Shown: positions 1-64,000 of the stretch, piece by piece
How the letters are laid out: each line of letters begins with the position of its first letter
Position numbering within the stretch: position 1 is the stretch's first letter
Source: Methanocaldococcus indicus
GTDB lineage: Archaea > AGJL01 > Methanococci > Methanococcales > Methanocaldococcaceae
Assembly (NCBI RefSeq): GCF_049554935.1
Contig: NZ_CP186926.1
Coordinates: 832,001-896,000 of the forward strand
Length of the DNA: 64,000 nt
Direction of reading: 5' to 3'
Translations under genes and position numbers: made by a program
Notes under the pieces: model-generated
Told to the model about the DNA's origin: nothing
Seen by the model: the letters and a program-made list of their open reading frames with translations, nothing else
Database searches by the model: none

Positions 1-454
1 CTCTTCTAACTCTGGCCTTAGGTGCATTTATAATTTCTGAAGCTCTTTTTAAATTTCTAAATTCTTTTTCAACCCATGCATGAATTATCATTCTTCTACT
101 ACTCTTCCTTAAATGAAATCTTGGGTCTCCTTGGATGTATTTACTCATTGTCTTAAAATCACAAGTAGCAACTCTATAAACCTTAACAGCTCTATAAAAT
201 TTACCTTTTCTTGCTTTTATTACCACAGCTTCCTTCCCAGAGTTAATAATTCCTATATATTCAGTTAAATGCTTACCAACTAACAAATTAAATAGATTCA
301 TTAATGTTCTTTTGTCAAATATCTCATTAGCTGTCTTTAACTCTTCTAAAAATTTTCTTTCTCTTTCTATTAATTCTTGATATTCTTTGTCTATTTTAAA
401 TTCTTCTTTTCTTGTTAATAAATCTAAAAATTTATTATAGTCTATATTAGACAC
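1..454 (-). CDS. rio1: RIO1 family Ser/Thr kinase (5' part; runs off the window start)
   Basis: Not in ORF track. Manual translation from GTG at 454 gives ...IGIINSGKEAVV...AVKVYR...YIQGDPRF...WVEKEFRNL, typical RIO1 motifs; lies downstream of aIF-1A as in many archaea. Confidence 0.9.
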   Translation of the reverse strand, partial: MSNIDYNKFLDLLTRKEEFKIDKEYQELIERERKFLEELKTANEIFDKRTLMNLFNLLVGKHLTEYIGIINSGKEAVVIKARKGKFYRAVKVYRVATCDFKTMSKYIQGDPRFHLRKSSRRMIIHAWVEKEFRNLKRASEIINAPKARVRR

Positions 455-468
455 CTTAAATAATTTGT

Positions 469-786
469 TTATAATAATAGTTCATCTAAATAACCTTTTC
501 TTTTTAGCCATTCTACTTGTGTTTTTGTATATCTCCAAATAATATCACACTTTTCATCTCCTTGGACTACCCAAGGTTTAACAATAACAATATCCCCCTC
601 TTTTATCCATATTCTTCTCTTTAATCTTCCTGGAATTCTTGCTAATCTAACTTTCCCATCTAAGCATCTTACTCTCATTCTACTTGCCCCTAACATCTGC
701 TCTACTATACCTAAAATCTCATTTTCCTCTTTATTTGGAATTCTCACTCTAATTTGTTGTTCTTGCTGTTGTTCCAAGTTTATCAC
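469..786 (-). CDS. eif1a: Translation initiation factor aIF-1A
   Basis: [42 protein letters not shown] signature. Confidence 0.97.
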
Positions 787-916
787 CCATACTTTGTTTT
801 TTAGTATTTTAGAAAATATTTTATATTATTTATACCTACTAATTTCATATCTCTAAGTATTCTCTAATTTATTAAAGATAATACTTTTGTCATTAAATAA
901 ATAATTTAATGATGTT

Positions 917-2002
917 ATGGGGGATTATACTATGCTATATGGTATTGTAGGAGCAGGATTGTCTGGGTCGGTAATATATTCATTATTAAAAAGAGAAGGT
1001 TTTAATATAAATATCTATGAGCCACTTTTAGTTAGAGGATGTAAAAGTTCATTATTTTTTATGAACAAAAAAGAGTATAGGTTAATAACATATTCTCTAA
1101 AAAAATGTGGTATTGACTTTAAGGACTATGTGACAAATGAAATTAATGAGATTCAAGTTGAAGATATCATAACAAACCCCAAGAAAAAAATATTTTGTGT
1201 AGATAAATCAAAATTACTTGAAGATTTAGTACCAAGAACTGTAATTATACATAGAGAGGTTTCTTTAGCATCTAACAAGTATGTAACTAAACTTTTGGAT
1301 GGTAAGATAGTTAGGGAAACTACAACAAAATCTGATTTAGATGAACCTGTTTTAATAGATGCATCAGGAGCAGCTAAGATATTAATCCCAAAATCAAATA
1401 AATATGAACAAACCATAAGAACATGTCAGTTTTTGGTTAAATCTCTAAAAAATATTGATAGAGTAATATTTGACAATATCAAAATTAAGAAAGGATACAA
1501 TATAGTTAATCATTATAGAATATATCCTGTTTCAAATGGACTATATCATATATGTACAATGCAGTATGAAAATGATGAAATAAAACTATGGAAGGATTTA
1601 GAAGATTATGGATATGAAAAACTTGGAAAATTTGAAAGAATATGTGGATGCACATTTAAAATATCTGGAAATCTTATAGATAATGGATTTATTTGTGGAA
1701 AATATAAAAATAGGTATATTTTTGGAGTTGGAGAGAGTATAGGTTTAACTGACTGTTTTGGTAATGGTAATACTTACGCAATTATTTCATCTTTTTTATT
1801 ATATAGAGCTCTAAAAAAATATGAACTTGAAAAAGCTCTTATAGCATATAAAAAAGAAATTTTAAAAATGTCCAAATATTTAGATGTTGAGAAGAAATCC
1901 ATTAGTAATTTCAATATTTTTACAATATCAAAAATACTACAATACTACTTTAATATACCATTTACATCAACAGCTAAAATATTAGTTAAATCAGTTATTT
2001 AA
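917..2002 (+). CDS. FAD/NAD(P)-dependent oxidoreductase, geranylgeranyl-reductase-like (start may be 932)
   Basis: N-terminal GAGLSG Rossmann motif, IDASG, GVGESIG motifs. Confidence 0.7.
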   Translation: MGDYTMLYGIVGAGLSGSVIYSLLKREGFNINIYEPLLVRGCKSSLFFMNKKEYRLITYSLKKCGIDFKDYVTNEINEIQVEDIITNPKKKIFCVDKSKLLEDLVPRTVIIHREVSLASNKYVTKLLDGKIVRETTTKSDLDEPVLIDASGAAKILIPKSNKYEQTIRTCQFLVKSLKNIDRVIFDNIKIKKGYNIVNHYRIYPVSNGLYHICTMQYENDEIKLWKDLEDYGYEKLGKFERICGCTFKISGNLIDNGFICGKYKNRYIFGVGESIGLTDCFGNGNTYAIISSFLLYRALKKYELEKALIAYKKEILKMSKYLDVEKKSISNFNIFTISKILQYYFNIPFTSTAKILVKSVI

Positions 2003-3094
<1,092 letters not shown>

Positions 3095-3100
3095 ATTTGC

Positions 3101-4027
3101 TCACTCAAATTCAATAGTTGCTGGTGGTTTATCAGTTATATCAAATACAACTCTTGCAACATTTGGGACTTCTGATGTTATTCTTTTAGATATCTTTTTT
3201 AATAAATCAAAAGGAATCTCAGGAACATGGGCAGTCATAGCATCTAAGGATTTAACCATTCTAACAGCAACTATCCAATTGTATTCTCTTTCATCTCCTT
3301 TTACACCTGTTGCTTTACAATCTAATACAGCAGCAAAGTATTGCCATAACTCTCTATCCAACCCAGCTTTTTTTACCTCTTCCTCAACAATAGCATTAGC
3401 TTCTCTACAAATGTTTAATTTTTCTTCTGTTATCTCTCCTAAAACTCTAACAGCCAAACCTGGCCCAGGGAATGGTTGTCTATAAACAATACTATCAGGA
3501 AGTCCTAACTCCTTAGCTAAAACTCTTACTTCATCTTTATAAAGTTCTCTCAATGGCTCAACAACTTCCAAAACCATTCCAGATGGAAGAGCTATATTAT
3601 GGTGACTCTTAATTTTCCCTTCTGTTTCTATCCAATCCGGAGCAATAGTCCCTTGAACTAAAACCTCTGCTCCAATATCCTTAGCTACTTCTTCAAAAAT
3701 TCTAATAAAGAGTTCTCCAATAATCTTCCTTTTTTCTTCTGGGTCCTTAACTCCTTTTAAAGCTTCTAAAAATTTATCTTTTGCATCAATAACAATTAAA
3801 TTTAGTTTATCTTTAAAAGCTTTTTCTACCTCTTCTCTTTCACCTTTTCTCATTAATCCAGTATCAACAAAAACAGCTGTTAAATTGTCTCCAATTGCTT
3901 TACTTGTCAATAAAGCAGCAACAGAACTATCTACTCCTCCACTTAATGCAATTATTGCTTTCCTATTTCCTATTTGTTTTTTTATTTCTTCTATACTCTC
4001 ATTTATAAATTCTTTTGGATTGAACAT
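3101..4027 (-). CDS. guaAB: GMP synthase subunit B
   Basis: [11 protein letters not shown]-loop, [28 protein letters not shown]. Confidence 0.97.
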
Positions 4028-4030
4028 AGT

Positions 4031-4339
4031 TTATTCCTCCTTTAAATCTCCTCTACATGCTTTTAAATGTTTTAAAGCATTCTCTTCAAATTTTTCAGCT
4101 AAATTTTTTGGGCAATTTATCTCTTCTGATAGATATTTAGCTAAGCAAGTAGCTAACAACAAAATAGCTGCTTTTTGCTCACATTTTAATCTATATATGT
4201 GGTGTGGCTTAACATTTAATTTCTCATACAACTCTAAAATTTTTTTACAGTCATCAGATTCTTTAAAGTCATCTGGAACAATTTCATTTATAGTATATAT
4301 AAAGAATTGATGCAATCTCATTAGCTGCTCTTTATGCAT
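4031..4339 (-). CDS. UPF0058 family protein
   Basis: MHKEQL..LH and Y..L.V.P.HI.R.K.EQK.AI pattern. Confidence 0.8.
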   Translation of the reverse strand: MHKEQLMRLHQFFIYTINEIVPDDFKESDDCKKILELYEKLNVKPHHIYRLKCEQKAAILLLATCLAKYLSEEINCPKNLAEKFEENALKHLKACRGDLKEE

Positions 4340-4472
4340 TTGAATAACCTTTAATATTTTTAGACTTAAACTATATATGTCAAAAATTAATAATTTTTTC
4401 GGTTAATTAAAAATTTCTAATTATCCATTAACTTTATATAATAAATTCCTTAACTTTAATATAATAAATTGT

Positions 4473-4814
4473 GTGGTGATTATGTCATTTTTTCAGATTG
4501 TAGGGAAGAAAGGATGTATTGAAGTACTTTACAAAATTAAAGATGGAATTAATACATTTACACTTATAAAGAATAAGTTAGATTCTGAAGGTTTAAATCT
4601 TAGTACAAGAACACTATCAGAGAGGTTATCTGACTTAGAAAGGGAAGGTCTTATAAAAAAAATTCAAAATAAATATATCCTAACAAAAAAAGGAGAAGAA
4701 GCATTAGAAATTATAGAGTATATAATAGAATGGGAAAAAAGATGGGAAGAAGTAAAACTACCTAAAATTATTGTTAGTATGCTTGGAGATATATCCTCAG
4801 GTGAGAACAAATGA
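4473..4814 (+). CDS. HxlR-type winged-helix transcriptional regulator
   Basis: LSTRTLSERLSDLEREGLI..Y.LT.KG wHTH pattern. Confidence 0.85.
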   Translation: MVIMSFFQIVGKKGCIEVLYKIKDGINTFTLIKNKLDSEGLNLSTRTLSERLSDLEREGLIKKIQNKYILTKKGEEALEIIEYIIEWEKRWEEVKLPKIIVSMLGDISSGENK

Positions 4815-5572
4815 AGATTATAACATTTGGAATAGCAAAAGGAGGGACTGGAAAGACACTAATAACTGCTAATGTGGCATTAGCATTAGCTAATAGAAAT
4901 AAAAAAGTCCTCTTAATTGATTGTGATATTGGTTCAAAATCATTAACATATATATTTGATGTTAAGCCAAAATATACTCTATCAGAGGTTATAAATAAAA
5001 AAGAAAATATAAAAAAGGCAATTTATCCAACAAAATACAACAATATTGACATTATTTTAATGGGAGAGTCATTAGATGATTATGTAAATTTAAATATAGA
5101 TTTAGTTGATGAGATGAGTAAGTTGGATTATGACTATATCTTAATTGATGCACCAGCTACTTCAACAGGGATAGAGACATATATCTCATTAGGATTATCA
5201 GATTACTTTATTCCTGTTATTGACTATAATGCATTATCTCCAAGCCTACAGGGAGCAATAAATACTTTGATTATTGGAAAGAATTATTTGGAATGTAATC
5301 CAGCAGGATTTATTATAAACAATGCTGGAAATATACCAGAGTCAATAATAAAGGATATTGAGAAAATTTTAGGGGTTGAATGTATTGTAACAATCCCAAA
5401 ATTGTTAGTTTTAGAGCAGGCATATGAAAAGAAGATAATCCCATATAAATACAGTAGAGATTTTGGAAAATTAATAGATAAGATAGCAGATAAATTAGAG
5501 GAGTTAGAAGATATCAAAAAAAGAGGCCTACCAGAAGTTTTAAAAAAGATAAATGAAAATATCTTATTCTAA
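4811..5572 (+). CDS. MinD/ParA family ATPase
   Basis: Deviant Walker A KGGTGKT, LLIDCD, YILIDAP. Confidence 0.9.
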   Translation: MKIITFGIAKGGTGKTLITANVALALANRNKKVLLIDCDIGSKSLTYIFDVKPKYTLSEVINKKENIKKAIYPTKYNNIDIILMGESLDDYVNLNIDLVDEMSKLDYDYILIDAPATSTGIETYISLGLSDYFIPVIDYNALSPSLQGAINTLIIGKNYLECNPAGFIINNAGNIPESIIKDIEKILGVECIVTIPKLLVLEQAYEKKIIPYKYSRDFGKLIDKIADKLEELEDIKKRGLPEVLKKINENILF

Positions 5573-5583
5573 GGAGGAGATAA

Positions 5584-6192
5584 ATGAAGAAGTTGATAGT
5601 TATTGACTTTGACAGTACATTGGTTAATAATGAGACAATAGATGAATTAGCTAAAGAGGCAAATAAAGAGAAGGAAATTAAAGAGATAACTAAGTTGGCT
5701 ATGAATGGAAAGATAGATTATAGAGATTCTTTAATTAAGAGAGTTGAACTAATAAAAGGGTTAGATTTGGAGAAAGTTAATAGAGCAATAAGTAGGATAA
5801 CACTAACAAAAGGAGCAGAAGATGCAATAAAGGAATTAAAAAAAAGAGGTTATATTGTAGCTGTTGTTAGTGGTGGTTTTGATATTGCAATAAAAAAATT
5901 TAAAGATTTAGGAATTGACTATATTATAGCAAATGAACTAATTTTAAAAGACAATAAAGTTGTTGGAGTAAAAGAGAAAGTTATTGACAAAGGGAAAATT
6001 ATAGATAAACTTATGAAAAAAGAGAAAATAGATAAAGATAACATTGTTGTTGTTGGTGATGGAGCTAATGATTTAAGCATGTTTAAAAAAGCTGGATTGA
6101 GGATAGCTTTTTGTGCAAAACCTATATTAAAGAAGGAAGCAGACATAATTATTGAAAATAGAGATTTGAGGGAGATTTTAAAGTATGTTTAA
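5584..6192 (+). CDS. serB: Phosphoserine phosphatase
   Basis: DFDSTL HAD motif I, VSGGF, GDGAND. Confidence 0.96.
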
Positions 6193-6985
6193 ACATAAAA
6201 AAAAGTTAGGGCAGTGTTTTTTAAAAGATAAAAATTTTGTATATAAAGCAGTTGAATCTGCTAATATAACAGATAAAGATGTTGTTTTAGAAATAGGTTT
6301 GGGAAAGGGAATTTTAACAGAAGAACTTGCTAAAAGAGCAAAAAAAGTTTATGTTATTGAATTGGATAAATCTTTAGAGAGATATGCAAATAATCTAAAA
6401 GAAAGATATAGCAATATTGAGATAATTTGGAATGATGCTCTTAAAGTAAATTTAAATAAATTAGATTTTAATAAAGTTGTTGCTAACTTACCATATCAAA
6501 TTTCTTCTCCAATAACTTTTAAATTGTTAGATAGAGGTTTTGATTTAGCTGTTTTAATGTATCAATTAGAGTTTGCAAATAGAATGGTTGCAAAAGAAGG
6601 AACAAAAGACTATGGAAGATTAACTGTTGCTGTGCAATCTCTTGCTGATGTAGAATTATTATGTAAAGTTCCTCCATCAGCATTCTATCCAAAACCAAAA
6701 GTATCATCAGCATTAGTAAAAATAACTCCAAGAGAAAAGTATAAAATAGAGAATAAAGAATTTTTCAAAAAATTTTTAAGAGCTATTTTTCAACATAGAA
6801 ACAAATCACTAAGAAAAAGTTTAATTGACTCATCCAAAGAGTTTGGATTAGAAAAAAGTGAAATAAGAGAGATATTAGAAAAATTTATAAAAGAGGAGAA
6901 TGTTGATTTATCAAAGAAAGTTTTTTGTTATTCTGCTCCTGAACTTATTGAGATTTCTAACAAGTTAAGTAGGTATATAGAATGA
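6185..6985 (+). CDS. rsmA: 16S rRNA adenine dimethyltransferase
   Basis: [26 protein letters not shown]. Confidence 0.96.
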
Positions 6986-7437
6986 TTGTTGTAGTTGGTG
7001 GGACATTTGATAAACTCCATAAAGGACATAAAGAACTATTAAAATTTGCCTCAAAATTAGGAAAAAAATTGGTTGTAGGAATAACATCTGATGAATTTGC
7101 TAAAACATACAAAAAACATGAAATTGAACCTCTCACAATAAGAGTAAAAAATCTTAAAAAATTTTTAGATAGTGAAAATATAAACTATGAAATAAAAATT
7201 ATTGATAATCCTTTTGGAGATACTGTTGAGAATAAGAACTATGATATAATTGTAGTGACAGAAGAAACACTAAAAAATGCTAAAAAAATTAATGAATTAA
7301 GGATAAAAAAAGGACTAAAACCTTTAAAAATTGTTATTTTTGATTATATATTAGCTGAAAATGGAAAACCTATATCATCTACAAGAATAAGAAAAAAAGA
7401 GATAGATAGGAATGGAAAAGTTTATTCTCCTTTATAA
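6982..7437 (+). CDS. coaD: Phosphopantetheine adenylyltransferase (archaeal)
   Basis: [11 protein letters not shown] and ISSTRIR motifs. Confidence 0.93.
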
Positions 7438-8915
7438 TCCTTCATAATTTCACTTATATACATACTTAAACCACTAACAGCAGCAACAACTTCCTTTTTT
7501 CTTTCAAATACTTTGTCAGATAGAACTTTATACATATCTACAGTTTCAGCAACATATTTTTTGACCTTTGGCATCAATACAGATTTATGTTTTTCTATAT
7601 AGTGAGTAGATAAATTACCTTTTATAAAGTCCTCTTCTTCCATAATTGCTCTATGTAATGGAATATTTGTTTTTACTCCAATTATAACATACTCTTTTAA
7701 TGCCCTTCTCATCCTTGCTATTGCCTCTTCTCTATCTCTCCCATAGGTTATTAGCTTGGCTATTAAAGAATCATAGTATGGTGGTATCTCAACACCTCCA
7801 TGAGCTCCACTATCAATTCTAACTCCTGGCCCTCCTGGAGACCTATATAACCTAATCTTTCCTGGTGAAGGAACAAAGTCATTTAATGGGTCTTCTGCAT
7901 TTATCCTACATTGTATTGCATGCCCTCTAAATTCTATATCATCTTGTTTTAATGTTAATTTTTCTCCATCAGCCACTTTTATCATTGCCTTAACTAAATC
8001 AATTCCAGTTATTTGTTCTGTTACTGTGTGCTCAACTTGAATTCTTGTATTCATCTCTAAAAAATAGAATTTACCATCTTGGTATAGAAATTCCATAGTT
8101 CCTACACTATCATAATCAATTGCTTTAGCCCCTTTCTTAGCAGCTTCTCCCATTATTTCTCTCATTTCTTCATCAATTATTGGAGATGGGGCTTCTTCAA
8201 TTAATTTCTGTCTTCTTCTTTGTATAGAACATTCTCTTTCTCCTAAATGGACAATATTTCCATATTTATCAGCTAAGATTTGAATCTCTATATGTCTTGG
8301 ATTGTCTAAATATTTCTCAATAAATATTGTTGGGTCTCCAAATGCATTTTTAGCTAATGTCCTTGCAGATTCTATAACCTCCATTAACTCTTCCTTGTTG
8401 TGAGCAATACTTATACCAATCCCACCTCCACCAGCAGATGCTTTAACAGCAACAGGAAAACCTATTTGTTCAGCTATTTCAATTGCCTCATCTACATTCT
8501 CCACAGCCCCATCACTACCTGGAATTGTTGGAACTCCTGCCTTTTGCATAATCTTCTTAGCATTTATCTTACTTCCCATAGCTTCAATTGCATCTGGATG
8601 TGGCCCAATCCAGGTAAAACCTCTTTTCACCACTTCTCTTGCAAACTTAGCATTTTCAGCTAAAAAACCATATCCAGGATGTATAGCATCTACACCAGCT
8701 TTTTCAGCAACATTTAAAATAGCTTCCATATTTAAATAACTCTTAATAGCAGGAGCTTCTCCAATACAATAAGCTTCATCTGCCAAAGAAACATGTAAAG
8801 ATTTTCTATCTGCTTCAGAATAAACTGCTACTGTCTTAATCCCCAACTCCCAGCAAGCTCTTACAACCCTTATTGCTATTTCTCCCCTATTTGCAATTAA
8901 AACTTTTTCAAACAT
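7422..8915 (-). CDS. pycA: Pyruvate carboxylase subunit A (biotin carboxylase)
   Basis: [31 protein letters not shown]; paired with pycB. Confidence 0.96.
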
Positions 8916-9027
8916 AAATATTCACCATCTATCATTCAATAAATTCTGTATAAAAATCAAAGTTCTTCAATTGGACTTAAAAATAAAATTTCAAAAATTT
9001 TTATATTTACATAAAAAATTAAATTAA

Positions 9028-10731
9028 TTATTTAATAATCATAATAACATCTCCAATATTCACAGTTTCTCCTTCCTCAATTAATATTTTTTCTACTATA
9101 CCATCTCTTGGGCTTTCAATTGGATGCTCCATTTTCATAGCTTCTACAATAGCTATAATATCTCCTTTTTTAACTGTATCTCCTTCTTTAACTTTAATTT
9201 TAGTTATCATACCTTTAACAGGAGATGTAACAGCTCCTTCAATATCTGCTTTAATTACCTCTCTCTTTCTCTTCAATTCTGTTCCTATTTTTGGCTCTAT
9301 TTTAACTTCAAATCTTTCTCCATCTACTTCAACAATATACTCTGTTGGAATATCTAAAATCTTCTCTATTTTCTTAGGTTGAGGTATAGGCTCAGCTTTT
9401 AATTCTCCTCTTAAAAACTTAACAGCTATTTGTGGGAACAATGCATAAGTTAATATATCTTCCTCTTTCTTAACAATTCCTAATTTTTCAGCCTCTTCTT
9501 TAACTTTTTCCCATTCTGGTTCTAATAAATCTGCTGGTCTGCAAGTAATTGGTTTTTCATCTTCATCTAAAACTCTTTTTAACAACTCCTTACTTATTGG
9601 AGCTGGTGGTTTTCCATATAATCCTTTAACATACTGAGCTACTTCATTAGTTATAATCTTATATCTTTCCCCAGTTAATACATTCATTACTGCCTGAGTT
9701 CCAACAATTTGAGAGATAGGGGTTACTAATGGTGGATATCCTAAATCTTTTCTTACTCTTGGAACTTCTTCTAAAACTTCATTTAATTTATCTAAAGCTC
9801 CTTGCTCTTTTAGTTGTGAGATTAGATTTGTGAGCATACCTCCTGGAATTTGGTAGTAGAGAGCTTTAGCATCTGGAATAAGTGCATGGTCTGGAATAAG
9901 AGCTTTATATTTCTCTCTAATTTTTAAGAAATAGTCTCTAATTTCTAAAAGTAAATCTAAATCTAAGTTAGTATCATACTTAGTTCCTTTTAAAGCTGCA
10001 ACTAAACTCTCAGTTGGGAAGTGAGATGTTCCCATAGATAGAGGAGATATAGCTGTATGAACAATATCTACTCCTGATTCAATTGCTTTCATTAATGAAA
10101 GTGGAGCTAATCCACATGTGCAATGGCTATGGAACTTAATAGGAAGTCCAACTTCTTTCTTTAAAGCTTTAATTAATTTTTCTGTTTCATAAGGAGTTAA
10201 TAATCCTGCCATATCTTTAATATCAATTACATCAACTTCTAAATTAGCCAATTCTTTTGCAAATTCTACAAACTTCTCAACTGTATGGACAGGACTTATG
10301 GTATAACATATACATCCATGAACTTCTGCACCTAATTTTTTAGCAGTTTTTATAGCTGTTTCCATATTTCTAATATCATTTAATGCATCAAAAATCCTAA
10401 ATATGTCTATTCCATTCTCCACAGCTTTTTCTATAAATTTTTCAACTATATCATCAGGATAGTGCCTATATCCAACTAAATTTTGTCCTCTTAAAAGCAT
10501 CTCCAAAGGTGTTTCTTTAATTTTTGATTTTAATGCCCTTAACCTTTCCCATGGGTCTTCATTTAAGTATCTTATACAGACATCAAAAGTAGCACCACCC
10601 CAAACTTCCATAGAGTAAAAACCTACTTCATCCATTTTCTCTGCAATAGGTAACATATCTTCTGTTCTTAACCTTGTAGCCATTAATGACTGTTGAGCAT
10701 CCCTAAATGTAACATCTGTTATTTTAACCAT
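9028..10731 (-). CDS. pycB: Pyruvate carboxylase subunit B
   Basis: RDAQQSL, WGGATFD, C-terminal biotinyl domain EAMKM. Confidence 0.96.
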   Translation of the reverse strand: MVKITDVTFRDAQQSLMATRLRTEDMLPIAEKMDEVGFYSMEVWGGATFDVCIRYLNEDPWERLRALKSKIKETPLEMLLRGQNLVGYRHYPDDIVEKFIEKAVENGIDIFRIFDALNDIRNMETAIKTAKKLGAEVHGCICYTISPVHTVEKFVEFAKELANLEVDVIDIKDMAGLLTPYETEKLIKALKKEVGLPIKFHSHCTCGLAPLSLMKAIESGVDIVHTAISPLSMGTSHFPTESLVAALKGTKYDTNLDLDLLLEIRDYFLKIREKYKALIPDHALIPDAKALYYQIPGGMLTNLISQLKEQGALDKLNEVLEEVPRVRKDLGYPPLVTPISQIVGTQAVMNVLTGERYKIITNEVAQYVKGLYGKPPAPISKELLKRVLDEDEKPITCRPADLLEPEWEKVKEEAEKLGIVKKEEDILTYALFPQIAVKFLRGELKAEPIPQPKKIEKILDIPTEYIVEVDGERFEVKIEPKIGTELKRKREVIKADIEGAVTSPVKGMITKIKVKEGDTVKKGDIIAIVEAMKMEHPIESPRDGIVEKILIEEGETVNIGDVIMIIK

Positions 10732-10849
10732 ACTATCCCCTACTAATTTTCTTAAATCAACAAAAAGAGATATTGTTAAAATTTTTGTAGTAAATATTAT
10801 ATATAAGTTATTATCTAATTTTTCACATATGTGATAAAATGGTGATATA

Positions 10850-11611
10850 TTGAATATAAAAATTGTTGTAGATAATATAACCTATACAGGATTAATAGGG
10901 GAGCATGGTTTATCTATAATTTTGGAAGATGACAAATATAAAATTTTATTTGACACTGGAAAAAGTGCAGAAGTTTTAGAGAATAATTTAAAGATGTTAG
11001 GTGAAAATAAAAAATTTGATTATATTGTTTTATCTCATGGGCACTATGACCATTGTAATGGTTTAAAATATATTATTAGAGAGAAGTTATATAACAAAAT
11101 ATTTGTTGGTGAGGGTAGTTTAATAGATAGATTTTATAATGGAAAATATATTGGAATAGCCAATGAGATAAAAGAGTTTTTAAAAAAAGAAGCTATATTT
11201 ATAGACAATCATATTAAAATAGATAATGATTTTTATATATTTAAGATAAATGAAAGAGAGTTCTGTTATGAGCCAGAGAATTTTGTTGATAAAGATGGAA
11301 ATATTGACTTAGTGTTAGATGAGATAGCCCTCTATTATAGAGGAGTTTTATTAACAGGATGTTCTCATTCTGGAATTATAAATGTTATTGAAACTGCTAA
11401 ACAATTTGGAGATATTAAATTTGTTGTAGGAGGTTTCCATTTGATAAATTCATCAGATAATTATTTAGATTTAGTTTATAACTATCTAAAACATCAAGAT
11501 TTTAATTTTATGCCTCTCCATTGTACTGGTTTTTATGCAATATCCAAGTTATCAAACTTAAAGAATTTTGTTTTAGGATATAGTGGTAAGATATTAAAGT
11601 TAGAGGGTTAA
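10850..11611 (+). CDS. Metallo-beta-lactamase fold hydrolase
   Basis: EHGLS, FDTG, SHGHYDH, GCSH, GGFHL, HCTG. Confidence 0.9.
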   Translation: MNIKIVVDNITYTGLIGEHGLSIILEDDKYKILFDTGKSAEVLENNLKMLGENKKFDYIVLSHGHYDHCNGLKYIIREKLYNKIFVGEGSLIDRFYNGKYIGIANEIKEFLKKEAIFIDNHIKIDNDFYIFKINEREFCYEPENFVDKDGNIDLVLDEIALYYRGVLLTGCSHSGIINVIETAKQFGDIKFVVGGFHLINSSDNYLDLVYNYLKHQDFNFMPLHCTGFYAISKLSNLKNFVLGYSGKILKLEG

Positions 11612-11612
11612 T

Positions 11613-12461
11613 ATGGAAGAACTAAAAAAGCCATTAATTGTAAGTATTTTTGGAAATATTGTTCTTTCAGTTATCAAAATTTTTGTAGGATATATATATA
11701 ATAGTATATCTTTGATATCTGACGGATTTCATTCTTTATCTGATGTAATAACCAGTATTATTGGATATTATGGAATAAAAATCTCACAGATGCCAGAAGA
11801 TGAAAACCATCCTTATGGACATAGTAGATTTGAGACACTATTTTCATTAATTATTGGATTAGCTTTGTTATTAACTGGATTTGAACTATTAAAGATGTCT
11901 ATTGATAAAATTATAAATATTGGGACTGTGGAGGTTAATGCCATAGTTCTTGGAGTTGCTATCTTGTCTATAATTATCAAAGAACTAATGACACAATACT
12001 CACTATATATAGGTAGGAAATACAACAACTCTATTTTAATAGCTGATGCATATCACCATAGAAGTGATGTTCTAAGTACAATAGTTGTTTTAGTTGGGTT
12101 AATTTTAGAAAAATTTGGATTTATATATGGTGATGGATTAGCAGGGGTTATTGTATCTTTAATGGTAGCTAAAGCAGCTATTGATATATGTAAAGATAGT
12201 ATAGACAAACTTACAGGAAAATCTCCTTCAAATGAAATATTGAATAAAATAAAAGAAACAGTTTTAAAAATAGATGGAGTAAAAGGTTATCATGACTTAA
12301 AAGCTCATTATGTTGGCCCTGATATATTTGTAGAGATACATGTTGAGGTTGATAAAGATTTAAGTGCAAAAGAACTGCATGATTTAGAGACAAAAATAAC
12401 AAAAGAGATTGAAAATATTAAAGGTATTAAAAGAGCATATGTGCATTTAGACCCTATTTAG
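11613..12461 (+). CDS. Cation diffusion facilitator (FieF-like) transporter
   Basis: SDGFHSLSD, HPYGH.RFE, ADAYHHRSD, C-terminal VHLDP. Confidence 0.94.
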   Translation: MEELKKPLIVSIFGNIVLSVIKIFVGYIYNSISLISDGFHSLSDVITSIIGYYGIKISQMPEDENHPYGHSRFETLFSLIIGLALLLTGFELLKMSIDKIINIGTVEVNAIVLGVAILSIIIKELMTQYSLYIGRKYNNSILIADAYHHRSDVLSTIVVLVGLILEKFGFIYGDGLAGVIVSLMVAKAAIDICKDSIDKLTGKSPSNEILNKIKETVLKIDGVKGYHDLKAHYVGPDIFVEIHVEVDKDLSAKELHDLETKITKEIENIKGIKRAYVHLDPI

Positions 12462-13159
12462 CCCCAAACTTTTTTAAAGTGTTCTAATGCCTCAACAATA
12501 TCCTTTAACTTACTAACAGGGAATGCCAAAATTAGTTCTTCATCTTTTATTTTTGCATATTTTCTTGAACCATTACATCCCAATGTCATATTTGGAGCTT
12601 TTCTTGTATATACTCCTGCAACTGCATCAGCACATAAGGACTGTATTCCTGCAAAATCTGCCTGGAATCTAACTCCTTGATGGTAGAGTATAGCTTGGAC
12701 TAATCTTAATGCTTTTTTAGGAACACCTATAAATAATACTGAATCTGGAACAAAGTCAATATCATCCAATGGAGCATATACTGTTGCATATATTTCTTCT
12801 TCAACTTTTGGAATTGCTTCAACTACTTTTTTAGCTACTTCTTCATCTTTGTAGTTTCCTAATTTAACATACAATTTTCCAGTTGCTAATGGTTCTGGAG
12901 GATTTCTAAATATACCTAAGGCATAAGCTCCTCCTTTACATAGATGTTTCTCAACTGTTGCATAGAATTTTTTTCTTTCTAATCTTGCTATTTGTATCAT
13001 TTCACAGTGTCTTTTCTCCTCTTCTATTTCATTGTATCCAGAAGGTATTTCATCTTTATTTTTAGCTAATTTTACTCCTACTAATGGAGTATCTAAATCT
13101 AACAATTCCATAACTTTTTTTGCTAATTCTCTTATTTCATTTATTTCCATCAGTATCAC
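12458..13159 (-). CDS. DUF169 family protein
   Basis: RHCEM, C..GA.ALG, QSLCAD, LGCNGSR cysteine motifs. Confidence 0.85.
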   Translation of the reverse strand: MILMEINEIRELAKKVMELLDLDTPLVGVKLAKNKDEIPSGYNEIEEEKRHCEMIQIARLERKKFYATVEKHLCKGGAYALGIFRNPPEPLATGKLYVKLGNYKDEEVAKKVVEAIPKVEEEIYATVYAPLDDIDFVPDSVLFIGVPKKALRLVQAILYHQGVRFQADFAGIQSLCADAVAGVYTRKAPNMTLGCNGSRKYAKIKDEELILAFPVSKLKDIVEALEHFKKVWG

Positions 13160-13304
13160 CTGTTAATTGTTGTGTATAACTTATGAACATAAGACTATCT
13201 ATCCCAATTGATATATAAAATTTTCTATTTAATTTAAACCATAAAATTTATATACTTGTTTTGATAATATTTATTACGCGTCGTTATGGCTCTTTTATAG
13301 TCGT

Positions 13305-13381
13305 GGGCTCGTGGTCTAGCTGGCTATGATGCCGCCCTGACACGGCGGTGGTCGGGAGTTCGAATCTCCCCGAGCCCACCA
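13305..13381 (+). tRNA. tRNA-Val(GAC), CCA encoded
   Basis: Acceptor stem GGGCTCG/CGAGCCC, anticodon arm CCGCC-CT GAC AC-GGCGG, T-loop GTTCGAATC, 3' ACCA. Confidence 0.97.
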
Positions 13382-13442
13382 TTTTCGTATTATTTGATTA
13401 TTTGATTAATCTTTTTATCGTTATTTTTTTGTTGTATCTATA

Positions 13443-14045
13443 TTATTCATTATTTTTTCGTATTGCTCTTAATATTCTATATCCTCCTTTTATTTTTACA
13501 GTTTCTACATTTCCAAATACATTTTCTATATAATTAGCTAAAGATTTTGCACCTTGCTTAGTTTGAATAACTAACCATAACTCTCCATTATCCTTTAAAT
13601 ATTTTTTAGCTTCATCAACTAATTTGTGTAAAACTTCTTTTCCAGCTCTTATTGGAGGATTAGTTATAATCTTATCAAATTTTTTATCTTTAATATTTTC
13701 AAATAAATCAGAATATTTTACTTCAACATTTTCATTTCTTATATTATTTAGCTTAATATTTTCCTTAGCTAATTTTAGAGCTCTTTTGTTAATATCAACC
13801 ATCAATACTGAATTTACTTCATCAGCCAAAGCTATTCCAATAACTCCATAACCACAACCCAAATCTAAAATATCATCATCCTCTTTTACTTCAACAGTCT
13901 CAACCAACAATTTAGTTCCTTTATCTATCTTTCCATAAGAAAATACTCCACTATCTGTTTTAAACTTAAATTTCTTTCCTCTCAAAATATCTTCAATAAT
14001 TTTTATATTTGATTTTGAAGATGGATTTTTTGAAAAATAATGCAT
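13443..14045 (-). CDS. RsmC-like class I SAM methyltransferase
   Basis: GVFS..IDKGT, LDLGCGYG, TNPP. Confidence 0.9.
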   Translation of the reverse strand: MHYFSKNPSSKSNIKIIEDILRGKKFKFKTDSGVFSYGKIDKGTKLLVETVEVKEDDDILDLGCGYGVIGIALADEVNSVLMVDINKRALKLAKENIKLNNIRNENVEVKYSDLFENIKDKKFDKIITNPPIRAGKEVLHKLVDEAKKYLKDNGELWLVIQTKQGAKSLANYIENVFGNVETVKIKGGYRILRAIRKNNE

Positions 14046-14066
14046 AATTCCTCACAAAAAATATTA

Positions 14067-14651
14067 TTATTCTTTTTTTCTACCTACTGGCATTAATAAT
14101 AAAGGTTCTTCTTCAATATTTAATATTCTTTTTACTTCATCATCATAAAAAGCTCCAACTGAAACTGTTCCTAAGTTCAATCTTGTAGCCATTAAATAGA
14201 TATTTTGAGCAGAGTGTCCAACTTCCATATACACATATCTATAACCTCTTTCACCATAAACACTAACAGTTCTATAAAAATCTGCTGCAATAATTATTGT
14301 TATTGGAGCAACTGCAATAAACATCTGATGTAAAGCTGCAAGAGCCAACTCCTTACTATGTTCTTCCTCAGATAACCATAATAAAGCATGCTCTTCAGGG
14401 ATATATTTATAAATTCCTTCATCTAATCCTATAACATCTTTAACATTTATATAAATCTCCAATGGATATGTTGCACCAGCAGAAGGAACAGTTTTGAAAC
14501 CTCTCTCATCAGTTACTCCATAAGCTGCAAATAACAAATAGGAAAGTTCATGGAGAGTTAATGGCTCTCCTAAAAACTCTCTTACAGACCTTCTTTCATA
14601 CATTACTTTTACTAAATCTATCTCATGAACTTCTGGAAGTTCAATTTTCAT
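14067..14651 (-). CDS. SagB/ThcOx-type nitroreductase family protein
   Basis: RRSVR, PSAGATYPLE, EVGH.AQN.YL. Confidence 0.9.
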   Translation of the reverse strand: MKIELPEVHEIDLVKVMYERRSVREFLGEPLTLHELSYLLFAAYGVTDERGFKTVPSAGATYPLEIYINVKDVIGLDEGIYKYIPEEHALLWLSEEEHSKELALAALHQMFIAVAPITIIIAADFYRTVSVYGERGYRYVYMEVGHSAQNIYLMATRLNLGTVSVGAFYDDEVKRILNIEEEPLLLMPVGRKKE

Positions 14652-14723
14652 ATTTTCACCTAAATATCAAAGAATAAAATTACAAATAATAATTTGTTTA
14701 TATTTGTATTGTTTATATACTTT

Positions 14724-17372
14724 TCATTTTGTATCTTCTTTTAATACTTGTGCATTTATTTGGCTGAGAGTTTCTTTTATTTTTAACTCATAATCAGATT
14801 TTTTCAGCTTACCATTAGTAGCTTTTATTTCAATTATTATCTCTATATTTTCAAAGGTATTTTCTAAGGTTCTCATAATATACCTGTAAAAATCAGATAA
14901 CTTTCCTCTTGGAATTTTTACTTCAAGAGTTAGTTCATTTATTGTTGGTTCTATATAATTAGGAATCTCCTGAGTTTTTTTATTATCTTCAATCTTTTGT
15001 TTAATTTCTTCTTTCTTTTCTTCTGTTTTTGTTTCTATAATTTTTATATCTGTTGTTTCAAGTTTTTCTTCTTTAGGAGTTTTGTCTTGAGATTCTTTCT
15101 TTTCACATAATTCTTTTTTTATTATGATTTCATAATCTTCAAACTCTATCTTAGGTGTTGTATTTATTGTAATACATTCAATTTTTCCATTTTTTAAAAT
15201 TCCAAAGCCAAAGAAACCATTTTTTACACCATCTTCAATAGACTTTATAAAGTTATTTTTGGATATTCTTGGTTCTCCTGGTGTTGTTAAAAGGGCTTTG
15301 TAAAGTTGTTTTATTGGAAGATAATCTTTATTTGTAAGATATTTATGTAATATTAAAATTGGGGATAATTTTTCTATAATTTCCTTTTCTTCTTTTAATT
15401 TATCAAATATCTCCTCTGTTATTGTTTTTTTAACACCATAGGTAGGAATACCAAGGTCTATCTCTTTTATTCCATCTTTTCCTGGGAGGTAGATTATTCT
15501 ATAGAAATATCTAAGTTTATCTCTTTCATCTTTAATTAGTTTTTTAATTTTCTCTTCAACATCTTTTTTCTGCTGTTCAGTTAGAACTATGTATTTATCT
15601 TTTTTAATACTCTCCCATGCTAACTTCTCTCTTAAAAATTTTTCAAAGTTGTGTCTTTCAGATTCCAGAGGACATAAGAAAATAAGAGTATTTTTATAAA
15701 CTCTTGGATTATCTCCGTAATTTTGAATTATTTCATTAATAAATTCTTTATCATTTGTTGGTAGAACTATAAGTTTTAATTCCTCAGAGTCTGGAATATC
15801 TTTTGATGTTCTTGGATATATGTAGGTTTTGAGCTTTTTACCAAGGTATTTTTTTAGGAGAGTTTTAATTTCTTCCTCTATAACTTCATTTTCAATCTCA
15901 GCCATTTTTGTAATTATAGTTCTGTTCAGATTTGGCTGATTTTTAAAGAAATATCTTTTTTCATCTTTCCATAAGTAATAAAGATTATCTTCAAGATTAC
16001 TAACTACTTCTGAGATAACTGTTGATGGTATAGTAGGGTCTGAGCATGTTAGTTTTAGCTCCCCAAGAGTTATACCTTTAATTTCTCCTCCTGAAAATGA
16101 GTAGAGAAAGATGGTAGTTGCTACTTTAGTTCCAAGCTTTAAGCCCTTATATGTGTCTCCAAGGAGTTTATCTACTTTCTTAGCATTTGAGTTATTTGCT
16201 GTTATATCTGCTGATAAGACACTTTCATATTCTTTTCCAATGTGCTTAATTAGTTCCTCTGCCAACTCTCCAAAGCTTAGGTCAAAGTCACAAGGTCTTA
16301 TTAATGGAATTGATGAATCTTTTAATTTATATGTAACAAGGGAGAGAATTCTTAAAACACCTCTTGTTCTTTGGAATGTTGGAATACTACCCCATCTATA
16401 ATGTAATACATCAACAACTTCAGGATGGAATGGATAGCTTTTTATCATTTTTTCTCTATATTGAGATTTATTGTTTATTAAAATACCTTCTCTTTCATAG
16501 TAGTCAATAAATTCATCTACAATATTTTTTACTTCTTCCTCATCAATTCTTTGGAATAATCTTTTTCTTATAATTTCATAAATTTCCTCTCCAACTACAG
16601 GAGTGTAAATTTTTTCAACTCTTCCAATAACCTGTTGTAGTCTTGTTAATAACTCCTCTGCTACTTCTTCATCTGCATATTCAATAATACTTGCTGGCAA
16701 TGTTATAACAAGAAGAGTGTTATTTAAAGATTTGACAGTTTCAGATAATTCTTGAAGAAATGCAATTGTTTGAGATGCTAAGTTTGATTCTCCTACTTTA
16801 ACACCTCTTGCTTTTACTACATACTCTAAAACTTCATCCATTAAAATTAAAACTGGTTCATGCTTCTCTAACAGTGCCCTTAACTTCTCCCTACCTGGAG
16901 AAATTGGAGAGCTAAGAGTTTTTATCTCTCCTTCAAGCTGTTTCTCAATCTCTCCCCATAAGGTTCCTATTATCTTACCATCTTTTTCTTCTGGGGTTAT
17001 TGCTGTCCCAACAATTGTAACAACCTTTGCCTTTATTGGTTCTATTCCTTCTACATATTTTTTAGCAATTTCTGGATTTTTAAATGTGTGATAAAGAGTG
17101 ATTAATGAATGTGTCTTCCCTCCACCAAATGGAGTTTGTATTTGGATTATTGAGTCTCCTCCCTCTCCTTTTAATCTTTTTGAAGCAATTTTTATTAAAG
17201 ATTTTAATCCTGAAGTTAAGTAAGTTTTTTTAAAGAATAGTTCTGGGTCTTTGTAGTCATCAGGTGCTCTATTTTTATAAACTTCCCATAAATCTGCAGC
17301 AAATACATCCATTGTTAATCTTCCTTCTAATATATCCCTATGAGGTACTGCAACTAAGTGAAATGGTTTCAT
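14724..17372 (-). CDS. DUF499 family AAA+ ATPase (restriction-like defence system)
   Basis: PH.DI..G...FAADL, QTPFGGGKTHSL, LMDE, SYPFHP, FQRTRGVLR. Confidence 0.92.
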   Translation of the reverse strand: MKPFHLVAVPHRDILEGRLTMDVFAADLWEVYKNRAPDDYKDPELFFKKTYLTSGLKSLIKIASKRLKGEGGDSIIQIQTPFGGGKTHSLITLYHTFKNPEIAKKYVEGIEPIKAKVVTIVGTAITPEEKDGKIIGTLWGEIEKQLEGEIKTLSSPISPGREKLRALLEKHEPVLILMDEVLEYVVKARGVKVGESNLASQTIAFLQELSETVKSLNNTLLVITLPASIIEYADEEVAEELLTRLQQVIGRVEKIYTPVVGEEIYEIIRKRLFQRIDEEEVKNIVDEFIDYYEREGILINNKSQYREKMIKSYPFHPEVVDVLHYRWGSIPTFQRTRGVLRILSLVTYKLKDSSIPLIRPCDFDLSFGELAEELIKHIGKEYESVLSADITANNSNAKKVDKLLGDTYKGLKLGTKVATTIFLYSFSGGEIKGITLGELKLTCSDPTIPSTVISEVVSNLEDNLYYLWKDEKRYFFKNQPNLNRTIITKMAEIENEVIEEEIKTLLKKYLGKKLKTYIYPRTSKDIPDSEELKLIVLPTNDKEFINEIIQNYGDNPRVYKNTLIFLCPLESERHNFEKFLREKLAWESIKKDKYIVLTEQQKKDVEEKIKKLIKDERDKLRYFYRIIYLPGKDGIKEIDLGIPTYGVKKTITEEIFDKLKEEKEIIEKLSPILILHKYLTNKDYLPIKQLYKALLTTPGEPRISKNNFIKSIEDGVKNGFFGFGILKNGKIECITINTTPKIEFEDYEIIIKKELCEKKESQDKTPKEEKLETTDIKIIETKTEEKKEEIKQKIEDNKKTQEIPNYIEPTINELTLEVKIPRGKLSDFYRYIMRTLENTFENIEIIIEIKATNGKLKKSDYELKIKETLSQINAQVLKEDTK

Positions 17373-17401
17373 AATTTTTCCCCCTTCCTATATTTTTAAA
17401 T

Positions 17402-18430
17402 TTATCTCAAAACCTCTTTAATAGCATGCCACTCAATTATTGAGGTAGGTTTGATTATACCATTAACAACATCATAAAACAAAATTTCATTTTCCACTAA
17501 AAATTTAAATTCTTTAATTAACTCTCTTTTAATAATTTCATAGTCCTCAACTTTAATTTTATCTCTAAATTTATTTAAAATTTCATATATTTTATTTTCA
17601 TCTAATTCATCTGGCATATTTGCAATTAAAAACATTAATCCATCTTTCTCAATATTAATCCACTGCTTTATTGTTTCTTTAACAGATAAGCCAAGTTTTT
17701 TGTTATTTATCAGCTGAGAGATTTCATAAGGTAAAGAGAGATAATTTGAGGCATAATTTAGTTCATCCTCACTAAAACCCTCTTCTTTTAAAATCTTCTT
17801 TATTGTTTCTTTCTCTAACCAATCAATTAAATAATATTCTGAGGCATTTTTTAATGTTGAATTTCTATAAATTTCCTCAATAAATAATGTATCTGATGTT
17901 AAACAAATAACGTGGCATAGATGCTCCATTTTAGTTAGAGAAACAAAGAGGTTAAATAATTCATTCAATAATGATTTATTTCCATTAAAGTAGATATTTT
18001 TTAGTTTTTGAAGTTCATCTATAATTAAGACAGGTTTTTTTCCTTCTTGAATAACAGCATTTATTGATTCATTTATCTTAGCAAAAACATCATTCAAAGA
18101 CAAATTGTTAAAATCAAAATTTTCCTCAACTCCAAATTTAAACACTCCTAAATTAATCTCTAATTTATTTAGAAGATATTTTTTATCTGACTTTTCAAAA
18201 AATACTCTTAAAAATTCATCTTTTGTAGGAGTGGCATATTTCCTTAGGTTATAATAGAAAAACACTATATTACTGTTTTCCAATTCTTTAATAACTCTTC
18301 TCATTACTGTTGATTTTCCAGATGACTTTGGACCATAAATAAATAATATAGAGTTTGGTTCTAACTGCACATAAGTCTTTAAATATTTAAGTTCTTTCTC
18401 TCTATTATGGAATTTCATTTTATACACCAA
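17402..18430 (-). CDS. Archaeal (MJ-type) P-loop ATPase, paralogue 1
   Basis: F.NREKEL, YGPKSSGKS, IIDELQ. Confidence 0.9.
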   Translation of the reverse strand: MVYKMKFHNREKELKYLKTYVQLEPNSILFIYGPKSSGKSTVMRRVIKELENSNIVFFYYNLRKYATPTKDEFLRVFFEKSDKKYLLNKLEINLGVFKFGVEENFDFNNLSLNDVFAKINESINAVIQEGKKPVLIIDELQKLKNIYFNGNKSLLNELFNLFVSLTKMEHLCHVICLTSDTLFIEEIYRNSTLKNASEYYLIDWLEKETIKKILKEEGFSEDELNYASNYLSLPYEISQLINNKKLGLSVKETIKQWINIEKDGLMFLIANMPDELDENKIYEILNKFRDKIKVEDYEIIKRELIKEFKFLVENEILFYDVVNGIIKPTSIIEWHAIKEVLR

Positions 18431-18432
18431 AT

Positions 18433-19452
18433 TTATTTTAAAACCTCTTTAATAGCCCACCACTCTATTATTGATGTAGGCTTGATTATTCCATTTATAA
18501 CATCATAAAATAAAATCTCATTCTCTATTAGGAATTTAACGTCATCAAAAATTTCATCTTCAAAATTATCAATACTTACTTTTATCTTATTGTTAAATTT
18601 ACTTAATATTTTTAATAAATTCTCTTTTCTATCTTTATTTGACTTTAATAAATACATCAATCCATCTTTCTCAATATTTATCCACTGCTTTATTGTTTCT
18701 TCTACCGACAAGCCAAGTTTTTTATTATTTATTAATTGGGTGATTTCATAAGGTAAAGAGAGATAGTTTGAAGCATAATTAACTTCTTCCTCACTAAAAC
18801 CCTCTTCTTTTAATATCTTCTTTATTGTTTCTTTTTCTAACCAATCAATTAAATAATATTCAGAAGCATTTTTTAATGTTGAGTTTCTATATATTTCCTC
18901 AATAAATAATGTGTCAGAGGTTAAACAAATAACATGGCATAGATGTCTAACTTTTGTTAAATGGACAAAGAGATTGAATAATTCATTTAATAATGATTTA
19001 CCACCATTAAAGTAGATATTTTTTAGTTTTTGCAACTCATCTATTATTAGAATTGGTTTCTTTCCATCTTTGATAACTGCCTCAATTCCTTCATAAATTT
19101 TATTAAATATGTTATTTAATTTTATATTGTTGAAATCAAATTTTTTCTCAACACCAAACTTAAAAATTTTTAGATTAATTTCTAATTTATTTAGAAGATA
19201 TTTTTTATCTGACTCTTCAAAAAATATTTCTAAAAACTCTTCTATTGTTGGTGTGGCATATCTTCTTAAATCATAATAAAAAAATACTATATTGCTATTT
19301 TCTAACTCTTTAATAACTCTAAGCATAACAGTTGTTTTTCCAGAAGATTTAGGGCCATAAACAAATAAAATAGCGTTTGGTTCTAACTGCACATATGTTT
19401 TTAAGTAGTTGAGTTCTTTCTCTCTATTGTAAAATTTCATTTTATACACCAT
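18433..19452 (-). CDS. Archaeal (MJ-type) P-loop ATPase, paralogue 2
   Basis: F.NREKEL, YGPKSSGKT, IIDELQ; long stretches identical to the neighbour. Confidence 0.9.
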   Translation of the reverse strand: MVYKMKFYNREKELNYLKTYVQLEPNAILFVYGPKSSGKTTVMLRVIKELENSNIVFFYYDLRRYATPTIEEFLEIFFEESDKKYLLNKLEINLKIFKFGVEKKFDFNNIKLNNIFNKIYEGIEAVIKDGKKPILIIDELQKLKNIYFNGGKSLLNELFNLFVHLTKVRHLCHVICLTSDTLFIEEIYRNSTLKNASEYYLIDWLEKETIKKILKEEGFSEEEVNYASNYLSLPYEITQLINNKKLGLSVEETIKQWINIEKDGLMYLLKSNKDRKENLLKILSKFNNKIKVSIDNFEDEIFDDVKFLIENEILFYDVINGIIKPTSIIEWWAIKEVLK

Positions 19453-19492
19453 ACTCCATAGGAAAATAAAGGTTATGCTCCAATTAATTAAG

Positions 19493-20050
19493 CTAATTTT
19501 TCTTCATTTTTTCATCAGTTTTAATTTGAATTTTCATATACTTCTGATTTATCAAAGTTATTTTGGATTTTAGCTTATTTATGATTATCATATTAATACT
19601 TATATCAAATATGATTGCACTTATCAAATCTGCAAGCAAGTAAAAAGTTAGGGCTATGTTTAGTATAAATGAAATTTTAAAATAAAACAAATATGTATTG
19701 TAGGCAGTAATGAAGTTATTATTCACAATGTCAAACTTTTGGTTAAGAAGATTAATTTGGTTTTGAGTAATATTGCAATATTGTTTTATTTCTTCAATGT
19801 CTGCTTTTGTTATATTCTCCCTTCTTAATTTTTCATATTTTTGCTTATATTCTTGCAATTGTTGTTGTAATTGTGATATTTGTTGTTTTAATGCACTTAT
19901 TTCAGCATCCTTTTGCTCAATCTGTTGAATATACGGCTGAGATTTAGTAGATATTAATATTTGACTTAAAGACGATAAAAGAATTATAATAATTGGTAGA
20001 ATAATGATGGCAACAATTAATAATTCTATCATTTTCTCCATTAACAACAC
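19493..20050 (-). CDS. Hypothetical membrane protein (TM - Gln-rich coiled coil - TM)
   Basis: N-terminal hydrophobic helix, QQISQLQQQLQ heptads, second hydrophobic segment near the C-terminus. Confidence 0.7.
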   Translation of the reverse strand: MLLMEKMIELLIVAIIILPIIIILLSSLSQILISTKSQPYIQQIEQKDAEISALKQQISQLQQQLQEYKQKYEKLRRENITKADIEEIKQYCNITQNQINLLNQKFDIVNNNFITAYNTYLFYFKISFILNIALTFYLLADLISAIIFDISINMIIINKLKSKITLINQKYMKIQIKTDEKMKKN

Positions 20051-20064
20051 CTATTTTTAAAGAT

Positions 20065-22788
20065 TTAAAAGAACTCATCCAATCTTCTTTGCTCTTTTGC
20101 TGATTTTATAATGTTTTCTCTTCCAACTAAGAATCCATCAAGTAGTTTTTTCTCTTTGCTATCTTTTGGCAGAGTTTCAGATATTGCCTGAGCAAATTTG
20201 AAAAAGCTATCTTTTAAGTAGTTTGTCTCTTGGAGAGTTTTTATTATTCCTTCTTTATCTCCCTTCTCCCAGAGTTTTAAAACTTTATGGAGAACATCAA
20301 CTAAATCCTTTGGCTCTTTCAACTCTTCCAACTTTCTTTCATGAGGTCCTAAGAGGTAGATATATTCCTTATCTTTCTTTATAAATCCCTTGTTCCATTC
20401 TTTCTCTAAGTTTAAGCCCACACTTTGAGCTAATTTCCTTGCCTCATCAAAGATGACTTTTGATGTTCCATAACTCCATCTGTAAAGGAGGTAGAATCTT
20501 GATAATGGAGATAGTTCATCTGCAAAACCATTGTGGATAATTTGTTTAACTGCATAGTCAGTTACAATCTCTCTAACATATTCAAGGAGTTTATCTCCCC
20601 TTATCTCATTTCCTTCATAGTCCATGATTTTGTTGTATTTTCCAAATACTTCAATTGCAGAACCAATTGCAGAGATGAAGAAATCAGCCCCTCCAATTCC
20701 TTCCTTCCAGAGTTTGTCAAGTTTTTTGTGTAAGTGTTTTTTAATTTCTTCCTTAACTTCATTTAGCCAACCAATTTCTTCTTTTTGCATCTTTCTTGCT
20801 ACAATGTAAATTGATGATGCCAATGCAGCTGATTCTTTTGCTCTTAATCTTGATTTCATTTCTGTGTGTATTGGATAACTTGCAGTTATAACTAATCCAG
20901 ATTCTAAGAGAGCATTTATAACTGTTTCCCATCCTTCTGTTGTTTTATGTGCATAGACAATAACTGCTATTCCATTTGGCTTTAAAACTCTATATATTTC
21001 TTTAAATGCCTTTTTTAGATTTTCTTCAAAGAATTTTTTGCCATCTTCAACTGTCCAACCTTCATGTTTATAAGCAACAATTTCTTGAGATTTTGGAGTT
21101 AGTGGGGTTGAGAACAGATCTGGATATAAATCTCCAATGGTCCTTTTTAACCAAACATAGAAAAAGTCAGAGAGATAAGAGTAAGGAACATTATCATAGT
21201 ATGGTGGGTCTGTAAAGACAGCATCAAAGAAATTATCTGGATATGGAAGAGATGTTGCTGATGCTTGGGATACTTTTGGTATGAAATTATTTTCTGTTGG
21301 TGGAATTTGAGAAAAATGTTTTAGTGCTTTAATTACCCAATCTAAATTTGATTCCCATCCAAATGATTCACATATTGGAATGGACTCAAAATAATCCCAT
21401 ACCATACCTAATGCCTGTCTCTGCATAGCAGGACTTGCTTTTTCTCCAGTTACATGCCAATACCCCAAATTAGAACAATAAATCATTATTCTATCCAATC
21501 CTAAAGCCAAATATGTAACAACTGCCTTAGCATAATCCTCTTTATCTTCAATATCCTTCCTATCTTTCAAGTCATCTAAAATTTTATAATAAGCTTCTTT
21601 AATCTTATCCATAAATGTAATTAATGCCAATTTTTGCCTTGAATTGAACAAATCTCCCCATGTTTTTATATGATAATTTTCTCGTGGAGCAAATGGTCTT
21701 TGTGTAATCGTATGAACAATAGGAATTTCCTCATTAGGCACAGGGTCAAATCCCCACTTATCAATAAACTCCTCCCTTTTCTTCTCCGAATACTTCTCTG
21801 CATCTTTGAAAATCTCTAAATCTTTTTCAGTTGCTACTCTGTATTTTTTACCTTTCTCTTTTGGATTGTGTAAAACCACTGCTATTAATCTCTCCCTATT
21901 CTTTCCTTCTTTAAACAAATTCCTCAAAGTCTTTGCATCAATAACAGAACCACAAACTGGGCATGTAACTATTGCTCTCCTAACAGTCCCTTTTGATGGG
22001 TCAAAATTTTTAGGCATCTTCTCATATCCATCTCCAACAATCTTAAATTTAACTTCCCCATCTTTAACATAAGGATACAATGCAACTTTTTTATTCTTTT
22101 TCTTAGCTAACCAAAACTGCCTCATTAGTGGAATCTCTGCATTACAAGATGGGTTTTGGCATGGAACTGTTCTTGCCCAAATATATCCAACTGGAATATC
22201 TCCATTTTCTTCAACTGGATAAAATTTCCCAATCTCTTTCTTTGCTTCCTCTAAAACCCAATTACCCCACTTTTTAACATCTTCAAGTAGTGGGTTGTAA
22301 ATTTCCTCAGCTCCTAAGGAATTTTTTCTCTTCATTCTTCCATATTTTTGTGGAAATTCTAAAACTGCCTTTAATATCAAAACAGCTACTGGATTATAGT
22401 CATTTGCATAAACCTCACATCCCAACCTCAAAGCCTCTAAAGGTATTGCCCCTCCCCCTGAAAATGGGTCTAAAACTCTTGGCACATATCCCAAAGATTT
22501 TTTAATATCTTCTCTTGCTTTTTTTATAATTTTAGAGTTTGTTGAATTCTCCCACTTAGCCAATTTTTTTATAAATTCTTTTATTTCATCCTCTTTCTCC
22601 TCTGAATATTCAATTAAAGATGCATAACTTGTAGTCCTTGAAGATGCTAATGGTCTTCTTGCCCACCATATATGTAAAGTTGAGATATGTCCATGTCTAA
22701 TGTTTTTTTCTCTTGCTGATTCCTCACTAACTTCCTTAACTGGAAACACTTCCTCAATAAATGCCCTCTTTATTGGAAATTCTTTCAT
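20065..22788 (-). CDS. DUF1156 adenine DNA methyltransferase
   Basis: LHIWWARRPL, DPFSGGGAIPLEA, CxxxxC/CPxC insert, TDPPYYD. Confidence 0.93.
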   Translation of the reverse strand: MKEFPIKRAFIEEVFPVKEVSEESAREKNIRHGHISTLHIWWARRPLASSRTTSYASLIEYSEEKEDEIKEFIKKLAKWENSTNSKIIKKAREDIKKSLGYVPRVLDPFSGGGAIPLEALRLGCEVYANDYNPVAVLILKAVLEFPQKYGRMKRKNSLGAEEIYNPLLEDVKKWGNWVLEEAKKEIGKFYPVEENGDIPVGYIWARTVPCQNPSCNAEIPLMRQFWLAKKKNKKVALYPYVKDGEVKFKIVGDGYEKMPKNFDPSKGTVRRAIVTCPVCGSVIDAKTLRNLFKEGKNRERLIAVVLHNPKEKGKKYRVATEKDLEIFKDAEKYSEKKREEFIDKWGFDPVPNEEIPIVHTITQRPFAPRENYHIKTWGDLFNSRQKLALITFMDKIKEAYYKILDDLKDRKDIEDKEDYAKAVVTYLALGLDRIMIYCSNLGYWHVTGEKASPAMQRQALGMVWDYFESIPICESFGWESNLDWVIKALKHFSQIPPTENNFIPKVSQASATSLPYPDNFFDAVFTDPPYYDNVPYSYLSDFFYVWLKRTIGDLYPDLFSTPLTPKSQEIVAYKHEGWTVEDGKKFFEENLKKAFKEIYRVLKPNGIAVIVYAHKTTEGWETVINALLESGLVITASYPIHTEMKSRLRAKESAALASSIYIVARKMQKEEIGWLNEVKEEIKKHLHKKLDKLWKEGIGGADFFISAIGSAIEVFGKYNKIMDYEGNEIRGDKLLEYVREIVTDYAVKQIIHNGFADELSPLSRFYLLYRWSYGTSKVIFDEARKLAQSVGLNLEKEWNKGFIKKDKEYIYLLGPHERKLEELKEPKDLVDVLHKVLKLWEKGDKEGIIKTLQETNYLKDSFFKFAQAISETLPKDSKEKKLLDGFLVGRENIIKSAKEQRRLDEFF

Positions 22789-25700
22789 TAAATATCACCA
22801 TTATTTAATTTAACTTTTTTAGGAGTTTCTTTAAATTTCCATTCATTGGTTGGAATTATAAACCTAACTACTTCAACTTTTTCAATAGCTTTTAAATTCT
22901 CAGCAGGGTTTTTTATAGTATAGAGTGTTGGATTTTCCACAGCATTCTCCACAATGTATAGCCAATATTTATCCTTAAACCTCTTAGCCATAAACCATTC
23001 ATTTGGAGTTAAAGCAACTTCTCCAGTTGTAGCTCTTGCCTTAACTTCAATATATCTCACTTCTCCATTACCTTCTGAATAGATATCATATCCCAAATTC
23101 TTTGAAGAAACATCAATAGGATTTCTCCCATTCATTTTTTCATATGCCATAGCTACTTCCATTCCAATTCTCTCAACTTCTTCATCACTAACCATCTTTC
23201 TCTCTGATATAACTCTTATAGCTCCAACAAACTCTGGCATGCTAATAGTTAAATTTTTCTGTCTCTCAATTTCTTCTTTTAATTTTTCTAAAGCTTCTTC
23301 ATACTCTTTCTTCTTCCTTTCAGCCATTGTAATTGGTAAATCCATCTTCTTTCCTTCACTCTCCTGCTTCTCATAATATTCCAATATTTTTGAATCCAAT
23401 TCAGATATCAAATTCTCCAAGGATTTAATTCCATACTTCTTTTTAATATTTGCCTGTCTCTCCCTCTCTTTAAGAATATCATTTTTATATTTCATTAATG
23501 ATGATATTGCACATTTTCTTGCTTTCTCTTTCCTTTCCTCTATATTCTCAATCTCAATGCCTTTAATATCTGTTGGCACTAAGTCCCAGATTATTGCTGG
23601 ATTTATCTCCTCAAAATTACTTCCATCATCATATATAGCAAATAATCTTTTTCCAGCAATTTCTCCAGTTCCATCTTTAACTTCTCCTTCAAAAAACCAT
23701 ATAATTCCATCATATTTTCCAGAAACATCTTTAAATACTGCTCCTACTTTACATTTATCTAAATAATTCCTTAAAACCCATTCTAAAACTGCCTCAAATA
23801 AAGGATGCCCAAAGGAAACATATTCTACATCTGAATTTTTCATAGCAATTTCTTTATCAAAAGTAATTTTTGCATATCTCTTTGCCAACTCTCCCCAAGT
23901 GTTTTTAAACTTCTCTTCATTTGCTATCTTTCTAATCTCATAAGGAATTGAATCAACCCTATAATAATCTTTAACTTTAACAATTTTTCCTCCAGCTTTT
24001 TTAAATGCTTTGATAAAGAATGCCTCAGTATATTCTGGAGCTAATCTATACCTCTTACTTTTTTCAGAAATTTCTTTTATTCTTGTATAGTCAATTTCTC
24101 TAATTGCTAAGCTGTCTCCCAATGCCTCTTTAACTCTCCTTAAATATTCTTCATCAACATCAATCTCAATCTCCTTCAATATCTCCTCAACATCTCTTGC
24201 ATTTGCAGCTGCTTCAAGGACAAGTTGATAGAGTTTTTTTCCATAAAATATCTCTCCAATGACATCAAAGACCTTATCTCCCAAATGTTTTCTAATCTCC
24301 TCTAATTTATTAAGCAATCTTAATAAAACCTTTCCCTCTCTTGTATTGTCTGCAACCAAATTGTAAATAAAAACCTCTCTTGTCTGTCCATATCTATGAA
24401 TTCTACCCATTCTCTGCTCTAACCTGTTTGGATTCCAAGGAATGTCATAGTTTATCATAATATTACAAAACTGTAAATTAATTCCTTCCCCAGCAGCTTC
24501 AGTAGCTACCATAATTTGAGCTTCATTTCTAAACTCCTGCTCAGCCCTGATTCTATCTTCAAGTTTCATTCCTCCATGTATATATGTTACAGAATGCCCC
24601 CATGATTTTATTTTTTCCACTAAATACTCCAAAGTATCTCTTGATTCTGTAAAAATTAGAATTTTATGGTCTTTTGGGTATTTTTCCAATAATTCTTTTA
24701 ATTCTCTAAGCTTTGTCTCTTTCTCAGATGCTATAATCTCATCAGCCATTTTTATTAACTTATTTATATATTTAATTTCTTTCTTTAATTCATCAATATT
24801 CTCAGAAACAGTTAAAGTTTCCCATATCTCTTCAATTTTCCATCTTTCTGTCTCATCATAATCATCAATATCCTCAATATCTTTAAATAATAATTTATTA
24901 TCTGTCAAATCCTTAATTTTCTCTAATCTTTTCTTCCTTCTCTCCAATGAGCATCTTAATGCATAGACACTTGAAGCAAATCTCCTCTGCAAGATTAATA
25001 AAGCAAAAGCCACATTTTTTTTTTTATCATTTTTTAATGCCTTGTTATATTGCTCAATCACATACTTAGATAATGCATTATACAGCCTCATCTCTTCATC
25101 TGAGCATGAAAATTTTATAGTTTTAACATGTCTTGGCAAAAACAATGGTTTTCCATCAAAATCAACTAAATCCTCCTTTAATCTTCTTATAAATAATGGA
25201 TTATCCTTATTTTTAATAGATTCTTCAATCATATCAGCAGATGAGAAAAATCCTGGATATAATAAATCTAAAAATAATCTAAAGTTTTCAGCATCTCCTC
25301 TGTGTGGTGTTGCAGTTAAAAATAGTAAATGCTCAGAAGTTCTTGATAAAACTTCTCCTAATCTGTATCTATCTGTTTTTTTAGTTTTATCTCCATATTT
25401 GTAGGCAGACATTTTATGAGCTTCATCAACAACAACTAAATCCCAATGGACACTCCCCAAAGATGCTAATATATCCTCCTGCTTAGCAAAATCCATAGAT
25501 GTTATTACTTGGTTATATTTTTCCCAAACATTTACCCCATAGTTGTTATTTATAAGGTTTCTATCAACAACTACAAAATTCTCTGAAAACTTTTCTTTTA
25601 ACTCTCTTCTCCACTGGTCTTTTAAATGCCCTGGAACTACAATTAATATTCTTTTTGCTAATCCTCTAAGCTTTAACTCCTTAATAACCAATCCAGCCAT

Positions 25701-26111
25701 TATTGTTTTCCCAGCTCCTGGGTCATCTGCTATCAAAAACCTAATCCTTGGAAGCTTTAAGATATAGTTATAGACAACATCAATTTGATGAGGTAGTGGG
25801 TCTATTTTTGAGACTGTTGTAGCTAAGAATGGGTCAAAGAGATACGCTAACCTAAATCTATATCCTTCCAATCCAAGAAAAACCTCTTCAGCATTCTCTG
25901 AAAAATTTAGTTTCTCAATATCATGGGTTTTAATTTTATCTAAATCATCTTTTGGAATTATGTTGTCAATGTATTTTTTAGATTTTGTCATAACCCCAAC
26001 AATTCTTATAGAATCTCCAAAATCTTCTATTTCCAATATTCTTACAGGTTCTGGCCAGTGTGGGGATTTTATAACACTTCCTTGCTTTAATTCAATCATA
26101 AAAATCCACAC
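22788..26111 (-). CDS. SNF2-family helicase with C-terminal DUF3883 (NOV) nuclease domain
   Basis: ADDPGAGKT, DEAH, LTATPH, EQRMGRIHRYGQ; C-terminal GYDI.S...YIEVK. Confidence 0.93.
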   Translation of the reverse strand: MWIFMIELKQGSVIKSPHWPEPVRILEIEDFGDSIRIVGVMTKSKKYIDNIIPKDDLDKIKTHDIEKLNFSENAEEVFLGLEGYRFRLAYLFDPFLATTVSKIDPLPHQIDVVYNYILKLPRIRFLIADDPGAGKTIMAGLVIKELKLRGLAKRILIVVPGHLKDQWRRELKEKFSENFVVVDRNLINNNYGVNVWEKYNQVITSMDFAKQEDILASLGSVHWDLVVVDEAHKMSAYKYGDKTKKTDRYRLGEVLSRTSEHLLFLTATPHRGDAENFRLFLDLLYPGFFSSADMIEESIKNKDNPLFIRRLKEDLVDFDGKPLFLPRHVKTIKFSCSDEEMRLYNALSKYVIEQYNKALKNDKKKNVAFALLILQRRFASSVYALRCSLERRKKRLEKIKDLTDNKLLFKDIEDIDDYDETERWKIEEIWETLTVSENIDELKKEIKYINKLIKMADEIIASEKETKLRELKELLEKYPKDHKILIFTESRDTLEYLVEKIKSWGHSVTYIHGGMKLEDRIRAEQEFRNEAQIMVATEAAGEGINLQFCNIMINYDIPWNPNRLEQRMGRIHRYGQTREVFIYNLVADNTREGKVLLRLLNKLEEIRKHLGDKVFDVIGEIFYGKKLYQLVLEAAANARDVEEILKEIEIDVDEEYLRRVKEALGDSLAIREIDYTRIKEISEKSKRYRLAPEYTEAFFIKAFKKAGGKIVKVKDYYRVDSIPYEIRKIANEEKFKNTWGELAKRYAKITFDKEIAMKNSDVEYVSFGHPLFEAVLEWVLRNYLDKCKVGAVFKDVSGKYDGIIWFFEGEVKDGTGEIAGKRLFAIYDDGSNFEEINPAIIWDLVPTDIKGIEIENIEERKEKARKCAISSLMKYKNDILKERERQANIKKKYGIKSLENLISELDSKILEYYEKQESEGKKMDLPITMAERKKKEYEEALEKLKEEIERQKNLTISMPEFVGAIRVISERKMVSDEEVERIGMEVAMAYEKMNGRNPIDVSSKNLGYDIYSEGNGEVRYIEVKARATTGEVALTPNEWFMAKRFKDKYWLYIVENAVENPTLYTIKNPAENLKAIEKVEVVRFIIPTNEWKFKETPKKVKLNNGDI

Positions 26112-26321
26112 TCTAAATTTGTTAATTAATAATATTTAATTTAGTTTCAATATTGTTATATAGAAAAGTTCTTATTGTGTAATTTCTAATTTTTAATATC
26201 TAAAATTTAGGTTTATGATATACACTTAAAGAGCTACTCATTAATAGTTTAAATACTTTAACTTTTAAATTTAAAAAATGGATAAACTATTAAAATTACC
26301 TAATCACATAAACTATAATTT

Positions 26322-26767
26322 ATGAAGAGAATTATAATCTCAATAATATTATCTATTTGTATGTATTATTATATCAATACAGTTTTTACCTGATATACAA
26401 AGTAAGTTGATTAGTGTTGTAATTTTTTTAGTTTTAATGTGGAGTTTAGAAGCTTTACCTATAGGAGTCACATCTTTACTGCCCATTATACTGTTTCCAC
26501 TATTAGGAATCCTACCAATCAATGATGTAACTTCAAACTATTCTAAACCCTATTATATACAAATTAGGAAGTTATAATTTACTTTTAGTTGCCACTATTT
26601 GTGGTAGTTATGCATTTATGTTGCCAATAGCTACTCCTCCAAATGCTATTGCTATGTCTGGAATTTTAAAAACAAAAGATATGATTAAATATGGAATCAT
26701 TTTAAATATTTTAGCAATAATTTTAACAACAATTATAGCAACATACTACTGGAAAATATTCATTTAA
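26322..26767 (+). pseudogene. SLC13/DASS family transporter remnant with large internal deletion and frameshifts
   Basis: N-terminal motif MWSLEALPIGVTSLLPIILFPLLGI (from ~26437) lies within ~100 bp of the C-terminal motif SYAFMLPIATPPNAIA (~26605); stop TAA at 26765-26767. Confidence 0.85.
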
Positions 26768-26780
26768 AGGAGGATTTATT

Positions 26781-27524
26781 ATGAAGATAGCAATTGTAGG
26801 TAAAGGTGGATGTGGTAAATCAACAATAACAGCATTGTTAGCCAAAGAACTATCTAAAAATAAAAAAGTTTTAGTTATTGATGGAGATGAATCTAACATA
26901 ACACTTCATAACATTTTAGGAGTTGAAAAGCCAAAAAAAGAATTTTTGGAATATTTAGGTGGTAGAAAGGACTTTATGAAAAAAATTAAAGGAAAAAAAG
27001 ATATTAAAATATTTGATAAATTGAAAATAGATAATCTTCCTGAGGAATGTATAACCAAAAAAGGTAATATATACTTCTTAATGATTGGAAAAATCCATGA
27101 TTTTGGAGAAGGTTGTGCATGTCCTATTGGAGTAGTGTTAAGAGAGTTTTTAAAATCTTTAGAGTTAGATAATGATGAAATAGTTATTTTAGATACAGAG
27201 GCCGGAATAGAACATTTTGGTAGAGGTGTTGAGGGAGGATGTGATATAATAGTTGGAATTATAGACCCTACTTATGAATCTATACAACTATCTAAAAAGA
27301 TAGAAGAAATAGGTGAAAAATTAAATAAAAAAGTATTCTTTATTTTAAATAAAGTTGATGATGAAACAATAGATTTAATCTTAGAAAATATAAATAAAGA
27401 TAAGGTTATTGGAATTTTAAAGAATAACAAAGAAATTGTTAAAAAGAGCTTAAAAGGAGATAGTTTGGACTTAGAAATAGATGAAATCAAGGAGATAGCT
27501 AAAAAAATTATATCAATGAAATAG
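26781..27524 (+). CDS. cooC: CooC-like nickel-insertion ATPase
   Basis: GKGGCGKS, IDGD, GCAC, DTEAGIEHFGRG. Confidence 0.88.
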   Translation: MKIAIVGKGGCGKSTITALLAKELSKNKKVLVIDGDESNITLHNILGVEKPKKEFLEYLGGRKDFMKKIKGKKDIKIFDKLKIDNLPEECITKKGNIYFLMIGKIHDFGEGCACPIGVVLREFLKSLELDNDEIVILDTEAGIEHFGRGVEGGCDIIVGIIDPTYESIQLSKKIEEIGEKLNKKVFFILNKVDDETIDLILENINKDKVIGILKNNKEIVKKSLKGDSLDLEIDEIKEIAKKIISMK

Positions 27525-28227
27525 CTTCTTTTAAGCTAATTTTTCCTTTATATATTGCTGAACCAATAACTACTCCATAAACACCTATTCTTTTAAGATT
27601 TTTAATATCTTCTATTGATGATACACCTCCTGAATATATAATATTAAGTTTTGTATTTGTTACAACATCTTTTATAACATCTAAGTTTATACCTCTCATC
27701 AATCCCTCTGTATCTACATTTGTAAATAAAATGTATTTTAATAAATCTTCATACTCTTTTATAATCTCCAAAGGACTTTTGTCTATTTTCTCTTTCCATC
27801 CTTTTATAACAACCTTATTGTTTTTTGATTCAACAGCTAAAACAACTCTATCCTTCCCGAATTCATCTACCAACTCTTCCAAAAATTTTTTATTTAAAAT
27901 AGCTTTTGTTCCTACTATTACTCTATCAACACCTAAATCTATTAGTTTTTTAGCTTTTTCTAAATCTCTAATTCCTCCACCAACTTCAATAGGGACATTT
28001 ACATTTTTTACAATTTCCTCAATTATATCTAAGTTATCTCCTGTTCCTAATGCCCCATCTAAATCAATAACATGCAAATACTTAGCCCCTTCATTAACAA
28101 ACTTTTTAGCTACTTCAACTGGATTATCCAACTCTAAAATTTTATTATTTGGATTTCCTTGGACAAGTTGCACACATTTTTTGTCTTTTATGTCAATTGC
28201 TGGAATAATTAACAATATTATCACCAA
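27508..28227 (-). CDS. hisA: ProFAR isomerase
   Basis: IIPAIDI..CVQLVQG, LHVIDLDGA, VGGGIR, SGGV. Confidence 0.96.
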   Translation of the reverse strand: MVIILLIIPAIDIKDKKCVQLVQGNPNNKILELDNPVEVAKKFVNEGAKYLHVIDLDGALGTGDNLDIIEEIVKNVNVPIEVGGGIRDLEKAKKLIDLGVDRVIVGTKAILNKKFLEELVDEFGKDRVVLAVESKNNKVVIKGWKEKIDKSPLEIIKEYEDLLKYILFTNVDTEGLMRGINLDVIKDVVTNTKLNIIYSGGVSSIEDIKNLKRIGVYGVVIGSAIYKGKISLKEAISLI

Positions 28228-28231
28228 TTAG

Positions 28232-29209
<978 letters not shown>

Positions 29210-29210
29210 A

Positions 29211-30320
29211 ATGATATACTTTGGAGAAGGTAGTTTAGGTTTGGCAAATGTTAATATATCAATTGGAAATGATAAATATTTAGATTATATATTATCTAAT
29301 TCACTATCAGAGGGAATATTTGCCAATTTAAGACCAAATTTAATAGTTAAGCCAATAACAATAGTTAAACCAAGAGAACCATTAGACAATGAAATAAAAA
29401 AAGAGTTATTTTATGGAGTTATTCAGTATGCAGTTGCTAAGGCCGTTGCAGATTTAGATTTAAATGAAAATCTGAAAATTATTGTTTCAGTTAATATTCC
29501 AGATGTGCCTCTATCAAAACTACATAAAAGAAAAGTTTTTCAAAGTTTTTATTCATCTACAAAGTTGGCAATAAAAAGAGCATTAAATAATTATCCATCC
29601 ATAGAGAAAATTAAAAAAGAAAAGTTTAGAGCACTCCATCCATTAGTTGGATTTAGAGATTGTAAATTAGAAAATACTCCATATCTACAAATTGCCTTAG
29701 ATGTTCCTACTATGGAAGATTTAGAGTTTATTTTAAATTCTCTACCAAATAGTGACCATTTAATTTTAGAGGCTGGAACACCTCTTATAAAAAGGTTTGG
29801 TTTAGAGGTTATAGAAGAGATAAGAAATTACTTTGATGGTTTTATTGTTGCTGACTTAAAAACTCTTGACACAGGAAGAGTTGAAGTAAGATTGGCTTTT
29901 GAACATACTGCCAATGCTGTTGTAATTAGTGGATTAGCACCAAAAGAAACAATTTTAAAGGCCATAGATGAATGTGAAAAATGTGGATTGATTAGCTATT
30001 TAGATATGCTAAATGTAGATAATCCCAAAAAACTTTATAACTCATTAGAAAAAAAACCTGATGTAGTAGTTCTACATAGAGGAATTGATGAGGAAAAGAA
30101 CAAAAAAATTGATAATATAAAATTTGATTGCTTAACTGCTATAGCAGGTGGAGTTAGATTAGAAGATATTGATAAATTAATAGAGATTTATGATATTGTT
30201 GTGGTTGGTAGAGCAATAACAAAATCCAAAGACCCTGGAAGAGTTGTTAGATACATATTAAATAAAATGGGATATGATATTGACACATATAGGTTATATT
30301 TTGATGAGGATGAGATGTGA
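29211..30320 (+). CDS. fae-hps: Bifunctional Fae/3-hexulose-6-phosphate synthase
   Basis: N-terminal Fae-like domain ([10 protein letters not shown]); LQIALD, EAGTPL, ADLKTLD. Confidence 0.9.
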
Positions 30321-30745
30321 TTTTTATGTTTAAATATTTTGAGACAACAGCAGATTTAGGAATATATGCAGAAGGAGAAAGTTTAGAAGAAGCTTTTAAA
30401 GAAGGGGCAAGAGGATTATACAATGTTATGGTAGATATTGACAAAGTTGATAAAAAGGAAAAAATTGAGATTGAAGTAGAAGGTGAAGATTTAGAAGAAC
30501 TACTATATAACTTTTTAAATGAGCTCTTATTTTATACTGATGTATATAATATAGTTTTTTCAGATTTTGATATAAAAATAGAAAAGTTAAATGGAAAGTA
30601 TAAACTAAAATGTATTGCTTATGGTGAAGAAATAAACAAAGAAAAACACAATATAAAAGAGGAAGTTAAGGCAGTTACTTACCATTTAATGGAAGTTAAA
30701 AAAGATGGCAATAAATATATTGTAAGGTTTGTTATAGACCTCTAA
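30317..30745 (+). CDS. Archease
   Basis: TADLG, L.ELLF, VKAVTYH, IDL C-terminus. Confidence 0.93.
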
Positions 30746-30939
30746 CCTAATACCTCTATAATTTTAGCTAATATTTTTCCTTTACCTCCTCTTGGCTCTG
30801 CTAAAACTCTTCCACAAGCTAAGCATTTTACTACTGTTGCAGGATTACTAAATATTATTTGCTCATTATTACATTCTGGACATTGAACTTTTATAAATTT
30901 AGTTCTTGGTTGAGGGATGATTTTAGATAAATCATCCAT
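30742..30939 (-). CDS. rps27e: 30S ribosomal protein S27e
   Basis: [24 protein letters not shown]. Confidence 0.97.
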
Positions 30940-30957
30940 ATTTTCTCACCTTTTAAT

Positions 30958-31242
30958 TTATTTTTCAAAGAATTCAAACCTTGCTGACCTAAAACATCCA
31001 TTAGCTTTTGTGTGCATTTTTCCACAAACTGTACATTTAAATCTTAAATCTATCTTTTTAACTGGTTTAGACCTATCTGGTTTAGGTCTTGGGAACCCCC
31101 CATATCCTGCTGTAACTCTTCTGAACTGTCTTTGACCCCAAGTTAATTCACTTGCCTTACCTTTTTTTGCCTTCTCTACAATATGAATTGTGTGCTTCTT
31201 ACAGTAAGGACAGTATCTTTTTATTTTCTTAGGCATTTTCAT
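30958..31242 (-). CDS. rpl44e: 50S ribosomal protein L44e
   Basis: [21 protein letters not shown]. Confidence 0.97.
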
Positions 31243-31703
31243 AATTTCCACCTAATTTCCTCAATAATATTGTGTTTTTTTAAGATATTAGCTACTTTTT
31301 TATCAAGTGTTATAATATCCTCTTTGTTTAATGAGCAAATATATCCATTAAATATAAAAGAAGGAAAATTCTTTAAAACTCTTACAACTTCAATATCATT
31401 TATAATATTTATATGTTGTGGTTCTATACAACTATCCTCTTTTTTTGTTTCCAATTTCAAATCAAAAATCATATTAAGAATTTCTTTCTCCTCTTCTGTA
31501 AGATTTTCTTCACATCCAAATAATAAGGACTTATATATTCTTACTTTCCTTAAATTTCTATAAAAATATAAAGCCCTCTTTTTTTCTAATCCTTCAATAT
31601 TTTTAATATATTCTCTAACTTCATTGTAAAAATTATTATCAAGCTCTAAAATACTGTCTGATTTTATCTCATCAATAAATAGCTGCTTCAATTTTTTTAA
31701 CAT
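31239..31703 (-). CDS. GINS subunit (Gins15/51-like)
   Basis: L...FY.EVREYI, R..K, LT.EE, C-terminal B-domain (L..EDIITL...ANIL); conserved position upstream of rpl44e. Confidence 0.75.
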
Positions 31704-31819
31704 AACCTCTCACAAAAGTTTTTGATTTAAATAATTATTGTCCATTCTAAATATACCTATTTTTTCGTTAATTGTCTAAATTTGGATTTATTAATTTATC
31801 CTTTTAATTTTTAAAAAAA

Positions 31820-32233
31820 GTGAATCAAACAATAAAATATTATAAACATTGTGAATCAAAAAATATTTCTTATAAAATCTCTTTTAAATTTTCTCAAAAA
31901 TAAACTTTAATAAAATCATAAAAAATATATAAACTATTCTCATGAAATAAAGTTAATTTTAATTCTTCTCAATAGAATAATCTTACTGACCACACATATA
32001 AATTAACGTGAATCAAAAATTCTTATAATGTTAAAACTATGAACCTAAAGAATTAGACAATTTAACAGGACATAATATCTTTTAAAACATACAAGAAAAA
32101 GGCAAAAACTTTAAATATAATTAATATAGAGCATATACCACAAAATCTAATTTTTGAAGTCCAAGAAAAAATGAGAAAATTTCAGTAATACTAATTATAA
32201 AATTAACATTAATCAATTATAATATGAATCAAA
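31820..32233. repeat. Four (G/A)TGAATCAAA direct repeats in a 620-bp AT-rich intergenic region
   Basis: Copies at 31820, 31851, 32008 and 32224; also a 10-bp inverted pair AATTGTCTAA (31770) / TTAGACAATT (32053). Confidence 0.8.
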
Positions 32234-32323
32234 AGTTTTTTATACAATTAAAAATAAAATAATTGAGCAACCATTAGAAATTTTAATAAAAATATTCATA
32301 AAGTTGAAATAAGGTGTATCAAT

Positions 32324-32851
32324 ATGGATAATGTATATAAGGAGGTTGTATCAACAATATTCAGAAAAGCTATTTTACATCATATGTTAATAACAGGAAG
32401 TACATTTCCTACAAAATTATCCAAAGATTTAAACATATCAAAAGGATTGTCATCATCTTTTTTAAGGCTCTGTTCTGCCTTAGATATCATGTCAAGAGAA
32501 AGAATTGGACATAAGGTTGTATATTCATTAACAAAGAAAGGAATAGCAATATTAAAAAGATTAGCGCCTGAAATATTTGATTTGAGTTTTTCGAATGCTC
32601 TTCGAAATTTATCTAAAAAGAGATTTATGACTAAACACTGTCCAATAACAAAAATAGGATTTAGGTTAGATATTCAAAAGGATATGTTTGGAGGGATTAC
32701 ATTCTCGTTTTATGACTATGATAACAACCTTTTAGGGCAAGTTTTTAGGAATTATAAAGGTATTTGGTGGTGCACGATATGTAAATCTACTGACTGTAAG
32801 CACATAGATTACGTCAAAAAACTATATGATAGATTGGAAAAAACAAATTAA
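32324..32851 (+). CDS. Winged-helix protein with C-terminal SWIM-like Zn finger
   Basis: PTKLSKDLNISKGL...YSLTKKG wHTH; CTICKSTDCKH. Confidence 0.75.
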   Translation: MDNVYKEVVSTIFRKAILHHMLITGSTFPTKLSKDLNISKGLSSSFLRLCSALDIMSRERIGHKVVYSLTKKGIAILKRLAPEIFDLSFSNALRNLSKKRFMTKHCPITKIGFRLDIQKDMFGGITFSFYDYDNNLLGQVFRNYKGIWWCTICKSTDCKHIDYVKKLYDRLEKTN

Positions 32852-32852
32852 T

Positions 32853-33236
32853 GATTTTCGAGTTTTCGAGTTGCATGTATGTATATGCTACGGTTGTGCA
32901 TATAGAATTTTTTGAAAATGAAATTATCACAACACAAAATTAGAGAGTAGTATAGACTTTTTTGTGATAATAAAATGTAACATGTCTAATTATTCAAATT
33001 GTTGTTGTAAAAATTATTTTTTTGTTTTAAAAAACTTAATTTAATGTTTATTCTTAAATTAATTAAAAATTTAGTTATATAATACTAAATATAAACAACA
33101 AAATTTTTTAAAAATCATTTATTGTGTAAGAAAGTATAATATTATAACAAAAATTTTGTGATAATTTGGAACTAAAAATTTTGTATATACCTTCCCAAAA
33201 ACCTATACATACATGCAACTCGAAAACTCGAAAATC
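32853..33236. repeat. Perfect 33-bp inverted repeat flanking an AT-rich core (candidate oriC or other cis site)
   Basis: GATTTTCGAGTTTTCGAGTTGCATGTATGTATA at 32853-32885 and its exact reverse complement at 33204-33236; inner inverted pair AAATTATCACAA/TTGTGATAATTT. Confidence 0.92.
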
Positions 33237-33358
33237 TTATAAGAAAATTAGTTAAATTTTTTAACCAAATAGTATAAAATTATTTTCTTAAAAGAAATAA
33301 TATATTGTGTCATAAATACACACAACTAAGTGAGTGGTATAAAACTACACTTTATATT

Positions 33359-34390
33359 TTATTCGAAATTCCGAAACTCTATAAACCCATCTAATAGGAA
33401 TATTAAAAAATAGTTCTCTTTGTTATCTATAAATTTTGTTAATAAATTTAAAAAAGAAGATTTATTGTATTTTAGCTTAAATCTAACTTTTTTACCAAAT
33501 CTATATTTTGCTAAAATTCCTAAATCAACTAAATCATTTAAATACCTATAAATTGTTGGAAGTTTATAATTGACTCTATATATAATATCATCTATATGGA
33601 ACTTTCTAAGTTCAATAGCCATCTCAACTAACTTTCGATATTTCGAATCCACTATATAAGGCAATATTTTTAGCCAAGGAATTTTTAGCTCTCTTAGTGT
33701 TTTTATATTTCTATTACAACCTCTTAAAATAATCTCTATTATCTCTAAGTTACCATTTGTTATTTTTATTAGATGTTGAGCTACTTTATTGCTTATATAG
33801 TAACCTAATTTTTTTGCAAAATATCTTACAGCTCCTATACTGTTTATTTTTCCTTCAGGAAAAAGTTTTTTTATAAGACTGTGAGATTCTATTGGATATC
33901 TTAAAACAACTGAAATATTGTTTTTTCTTAGCTCATTTATAAATCTAACAAATCCTTTTTTATGCCTCCATTTTCTAATGTCATGAATATCTATAACCAA
34001 TATAGGATTTATAGATTTAAGAATTGACAATAGTTTTCCTCTAACTTTTTTAAAATCCCAATTTTTAACATCATTATAAAAATCTTTTATAGCTCTAAAA
34101 TATGCCTTTTTTGCTCTATAATGTTTTTTATATTTTTTCTTTTGATAAATATAATTAAAGAGATTTTCAAACCATCCAGATTTAGGATTAATCAAGTAAT
34201 ATTTATCCTTTATAATGAATAACAATCTAAGTATGGTCTTTTTCAAATTTGGGGTTGCTAATATATTGATTATTGGATATCTTTTATAGTAAAATCTACC
34301 ACTATCCTCTAATTCTAACAAGTTCCATCTATGAGTAGGATATAAATACAAGTCATTTAAAAACTCTTCAGGAATATCTTTGACTATCAT
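33359..34390 (-). CDS. Basic protein with degenerate AAA+-like core and C-terminal wHTH
   Basis: ILVIDIHD Walker-B-like strand, TNGNL sensor-like helix, YKLPTIYRYLNDLVDLGIL HTH; no intact Walker A. Confidence 0.6.
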   Translation of the reverse strand: MIVKDIPEEFLNDLYLYPTHRWNLLELEDSGRFYYKRYPIINILATPNLKKTILRLLFIIKDKYYLINPKSGWFENLFNYIYQKKKYKKHYRAKKAYFRAIKDFYNDVKNWDFKKVRGKLLSILKSINPILVIDIHDIRKWRHKKGFVRFINELRKNNISVVLRYPIESHSLIKKLFPEGKINSIGAVRYFAKKLGYYISNKVAQHLIKITNGNLEIIEIILRGCNRNIKTLRELKIPWLKILPYIVDSKYRKLVEMAIELRKFHIDDIIYRVNYKLPTIYRYLNDLVDLGILAKYRFGKKVRFKLKYNKSSFLNLLTKFIDNKENYFLIFLLDGFIEFRNFE

Positions 34391-34392
34391 AC

Positions 34393-35067
34393 CTATCTTA
34401 TTTTTTTAATTATTGCTATTGAAAGATAGTCATTAAACTCATTAAAATCAATATCTTTTATTTTTCCAAAAACAGCTTTTTCATTATCAAATGTGGCTCT
34501 TTTAACTAATCCTATAACAATATCATCCCTATCTTTAATTTTTTCTAATTTTTTCTCTAAGTTTTTAGTTTTCATTATTATTATAGTGTCAAATTCATCT
34601 ATGTATTTCTCTATATCTTTGCCTTGTGGAAGAATACAGAGTTTTTCATCACCTTCAACTAATGGAATATTTAAAGCTTTTGCAGCAGCAAATATAGAAG
34701 ATATTCCATTGACTATTTCAACTTTAATATCTCTCTCCAATAACTTTTTCCATAGATATGAAAAAGTGCTATATAAAGTAGGGTCCCCAATTGTTATAAC
34801 TGCAACGTCTCTTTTTTCATTAACAATTTTGTTAATTGCAAGGTCCCAATACTTTTTAGTTTTTTCTTTATCTTTAATCATTGGAAATAAGAGTTCTTCA
34901 ACTTCTTTATCATTAATGTAATCTTTAACTATTTCATAAGCAACTGATTTTCTACCTTCTTTGGATATAGGAACAAACACCTTATCAACTTTTTTTAAAA
35001 TATTTAGTGCTTTTAGTGTTATTAGCTCTTTATCTCCTGGACCTACTCCTATACCATACACTATCAT
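34393..35067 (-). CDS. cbiL: Cobalt-precorrin-2 C20-methyltransferase
   Basis: GIGVGPGD.ELITLKA, FPM, GDPTLYSTF, GISS. Confidence 0.93.
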   Translation of the reverse strand: MIVYGIGVGPGDKELITLKALNILKKVDKVFVPISKEGRKSVAYEIVKDYINDKEVEELLFPMIKDKEKTKKYWDLAINKIVNEKRDVAVITIGDPTLYSTFSYLWKKLLERDIKVEIVNGISSIFAAAKALNIPLVEGDEKLCILPQGKDIEKYIDEFDTIIIMKTKNLEKKLEKIKDRDDIVIGLVKRATFDNEKAVFGKIKDIDFNEFNDYLSIAIIKKIR

Positions 35068-35246
35068 TGTAATCTCCTAATCTAAGTTAAAGACTAATAA
35101 CTTATTAACTACTATTTAAATTTTATAAAAATTATTTTAACTGTTTATTTTGAATTTTTAGAGTTATATATATAATTTTATTTTAACTAAAAGTATATAT
35201 ACAATATGAAACAAAGACAAAAACTAAAATAAATGGAGTTGGAAAT

Positions 35247-35696
35247 TTGATAAATAAAGGAGATAAAGTTAAAGTTGATTATGTTTTAGAGGTTGATGGA
35301 AAAGTTATTGATACATCAATTGAAGAAGTGGCTAAGGAGCATAATATTTATAATGAAGAGAGAGAATATCAACCAATTGAGTTTGTTGTTGGTAGTAACC
35401 AACTAATTGAAGGATTTGAAGAAGCTGTTATAGGAATGGAAGTTGGTGAAGAGAAAGAAGTTGTTATACCTCCAGAAAAAGGATATGGATATAGAGATGA
35501 AAATCTTATTCAAGAAATTCCAAAAGAGATGTTTGAAGGAGCTGATTTTGAGCCTGAGGAGGGAATGCTAATTTTAGCAAATGGTATGCCTGCTAAGATA
35601 ATTAAAGTAACTGATGATACAGTTGTTTTAGATTTCAACCATGAATTAGCTGGAAAGGAACTTAAATTTAAAATTAAAGTAGTTGATAAAGAATAA
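35247..35696 (+). CDS. FKBP-type peptidyl-prolyl isomerase (short SlyD-like)
   Basis: [24 protein letters not shown]. Confidence 0.95.
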
Positions 35697-36967
<1,271 letters not shown>

Positions 36968-37879
36968 CTATGAACTGTCCATTTTCTATAATTTCTCCAA
37001 TCTCTATAAATTTCATTTCTTTTAATTTTCTTTTTATAGTTGTTAATTTATTTGTAGTAAATAGAATTTCAAATTCTTCCCCACTATTTAAAGCTACTTT
37101 TATAGGATTTAAATTAAACTCTTCACAAAATTCTAAGACATCCTCTGGAATTAATTTATATAATTTATCTGAGTAGATATAAAAGCTCTTAAAATATTTT
37201 AACTCCTTAGCTAAGCCATCTGAAATATCACAAGCTCCTCTTACAAATTCTACAATTTTCAAAAACTCAATTTTAGCTCTTGGATATCTTAACTTTTTAA
37301 ATATTTCTTTATATTTTTCTTCATACTTTTCTAATTCATTTTTTGAGATTTTTCCTCTCTTATATCTATAATAAAGATAGAGGGCACAATACACTCTCCC
37401 AATATTGTTAGTAACAACTAACTTATCTTTTGCATTTCCACATCTATATAGTGGTTTTATACACTCTCCAAGAGCAAAGCCTGATAAAACTAACTCATAT
37501 CCTTTAACTGTATCACCACCAATAATAGGACATTTGTATATTTCTGAGTATTCATATAATCCTTTATATAACTCTTTTATAAAATCTTCATTAGCCTCAT
37601 ATTTTGATAAGACAATAGATAACAAAAAATAAAGTGGCTTTGCACCACAACTAACCAAATCAGATATATTTGCTGTTAAAACTCTTACTCCAATCTGGTA
37701 AGGAGTTAATATATCAGGAATATGAGTTTTTCTACATATTGTGTCAGTAGTTAGGGCTAAATATTTATTATTGAAGTTTATAATTGCACAGTCATCTCCA
37801 ATACCTTTTATAGTATTTTTATTGTTGTATTTTAAAATATTTTTTATAATTTCAATTATTTTGAGTTCATCCATAACTA

Positions 37880-39151
37880 TCAAATTGGAAGTATTGTATT
37901 TCTAACTGGGACATAAGTAGGGATTTTTAAGTTTTTCCAGATAGTCATTGCAAATGAATGTGCTTGGTATCTTTCTCCATGCATAACAATAGCTTTCTTT
38001 GGAGTAGGTAGTTTTTTTAAATATCTAACTAATGAGTTATAATCAGAATGAGCTGAGAACTCTATTTTAATAACTTTTCCTCTAATTGGAATAGTATTTT
38101 TAAAAGGAGTTATTTCGTTTGCTCCTTCTTCTAACTCTCTTCCTAAGGTTCCCTCTGCTTGATAACCTGTTAATATTAATTTGTTTTTTGGATTTTTTAG
38201 AAGTTTTAAATATTTTAGTATAGGCCCTCCTTGTAGCATACCTGAGGTGGAGATAATAATACAAGGCTCATTATTAAATACAGAATCATCAGCTTTTTTT
38301 ATCTCTCCAAATGGATTTATTCCTGTCTCTAACATATTTCTAATTTTTGGATTCAACCATTCTGAGTAGGATAGATAAATAGAAGTGGCATGAATTAGAG
38401 AACCATCAGTATATATAGGAACTTCTTTTAAAATACCTGTTCTCATATAGTTGTTAATAATTAACAAAATCTCCTGAGCTCTTCCAACAGCAAATACTGG
38501 TATTAAAACTTTTCCTCCATTTTCAATAGTTTCAGCAATTTCATCAATTAGTTGTTTTTCTAATTCTTTTCTTGATGGTTTAATATCCAAAGGAGAGCCA
38601 TAAGTAGATTCAATTATAAGAATGTCTATTTCATCTATATCAGTATCAGCTCCTTTCATTGTTTTAGTGGAAACTTCATTAATATCTCCTGTGTAAAAGA
38701 TTTTTTTACCTTCAATTTCTAAGTAAATGGATAAACTTCCTAATATATGTCCAGCATTGTATAATTTAAATTTAATGTTCTCATCTAAAACCTTCTCCTC
38801 ATAGTAATTTAGAGGTTCAATAACCTCCATAGCTTTCTGGATATCTTCCTCTTTGAAGGATTTAGTTAAATTTAAAGTGTCTTTCCAAGTAATATACATT
38901 AAATCAGCAGTAGGATATGTGCAATAAATCTTTTTAAATTTAAAAAATGGGATAGCTCCACAGTGGTCAAGATGAGCATGGGAAACAATAACCTCATCTA
39001 TCTCTTTATCATTAATCTTAGGAATCTCTCCAGTATTTGGATGCAAACCACAATCTAATAAAATTCTTCTTTTACCTTTACCTATAATCTCTACACAACT
39101 CATTCCTACCTCTTGAGCTCCACCATGAAATTTCAACAGCATAAATTTCAC
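37880..39151 (-). CDS. beta-CASP metallo-beta-lactamase ribonuclease
   Basis: SHAHLDH, AGHILG, ESTYG, GRAQE, FSAHSD, HGE. Confidence 0.93.
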   Translation of the reverse strand: MKFMLLKFHGGAQEVGMSCVEIIGKGKRRILLDCGLHPNTGEIPKINDKEIDEVIVSHAHLDHCGAIPFFKFKKIYCTYPTADLMYITWKDTLNLTKSFKEEDIQKAMEVIEPLNYYEEKVLDENIKFKLYNAGHILGSLSIYLEIEGKKIFYTGDINEVSTKTMKGADTDIDEIDILIIESTYGSPLDIKPSRKELEKQLIDEIAETIENGGKVLIPVFAVGRAQEILLIINNYMRTGILKEVPIYTDGSLIHATSIYLSYSEWLNPKIRNMLETGINPFGEIKKADDSVFNNEPCIIISTSGMLQGGPILKYLKLLKNPKNKLILTGYQAEGTLGRELEEGANEITPFKNTIPIRGKVIKIEFSAHSDYNSLVRYLKKLPTPKKAIVMHGERYQAHSFAMTIWKNLKIPTYVPVRNTILPI

Positions 39152-39155
39152 ATTT

Positions 39156-40409
39156 TTAAATTATTTTTCCTAATAGTCCAAATGTTTTAGCATTAGTAAT
39201 TTTAACTTTTTTAAATTCACCAATATCTTCACAATCTACTTTAACAACTTTAAAATTATCTAAATAAGCTTTATTTTTATCAACAATTAGACATTTAAGA
39301 GTTTTTCCTATATATTTTTTATTTTGTTTATAGCTTAACTCTCTCCTTAGTTTATCTAAAATTCTACTTCTTTCTTTTTTTATTTTTGAATCAACTTGTT
39401 TCATTTTAGCTGCTGGTGTTTTTTTTCTTACAGTGTATTTAGCAGCATGTATATAATCAGGTTTAATCTTTTTTAACACTTCTAATGTATTGTTAAATTG
39501 CTCATCTGTTTCAGTAGGAAATCCAACAATTATATCAGTTACAAAGCATAAATCTTTTATTTTTTTTCTAAATTCTTTAACTAACTCTATAAATTCATCT
39601 ACTGTATAGCCTCTATTCATCAATTTTAATATTTCATTATCACCACTTTGTAATGGAAGATGCAAAAATTTACCAACTTTTTCAGATTTATAGCTTTCAA
39701 TAACTTCATCAACAACATTCATTAATGATTTTGGATGCATCATTCCTACTCTCATTATAAACTCTTTGTCAATAGATGATAAATCATTTAATAGATTAGC
39801 TAAGTTATCTCCTCTATCAAATCCATAACATGCTGTATCCTGTGCAGTTATAAATAAACATTTTGCTCCTTTATTTAAGATATATTTTACTCTCTCAACT
39901 AAAATCTCTCTTGGGTAGGATTTGAGAGAACCTCTTGCTAATCTAACTATACAAAAGCTACACTTACCTAAGCAACCCTCAGCAATTGGAAGAGGAGTTA
40001 TTAACTTAGGTTCTAATAAATAAAGCTTTTTATATAGCTCTTTATTAAGATTTTCATCATTATGCTCTATATTCTCATTTTTTAAATAATTTTTTAAAAT
40101 TTCTCCTGCTTTAAATGCTTCTTTTGGCAAAATGTATGGTAGATTATTAATTTTTTCTTTTAAAGCTTTTGGCAAACATCCAGCAACTACAACAAATTTA
40201 TTCATATTTTTAAATTTTTTGATTCTGTATATCATTCTATTTTCTGTCTCTAATCTTACAATACATGTATTAATTATTACAATATCTGCCTCTTCTAAAT
40301 TATCAACTATTGTAAATCCTTCTTTAATTAATGAATTTTTTATAATATCAGTGTCAGCTTGGTTCAAAACACACCCATATCCTTCAATATAAACTTTCAT
40401 AATCATCAC
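39156..40409 (-). CDS. tRNA methylthiotransferase (MiaB/e-MtaB-like radical SAM)
   Basis: YGC..N, NTC, GC UPF0004 domain; CLGKCSFC; C-terminal TRAM. Confidence 0.92.
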   Translation of the reverse strand: MMIMKVYIEGYGCVLNQADTDIIKNSLIKEGFTIVDNLEEADIVIINTCIVRLETENRMIYRIKKFKNMNKFVVVAGCLPKALKEKINNLPYILPKEAFKAGEILKNYLKNENIEHNDENLNKELYKKLYLLEPKLITPLPIAEGCLGKCSFCIVRLARGSLKSYPREILVERVKYILNKGAKCLFITAQDTACYGFDRGDNLANLLNDLSSIDKEFIMRVGMMHPKSLMNVVDEVIESYKSEKVGKFLHLPLQSGDNEILKLMNRGYTVDEFIELVKEFRKKIKDLCFVTDIIVGFPTETDEQFNNTLEVLKKIKPDYIHAAKYTVRKKTPAAKMKQVDSKIKKERSRILDKLRRELSYKQNKKYIGKTLKCLIVDKNKAYLDNFKVVKVDCEDIGEFKKVKITNAKTFGLLGKII

Positions 40410-40479
40410 AATAAATAAAAATTTATTTATAATAGGGATAATTATAATAATTATAATACTTATTTAGTTAGAAAGCTTA

Positions 40480-41436
40480 ATGGGAAATATGATGATGAAA
40501 GATTATGCATACATAGGCTTAAAAATTTTAGATTATCTTATTGAAGCTGTTAATTTTTTAAACTTAGGGGATTATGAAAAAGCTAAATTTTATATTGATA
40601 AAGCTAAGGAGTTAGATAAAGACAATCCTCTTGTATTGTTAGTAGATGGAATTATAAATTTAGTTGAGGGAAATATAGATAATGCTGAAAAAGACTATTT
40701 AAAGTTATTTTTAGATAGTAATAATAAATCAATAATTGCTCTAAGAAATTTAATATGTCTATGTTTTATTAAAGGACAGTATGATAAGGTTTTGGAATAT
40801 ATAAATAAATTAGAGAATATAAACAAAATATGTATTTTATCACCTTTTCATAAGATATTGATTTATATAGATAGATATCAGTATGATTTAGCTTTGGAAG
40901 AGATTGATAAAGCTTTAAAAAAATATCCCAATGCAACACCATTTTATAAGTTTAAAATAAATATATTGTATCACTTAGGAAGATATAGAGAAACTTATGA
41001 AATATTAGAAAAATGTTTAGAATTATCCCCAAATGATGCATATTTATGGACTATTAAAGGAGAAATTTTAGAGCACTTTAATAAACCTAAGGAGGCTATT
41101 GAAGCATATATAACAGCTCTTAATTTAAATAAAAATTTAAAGTATTTATATAAAAAGTTAGGATACTTATACTTGGAAATTGATGATGTATTAATGTCTA
41201 TAAAATATTTTGAAGAGTACTTAGAGTATAATCCAAATGATTTAGAGGCAATATTTTATTTAGGATTAGCTTATGAAAAAAACAAAGAATATAATAAAGC
41301 AATTAAGTATTACAACAAGGTTATAGACTCTAATCATAATATACTTTCAAAGATTGCAAGATTACATAAAGCAAGAATTTTAGAAAACTTAGGTAGAATA
41401 GAAGAATCTTTAGAAGAGTATAATAAACTGTTTTAG
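40480..41436 (+). CDS. TPR repeat protein
   Basis: Repeated A...Y.KAL...P TPR consensus. Confidence 0.88.
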   Translation: MGNMMMKDYAYIGLKILDYLIEAVNFLNLGDYEKAKFYIDKAKELDKDNPLVLLVDGIINLVEGNIDNAEKDYLKLFLDSNNKSIIALRNLICLCFIKGQYDKVLEYINKLENINKICILSPFHKILIYIDRYQYDLALEEIDKALKKYPNATPFYKFKINILYHLGRYRETYEILEKCLELSPNDAYLWTIKGEILEHFNKPKEAIEAYITALNLNKNLKYLYKKLGYLYLEIDDVLMSIKYFEEYLEYNPNDLEAIFYLGLAYEKNKEYNKAIKYYNKVIDSNHNILSKIARLHKARILENLGRIEESLEEYNKLF

Positions 41437-41527
41437 CTGATAAGATATAAACAGTAATTTATGTATTATAACTTTATATTAGATTTCTTTGTTAATTTTT
41501 ATTATTAATTTTTTGGAGGGATAAGCT

Positions 41528-42166
41528 ATGCAGAAAGTTAGTCCTACAAGGATGGAACTTTTAAAGTTAAAGAATAAGATAAAATTGGCTGAAAAAGGGC
41601 ATAAACTTTTAAAGCAGAAAAGAGATGCTTTAATTATGGAATTTTTTCAAATAATTGATTTGGCAGCTAATTTAAGAGAAAAAGTAGAAAGTAAGTTAGA
41701 AGAAGCTTATAAAGATTTAATTTTGGCAGAGTTAAGTATGGGGACATTAGCAGTTAAGGAGGTTTCATTTGCAGCAAAGAATGACAAGTTAGAGGTAGAT
41801 ATGGATACTAAAAATATAATGGGTGTTACTGTTCCTACTTTTGAAATATATAATGTTAAAAGAAAATTTGGGGAGAGAGGATACTCTCCTTATGGTGTTA
41901 GTGCTAAGGTAGATGAAGCAGCTAAAAAGTTTGAAGAGGCATTAGAATTAATAACAGAGTTGGCTGAAATAGAGACATCAATAAAGCTCTTAGCAGAAGA
42001 GATAATAAAAACAAAAAGAAGAGTCAATGCATTAGAGTATGTTATAATTCCAAGATTAAAAGCTCTTAAAAAATACATCTCTATGAGATTAGATGAGATG
42101 GAAAGAGAAAACTTCTTCAGATTAAAACTAATAAAAGCAAGAATAGAACAAAGAGAAGAACAATAA
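41528..42166 (+). CDS. atpD: A-type ATP synthase subunit D
   Basis: [27 protein letters not shown]. Confidence 0.97.
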
Positions 42167-42251
42167 TTAATTTTAAAATCTTTTTTATTTTTTATCTATA
42201 TCTTGTAATTTTAATTAATTTTAATATTAAATTAAAAAATTAAAAAAAATA

Positions 42252-42307
42252 TGGCGCGGGGGCCGGGATTTGAACCCGGGTAGGGCGGTGCCCAACGGGA
42301 TTAGCAG
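42252..42307 (-). repeat. Attachment site: 3' half of tRNA-Ser(GCT) (anticodon loop through CCA), 5' half absent
   Basis: Reverse complement CTGCTAATCCCG...long variable arm...CCGGGTTCAAATCCCGGCCCCCGCGCCA; tRNA similarity stops exactly at the anticodon loop. Confidence 0.88.
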
Positions 42308-42557
42308 GAATGATATATAAGCCAACAATATAAAATTATAAAATAGCTTTTTTATCAGAAAATAAGCTTTATTATCAAATATTAGAGTAAGTCCAGTAAG
42401 GTTATAACGCTTTTTTATGTGAAATCTCAAAGGAAATTTTAGAGGACTCTATTTTTTGGATTACTACACTGCTGGACTAAAAAAATTAGTTATAAATAGA
42501 AATGTATAAATATATAAACCATTTAAAAATTTATTAAATCTGTAAATTGTGGTATCT

Positions 42558-42791
42558 ATGGATTGGATAAGCAAAGCCATTAAACACCCTGGTTCTTTAA
42601 GAAAGAAACTACATGGTCATTTAGGTAGAGTTATAATTGGTGCCACAAAAAAGCCAATTTTCACGAAATCTGGAGATATTAACATCAATACTTTGAAGCA
42701 GTTTAGGACCACACGAGCATATCATGAGTTAGATAAAATAACAAAACAGCAAATAAATCTTGCAATAACTCTCAGAAGAATAAGAAAGTGA
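42558..42791 (+). CDS. Fusellovirus VP2-like basic DNA-binding virion protein
   Basis: MDWISKAIKHPG...FTKSGDI...LAITLRRIRK matches, from recall, SSV1 VP2 (KWVQKAIKRPG...FTKDGDI...LAKRLKRM). Confidence 0.8.
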   Translation: MDWISKAIKHPGSLRKKLHGHLGRVIIGATKKPIFTKSGDININTLKQFRTTRAYHELDKITKQQINLAITLRRIRK

Positions 42792-43156
42792 TGATTATGG
42801 AGCTCAAATGTCCAGTTTGTAAAAGTAATTATATTATTTTTGATGAGAGGCATTATGAACTGTATTGCTTTACGTGTGGTTATGTAATTGAAGATCTTTC
42901 TCTTGTTTTAGAAATTAAATATGACAGGGAACTGAACAACTTAGATAAGGAAGTTAAATATAGAAGAATTAAGAAATATAAAGAAAGAAAGGCTATGAAG
43001 TTACTGGCAGAAAAATATGACAAGCTGGGATTACCGGATTACTATTTTTATAGGTTTATTGAGTACTGTCATAGGAAAGGAATAAAGAATAATAACATCA
43101 GCAGACACATGAAGAAGCTGTATAATGACTTTGTGAGAGAATGCTTAGAGAAATAG
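42788..43156 (+). CDS. TFIIB-type zinc-ribbon protein
   Basis: CPVC.....IFD....ELYCFTCGYVIED; basic helical C-terminus, no cyclin repeats recognised. Confidence 0.8.
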   Translation: MMIMELKCPVCKSNYIIFDERHYELYCFTCGYVIEDLSLVLEIKYDRELNNLDKEVKYRRIKKYKERKAMKLLAEKYDKLGLPDYYFYRFIEYCHRKGIKNNNISRHMKKLYNDFVRECLEK

Positions 43157-43195
43157 CAATTTTTTACTGTTGTCTTTCTTTATTTTTTGGTTTGT

Positions 43196-43406
43196 TGGGG
43201 ATATTAATATCCCCAGTAAGTACAATCCTTGGGGTATTATTGTATATTTTTACTATGTGTTCATTTTTTTTAAGTTTTATTTTTCTTATAATTCATAAAC
43301 TTAAATTTAAAAATTAAAATTTTTTACTCAAAGATTGCCGAGTTCAAAAATTTTCGGCAACTTTGCTTTTTTCCAGTCAAAAATTGCCGAGTTAGTGAAG
43401 TCGGCA
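43196..43406. repeat. Palindrome cluster: 20-bp perfect palindrome and two TGCCGA-n10/12-TCGGCA dyads
   Basis: TGGGGATATTAATATCCCCA at 43196-43215; TTGCCGA..TCGGCAA at 43335-43360; TGCCGA..TCGGCA at 43385-43406. Confidence 0.85.
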
Positions 43407-43455
43407 GTTATCTACATGATGTAAGCAACTTAGGGTTGATATTTGTTTTCCTTTA

Positions 43456-43467
43456 CTCTGAGGTTAC
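43456..43467 (+). promoter_or_regulatory. CTCTGAGGTTAC motif, copy 1 (putative viral promoter element)
   Basis: Same motif at 43886 and 48345, each followed by an AT-rich TATA-like box, SD and start codon. Confidence 0.65.
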
Positions 43468-43490
43468 TAAATACAATTGGAGGTGCAAAA

Positions 43491-43883
43491 ATGAACGCAT
43501 CAATGAGTGCATCACTGCACAATTTAGCCATACAGGCAATAGCAACTATACACTCTGCACTGAATCAGCCACAATTACCAATAAGAACGAAATTAGAGCT
43601 GATAATTGACAATACAAAATATCTATTGGCGATATCTTCAGCTCTTTTAGAAGAAGAAAAAATAAAAGAATTAAAATCTGACTTAGAAAAAGCAGAAAAG
43701 GCACTATTAAATTTTGAAAAAGTAGAATTAGATGAAAATGAACAAACAATAACAACATATTCTGAGATGCAAGCAAAAATTGAAAGGAAAATCAAAGAAC
43801 GTGAGAAATACATCATAGACACATGTTTGGAAATAGTATCTGAGATTATTAATGCCACAAAAGGGCAGATCTTCTGGCAGTGA
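43491..43883 (+). CDS. Hypothetical helical protein (ATG 43491)
   Basis: GGAGGTG SD at 43479-43485; coiled-coil-like composition. Confidence 0.75.
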   Translation: MNASMSASLHNLAIQAIATIHSALNQPQLPIRTKLELIIDNTKYLLAISSALLEEEKIKELKSDLEKAEKALLNFEKVELDENEQTITTYSEMQAKIERKIKEREKYIIDTCLEIVSEIINATKGQIFWQ

Positions 43884-43885
43884 TT

Positions 43886-43897
43886 CTCTGAAGTTAC
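43886..43897 (+). promoter_or_regulatory. CTCTGAAGTTAC motif, copy 2, upstream of the capsid gene
   Basis: Followed directly by TATATAATA and by the AGGTGA SD of the 43931 ORF. Confidence 0.65.
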
Positions 43898-43930
43898 TAT
43901 ATAATATAGAGTAGTTTAGGTGAGGCTGAA

Positions 43931-44437
43931 ATGCTTGCAATTGAAGAAATGTTAAGAAATGAGAAAGTAATGAACTATGTGGAAAGCTGGAAAGGAGTTA
44001 TTTCAAAAGATGCCTCTATGAGAAGAAATTTAGAATTGATAATAAGAGCAGTTCAAGGAGATAAAGAAGCTGAAGCTATTCTATTAGTAGATAATAGACC
44101 ACTTCCATTTGCTCCAAATATAACATATGCACAAATGAACAGTTTAGTTATTTTAACAGCAAGAAAAAGCTTAGAGAGGGTTCCAGCAACTGTGGATATA
44201 GCTGTTGCTGGTATTGTAATTTTGGTTGCTCTTATTATTGGAGTTTTAATAATGACACAGGTTAAAAGCACAGCTATGGCTGTGGCAACTGCGAATAATG
44301 ACACTGATGCTATAAACTTGATTAATAGTGTATTCAATACAGGAAAAGCAGGACTAATTATTTTAGCACTGTCAGTTCTCGTTTTAGGAGCTGTAGTTAT
44401 AATTGGATACTTGAGAGGTATTGGGGGAGGTAGATAA
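43931..44437 (+). CDS. Putative major capsid protein precursor, spindle-virus type
   Basis: Hydrophilic N-terminal half, then two hydrophobic helices (IAVAGIVILVALIIGVLIM; AGLIILALSVLVLGAVVIIGYL) joined by a polar linker with an NDT sequon; own promoter motif; VP2 nearby. Confidence 0.7.
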   Translation: MLAIEEMLRNEKVMNYVESWKGVISKDASMRRNLELIIRAVQGDKEAEAILLVDNRPLPFAPNITYAQMNSLVILTARKSLERVPATVDIAVAGIVILVALIIGVLIMTQVKSTAMAVATANNDTDAINLINSVFNTGKAGLIILALSVLVLGAVVIIGYLRGIGGGR

Positions 44438-44439
44438 AC

Positions 44440-44505
44440 ATGGCTAGAAAAAGAACAAGAACAAGAAGGAAAAAGAAATCTGGAAGAAGGAAGAAGAGGA
44501 AATAA
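44440..44505 (+). CDS. 21-aa protamine-like peptide MARKRTRTRRKKKSGRRKKRK
   Basis: Below ORF-track cutoff; GGAGGT SD 8 nt upstream; starts 2 nt after the capsid stop; T-rich terminator follows. Confidence 0.7.
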   Translation: MARKRTRTRRKKKSGRRKKRK

Positions 44506-44530
44506 GTTTATTTGATTTTTTTATTTTTTC
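44506..44530 (+). terminator. Oligo-T terminator after the capsid/protamine transcript
   Basis: GTTTATTTGATTTTTTATTTTTTC directly after the stop codon. Confidence 0.5.
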
Positions 44531-44572
44531 ATACTTTCTGAAATTCTTAATTTATAAAGTAGGTAATTAATT

Positions 44573-44887
44573 ATGATAAGCTTAACACTTTACATTCTTC
44601 TTTGGATTTTAGCGTTAATATTCTTTGGTGCAAGCTTTCTAACTTATGGAGGGAAAAGAATAATTTTCAATGTAATATCATTCATTCTATTCTTTATAAT
44701 TGCTTTAATAGTTGATGTTACTACAGTTCAGGCAATAGAAGTTAATAATACAATACAATATGCCAAAATACACATTGAAGGAGTCAGTATTTTTCAGTAC
44801 ATTAGTTGGATATTTCTAAGTATAACAATAATTAGAGGTATTCAGCACGCATATCTGACATTTTCAAGGTCAAGGGGGGATGAATAA
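44573..44887 (+). CDS. Small viral membrane protein (about 3 TM)
   Basis: Three hydrophobic segments; NNT sequon in a loop. Confidence 0.75.
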   Translation: MISLTLYILLWILALIFFGASFLTYGGKRIIFNVISFILFFIIALIVDVTTVQAIEVNNTIQYAKIHIEGVSIFQYISWIFLSITIIRGIQHAYLTFSRSRGDE

Positions 44888-45306
44888 TGGATGAGATTGA
44901 CGCACTGAGAGCACAGATTTTTTCTATGCTTAATCAATCAACACAAGAACAAACTCAACAATCTTTAAAAGACAATTTTGTTTATTTTGCAGCGGAAGCA
45001 TTTGAGATAGACAAGGAAACATTAAAAAAATATTGGGGTTTTCTCAACAAAGACATAACAACTACAAACATATCTGAAAAATACATAGAAGAGCTTAGAC
45101 TGTTAGCTACAGCTGTTTATCTTGAAGAGTATGAGACAATTCCTACTTCAGAATTAGCGGAAGACCACAACAGAAATTTTTGGAATCTTGATGTAGCAGT
45201 TTTAACAAGAGCAAGAAAATCTATTGGAGGATTTTTAATTAAGAAAGCAACTGAAAAACATATATCAATACAAGGTAGTGAAAGAGAGGAAAAAAAACTC
45301 TGGTGA
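44887..45306 (+). CDS. Hypothetical viral protein
   Basis: TAATG stop/start coupling; no family recognised. Confidence 0.75.
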   Translation: MDEIDALRAQIFSMLNQSTQEQTQQSLKDNFVYFAAEAFEIDKETLKKYWGFLNKDITTTNISEKYIEELRLLATAVYLEEYETIPTSELAEDHNRNFWNLDVAVLTRARKSIGGFLIKKATEKHISIQGSEREEKKLW

Positions 45307-45310
45307 GTAA

Positions 45311-46249
45311 ATGGGAAAAAGAGATACTGAAGTTTATAAATATATATCAGGAATTAAGGACATAAAAATACCAGCAATCTTTAAAATATTATTTCTCCCA
45401 ATATTTGGTATTTTTCTTTCCTTAATTGGTTTTTATTTACTTTATACTAAATACTATCATCTGAACATAATAATTTTTGGATTAATGATAATTATTTTTG
45501 GAATTTTGGCTCTTATTTTTATACTTATTAGAGCATATGCCCCAGAGTTTGTTCTTGAACTGATAAAAATTAAATTTTTCAGGAAGGCTAATGAATGTAT
45601 CATATTTTTTGTTGATGAACTAGGAATAATGGACACTTCAGTGGGTGAAATAGACTTTTCAGTTAGGGAAGTGAAAGATAAAGCAACAGGATTAAGATAT
45701 GAATTTTCAGATGAAGATGTTGTGTATTTCAATAGAGTTCCTGTCTTATTTGTCAGCGGGATTTCTGGAAGGGCAATTCCAGCTAAATATGTGAATTCTC
45801 TCAATTTACTGAAAGATTTGGGATTTAAGACTGTTAAGGATGTCAAGAGATTTATTGAAGAGCATGAGAAAAGAATAGGTGAGAAATTAAAAAGACTAAA
45901 CAAGTTAAAATCTGAGTACCAAGTTCTAAAAGACGAAAATATAAAATTAGAGATTGAGAAGTTGGAGAAAGAGTTAGAACAAGAAAGAAACTTAATAAAA
46001 GAAATTGAGGATGCCATATCAACGATTCCTGCACAAACAATGAAACTTAAGAATGTTGTTAAAGTTTTAGGAAATGAAAATCCTGAAATTAAGATGGCAA
46101 AAGCCCAGAGGTTTTATTTAGCAGGATATATCAGAGGACAGAAGGATGAGGGATTTATTCAAATTCTTAAGTGGATTACTATAATTGCAATAATTTTAGC
46201 AGCCCCGACAATAACATATGTTATTGTAAAAGCGATGGGCGGGTTATAA
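45311..46249 (+). CDS. Membrane protein with coiled coil (2 N-terminal TM, 1 C-terminal TM)
   Basis: Hydrophobic segments plus E/K heptad region. Confidence 0.75.
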   Translation: MGKRDTEVYKYISGIKDIKIPAIFKILFLPIFGIFLSLIGFYLLYTKYYHLNIIIFGLMIIIFGILALIFILIRAYAPEFVLELIKIKFFRKANECIIFFVDELGIMDTSVGEIDFSVREVKDKATGLRYEFSDEDVVYFNRVPVLFVSGISGRAIPAKYVNSLNLLKDLGFKTVKDVKRFIEEHEKRIGEKLKRLNKLKSEYQVLKDENIKLEIEKLEKELEQERNLIKEIEDAISTIPAQTMKLKNVVKVLGNENPEIKMAKAQRFYLAGYIRGQKDEGFIQILKWITIIAIILAAPTITYVIVKAMGGL

Positions 46250-46944
46250 TGCTTCCTAAGCTTGAAACTATTGACTTTTACACAGGAGAACGGATTGAAT
46301 ACATCACATATGATGAATTAGAATATATTTGCAATGGGTTATGGAGCCAGTATAGGATATTGGAAGGGAGAAAGTCAGGATATAGACTATTAAGAGCTTG
46401 CTTCATATTCTCATTTTTATTTTTTACAGGGGCGAGAATTACTGAATTTTTATTATCACAAAAATTCTGCATTGATTTTGAACAAATGAACTACTATATA
46501 CCGCAGTTAAAGAAAAAATACTGGAAGAAGCTTCCAGATGACCCTTACATTGACCCTTATGAGAGATTTGAAAACGGGTTAATTAAATATGTTGAAATTC
46601 CAATTGACCATACTCCAAAACACCATATAAAATATTGGAAAGAATGGCTAAAAAATAGAGATGAAGAAGATTTCTTAGTAGATATAAAAGAGAGACAAGT
46701 TAGAAATGTAATTTATAAGTATTCAAAAGAATATTTAGGGAGAAAAATACATCCACATGCCCTTAGACATTCATTAGGTGTTTATTTGACTAATGATTTA
46801 AAACTTCCAGCACAGGATGTTCAAAAAATCATGAGGCATACCAATCCCGATGTGACTTTTAGATACATAAGATTGAAAAATATTGATTTAAAGGAAAAAT
46901 TAAAGTCAGTAAAGGGCAGAGATAATGAAGAGCTGGATGACTGA
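46249..46944 (+). CDS. Tyrosine recombinase, catalytic domain only (likely start 46249)
   Basis: FTGARITE (R), LKK (K), HPHALRHS (HxxR), MRH, TFRY (Y); TAATG coupling to the upstream gene. Confidence 0.9.
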   Translation: MLPKLETIDFYTGERIEYITYDELEYICNGLWSQYRILEGRKSGYRLLRACFIFSFLFFTGARITEFLLSQKFCIDFEQMNYYIPQLKKKYWKKLPDDPYIDPYERFENGLIKYVEIPIDHTPKHHIKYWKEWLKNRDEEDFLVDIKERQVRNVIYKYSKEYLGRKIHPHALRHSLGVYLTNDLKLPAQDVQKIMRHTNPDVTFRYIRLKNIDLKEKLKSVKGRDNEELDD

Positions 46945-48331
46945 AATATACAGAACTTATAGGGAAGAGCAAGGGTTTCTAAACAGGTATGATTTGATTA
47001 AACACTGCATATTGTCAATTGCTGAACTAATATACCTCATATCCACGGGAGAGGTTAAATATCCTCCTCAGGAGATTTATAAAAGAATTACAAACTCTGC
47101 AAGAATCCTATGCGGATGGGCAAATATTTCATATGATAGTCAATTAGATACATTTGGAAATATAGCAAATGCTGTAAAACAGATTAGAAAACAAAATATT
47201 ATTTTTACACAGTTAGGAAAAGCAGATATTCTATTAAGAACAATTAAATATGTTATAGATGCTGTTAATACTACAGATTTGTATGAATTAAAGTATATAG
47301 CCTCTAATTATCTTTGGGCAGTGTCTAATATTGTGTATGATATTAAGGTAGAGAGACCACAAAAAGGGCAAAACATATCAGAATATATTGAGAATTTGAT
47401 AATTGATTATTATAAGCATAATGTATTGCCTAAACCCGTTGAGGTAAGATGGGTAGATTTAAAAAAAGACAATGAATTTGCAAAGACAACAATCTTTGAA
47501 GACATTTACACAAGAATTGAAAGAAATACAAATAACTTAATTTTCATAGAAGGAGAACATGGAGTTGGGAAGAGTTATACAGCACTCGCTTTAGCTATGG
47601 AAATAGACCCAGACTTTGAGCCAGAGAAGCAGATAGTTTTTGATATTCCGCAGTTTATAGAAAGATGCAATGACATGAAAAGAAAAAACCTAATTGGGAA
47701 AGTTATTATATTTGATGAGGTAGGAGCAGCGGCATCTGCTTTAACAAGCTGGGAATTTGAGAACATCTTATTTGATAGATATTTACAGCTTTTTAGGTAT
47801 CTGAGATTGACAGTAATTTTTACATCGAGAGATATCTCAGATACTATAAGGAGATTGAGAAAAAGAGTTACTCATTACATTGTCATGGAAGAACCGCAAA
47901 AATGTGAAATCTACAAAGTGAAAAGTAGATTTAACATTTCAAAAGACAAATTAGAAGTTGATTATGAGCCATACTACTATGAGGACGACTATAACATATA
48001 TCTATTGAAATTTAATGTTCCAAGAGTTTCAAAGGACATTGCAGAAGTCTATGAAAAACTAAGAGATAAGAATGTTACTTCAAAATACTTAGAGAAAATT
48101 GAAGAAGAAATTAAATTACTAAAGAATGACAAACTATTGTCAGATATGGCAAAGGAATTCATTGAAAAATACATAGAAGATGAAGAGGCATATATACAAA
48201 AAGGAAGAAGCAAAGGAAGGATTTCTACTGCTTATTTATCAGAAAAGTTTGGAATTGGTGAAAAAACAGCGAGAAAATTAAGAAACCTAATAGAAAAAAT
48301 GCTGGCTAAACAGCAAAATCAAGAAACATAA
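46925..48331 (+). CDS. P-loop ATPase, putative packaging/assembly ATPase
   Basis: GEHGVGKS Walker A, IIFDE Walker B, D...LR.R arginine-finger-like motif; possible C-terminal HTH. Confidence 0.8.
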   Translation: MKSWMTEIYRTYREEQGFLNRYDLIKHCILSIAELIYLISTGEVKYPPQEIYKRITNSARILCGWANISYDSQLDTFGNIANAVKQIRKQNIIFTQLGKADILLRTIKYVIDAVNTTDLYELKYIASNYLWAVSNIVYDIKVERPQKGQNISEYIENLIIDYYKHNVLPKPVEVRWVDLKKDNEFAKTTIFEDIYTRIERNTNNLIFIEGEHGVGKSYTALALAMEIDPDFEPEKQIVFDIPQFIERCNDMKRKNLIGKVIIFDEVGAAASALTSWEFENILFDRYLQLFRYLRLTVIFTSRDISDTIRRLRKRVTHYIVMEEPQKCEIYKVKSRFNISKDKLEVDYEPYYYEDDYNIYLLKFNVPRVSKDIAEVYEKLRDKNVTSKYLEKIEEEIKLLKNDKLLSDMAKEFIEKYIEDEEAYIQKGRSKGRISTAYLSEKFGIGEKTARKLRNLIEKMLAKQQNQET

Positions 48332-48344
48332 TTTACGCTTTTTT

Positions 48345-48356
48345 CTCTGAGGTTAC
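48345..48356 (+). promoter_or_regulatory. CTCTGAGGTTAC motif, copy 3
   Basis: Followed by AATATAATA, a GGAGA SD and TTG at 48379. Confidence 0.65.
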
Positions 48357-48378
48357 AATATAATAGTAGGAGATAAAA

Positions 48379-48750
48379 TTGCAAGTTCAATATGTAATTT
48401 ATATAGCTTATTTGGCATATTTGGCTTATGAAGATTATAAATATAAATCAATTAGAGTCATTGATGGAGCATTATTTTCATTAATTTTCACAATTATAAA
48501 TCCTGAAAATGTTCTAATCTCAATAATCTTTGCTTTAATGTTGTATGTCCTTAGATTGTATGGAATTGGAGATGTGTTCGTAGTTATAGCTACTGTTTCA
48601 ATGTTTGGGATTGATGGGATATTCGTGGTTTTAATCTCATTGCTCTTAGCATATGTCTTTGGAATCATTATTAGAAATAAAAAGATTCCGTACATTCCAA
48701 TGCTTCTTGTTGGTGTTATATCATGGCAGTTGCTCCAGCTATCTATCTGA
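48379..48750 (+). CDS. Minimal A24 (prepilin/class III signal) peptidase
   Basis: AYEDYKYKSI first Asp, GIGD second Asp (GxGD), IPYIP C-terminal motif, multi-TM. Confidence 0.8.
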   Translation: MQVQYVIYIAYLAYLAYEDYKYKSIRVIDGALFSLIFTIINPENVLISIIFALMLYVLRLYGIGDVFVVIATVSMFGIDGIFVVLISLLLAYVFGIIIRNKKIPYIPMLLVGVISWQLLQLSI

Positions 48751-48968
48751 TTATTGAATTTATAATTATAGCTATTGTGTATTGGATGGTTACTCCAGTT
48801 TTTAATTATTTTATACAATTAGCCCAGATAAACGGGTGGACTCCTGAAGTTACGAGTGTTATAGTCTGGGTTTGGAAATTATTTCCACTAATTTTGATAT
48901 TTGGAACAATAATAGGATATTTCCTTTGGGTCTCAAGAAAAGATGTCACTTCAGGACCAATAGTGTGA
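48723..48968 (+). CDS. Small two-helix hydrophobic protein, possible minor capsid (VP3-like)
   Basis: 81 aa, two hydrophobic helices with a short linker. Confidence 0.55.
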   Translation: MAVAPAIYLIIEFIIIAIVYWMVTPVFNYFIQLAQINGWTPEVTSVIVWVWKLFPLILIFGTIIGYFLWVSRKDVTSGPIV

Positions 48969-48972
48969 TATT

Positions 48973-51471
48973 ATGAAAAAAATAATCTTCACAATACTAC
49001 TTACTGTACTGTTAGCTTCTGTTTATTGCAGTGATTTCAAGTACTACAAAGACTTTATTTTTTATTCTAAATCTTCAGGAGAAGGTGTTTATTATGTAAC
49101 TCTAAATGTTTCTGGGGAACCGGTATCCACTGATTGGTATAGGAAAATAAGTGTATATGATTTAGACAATAATATCACACTAAAAAAATATGTTGCAATT
49201 ATAAATAATACAACAGTTAGAGTGTATTTTCTAAAAAATTGGAAAAAAGGTTTAAATTTTGTTAGAGTTTATTATGATAGTGATATAATTACAGAAGTTC
49301 CAGATAGTCCAGATATATTCACATTTATTGATGATTTTGAAAATTCAACAAAATTTAAAGTGTTAGAAGGAAATGTATCTTACTATTTTAAGAACTCAAC
49401 TATAACAATTAATTCTACTACATTATCTAAACTTTCACCAAATCTCTCAGTTTCTGGAAATTATACAATTTCTTGTAAAATTGTAAATTTTACAGTTCAG
49501 AGTTACCCATATTGGATTGAGGATACTGGCTCTAACTATTACATTTGGACAAAGGTAAATATCAGTGCAAATTCAAACATTACATTGTATATCAAAAAAG
49601 TGGATGGTTATCATCCAGATGGAGATAGTGTTTTCTTGTTTTTTGATGATTTTGATGCGGATAGTTTAAACAACAGTATATGGAGTGTATATGGAACGTC
49701 ATCAACGACAGTAGACATCGTAGATGGCTGGCTTAGATTACATCCAGATAAGGAAAATAGCAATATAGGAGTAAAGCATTACTGTTCTTATTCAAATGTT
49801 AGAATTGGCATAAAATACAATTATGTTGCTGGAGATGGATGTGAAATTCCTTATTTGGATATAGATGGGAACAAAATTTCTCTTCCAAAGACAAGCTATC
49901 CAAATGATTCTGCGACTGGAACTCAAATTCATTATTATGAAACCGGAAGATTATCAATATCATCATATATTGGATTGCTACAAAGTAGAGCAGGGTGGGA
50001 TGGTGAAACAAGATTCGATTACATCTTCGTTAGAAAATACGCAGACAAAGAACCAACGGTTTCAGTTGAGCAAATATCCACAGATACTTGGAAAGTTACC
50101 ATAACAAACCCTAACGATTATGATTTAACTGACTTCCAAGTAAAAATAAATGGAACTGGGATTGTTAATTCAAAAACAGATAGTTTATTAATAAGTAACT
50201 ATAATGGAATATTTTTTGCCAACGAAACAGTTCCAAGTTATCTAGGAATAATTGACATTGATGTTTATAACAATACATTCATAGCTACAAAAAACAATGA
50301 AGAAATTATAAAAACTGGCGTTATTAACAATACAACAGGTATTTTTGGAATATCTCTTTTAGGTAGTGCAACATACGATTGGTTTTTAGTTTATAAAAAA
50401 TTCCCTGTGTTACTCATTGCAACTTCATCAAATTACACAACTGAATTAATTAACAAAACAATTACATTATATAATGAAAATAACAAAACAACATATTTTT
50501 ACTCAAAATTAGATAAAATAGATAGTAATCTAACATTAATATTCTCAAATGGTTTAGTATCAAAAATATACACAATAACACCAGAAAACTATAATTCTAC
50601 ACTGAATCTTGAAGTTCCAGTTTTTGGGGAATTGACTGTTATATATAATGGATGGGTTAGAAAATTCAGCTATGGTATGTATGATGAAAATATAAACGTA
50701 ATTATCCCAACAAGTGATGTAGTGTCTTGGTATATAAGACTTGATAAAACTTCTGATGTAAGAATTGAAGATACCTCTGGAAACGTGCTTTCAGAGTATA
50801 AAAATACATTAGGATTTGAATTTCCAGCAATAGTTGGGAGAACATACAGAATATATATAAATGGAAAATTAAAGGATGAAAAAACAGCAATCTCTAATGA
50901 GTATGTTTATTATCAGACATCAGGTAATGTTGGAGAATTAACGATAGTTAATAATGTCTCTATACCTCAATCTGTAGATTTAATTTATAATTCAATATAC
51001 AAAAATGGCACAATTAATATTAATTATTCAATATTACAAAATGTTGAAACTTCAATAAAAATAGAAATCTACGATGATACAGGAAAGTTATTATATAACA
51101 CAACTGTTCAGGCAAGTAATCAGATTAATTCTCTCAAAGTTTATGTTGGAAATTCTTCAACATATTATAGAGTTGTTTTAACAACTGCAGACGGAAAGAA
51201 ATATGTTTCTTTAGTTTATACACCTAACTCTACAAATACTGGATTTTCTCTTTTAGAAAATTGGAAAAAGTGGATTAGTATATTGATATTGTTCATTACA
51301 TTAGTTACGTTCTCATATATTGATATTGAAGCTGGGACAATAGCAACAATCTCTATGATGCTATTTTTAGAACTAATTGGTTTCTTAGATTGGATGGATA
51401 TAAAACTAAAGTCAGTTCTATTCTTCCTTCTTCTGGTACCTCTTGGACTTAAAATAAAGAGGGGATGGTGA
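48973..51471 (+). CDS. Large secreted, membrane-anchored DUF2341-domain glycoprotein (putative adhesin/tail)
   Basis: Signal peptide; YWIE..IWTKV..TLY..VFLFFDDF DUF2341 pattern; many NxS/T sequons; three C-terminal TMs. Confidence 0.75.
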   Translation: MKKIIFTILLTVLLASVYCSDFKYYKDFIFYSKSSGEGVYYVTLNVSGEPVSTDWYRKISVYDLDNNITLKKYVAIINNTTVRVYFLKNWKKGLNFVRVYYDSDIITEVPDSPDIFTFIDDFENSTKFKVLEGNVSYYFKNSTITINSTTLSKLSPNLSVSGNYTISCKIVNFTVQSYPYWIEDTGSNYYIWTKVNISANSNITLYIKKVDGYHPDGDSVFLFFDDFDADSLNNSIWSVYGTSSTTVDIVDGWLRLHPDKENSNIGVKHYCSYSNVRIGIKYNYVAGDGCEIPYLDIDGNKISLPKTSYPNDSATGTQIHYYETGRLSISSYIGLLQSRAGWDGETRFDYIFVRKYADKEPTVSVEQISTDTWKVTITNPNDYDLTDFQVKINGTGIVNSKTDSLLISNYNGIFFANETVPSYLGIIDIDVYNNTFIATKNNEEIIKTGVINNTTGIFGISLLGSATYDWFLVYKKFPVLLIATSSNYTTELINKTITLYNENNKTTYFYSKLDKIDSNLTLIFSNGLVSKIYTITPENYNSTLNLEVPVFGELTVIYNGWVRKFSYGMYDENINVIIPTSDVVSWYIRLDKTSDVRIEDTSGNVLSEYKNTLGFEFPAIVGRTYRIYINGKLKDEKTAISNEYVYYQTSGNVGELTIVNNVSIPQSVDLIYNSIYKNGTININYSILQNVETSIKIEIYDDTGKLLYNTTVQASNQINSLKVYVGNSSTYYRVVLTTADGKKYVSLVYTPNSTNTGFSLLENWKKWISILILFITLVTFSYIDIEAGTIATISMMLFLELIGFLDWMDIKLKSVLFFLLLVPLGLKIKRGW

Positions 51472-51869
51472 TGAACTATTCAAAATATCTTCTATTTATT
51501 GTTACTGTAAATATGATAATTCCTCTGTTATCCACGTCATATGACATAAATTATAACTCTGGAATAATGCAGATGTTTCAATCAACACTATTTAATGTTC
51601 AGAGCAGTATAGAATCATTCTTTAGTTCAGAAAAATTTTCAGCTATTGATGCTGCTTTTGCTTCTGTTTCTCTTATTGTGAATGGTGCCCTTCTCATAAT
51701 TCAATTAGTTGCATTTGGTCCTCTACTTACTGCTAATGTTATCAATACTATAGCTGGATTTACCCCAATAGTTCAGCCACTTACATCAATATTTACAATA
51801 ATATCTTACTTGGCATATGTTATGATAATTTGGGACATATTCTTTAGAAATAAAACTCTAACAATGTGA
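51465..51869 (+). CDS. Viral membrane protein
   Basis: Several hydrophobic helices; overlaps both neighbours. Confidence 0.7.
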   Translation: MVMNYSKYLLFIVTVNMIIPLLSTSYDINYNSGIMQMFQSTLFNVQSSIESFFSSEKFSAIDAAFASVSLIVNGALLIIQLVAFGPLLTANVINTIAGFTPIVQPLTSIFTIISYLAYVMIIWDIFFRNKTLTM

Positions 51870-52252
51870 AAAGTGAAAATATGGAAAATATAACTCTTCC
51901 AAATTCTACTGAGATTGTCACTCCAGTTGCAAATTTTACAAATTCAACAATATTAAACACTCTTAAAAATACAAGCGTTTCACATCCCCTTGATTTCTAC
52001 TATAATCTAACCCATTCATTTTTTGAAGCTGGTTTTGGAAATTACTGGGTTTTCATCATTTGGTTTGTTCCTACTGTTACGATTGCCATAAGAACAAAAA
52101 ATCCTGCACATATTGCGTTCGTATCTGCTCTTACTTCAGCAGGAACTGCAACTCTTTCTTCGTCTGGACCTATTCAATATCTTATGATATTCATAACTAT
52201 CATCTCAGTGATTTCTGCAATTGCATACTATTACTACTCTGGAACTGGGTGA
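51866..52252 (+). CDS. Viral membrane protein with N-terminal sequon-rich region
   Basis: NIT/NST/NFT/NTS/NLT sequons followed by about 3 TMs. Confidence 0.7.
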   Translation: MKSENMENITLPNSTEIVTPVANFTNSTILNTLKNTSVSHPLDFYYNLTHSFFEAGFGNYWVFIIWFVPTVTIAIRTKNPAHIAFVSALTSAGTATLSSSGPIQYLMIFITIISVISAIAYYYYSGTG

Positions 52253-52257
52253 GCAAA

Positions 52258-53196
52258 ATGTTCCTTCTATTATGTCTCTCAAGAAAATGCAACTTAAATT
52301 GCATTGGCTGTCATGCACACAAATCAGATGAATTAGTACATGAAAACAATCTAAAATTTTTTAAAAGAGCTTTAATCCATACTTTACAACAATACAGACC
52401 AAGAGAAATATGTTTTCATGGTGCTGAAACATTTGTTTGTTCTGAGACAGTCTTAAAAGAAGTCTTAGAAATCATTAACAAATACAAGATAAAAGAAGCT
52501 AAACTAAGTTGCATGTCAAATGGAACTTTAGTTACTGAAAAAAAATACAACTTAATGAAACAGTTTGGGGTATGTGTAAATATCAGTTACAGAGGACCAG
52601 AAGACTTATACAAAAAGATAACCAGAACAGATACTTATGCTGACTGGTTAGAAGGAATTTACTTAGTAAAACCTAAATCAACAATTTTCTATTATCCAAC
52701 AGAATTAGAGGATGAGATTTTGAATAGATACAAAGAGATTGTTGATGATATTGTTGATAAGGGATTCAAATCTGTAAGATTTTCTGAATATTGCTCATCA
52801 ACTCCAAATAAAAGACATTCTGAGTTTGTAATCAAATGTCAAAAATATATAATTAAGATGGGATATGATTTGCAGATACCTGAAATAGTTGATTTATTGA
52901 AGAGAATACAAGGATTGCAGCCAAAAATGAGTTGTAGTTGGGAACATAATTGTATGCAGTTCTTCTGCTTACAACCAAATGGTAAAATGACTTTCTGTAA
53001 TAGGAATATGAAGTCATATAGAGCATTTTATAAAGAATGCTATAGTTGTGAGGCTTATCCATTTTGTAAAGGAGGATGCGAAGCCGTTAGAGAGAAAAAT
53101 GGAGGAATATTCCCATATTGTGATGATAGAAGGAAAATAGTCAGATATGTTAGAGAGAATTACTTTGATTTGGCTTCATATTATGACATTATGTAA
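52258..53196 (+). CDS. Radical SAM/SPASM-domain enzyme (peptide-maturase-like); likely start 52258
   Basis: CNLNCIGC, FHGAE, SNGT; SPASM cysteines C..C..FC..CYSC.....CKGGC..C; GGTGA SD before the ATG. Confidence 0.88.
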   Translation: MFLLLCLSRKCNLNCIGCHAHKSDELVHENNLKFFKRALIHTLQQYRPREICFHGAETFVCSETVLKEVLEIINKYKIKEAKLSCMSNGTLVTEKKYNLMKQFGVCVNISYRGPEDLYKKITRTDTYADWLEGIYLVKPKSTIFYYPTELEDEILNRYKEIVDDIVDKGFKSVRFSEYCSSTPNKRHSEFVIKCQKYIIKMGYDLQIPEIVDLLKRIQGLQPKMSCSWEHNCMQFFCLQPNGKMTFCNRNMKSYRAFYKECYSCEAYPFCKGGCEAVREKNGGIFPYCDDRRKIVRYVRENYFDLASYYDIM

Positions 53197-53205
53197 GGAG
53201 ATACT

Positions 53206-53694
53206 ATGATTATTGCCTTAGAAGGGCATCACAGAAGTGGAAAGACAACATTATCTAAGGCATTAGAGGAGTATGGTTTTATCAGAGTAAGAGAATACCT
53301 ATCAAAGTATAGAGTTCTAAGAGCTGATAGGCAGTTGGATGATTGTTCAGTATTCAAAGAAATTCTTGATAATAATGTTTATCAGTATGAACTCTACAAA
53401 GACTGTTATGTAGTATTTGACAGAAGCATATATGATATTTACATTGCAGCTTTCATTTGTTGCAAACCAGCAGCATTTGAAGAATTCAACAGATATTTCA
53501 ACAGAACTACTAAGAAAATCAGGTATGATTACTTAATTTGGTTAGAAGAGTTACATCCTCCTCAGTCTGGCATAGAATATACATTCAATACATTATGCCG
53601 TTGGAAAATCAAACCCATTTGTAATGTTATTTTGCCCGCAACAACAGTTGAAGACAGAATAAAACAATTGATAGGGATAATATGCAAAGAATGA
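53206..53694 (+). CDS. NMP-kinase-like P-loop protein (thymidylate kinase/AAA_28-like)
   Basis: IALEGHHRSGKTT, VFDRS; GGAGA SD. Confidence 0.8.
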   Translation: MIIALEGHHRSGKTTLSKALEEYGFIRVREYLSKYRVLRADRQLDDCSVFKEILDNNVYQYELYKDCYVVFDRSIYDIYIAAFICCKPAAFEEFNRYFNRTTKKIRYDYLIWLEELHPPQSGIEYTFNTLCRWKIKPICNVILPATTVEDRIKQLIGIICKE

Positions 53695-56204
53695 AATTGA
53701 AAAAAACATTTGAAGACAATTTGATTGTTGAGCAAAAACTACAAAGGCTGAAGTTTTGGACATGGACTGATGACCCTTCTTATTCTGACAACTGGAGTCA
53801 TTATGATACTCCTGGAGCTTCTGGGGCAGCATACGGTGATTATGCAGACCATTCTGATTATTCTGATAGCCAGTATTCAGATAGTAGCAGCAATGGAACA
53901 ATAAATTCCAAAACATCAGCAAAAACATCAGCAGTAACTGTTGGGAAAATTGAGTATTCCAATGATGGAAAAGTCTATGTTAAAGATAACAATGGCAACA
54001 TTATAACAGTTACAAATAGACAAAATCTATCTTCTGCTTTACAAAGACTTGCCAGTAAAGGGATTATAGATAAAAATTATTCAGAATTCTATACCCCAGC
54101 AGGAACAAGGGTTATAATCCAAGGAGGTAAAGTATCACTTCCAGCAGTAATGGACAATCCAAAACCTCAAGATAATACATCCAACAAAAATAAGACAATA
54201 AACAAAAACTCGTCTGATTTGGAACAATACTTCCAAGTGTCAAAACCTAATCCATCCAAAGTATCCAATGTTGCTCCTGTTGTTACTAAGAGTGATTTAC
54301 CAAAATATGCAACAATTGAAAGTATTTTAGCTCCACCACAGACCCCTGATGTTGCTGTAATTCAACAACAATATAATAATAAAATAATGACAGCTGATGA
54401 AGCTGTTAAAAAATTCTATAATGAAAATAAGGACATATTATATTATGATGAAGGAAGACAGGAAATTGATAATATAGAAAGAAAAATTATTGAGGTCCCA
54501 ACTGCTATTGGGAAAAAATATGGTGGAATTGTTGGAGGAACAATTGGAGCAACAGTTGGAAAGTTAGCAGCGGGAGGGGTAGAGCTTATCGCTGGAACTG
54601 GTTGGGCTATTGGAACAGCTGCTGCTAAAAAATCATTTGAACCAATAAAAACAGAAGCTACAATAATCACTGATGGTGCGCTATCTCCATTTGATTCTAT
54701 TGGAAAGGCATTAGATTATATTGCTGGATATAAAAAACCAACTGAAGATGATATTATTGATGTAACATCAGATATACTTACTTTGGCACCAATCCCTATA
54801 ATAGATATAAAAGCTAAGTTTCAAAATCTGGATTCTTTAAAAACTAAAAATGTCATAAATTATGATGATTCTCTAAAAACCACAAAACAAACACCAATAC
54901 ATATCTCAAAATATATGTTAGATGAACCACCAACTCCAAAGCCAAATATGGTTGATGTTATTGGTGATAAGTATCAGCTATCTACCAACATTCTTGAATC
55001 TGGAGTAGAAAAAACAAAAGTTAGGTTTGGAGACAAAGTTTTAGAGGCTGAGAAATCTCCACAGGTAGAGGTAATTAGAAAAACTGATTTCTCAGTTGGA
55101 AGAGTTCAAGAAGTTAGGAAAACAAAGGATTCTATGTATGTTGTTGATATAGACTTATCTAAGCTAATTCCAGAGCAGAGAATTGTCCAAATATCAAAAA
55201 ATGGTGCAAAACAGATAACAAAAGGAAGAAACTACATATTTACATCTGAAATAAATTCTAAAGGTATAAGTAAATATGTCTCTGGACAAAATGGATTTAT
55301 TAGAACCAAATCCCAAATTACAGATATGTTATTTGATGACTCAAAACCATATAATCCTCCAAAACCACATCTAATTGATAACATTGAACATAACCATAAA
55401 TTCTTTGAAAGTAAAAAACCTAAACACAGCCCAATAGATGCTCCAAAACAGGACTTTGATATCCCACCAATTCAAATAATAGAGGAAGAACCTAAAAGCA
55501 GGCAAAAACCCAAACTAAATCCAGGCGGGGGCAGAATAATCTTTGCTTCAGATTTACTAAAGAAATTAGATGAAGTTAGTGGAGAGGCTAAAAGTGCTGG
55601 CTCTAAAACTTCACAACAATTGCTCCAAATTGAAAAAACCAAGACTGAAACTAAATCCTCTACAAAATTAGATGTTATTGAAAAGCCTAAACAAGTTGCA
55701 AAGGAAATGGAAAATAGCAAAAATAAAGTAAAAGAAAATGAGTTGGAGAAAAAAATAAAAAAACAGATGACTGAAATTGGAATATTCCCTCTCTACAGAG
55801 TAGATATATTTAACTTCCCAGTTGAAAAGGAAAAAGCAAGAAGGGGAATTTTCCACTACCCTGTTGTTGGACAGAAGGAAGATATTGTTCCTACAATTGC
55901 TAAAGCCACTCCTACACTTATTAAGAGAAAAACTAAATTAGGACAGATTACACCTAAAACTAAATTAAAACAGATTATACCTAAAAGTAGAACAGAAATT
56001 GCAAGTATTACAGAAGAATACCATCCAATCACTAGAACTAGTATTGCTACTTATCCCTCTGTTAAAACCTCCATAATCACTACACCTGAAATAAAAATAG
56101 TAGCCCCAATCCCAAAAATTCCTAAAATTAAATTGTATGGTGTAACTGGCTATAGCTCCAAATTTTTAAAATCTAAATGGAAAAAATTAGTTACCTGGCT
56201 CTAA
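53691..56204 (+). CDS. Large (about 837 aa) protein with N-terminal W/Y/H-x-D repeats, Gly-zipper segment and basic Pro-rich tail
   Basis: ATGA overlap with the kinase stop (alternative start 53682); WTD/YSD/HYD/YGD/YAD/HSD/YSD/YSD; GGIVGGTIGATVGKLAAGG. Confidence 0.85.
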   Translation: MKLKKTFEDNLIVEQKLQRLKFWTWTDDPSYSDNWSHYDTPGASGAAYGDYADHSDYSDSQYSDSSSNGTINSKTSAKTSAVTVGKIEYSNDGKVYVKDNNGNIITVTNRQNLSSALQRLASKGIIDKNYSEFYTPAGTRVIIQGGKVSLPAVMDNPKPQDNTSNKNKTINKNSSDLEQYFQVSKPNPSKVSNVAPVVTKSDLPKYATIESILAPPQTPDVAVIQQQYNNKIMTADEAVKKFYNENKDILYYDEGRQEIDNIERKIIEVPTAIGKKYGGIVGGTIGATVGKLAAGGVELIAGTGWAIGTAAAKKSFEPIKTEATIITDGALSPFDSIGKALDYIAGYKKPTEDDIIDVTSDILTLAPIPIIDIKAKFQNLDSLKTKNVINYDDSLKTTKQTPIHISKYMLDEPPTPKPNMVDVIGDKYQLSTNILESGVEKTKVRFGDKVLEAEKSPQVEVIRKTDFSVGRVQEVRKTKDSMYVVDIDLSKLIPEQRIVQISKNGAKQITKGRNYIFTSEINSKGISKYVSGQNGFIRTKSQITDMLFDDSKPYNPPKPHLIDNIEHNHKFFESKKPKHSPIDAPKQDFDIPPIQIIEEEPKSRQKPKLNPGGGRIIFASDLLKKLDEVSGEAKSAGSKTSQQLLQIEKTKTETKSSTKLDVIEKPKQVAKEMENSKNKVKENELEKKIKKQMTEIGIFPLYRVDIFNFPVEKEKARRGIFHYPVVGQKEDIVPTIAKATPTLIKRKTKLGQITPKTKLKQIIPKSRTEIASITEEYHPITRTSIATYPSVKTSIITTPEIKIVAPIPKIPKIKLYGVTGYSSKFLKSKWKKLVTWL

Positions 56205-56261
56205 TTCCTCCATCCTTTTTTTAGTTCAGATATTTTTTCATTTTGTAACCTCAGTAATAAA

Positions 56262-56690
56262 TTAAATCTTCTTTCTAATATCTTCTAATATTTCTTTTAT
56301 CTCCAATAGTATTTCCCTATGCTCTTTTAACTCACCAAATATTAGTTTAATATATTTAACTCCCTCATCTAATTTTTTATTTAGCTCTAAAATATCATCC
56401 GCAGAGATTCTATTTATTCCCTCTGGAAACTCAATATATGTATTTAATTCTCTCTCCTCTATCTTCTCAATTTTAATTAATTTATCCTCTTCTTCCAACT
56501 CTTTTATAAACTCCTTAAAAAGTTTTTTCTTTCTTTCACTTGGAAAATTTGCCAAAATCCTAACACTACCATCTTTATGATTATAAACTATTCCATCAAT
56601 CCCTAAACCCCTTCCAATATTTTCAATCCTATCCCTAAACCCAACATGTTGAACCTTTCCATAAATTTTTAATTCATAAGTTGTTGCCAT
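56262..56690 (-). CDS. Acylphosphatase-domain protein with C-terminal coiled coil
   Basis: [11 protein letters not shown]...G.VYN..DGSV; GGTGA SD before the ATG at 56690. Confidence 0.85.
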
Positions 56691-56721
56691 GTGAATCACC
56701 ATTATTTTTATACAAAGCTCA

Positions 56722-57630
56722 CTACCCATCAATGCCAAAATCATCCAACAACAACTGTATTGGAGCTTTTTTCAATTCTTCAATGCAGGAGTTACATATT
56801 TTTATAAACCAGGGCATCCTTTGCAAATTTTCTCCTACATCAACAAACCACTTATTATTTTCCTTTTTTAAATAATCTTTTAACTTTCCATCTCTCAATT
56901 TAACAAGAATATATCTTGCTTTTCTTTTAAATACTTTCTTTTTTTCTCTATCTATGTAGTCCCAATATTTATGCACATTTTTAAGAAGGTCCTCTTCACT
57001 AAACCTTTCATTAGACCATGCGAACTTTATAATCTCTCTAAGAACATACTCAACAAATGCTGGAAAATCCTCTTTATATAAATCAAATGGATATAGGTGA
57101 TTAGGAATATATGCATTTATATGGATTGGGAATATCCTATTTAAATTTCCATTTTGAAAATTTCCTACTTTAAGCTCTATTTTTTCAACTTTTTCAGTAT
57201 TGTTTTGTTTAATCACATGTAAAATGGGTATTCTTTCAGACTTAACCAAATCATTATTACAAATCTCTTCATAAAATGATACAAATGTGCAGTCAGCAAT
57301 GATTTTTTCAGGATTATCTACATTAACAGAAACATAAGTTGGAATTATTTCAGGTTTTTTCTTTAGTTCTATATACTTCTTAGTTTGCTCGTCTTTTAAC
57401 GTTCTTGACTTGCAATCTATAATAACGAAATGTTTATATCTATTTGAAAATAGTAGTATATCTGGGTTAGATGTTTTATTATTCCCTTCAAATGATAACC
57501 CTATATTTGGTTCGATACTGGCTATATTATATCCCATCTCCCAGAACTTATTAGTCCAGTTTCGTATGTTTTTAGATGATAAAGCAAGAATTATATTCAT
57601 TAATTTAGTGTGGTCAGACAACCCTGCCAT
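56722..57630 (-). CDS. Putative PD-(D/E)xK nuclease
   Basis: NPDILLF.....VIIDCKS......Q...Y; likely start MAGLSD at 57630 overlapping the upstream gene. Confidence 0.65.
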
Positions 57631-58738
57631 ACTCCACACCTTCCAATGTAGTTTCAGCATCGTAGTATTGCTGTAAGTTACATACAAGCCTTAAAGCAGT
57701 GTTACCGCAAGCACCCTTAGAGAGATATAGTCTTATCCAGTCGGTAGATACATCCATTTCAAACTTATCTCCGTTATGTAAGTCCAAGCCCACAACTGAG
57801 TAGTAATCTTTATCAATTTTTCTTTTAAACCCTGCCAACCTAAATGGCTTTTTTGTTGATAAGAGCATATCTAAAAATTTTTCTATGTCTTCAATTTCTC
57901 TTTCAAATGAAATTAACAACGGAGAGCCACTAACTGCAATACCAAAATCTTTTTTCTCATAATATATTTCATATTCTTCTTCAATTATTTTTAGCATGTT
58001 TGCATATCTTTCTCTAACACCATTTACTATTCTTAAATGTTCGTTAAATGATGTTCCTTTAACTGAGAATTTTCCATTGAAATACAGATTTTCTATGACC
58101 ATAAGCTCTAAATCTTCATAGTATTCAAATGATTTTTTAAATCCAATGCTTGTAATTGCCATAAAGTGTTTATCGTCCAGCTCATTTAATTTGTTAAATA
58201 TTATTTTTAGCAGTTTTCCATTTACTTTCAATGACAAATTGTCTGCTTCATCTGCATCACAAGCTAAGCTATCTAAGTATTTAATACCTATCTGTTTAGT
58301 TTCCACTCCTAATTCATCTTTGAATTTAAGTAAAAACTCCTTATCTAACCATACATTATCTAAACGGCTTGTTCTTGGATTTATCAGTTTTTCCATGTAT
58401 TTGTCAGCAACTTCTGATTTTTCGACAGTGTAAAATAACCAAAACCTGTTATTGCCGAAAGGGTCGTAGGTATCTACATAAAAAGTAGCTTCTTTTTTCC
58501 GTTTCTGGTCTTTTATCTTCAATATCCAAAATCCTTTGGTCTCTGTTTTTTCTATCTTTAATTCTAACTCTTTAATGTAGTTAGGTAAGTTCAATATTGA
58601 AGTGTTTGACTCTACAATGTATGTTTTTACAAGATTTCTTCCCATTTCATATTTTCCTTCTTCAACTAAATTATCATGGCTCTTTATCATATTATTTTCA
58701 AGATGTTCATAAAGGTCCTTTCTTGTCTTAATTTCCAT
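57614..58738 (-). CDS. Hypothetical protein, partner of the nuclease
   Basis: 374-aa ORF overlapping the downstream gene; family not recognised. Confidence 0.75.
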   Translation of the reverse strand: MEIKTRKDLYEHLENNMIKSHDNLVEEGKYEMGRNLVKTYIVESNTSILNLPNYIKELELKIEKTETKGFWILKIKDQKRKKEATFYVDTYDPFGNNRFWLFYTVEKSEVADKYMEKLINPRTSRLDNVWLDKEFLLKFKDELGVETKQIGIKYLDSLACDADEADNLSLKVNGKLLKIIFNKLNELDDKHFMAITSIGFKKSFEYYEDLELMVIENLYFNGKFSVKGTSFNEHLRIVNGVRERYANMLKIIEEEYEIYYEKKDFGIAVSGSPLLISFEREIEDIEKFLDMLLSTKKPFRLAGFKRKIDKDYYSVVGLDLHNGDKFEMDVSTDWIRLYLSKGACGNTALRLVCNLQQYYDAETTLEGVEYGRVV

Positions 58739-59116
58739 AGTCTCACGCTCCCACCACCAAAATAAACATAATTAATGACCCTACAATAATCATCATTAGT
58801 TGTATAATATTATACAATATGTGTATAAACATTTTTCGAAAAATTGTTAGTAACATCTTCCATCAATAGGTCCAGCAAAATAGAAAAAAGACAAAGAAAG
58901 TTTAAGATTTATTTTTAACTTATTTTAATTTTTTTACGAGCTAAAGAAGCCCAAAACTCTGGGTCAGTTTCTTTACTAAGGTATTCCTGCCCCATACCAT
59001 CATCACTTGGCTTAACTAATTTTACAGATTTTATACCAGTCCAACCTCCCACCCAAAAGCAAAATAAAGAACTCAATAATTATTTGAATATGTGATATTG
59101 ACAATTAAAAAATAAA

Positions 59117-59238
59117 TCATTTAACTCCAAACAACAATTTTATCAACTCAATGGCATTGGGATTGGATAATATATACAGCAAGATTAAAATTACAAATCC
59201 AATTGTGAATTTTTTATCTAATTGGTGAAATTTACTAT
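59117..59238 (-). pseudogene. 3' remnant of a paralogue of the 60555-60905 gene
   Basis: Encodes SKFHQLDKKFTIGFVILILLYILSNPNAIELIKLLFGVK*; collinear with 60555-60676. Confidence 0.85.
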
Positions 59239-59241
59239 ATT

Positions 59242-60021
59242 TTATAAGAAGTCATCTAATGTTTTATTTTTTAGCTCTTTTATATCCTCTTTTTTGGGAT
59301 ATATAACTGACACTATTAGCCATGTATTCCAAATAGCATGAGTCCCAACTATAAAGTAAGTGTTGTCTTGATAATAAATTTCCTTAGTAAATTTTTTCTT
59401 AACCAATTCACAAGCTTTGTTAGTCCCATATTTCTTTTTTAGTTTCCTGTAAAGTTCTTCAAGTTCCCAATCTTCACACATAATTTTATGTTCATTTGGA
59501 CAGGTTGATGAGCACTTAAATATATACTGAAACTTTTTATCTAAAGGTTCTAATGTGAAAACTGTTTTTCCATCTAAAGTCTTTTGTTTTTTGATATTCT
59601 CTGATTTTATAACTTGTTCTTTTCTATCTTCCCAAACCATATCAGTAATTTTTGGTTTTATAACTCCCAAAGTGCATTCATGCCTCCCTTTACTTTGAAG
59701 CTCTTCCATAGTGGTTAGCCTCTCTTCAAGCATTTTCTTTATATTCCTAAATCTTTCTTCATGTAGTGGAGTAATTGTTTCAGGTTTTATTTTTCTGCTC
59801 TCAGGTCTCCCATCAGGACTTTTATCCTCCCTTAGTTCATACTCTATCCATTGTTTCTTCTTAAATTTAATATTTCCATACCCTGCAAATATTTTCCAAG
59901 GTATTGGGAATATTCTCCGCCACTCCCCTTTTTCAGTTATCCCTGCTACACAAACTAAATTCTCATATTTCTTACTTTGAACTGGAGCAGCTTTTGCTAA
60001 AACAAGTAATCTTTCTTTCAA
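59242..60021 (-). CDS. DUF488-associated protein (OB-fold-like N-terminus, CxxxC..H..C motif)
   Basis: K..P..SKKY...VCVAGI....WRRIFPIP, D.RPES, CEDWE; overlaps the DUF488 stop. Confidence 0.7.
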   Translation of the reverse strand: MKERLLVLAKAAPVQSKKYENLVCVAGITEKGEWRRIFPIPWKIFAGYGNIKFKKKQWIEYELREDKSPDGRPESRKIKPETITPLHEERFRNIKKMLEERLTTMEELQSKGRHECTLGVIKPKITDMVWEDRKEQVIKSENIKKQKTLDGKTVFTLEPLDKKFQYIFKCSSTCPNEHKIMCEDWELEELYRKLKKKYGTNKACELVKKKFTKEIYYQDNTYFIVGTHAIWNTWLIVSVIYPKKEDIKELKNKTLDDFL

Positions 60022-60512
60022 AGATTAACCACCTTAAAATCTATCTTCCCTAATTCTTTAGCAATTATACTCCTATGACATTTTCTCCAATCTTTTTCAT
60101 AACACATTAATACACTCCTATATTCTACTGCATATCTTAATAATTCTTTCAAAGATTCAATGTTTTTATCTAAATGACTCAAATACTCATCCATAAATTC
60201 TATAAAACTAATTTTCCCAGACTTTAATTTGTCTCTCAATTCTTTTGGTGTTCCTAAGAATTTTAAATGCACATATCCAATCCCATGCTCAGTTAAAATT
60301 TCTTTTAGTTTATTCTTTGAAAACCCCTTTTTCCTACTTAATGGAATTTCTCTTACATCAATAACAAGCTCTATTTGATTGTCTTTTAGAATTTTTATAA
60401 ACTCATCTATGCTTCTTCTTTCATAGCCTATTGTGTAAATTGTCTTCCCATCCAGTATATCTAAATACTCCATATTCTCTAATACAACATCTATAGGACT
60501 CATAAATATCAC
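60018..60512 (-). CDS. DUF488 family protein
   Basis: IYTIGYE, IDVR..P.SRK.GFSK, LG.P, LMCYE.....CHR. Confidence 0.9.
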   Translation of the reverse strand: MIFMSPIDVVLENMEYLDILDGKTIYTIGYERRSIDEFIKILKDNQIELVIDVREIPLSRKKGFSKNKLKEILTEHGIGYVHLKFLGTPKELRDKLKSGKISFIEFMDEYLSHLDKNIESLKELLRYAVEYRSVLMCYEKDWRKCHRSIIAKELGKIDFKVVNL

Positions 60513-60554
60513 TCCCGTACTATTTTATTGATGAAACTTTTTCAAACACAATAA

Positions 60555-60905
60555 TCATTTAACTCCAAACAATAATTTTATCAACTCAATGGCATTTGGA
60601 TTAGTTATGATTATTGTAAATAAAATTATAATAAAAAATATTGTGAATTTTTTATCTAATTGGTGAAATTTACTATCAACATATCTTAATATCTCCTCCT
60701 TTATTGAGTTCATTTTTTCCTCTAATATAAGAATATCCTCCTTAGTCGCTAACTCACTCCTTAACTCATCCTTTAACTCATTCTTAATAATAATCTTGTT
60801 TTCTTTATTTAGCTCAATAATAATATCATAAATCTCTCTCGCTTCCTTCTCGTCCTTTACCTTTTTAAGTATCAACTCATATAACTTAGCATACCCAACT
60901 GCCAT
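60555..60905 (-). CDS. Coiled-coil protein with C-terminal TM (ELATKEDI, DUF1640-like)
   Basis: LATKEDI motif, heptads, C-terminal hydrophobic helix. Confidence 0.75.
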   Translation of the reverse strand: MAVGYAKLYELILKKVKDEKEAREIYDIIIELNKENKIIIKNELKDELRSELATKEDILILEEKMNSIKEEILRYVDSKFHQLDKKFTIFFIIILFTIIITNPNAIELIKLLFGVK

Positions 60906-60989
60906 AACATCACTCCCAACTAAATAATTAAAAAATAAAAACTCAACATATTAATCTTATTTTTCTGAGATTTTGGTAAATTTTCTTAG

Positions 60990-61722
60990 TTGAAGTTAGT
61001 TACAATATAGTTGCAATTATTTCACTTAGTTACGCGATAGTTGCAGAGTTTTCGCTATAAATAATAAAAATAAATAAAATATAATAATAAATATAAAATA
61101 TATTGTTATTATATTATTTTTTTATATATATTATATAGATGCAACTTTGCAACTTGCCCTTATTTTCTTAAGTTTTCTGCAACTATCTTTCCTTTCTTTG
61201 CAACTAAACTTTAAAATTTACAACTTGCAATAATAAATAGTTATAGGTTGCTATTTACAAAAATGCTGGTTTTTAGAGCATTTAGTAAATTGAACATTAT
61301 CATTGAGTATTCTGTAAATTTTCAAGTGTTTATGATATTTTTGTTTAGTTGCAAGCAAGTTGCAAAAGTTGCAAAGTAATTTTTGATAATTTTTCTAATT
61401 TTGTTAATTTAAATAACTGTTAATTTTGGTAATAAATATTTTTATATAATCCATATTATTTAATAATTATATTGTAGAAATTTTTTTTCTACATCATTTC
61501 TACAATTTCTACATAACAAATTTTCATACTGAATATAAATACACATCAAGTTAATTTATTACATTGTATTACCTATTTTTAGGTAATATATAACAACAAT
61601 AATATTTTTTCATAAAAATTTTAGTAATAACACATAAAATTGTAGAAATTGTAGAAATAGTTTTTCTATATATATGTCAATCAAAATTAAACTTTAGGTC
61701 CTACAATTTCTACAATTTCTAC
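60990..61722. repeat. Iteron-like repeat region (GTTGCA/TGCAAC block and TTTCTACA/TGTAGAAA block); putative element origin
   Basis: Many direct and inverted copies, e.g. GCAACTTTGCAACTTGC (61141) vs GCAAGTTGCAAAAGTTGC (61355); TTTCTACAATTTCTAC (61497, 61707) vs TGTAGAAATTGTAGAAA (61642); AT-only tract at ~61057-61137. Confidence 0.8.
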
Positions 61723-61769
61723 CAAATAATAAAAATATATGAATATTTATATCAATAAAAAAACAAATT

Positions 61770-62249
61770 TTATAAAACTCTACAATAACCTGCTTTTGGT
61801 TCATAAATCCTACCATCTTTTAAAGCCTTATTGACAACATATTCTCCAAAGATTTTTATTAATTCATCCTTTGGAACTTCTCCCCCCTGCATGTTAATAT
61901 ACTCCTCAATATCCATATCAATTTCAAAATCTTCTAAGAAATCTCCTTCAATAACAATTAGTCTTATAATTTTATCGACTATTCTAACAGACTTATGCTC
62001 TGCAGATATACCCTGACTTGTCAAATATCTCTCAATATCTTTATAACTTGATAGATTTGGAAGCCCTGTTTTTTCTGAAATTTTCTTCCAACCTCTTTTT
62101 GACAAAACTAATTTATCTCTCATCATTGTATAGCCATTAATGTTAAAATTCATCTTAATAACTTCATTAACAAAATACTGTTTTTTTAGTTTTTGAGCGA
62201 CCGTTATCTGGTCATCAAGGACAATACCCTTTATAATATCTAAATTCAT
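61770..62249 (-). CDS. Hypothetical protein ending in an MCM-type winged-helix tail
   Basis: C-terminal GRIYEPKAGY resembles GDIFEPRPGY of the adjacent MCM. Confidence 0.65.
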   Translation of the reverse strand: MNLDIIKGIVLDDQITVAQKLKKQYFVNEVIKMNFNINGYTMMRDKLVLSKRGWKKISEKTGLPNLSSYKDIERYLTSQGISAEHKSVRIVDKIIRLIVIEGDFLEDFEIDMDIEEYINMQGGEVPKDELIKIFGEYVVNKALKDGRIYEPKAGYCRVL

Positions 62250-62412
62250 ATATCCTAACTATAAATACAGTATAGATTTAAATTTTTCCATTTTTCCTCA
62301 GGTAATACTTTTCATAAGTATAATAATCTACTTGTAGGACCAGAAAAACACCACCAGTATTACTCCCAACTAAATAATTAAAAATAAAAACTCAACAGAT
62401 AAGGATTATTTC

Positions 62413-64000
62413 TCATGTTATTCCAATATATCCAGGTCTCGGTTCAAATATATCTCCATACTTCTTTAGATTGTTTAATATCCTTTCCGTCTCTTCTTCA
62501 CTAATCCCTACCTCTAACGCTCTCCATATAATCTCATCCTTTAGGACCATATTCCCATTTGGTTCGCATATCTCCTTAATTATATTTAATACTTTATTCT
62601 CTTTCTCTCTCATAGATTTTGGTGTCCCTGCTATCTTATCTATATCTAATGTCCCTGTCTCTGGGTCATATGCTATCTGCCTTAAACAATAATCCATAAT
62701 TTCTATTGCCTCCTTTGCATCTTCCTCATCAACTACTTCCTTTAATTTTGCTTTTGCTATGGCTTCTGCCAACCTTGTTAAACTCTCAGCTTGCCTCATT
62801 GTTATTGGAATCACTCCAAACTCTTCATACCCCTTCTTTCTCATAGTTACATAATATTCAACTAAAATCTTTTCAGCTTTTTCACTAATTATTGGTCTTA
62901 ATTGCCTTGCATAATAGATATACTTGAAAATAAATTCATCATCAATCTTTACTCCTTTAATTGTAAATTCTTTTTTATCATTTAATAATACCTTTTTCTT
63001 CCATCTTAAATTATATTCATAAATGTCTTTGTCTTTCTCTTCCTTAATCTCATCTATTAATGGAAATATTAAATCAAACCTACTAATTAAATATGGTGGT
63101 AAATTTATCTGCTCCGCTATCGGCATATCCTTATCAAATCTCCCCTTCTTTGGATTACATGCAGCTAATATAGAACACCTTGCTGGTAATTTTGCTATTA
63201 TACCTGCCTTGTTTATAGAAACTGTTTGCTGTTCCATAGGTTCTAATAATGCTTTATAAATTGAAGGATTCTGTGCAATCTCATCTATACAACATGTGCC
63301 ACCATCTGCTAAAACTAATGCCCCTGGTTTAACAACCCAACTTTCCATAAACTCTGTTTTTTCCTTTGATAATGATGCAGTTATCCCTACATCAGATGAC
63401 CCAACAGCTGAGGTATATATCGCCCCAAACTTCTCTAACTTCTTCATCATTGTTGATTTTCCTATCCCTGGGTCTGTTATTAATAAAATGTGTATATCCC
63501 CCCTGTAATTATCTACACTAACTCCTTTCACTTGCTGTAAAAATATAGCTTTCTTGACTATATCATAACCTTTTATCTCCTTAAACATTGCATTTGCTAA
63601 CTTCTGAATAACCCCTCTATCTTTTGCTACTTTTTTTATCTTTTCAATGTCTTCATCTGTTAGCTTTATCTCTATTTTATCTAACTCCTCAATCCCTAAA
63701 GATATAACATATATGTCAGATACTGATGTTTTCTTGGATGGTTTCATTATAGGAACTCCTGTTATCTTTACTTTCCCAGAATAATGCCCTTCTTGTCCCT
63801 CTATAAACACAGTTATTGTGTGTTGTCTTCCATCTTTGCTAAACTCTACTGGCTCCTGAATTAATAACTCCTGGAAATTTACAAAGGTGGATAGTTTCTC
63901 TATAAATTCAAAATCAGTCTTATCTTGACAGTTATCACAAATTAATCCCTTCCCTATCTTATTTATGTCATCCCATATCCCTATCTTCACTTTCTTAACT
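62413..64000 (-). CDS. mcm: MCM replicative helicase, element-encoded (5' end outside the window)
   Basis: HILLITDPGIGKS, VVKPGALVLADGG, CIDE, AACNP, ISRFDL, RLAEA.AK. Confidence 0.95.
   Translation of the reverse strand, partial: VKKVKIGIWDDINKIGKGLICDNCQDKTDFEFIEKLSTFVNFQELLIQEPVEFSKDGRQHTITVFIEGQEGHYSGKVKITGVPIMKPSKKTSVSDIYVISLGIEELDKIEIKLTDEDIEKIKKVAKDRGVIQKLANAMFKEIKGYDIVKKAIFLQQVKGVSVDNYRGDIHILLITDPGIGKSTMMKKLEKFGAIYTSAVGSSDVGITASLSKEKTEFMESWVVKPGALVLADGGTCCIDEIAQNPSIYKALLEPMEQQTVSINKAGIIAKLPARCSILAACNPKKGRFDKDMPIAEQINLPPYLISRFDLIFPLIDEIKEEKDKDIYEYNLRWKKKVLLNDKKEFTIKGVKIDDEFIFKYIYYARQLRPIISEKAEKILVEYYVTMRKKGYEEFGVIPITMRQAESLTRLAEAIAKAKLKEVVDEEDAKEAIEIMDYCLRQIAYDPETGTLDIDKIAGTPKSMREKENKVLNIIKEICEPNGNMVLKDEIIWRALEVGISEEETERILNNLKKYGDIFEPRPGYIGIT

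What the first reader, a model, noticed from the sequence alone, without database searches (positions are those of the whole stretch)
42252..56204. Spindle-shaped (fusellovirus-like) provirus in a hyperthermophilic methanogen, with an SSV1 VP2 homologue and MCM replication
Seen: att at the tRNA-Ser(GCT) anticodon loop, then a co-oriented ~13.6-kb block with a VP2-like basic protein, a two-helix capsid precursor, a second small two-helix protein, an ATPase, several membrane proteins and a glycosylated adhesin. No terminase, portal or HK97-type genes were recognised. Known: VP2 and two-helix capsid proteins are hallmarks of spindle-shaped viruses, and MCM-bearing integrated elements occur in Methanococcales. 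Inference: an apparently intact morphogenesis module of a little-sampled virus lineage; all ORFs are uninterrupted.
Basis: partly seen in the sequence, partly recalled or inferred. Interest (0 to 1): 0.78.

Follow-up and report, generated by a model that had tools for sequence, protein, structure and literature searches.

The report
Virus-like integrated element in a methanogen
A 27-kb mobile element sits in a serine tRNA gene of a heat-loving methanogen and carries two genes otherwise typical of spindle-shaped archaeal viruses, so it is probably a provirus of an undescribed family, although its coat protein is not proven.

Summary
The att fragment, the co-oriented gene block, the VP2 homologue and the ATPase are real. 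The element is twice as long as reported. A 55/56-identical repeat of the tRNA-Ser(GCT) 3' half lies 26.7 kb downstream, beyond the window, in an intact tRNA next to a XerA-like integrase. The unit (~26.8 kb) includes MCM.

It belongs to a small family found in 4 of 40 Methanococcales genomes. One member is a free 27,218-bp replicon titled plasmid pMP-1.

Homology tested:
- VP2 is true (78.7 bits in the sister replicon, 24.7 bits here).
- The ATPase matches SSV1 B251, His1 ORF16 and lemon-shaped virus LSV-48N (hhalign 94-98%). It does not match the pT26-2-family ATPase (1%).
- The pT26-2 family, the obvious known rival, shares only MCM, integrase and an acylphosphatase-like gene.
- The two-helix "capsid precursor" belongs to a new family (28 representatives in 1.84 billion proteins) with no detectable homology to any known capsid protein. 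My positive control also failed, so this stays open.

New here: a conserved prepilin-type (A24) peptidase and a second recombinase inside the module.

Verdict: probably a provirus of an undescribed, fusellovirus-related lineage (0.55). An integrative plasmid remains a serious rival.

The parts
42252..42307 (-). attL: 56-bp copy of the 3' half of tRNA-Ser(GCT), from the anticodon loop to the CCA end
   Evidence: 55/56 identical to the intact tRNA at G000:C1:900992-901047. No tRNA is called here.
42558..42791 (+). VP2-like small basic protein (77 aa from the ATG; the ORF list starts it at GTG 42549)
   Evidence: PF25632 E 3.2e-5, 24.7 bits, below the cut-off of 27. phrog_15706 E 7e-9. SSV1 VP2 41%/46 aa, E 7e-8. 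A two-sequence profile with the sister copy hits SSV1 VP2 at E 7e-16 among 128 proteins.
42788..43156 (+). TFIIB-type zinc-ribbon protein, likely transcription factor
   Evidence: PF08271 E 2.7e-11. Homologue in the G009 element, 39%.
43443..43883 (+). 146-aa helical/coiled-coil protein directly upstream of the hairpin protein
   Evidence: Conserved position in 4 of 4 elements. No family.
43931..44437 (+). Two-helix hydrophobic hairpin protein with N-terminal extension: candidate major structural protein precursor
   Evidence: Alignments A1 and A5: TM1, conserved N-D-T sequon, TM2, Gly-rich tail. AF2 places helices at 89-121 and 125-165. 28 representatives in 1.84 billion proteins. No hit to a known capsid family.
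44573..44887 (+). 104-aa three-helix membrane protein
   Evidence: Syntenic in 4 of 4 elements.
44887..45306 (+). 139-aa soluble core protein, unknown function
   Evidence: tblastn 78%, 38% and 34% in G009, G014:C2 and G032.
45311..46249 (+). 312-aa membrane protein with central coiled coil
   Evidence: Alignment A6. No significant match to PAV1 ORF293 or the pMEFER01 216-aa protein.
46171..46944 (+). Second tyrosine recombinase inside the module, directly upstream of the ATPase
   Evidence: PF00589 E 1e-11. XerA-like E 3e-11. R...HxxR...H...Y is visible in the translation. Present in 4 of 4 elements.
46925..48331 (+). AAA+ ATPase of the SSV1 B251 / His1 ORF16 / LSV-48N type
   Evidence: hhalign 95.4%, 93.6% and 98.3%. 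phrog_5484 E 7e-12. 1% to the pMEFER01 ATPase.
48379..48750 (+). Small A24-type (prepilin/leader) aspartyl peptidase
   Evidence: PF01478: the G014:C2 copy scores 35 bits (cut-off 26.5), the G032 copy 19.2 bits, the window copy 9.1 bits. D19, G64-D65, P104 and P107 are invariant in 4 of 4.
48723..48968 (+). 81-aa two-helix membrane protein
   Evidence: 64%, 40% and 31% in the three relatives.
48973..51471 (+). 832-aa secreted, sequon-rich DUF2341/lectin-like protein with C-terminal membrane helices: candidate host-recognition protein
   Evidence: PF10102 E 4e-10. 31 sequons. The model has confident beta-sandwich domains. BFVD matches are to phage fibre, baseplate and BIG2 proteins at low TM.
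51465..52252 (+). Two small membrane proteins (134 and 128 aa)
   Evidence: Conserved after the large protein in the relatives.
52060..53694 (+). Cargo found only in this copy: radical SAM/SPASM enzyme plus P-loop kinase-like protein
   Evidence: PF04055 E 1e-11 and AAA_28. Weak pVip matches. Absent from G009, G014:C2 and G032.
53682..56204 (+). 840-aa low-complexity large protein, last gene of the module
   Evidence: Weak homologues in 2 relatives and an ORF of like size in the same slot in all three. No family or structure match.
56262..62249 (-). Variable region: acylphosphatase-like gene, PD-(D/E)xK-like and unknown genes, PDC-M19 A/B candidate defence pair (59242-60512)
   Evidence: The acylphosphatase-like protein is 70% identical to that of pMEFER01.
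62413..64000 (-). MCM helicase, 730 aa, cut by the window end (runs to window-equivalent 64605)
   Evidence: PF00493 E 2e-74 on L001:413-2605. Beyond the window lie two wHTH regulators, DUF2540, the 328-aa XerA-like integrase (67870-68856 equivalent) and the intact tRNA (68992-69079 equivalent).

Best explanation
This is an intact, integrated copy of a temperate or chronic virus-like element of an undescribed family of Methanococcales. It is distantly related to spindle-shaped viruses in at least two morphogenesis genes.

Shown:
- A XerA-like tyrosine integrase lies next to an intact tRNA-Ser(GCT). A 55/56-identical copy of the tRNA's 3' half bounds the other end, ~26.8 kb away.
- A sister element exists as a free 27.2-kb replicon with the same module plus MCM.
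- The conserved module encodes a VP2-family DNA-binding protein, a B251/His1-ORF16/LSV-48N-type AAA+ ATPase and a hydrophobic two-helix hairpin protein with an N-terminal extension and a conserved N-D-T sequon.
- The module also encodes an A24 leader peptidase, a second recombinase, a sequon-rich lectin-like membrane-anchored large protein and several small membrane proteins.

Inferred:
- The circle replicates with its own MCM.
- The hairpin protein is inserted in the membrane, trimmed by the element's peptidase and glycosylated.
- It then forms a spindle-like or pleomorphic coat around VP2-bound DNA with the help of the ATPase.
- The 832-aa protein recognises the host.
- Particles leave without lysis.
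For: 1. Boundaries and unity of the element.
- The att repeat is 55/56 identical, and the intact tRNA sits 135 bp from a 328-aa integrase.
- The G032 copy lies next to an intact tRNA-Ser(TGA) beside its integrase; a 13-base exact match to part of the tRNA lies just past the last module gene, ~20 kb away. It carries integrase, MCM and module in the same order.
- G014:C2 is a whole 27,218-bp contig. A record of the same length and match coordinates is titled plasmid pMP-1, complete sequence.

2. Family.
- The ATPase is in 4 of 40 Methanococcales genomes.
- The hairpin profile is in the same 4 of 40.
- The 12-gene synteny is conserved.

3. VP2.
- The sister copy scores 78.7-80 bits on PF25632 and is 47-51% identical to fusellovirus VP2 over 92-97% of its length.
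- There it lies directly after the hairpin gene, as VP2 follows VP1-VP3 in SSV1.
- PF25632 matches 2 of 40 genomes, both in this family.

4. ATPase.
- hhalign gives 98.3% (242 columns) to LSV-48N, 95.4% to SSV1 B251 and 93.6% (251 columns) to His1 ORF16.
- A recombinase gene is adjacent, as in SSV1 and LSV-48N.

5. Hairpin protein.
- Its architecture resembles the SSV1 VP1 precursor: a hydrophilic N-part, two hydrophobic helices and a sequon in the loop.
- The ESM Atlas look-alikes score 0.92-0.93 and are clusters labelled 88-92% viral. The nearest named clusters are VP1_VP3 (0.85) and His1_capsid (0.82). These are leads only.

6. A preprint on Thermococcales spindle viruses describes hairpin capsid proteins, lectin-domain membrane proteins, many membrane proteins and exchangeable MCM modules (passages of PMC12934983).
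Against: - The hairpin family has no detectable sequence relation to known capsid proteins. hhalign gives 1.8% to SSV VP1/VP3, 0.7% to His1 VP21, 0.5% to PAV1 ORF121 and 9.4% to an LSV-48N 166-aa protein.
- It has no Pfam or PDB hit. Foldseek gives nothing at E <= 0.001.
- The same set-up also fails on the accepted pair SSV VP1/VP3 versus His1 VP21 (6.6%) and versus PAV1 ORF121 (0.2%). The negative therefore has little power.
- VP2 relatives also occur in icosahedral and tailed viruses, so VP2 does not point to a spindle shape.
- The free sister replicon is titled a plasmid.
- No IMG/VR contig holds the ATPase or the distant hairpin group.
- A 6.56-kb plasmid in the same strain carries a hairpin gene without the rest of the module.
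- The A24 peptidase, together with [KR]G before helix 1 in 11 of 32 family members, fits a pilin-like substrate as well.
- Other fusellovirus core families (B277, C166, DUF5493, DUF5494) were not found.
- No particles, circles or expression data are available.
Confidence: 0.55

Rival explanations
1. An integrative plasmid, not a virus. On this reading the conserved module builds a membrane or pilus-like apparatus for cell-to-cell DNA or protein transfer, or for surface modification. The hairpin protein would be a pilin-like subunit matured by the element's A24 peptidase. VP2 and the ATPase would be genes shared with viruses.
For: - The free relative is titled a plasmid.
- An A24 leader peptidase is conserved in 4 of 4 elements.
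- [KR]G precedes helix 1 in 11 of 32 hairpin-family members.
- No capsid homology is detectable.
- The hairpin gene also sits on a 6.56-kb plasmid.
- Authors proposed a transfer apparatus for the analogous pT26-2 module (PMC6972569, section 8).
- There are no IMG/VR relatives.
Against: - No PilB/FlaI, VirB4, FtsK/HerA or TraG-type ATPase and no PilC/FlaJ platform was found in the Pfam, NCBIfam or PDB scans.
- The only ATPase belongs to the family conserved in three groups of spindle-shaped viruses.
- In my searches VP2 relatives were found only in viruses; passages of PMC4158269 add one putative provirus.
- In Methanococcales VP2 was found only in this family.
- Type IV pilins have one hydrophobic helix plus a globular domain (recalled). 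Here there are two helices and no globular part.
Confidence: 0.3
2. A defective or domesticated remnant. The element integrated once and no longer excises or makes particles. The host keeps it for its cargo (defence pair, radical-SAM pair).
For: - One mismatch in the att repeat.
- Cargo genes include PDC-M19 A/B and a radical-SAM plus kinase pair inserted in the module.
- The window's VP2 and peptidase copies score far below their sister copies.
- Gene order next to attL is not conserved in 7 of 7 genus relatives examined.
Against: - All 12 module ORFs are open and match the lengths of their homologues in three other elements.
- Both recombinases keep Pfam-recognisable catalytic domains.
- Near-identical sequence is held by two further runs from another study, with 85% and 77% of sampled words.
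Confidence: 0.1
3. A member of the pT26-2 plasmid family. That family's Methanococcales members integrate at tRNA-Ser, use type II integrases and often carry MCM.
For: - The element shares the tRNA-Ser target, a XerA/XerC-like integrase next to att, MCM and a size of 17-38 kb (PMC6972569, Table 3 passages and section 13).
- An acylphosphatase-like gene is 70% identical to that of pMEFER01.
Against: - tblastn of all element ORFs against pMEFER01 at E <= 0.01 finds only the acylphosphatase-like gene, MCM (with its antisense shadows) and 46 aa of integrase. None of the conserved-region genes match.
- hhalign of the ATPase profile against the pMEFER01 ATPase gives 1%.
- The 312-aa protein against the pMEFER01 216-aa protein gives 53% over only 22 columns.
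Confidence: 0.03

Closest known systems
Fuselloviridae (SSV1 and relatives)
   Same: - VP2 homologue, lying directly after the hairpin gene in the sister replicon.
- B251-type AAA+ ATPase next to a tyrosine recombinase.
- Small hydrophobic two-helix protein made with an N-terminal extension.
- Large sequon-rich ~800-aa protein.
- Circular genome that integrates in a tRNA gene.
   Different: - No detectable VP1/VP3 homology.
- The integrase is XerA-like and stays intact next to att, rather than splitting as SSV-type integrases do (type definitions from PMC6972569 section 13).
- No B277, C166, A82 or C84 families.
- MCM replication, an A24 peptidase, a euryarchaeal methanogen host, and 27 kb against 15 kb.
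Haloferax lemon-shaped virus LSV-48N
   Same: - Best ATPase match: hhalign 98.3% over 242 columns and tblastn E 5e-9.
- Integrase close to the ATPase.
- 25-kb circular genome that exists both free and integrated.
- Two >800-aa proteins.
- The authors found no recognisable capsid protein by sequence (passages of PMC12714723).
   Different: - Halophile host.
- No other gene matches at hmmsearch E < 0.001.
- No MCM or VP2 is annotated.
His1 (Halspiviridae)
   Same: ATPase ORF16 homologue, hhalign 93.6% over 251 columns. Small two-helix capsid protein architecture.
   Different: Linear genome with a protein-primed polymerase. No VP21 homology.
Thermococcales spindle-shaped viruses (PAV1, TPV1 and the proposed families of PMC12934983)
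   Same: - Deep-sea hyperthermophile euryarchaeal hosts.
- Hairpin capsid protein followed by a run of membrane proteins and lectin-like large proteins with membrane helices.
- Exchangeable MCM modules and integrases.
   Different: - No sequence match to any PAV1 protein at BLASTP E <= 0.01.
- ATPase against PAV1 ORF375 matches the P-loop only, 44%.
- TPV1 was not fetched.
pT26-2 plasmid family (pMEFER01 tested)
   Same: tRNA-Ser target, type II integrase, MCM, acylphosphatase-like gene, and many membrane proteins plus one ATPase in a conserved block.
   Different: The conserved blocks are unrelated at BLAST and profile level.

Membership tests
Fuselloviridae | VP1/VP3-type major capsid protein (PF06281) | tested here: inconclusive
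   No PF06281 hit for 32 of 32 family members at E <= 0.1. hhalign A5 vs SSV VP1/VP3 gives 1.8%. The same method gives only 6.6% for SSV VP1/VP3 vs His1 VP21, so it lacks power.
Fuselloviridae | VP2 DNA-binding protein (PF25632; optional even within the family, recalled) | tested here: met
   Window copy 24.7 bits, below the cut-off. Sister copy 78.7-80 bits. 47-51% identity to fusellovirus VP2.
Fuselloviridae | B251-type AAA+ ATPase | tested here: met
   hhalign 95.4%, E 1.7e-8, 119 columns. BLASTP 25% over 142 aa.
Fuselloviridae | SSV-type integrase whose gene is split by integration | tested here: not met
   An intact 328-aa XerA-like integrase lies 135 bp from the intact tRNA.
Fuselloviridae | Other core genes (B277, C166, A82/DUF5493, C84/DUF5494) | tested here: not met
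   These Pfam families recognise SSV1. None was found in the element's ORFs.
pT26-2 plasmid family | Seven core genes t26-5p, 6p, 7p, 11p, 13p, 14p, 15p in a conserved region | tested here: not met
   Tested against one member only, pMEFER01. No tblastn match at E <= 0.01 outside MCM, integrase and the acylphosphatase-like gene. ATPase hhalign 1%.
pT26-2 plasmid family | Methanococcales branch: type II integrase, att in the 3' part of tRNA-Ser or tRNA-Leu, often MCM | tested here: met
   Definition from PMC6972569 section 13 and Table 3.
Thermococcales spindle-shaped virus families | Hydrophobic alpha-hairpin capsid protein | tested here: inconclusive
   The architecture is present. There is no sequence relation to PAV1 ORF121. 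That ORF121 is the PAV1 capsid protein is recalled.
Thermococcales spindle-shaped virus families | Two lectin-domain proteins with membrane helices in the core | tested here: inconclusive
   One such protein is present (832 aa, DUF2341, C-terminal helices). The second large protein (840 aa) shows no lectin domain or helix.
Type IV pilus or conjugative (VirB/Ced-like) apparatus | A24 prepilin peptidase | tested here: met
   PF01478 at 35 bits in G014:C2. Both Asp are invariant in 4 of 4.
Type IV pilus or conjugative (VirB/Ced-like) apparatus | PilB/FlaI or VirB4/HerA-type ATPase and a PilC/FlaJ or VirB6 platform | tested here: not met
   No such family was found in the Pfam, NCBIfam, PHROGs or PDB scans of the module.

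The most novel reading that the evidence does not exclude
This would be the first genome-level view of a spindle-shaped (or related membrane-coated) virus lineage of Methanococcales. It would link crenarchaeal fuselloviruses, haloarchaeal lemon-shaped viruses and vent euryarchaea through VP2 and the B251-type ATPase. It would use its own new hairpin coat-protein family. That protein would be matured by a virus-encoded prepilin-type peptidase, a processing route not described for any virus coat protein. A 6.56-kb plasmid in the pMP-1 strain, carrying only the coat gene plus replication genes, would be its satellite.
Probability: 0.3. Interest if true: 0.8.

Novelty: new variant of a known kind. 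Interest (0 to 1): 0.62.

Why it matters
Only one virus of hyperthermophilic methanogens, the head-tailed MFTV1, is mentioned as characterised in the passages I read (PMC9796341). The old Methanococcus A3 particles have no genome-level description there.

- An intact, inducible candidate in a cultured strain, with a free sister replicon in another strain, would give a tractable virus-host pair for Methanocaldococcus.
- The element shows that the Methanococcales pool of MCM, integrase and tRNA-Ser modules serves at least two unrelated kinds of conserved module: the pT26-2 type and this one.
- The hairpin family plus a dedicated A24 peptidase offers a direct test of how spindle-virus-like coat proteins and pilins relate.

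Tried and rejected
**Tests that gave nothing**
- HMMER profile searches of the hairpin family against PDB sequences and Pfam: nothing.
- AF2 model of the hairpin protein (pLDDT 66) with Foldseek against PDB: only generic helical bundles with E >= 1.5.
- hhalign against VP1/VP3, His1 VP21, PAV1 ORF121 and an LSV-48N 166-aa protein: negative. The positive controls also failed.
- 832-aa ectodomain model (pLDDT 69) against BFVD: 65 matches at E <= 0.001, all low-TM multi-beta-sandwich phage fibre or baseplate-like proteins. PAV1 and TPV1 are not among the 50 listed.
- PDB sequence searches with the 832-aa and 840-aa proteins: nothing.
- ESM Atlas for the 840-aa protein: nothing usable.
- tblastn of the 832-aa protein against plasmids and phages, and of the hairpin protein against phages: no match.
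- IMG/VR scans with the ATPase profile and with the distant hairpin group: no relative.

**Inconclusive or uninformative checks**
- pT26-2 membership: rejected.
- The own plasmid C2 shares only MCM and a little integrase with the element.
- The G017 element at tRNA-Ser(TGA) shares only the integrase (30%) and a P-loop-level ATPase match.
- CRISPR: the 10 arrays I detected in G000 hold no spacer against the four elements. The 19.7-kb DNA search of 40 genomes listed no perfect spacer-sized match. 106 matches were not listed.
- Empty-site test: in 7 of 7 genus relatives examined, the gene left of attL is not followed by a tRNA-Ser or by the right-flank gene within ~1.5 kb. Local order is not conserved, so the test is uninformative.
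- Runs: no RNA holder was listed.
- Literature: searches found no paper describing this family, pMP-1, a VP2 homologue in Methanococcales, or a virus-encoded prepilin peptidase acting on a coat protein. For these I saw listings only, apart from the passages cited elsewhere in this report. Supplementary files were not seen. Those of PMC6972569 and PMC12934983 could list related elements.

Full report

Window 42252-42307 reads, on the minus strand, as the 3' half of a tRNA-Ser(GCT): anticodon loop, variable arm, T arm and CCA end. Neither ARAGORN nor Rfam calls a tRNA there, as expected for a fragment.

The window is G000:C1:832001-896000. In the whole genome ARAGORN finds one tRNA-Ser(GCT), at C1:900992-901079 on the minus strand. 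That is window-equivalent 68992-69079, about 5 kb beyond the window. Its first 56 bases match the fragment at 55 of 56 positions, and similarity stops exactly there.

It also moves the right boundary. The unit between the repeats is 26.7 kb, or ~26.8 kb with them, not 13.6 kb.

Beyond 56204 the element continues on the minus strand:
- an acylphosphatase-like gene;
- a PD-(D/E)xK-like protein and proteins of unknown family;
- a DUF488 protein with its partner, which match the candidate defence pair PDC-M19 A/B;
- a 730-aa MCM.

Then, on the plus strand, come two winged-helix regulators, small ORFs, a DUF2540 protein and a 328-aa XerA/XerC-like integrase that ends 135 bp from the intact tRNA.

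**2. The element is one unit and belongs to a small family**

The ATPase of the block occurs in 4 of 40 Methanococcales genomes, G000 included. With a four-sequence profile there are still only four strong matches. The rest are one P-loop-level match and several matches to a ~60-residue C-terminal stretch. The hairpin-protein profile finds the same 4 of 40 genomes.

The three relatives are:
- **G009:C16.** An integrated copy with 57-82% protein identity for most genes (26-41% for four), also ending in a tRNA-Ser fragment.
- **G032:C66.** A ~20-kb copy next to an intact tRNA-Ser(TGA), with a 13-base exact match to part of the tRNA just past its last module gene. It has integrase, MCM, acylphosphatase-like gene and module in the same topological order.
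- **G014:C2.** A complete 27,218-bp contig with the module and MCM.

Their titles are "Methanocaldococcus sp. 16A plasmid pMP-1, complete sequence" and a Methanothermococcus MAG. The family therefore exists both free and integrated, and module plus MCM plus integrase travel together.

In the large protein collections the family is rare. The ATPase has 13 clusters among 5.8 billion, G000's own included. The hairpin protein has 28 representatives at E <= 0.001 among 1.84 billion. Two further sequencing runs from another study hold 85% and 77% of the sampled words of window 42300-52200. This shows presence only.

**3. The conserved module**

The gene order in all four elements is as follows:
- a coiled-coil protein;
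- the hairpin protein;
- a 3-helix membrane protein;
- a ~140-aa soluble protein;
- a ~310-aa membrane and coiled-coil protein;
- a tyrosine recombinase;
- the ATPase;
- an 80-aa membrane protein;
- a ~830-880-aa DUF2341 protein with a signal peptide and C-terminal helices;
- two small membrane proteins;
- a ~750-840-aa protein.

- The recombinase inside the module hits PF00589 at E 1e-11, and its R...HxxR...H...Y residues are visible in the translation.
- A small multi-helix protein is an A24 leader peptidase. The G014:C2 copy scores 35 bits on PF01478 (cut-off 26.5), the G032 copy 19.2 bits and the window copy only 9.1 bits. The four proteins nevertheless align with an invariant first Asp, an invariant G-D of the GxGD motif and a P-x-x-P motif. 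The motif names are recalled.

In G000 alone a radical-SAM/SPASM enzyme and a P-loop kinase-like protein are inserted before the last gene.

**4. What is homologous to what**

*VP2.*
- The window protein is sub-threshold on PF25632 (24.7 bits). It aligns with SSV1 VP2 from the first residues, 41% over 46 aa.
- The G014:C2 copy is unambiguous. It scores 78.7-80 bits and is 47-51% identical to fusellovirus VP2 over 92-97% of its length.
- In G014:C2 it follows the hairpin gene directly. In SSV1 and SMF1 the order is VP1, VP3, VP2.
- The family also has relatives in STIV1/2 and in Thermus phages (passages of PMC4158269). It marks a virus, not a spindle shape.

*ATPase.*

| Compared with | hhalign probability | Columns |
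|---|---|---|
| LSV-48N ATPase | 98.3% | 242 |
| SSV1 B251 | 95.4% | 119 |
| His1 ORF16 | 93.6% | 251 |
| PAV1 ORF375 | 44% | P-loop only |
| pMEFER01 ATPase | 1% | - |

*Hairpin protein.*
- It has no Pfam, PDB or PHROGs family.
- hhalign finds no link to VP1/VP3, His1 VP21 or PAV1 ORF121.
- Because such proteins are short and hydrophobic, I ran the accepted pair as a control. SSV VP1/VP3 against His1 VP21 gives 6.6%, and against PAV1 ORF121 0.2%. The test cannot see even known relations with the shallow alignments I could build, so I score homology as inconclusive.

What remains for the hairpin protein is architecture and context:
- two helices (89-121 and 125-165) in the model;
- a nearly invariant N-D-T in the connecting loop and a Gly-rich tail;
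- a variable N-terminal extension;
- [KR]G just before helix 1 in 11 of 32 members. By eye, R-[VL]-[PA]-[AG] occurs in 7 of 32, including the window copy;
- language-model look-alikes that are small proteins of clusters labelled 88-92% viral. The nearest named clusters are the two spindle-virus capsid families. These scores (0.82-0.85) count as leads only.

**5. The known rival, pT26-2**

Badel et al. (PMC6972569; I read sections 8 and 13 and passages) describe 17-38-kb elements of Thermococcales and Methanococcales. They have seven core genes. In Methanococcales they also have type II integrases, tRNA-Ser targets and often MCM. This fits the outer features of the element.

I fetched pMEFER01, a named member. 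The element shares with it only three things: MCM (37%), the acylphosphatase-like gene (70%) and 46 residues of integrase. None of the conserved-region genes match by tblastn, hmmsearch or hhalign. The element is therefore not a pT26-2 member. It draws on the same pool of replication, integration and accessory genes.

**6. Best reading and its limits**

I read the element as an intact provirus-like element of a new family related to spindle-shaped viruses, with confidence 0.55. The morphology (spindle or pleomorphic) is inferred only.

The integrative-plasmid reading, with a pilin-like hairpin protein, keeps 0.3. Four points support it:
- the A24 peptidase;
- the plasmid title of the sister replicon;
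- the lack of IMG/VR relatives;
- a 6,562-bp plasmid, assembled as a dimer in G014:C3, that carries a hairpin gene 51% identical to the window's together with a weakly AEP-primase-like gene and nothing else of the module.

Against that reading, no pilus or conjugation ATPase or platform protein is present.

**7. Novelty**

My searches found no description of this family, of pMP-1, or of VP2 in Methanococcales. They also found no virus-encoded prepilin peptidase acting on a coat protein (listing only).

I rate it a new variant of a known kind: a temperate spindle-virus-like element. It has a new structural-protein family and a new host group.

Noticed in passing
window 52060-53694: A radical-SAM/SPASM enzyme (378 aa; weak viperin-like and peptide-maturase matches) and a P-loop kinase-like protein (162 aa) are inserted between module genes. 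They occur in this copy only and are absent from G009, G014:C2 and G032.
   Followed up: partly
window 59242-60512: A DUF488 protein and its 259-aa neighbour match the candidate defence pair PDC-M19 A/B (E 4e-36 and 2e-41) inside the element's variable region.
   Followed up: no
window 56262-56744: The acylphosphatase-like gene is a multi-copy gene of Methanococcales. There are many places at 74-86% DNA identity, several per genome, including plasmids. A second copy lies at G000:C1:449647-450019, and the pMEFER01 protein is 70% identical.
   Followed up: partly
window 60555-60905: The 116-aa ORF with a C-terminal membrane helix also belongs to a repeated family, with many 68-87% DNA matches across the order.
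   Followed up: no
L038 (G014:C3:1-13123): The contig is a head-to-tail dimer of a 6,562-bp unit (99.985% self-identity). Each unit has a hairpin-protein gene 51% identical to the window's, a 104-aa ORF, a 1049-aa ORF and a 426-aa protein that is weakly AEP-primase-like. It may be a satellite of pMP-1.
   Followed up: partly
G000:C2 (22,187-bp second contig) and G000:C1 near 401004-401144: The plasmid-sized contig has an MCM (43% identical to the element's), three ORFs over 1000 aa and a 4-repeat CRISPR-like array. A stretch just beyond the repeats called at C1:401004 (either a further spacer or flank) matches the plasmid at 35 of 37 bases.
   Followed up: no
L026+L027 (G017:C1:205001-245000): Another element lies next to tRNA-Ser(TGA), with a 337-aa integrase (30% identical to this element's), an 838-aa and a 1232-aa protein and a 357-aa ATPase. 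The ATPase matches the module ATPase only around the P-loop. It may be a pT26-2-type element, but this was not established.
   Followed up: partly
window 41528-42166 and its flank: The 212-aa gene left of attL is conserved (~90% aa) in 7 of 7 genus relatives examined, but its downstream neighbours differ among them. They map to distant parts of G000, so this is a rearrangement-prone spot.
   Followed up: partly
window 42788-43156: A TFIIB-type zinc-ribbon protein is encoded at the start of the module. It is conserved in G009 and may be an element-encoded transcription factor.
   Followed up: no
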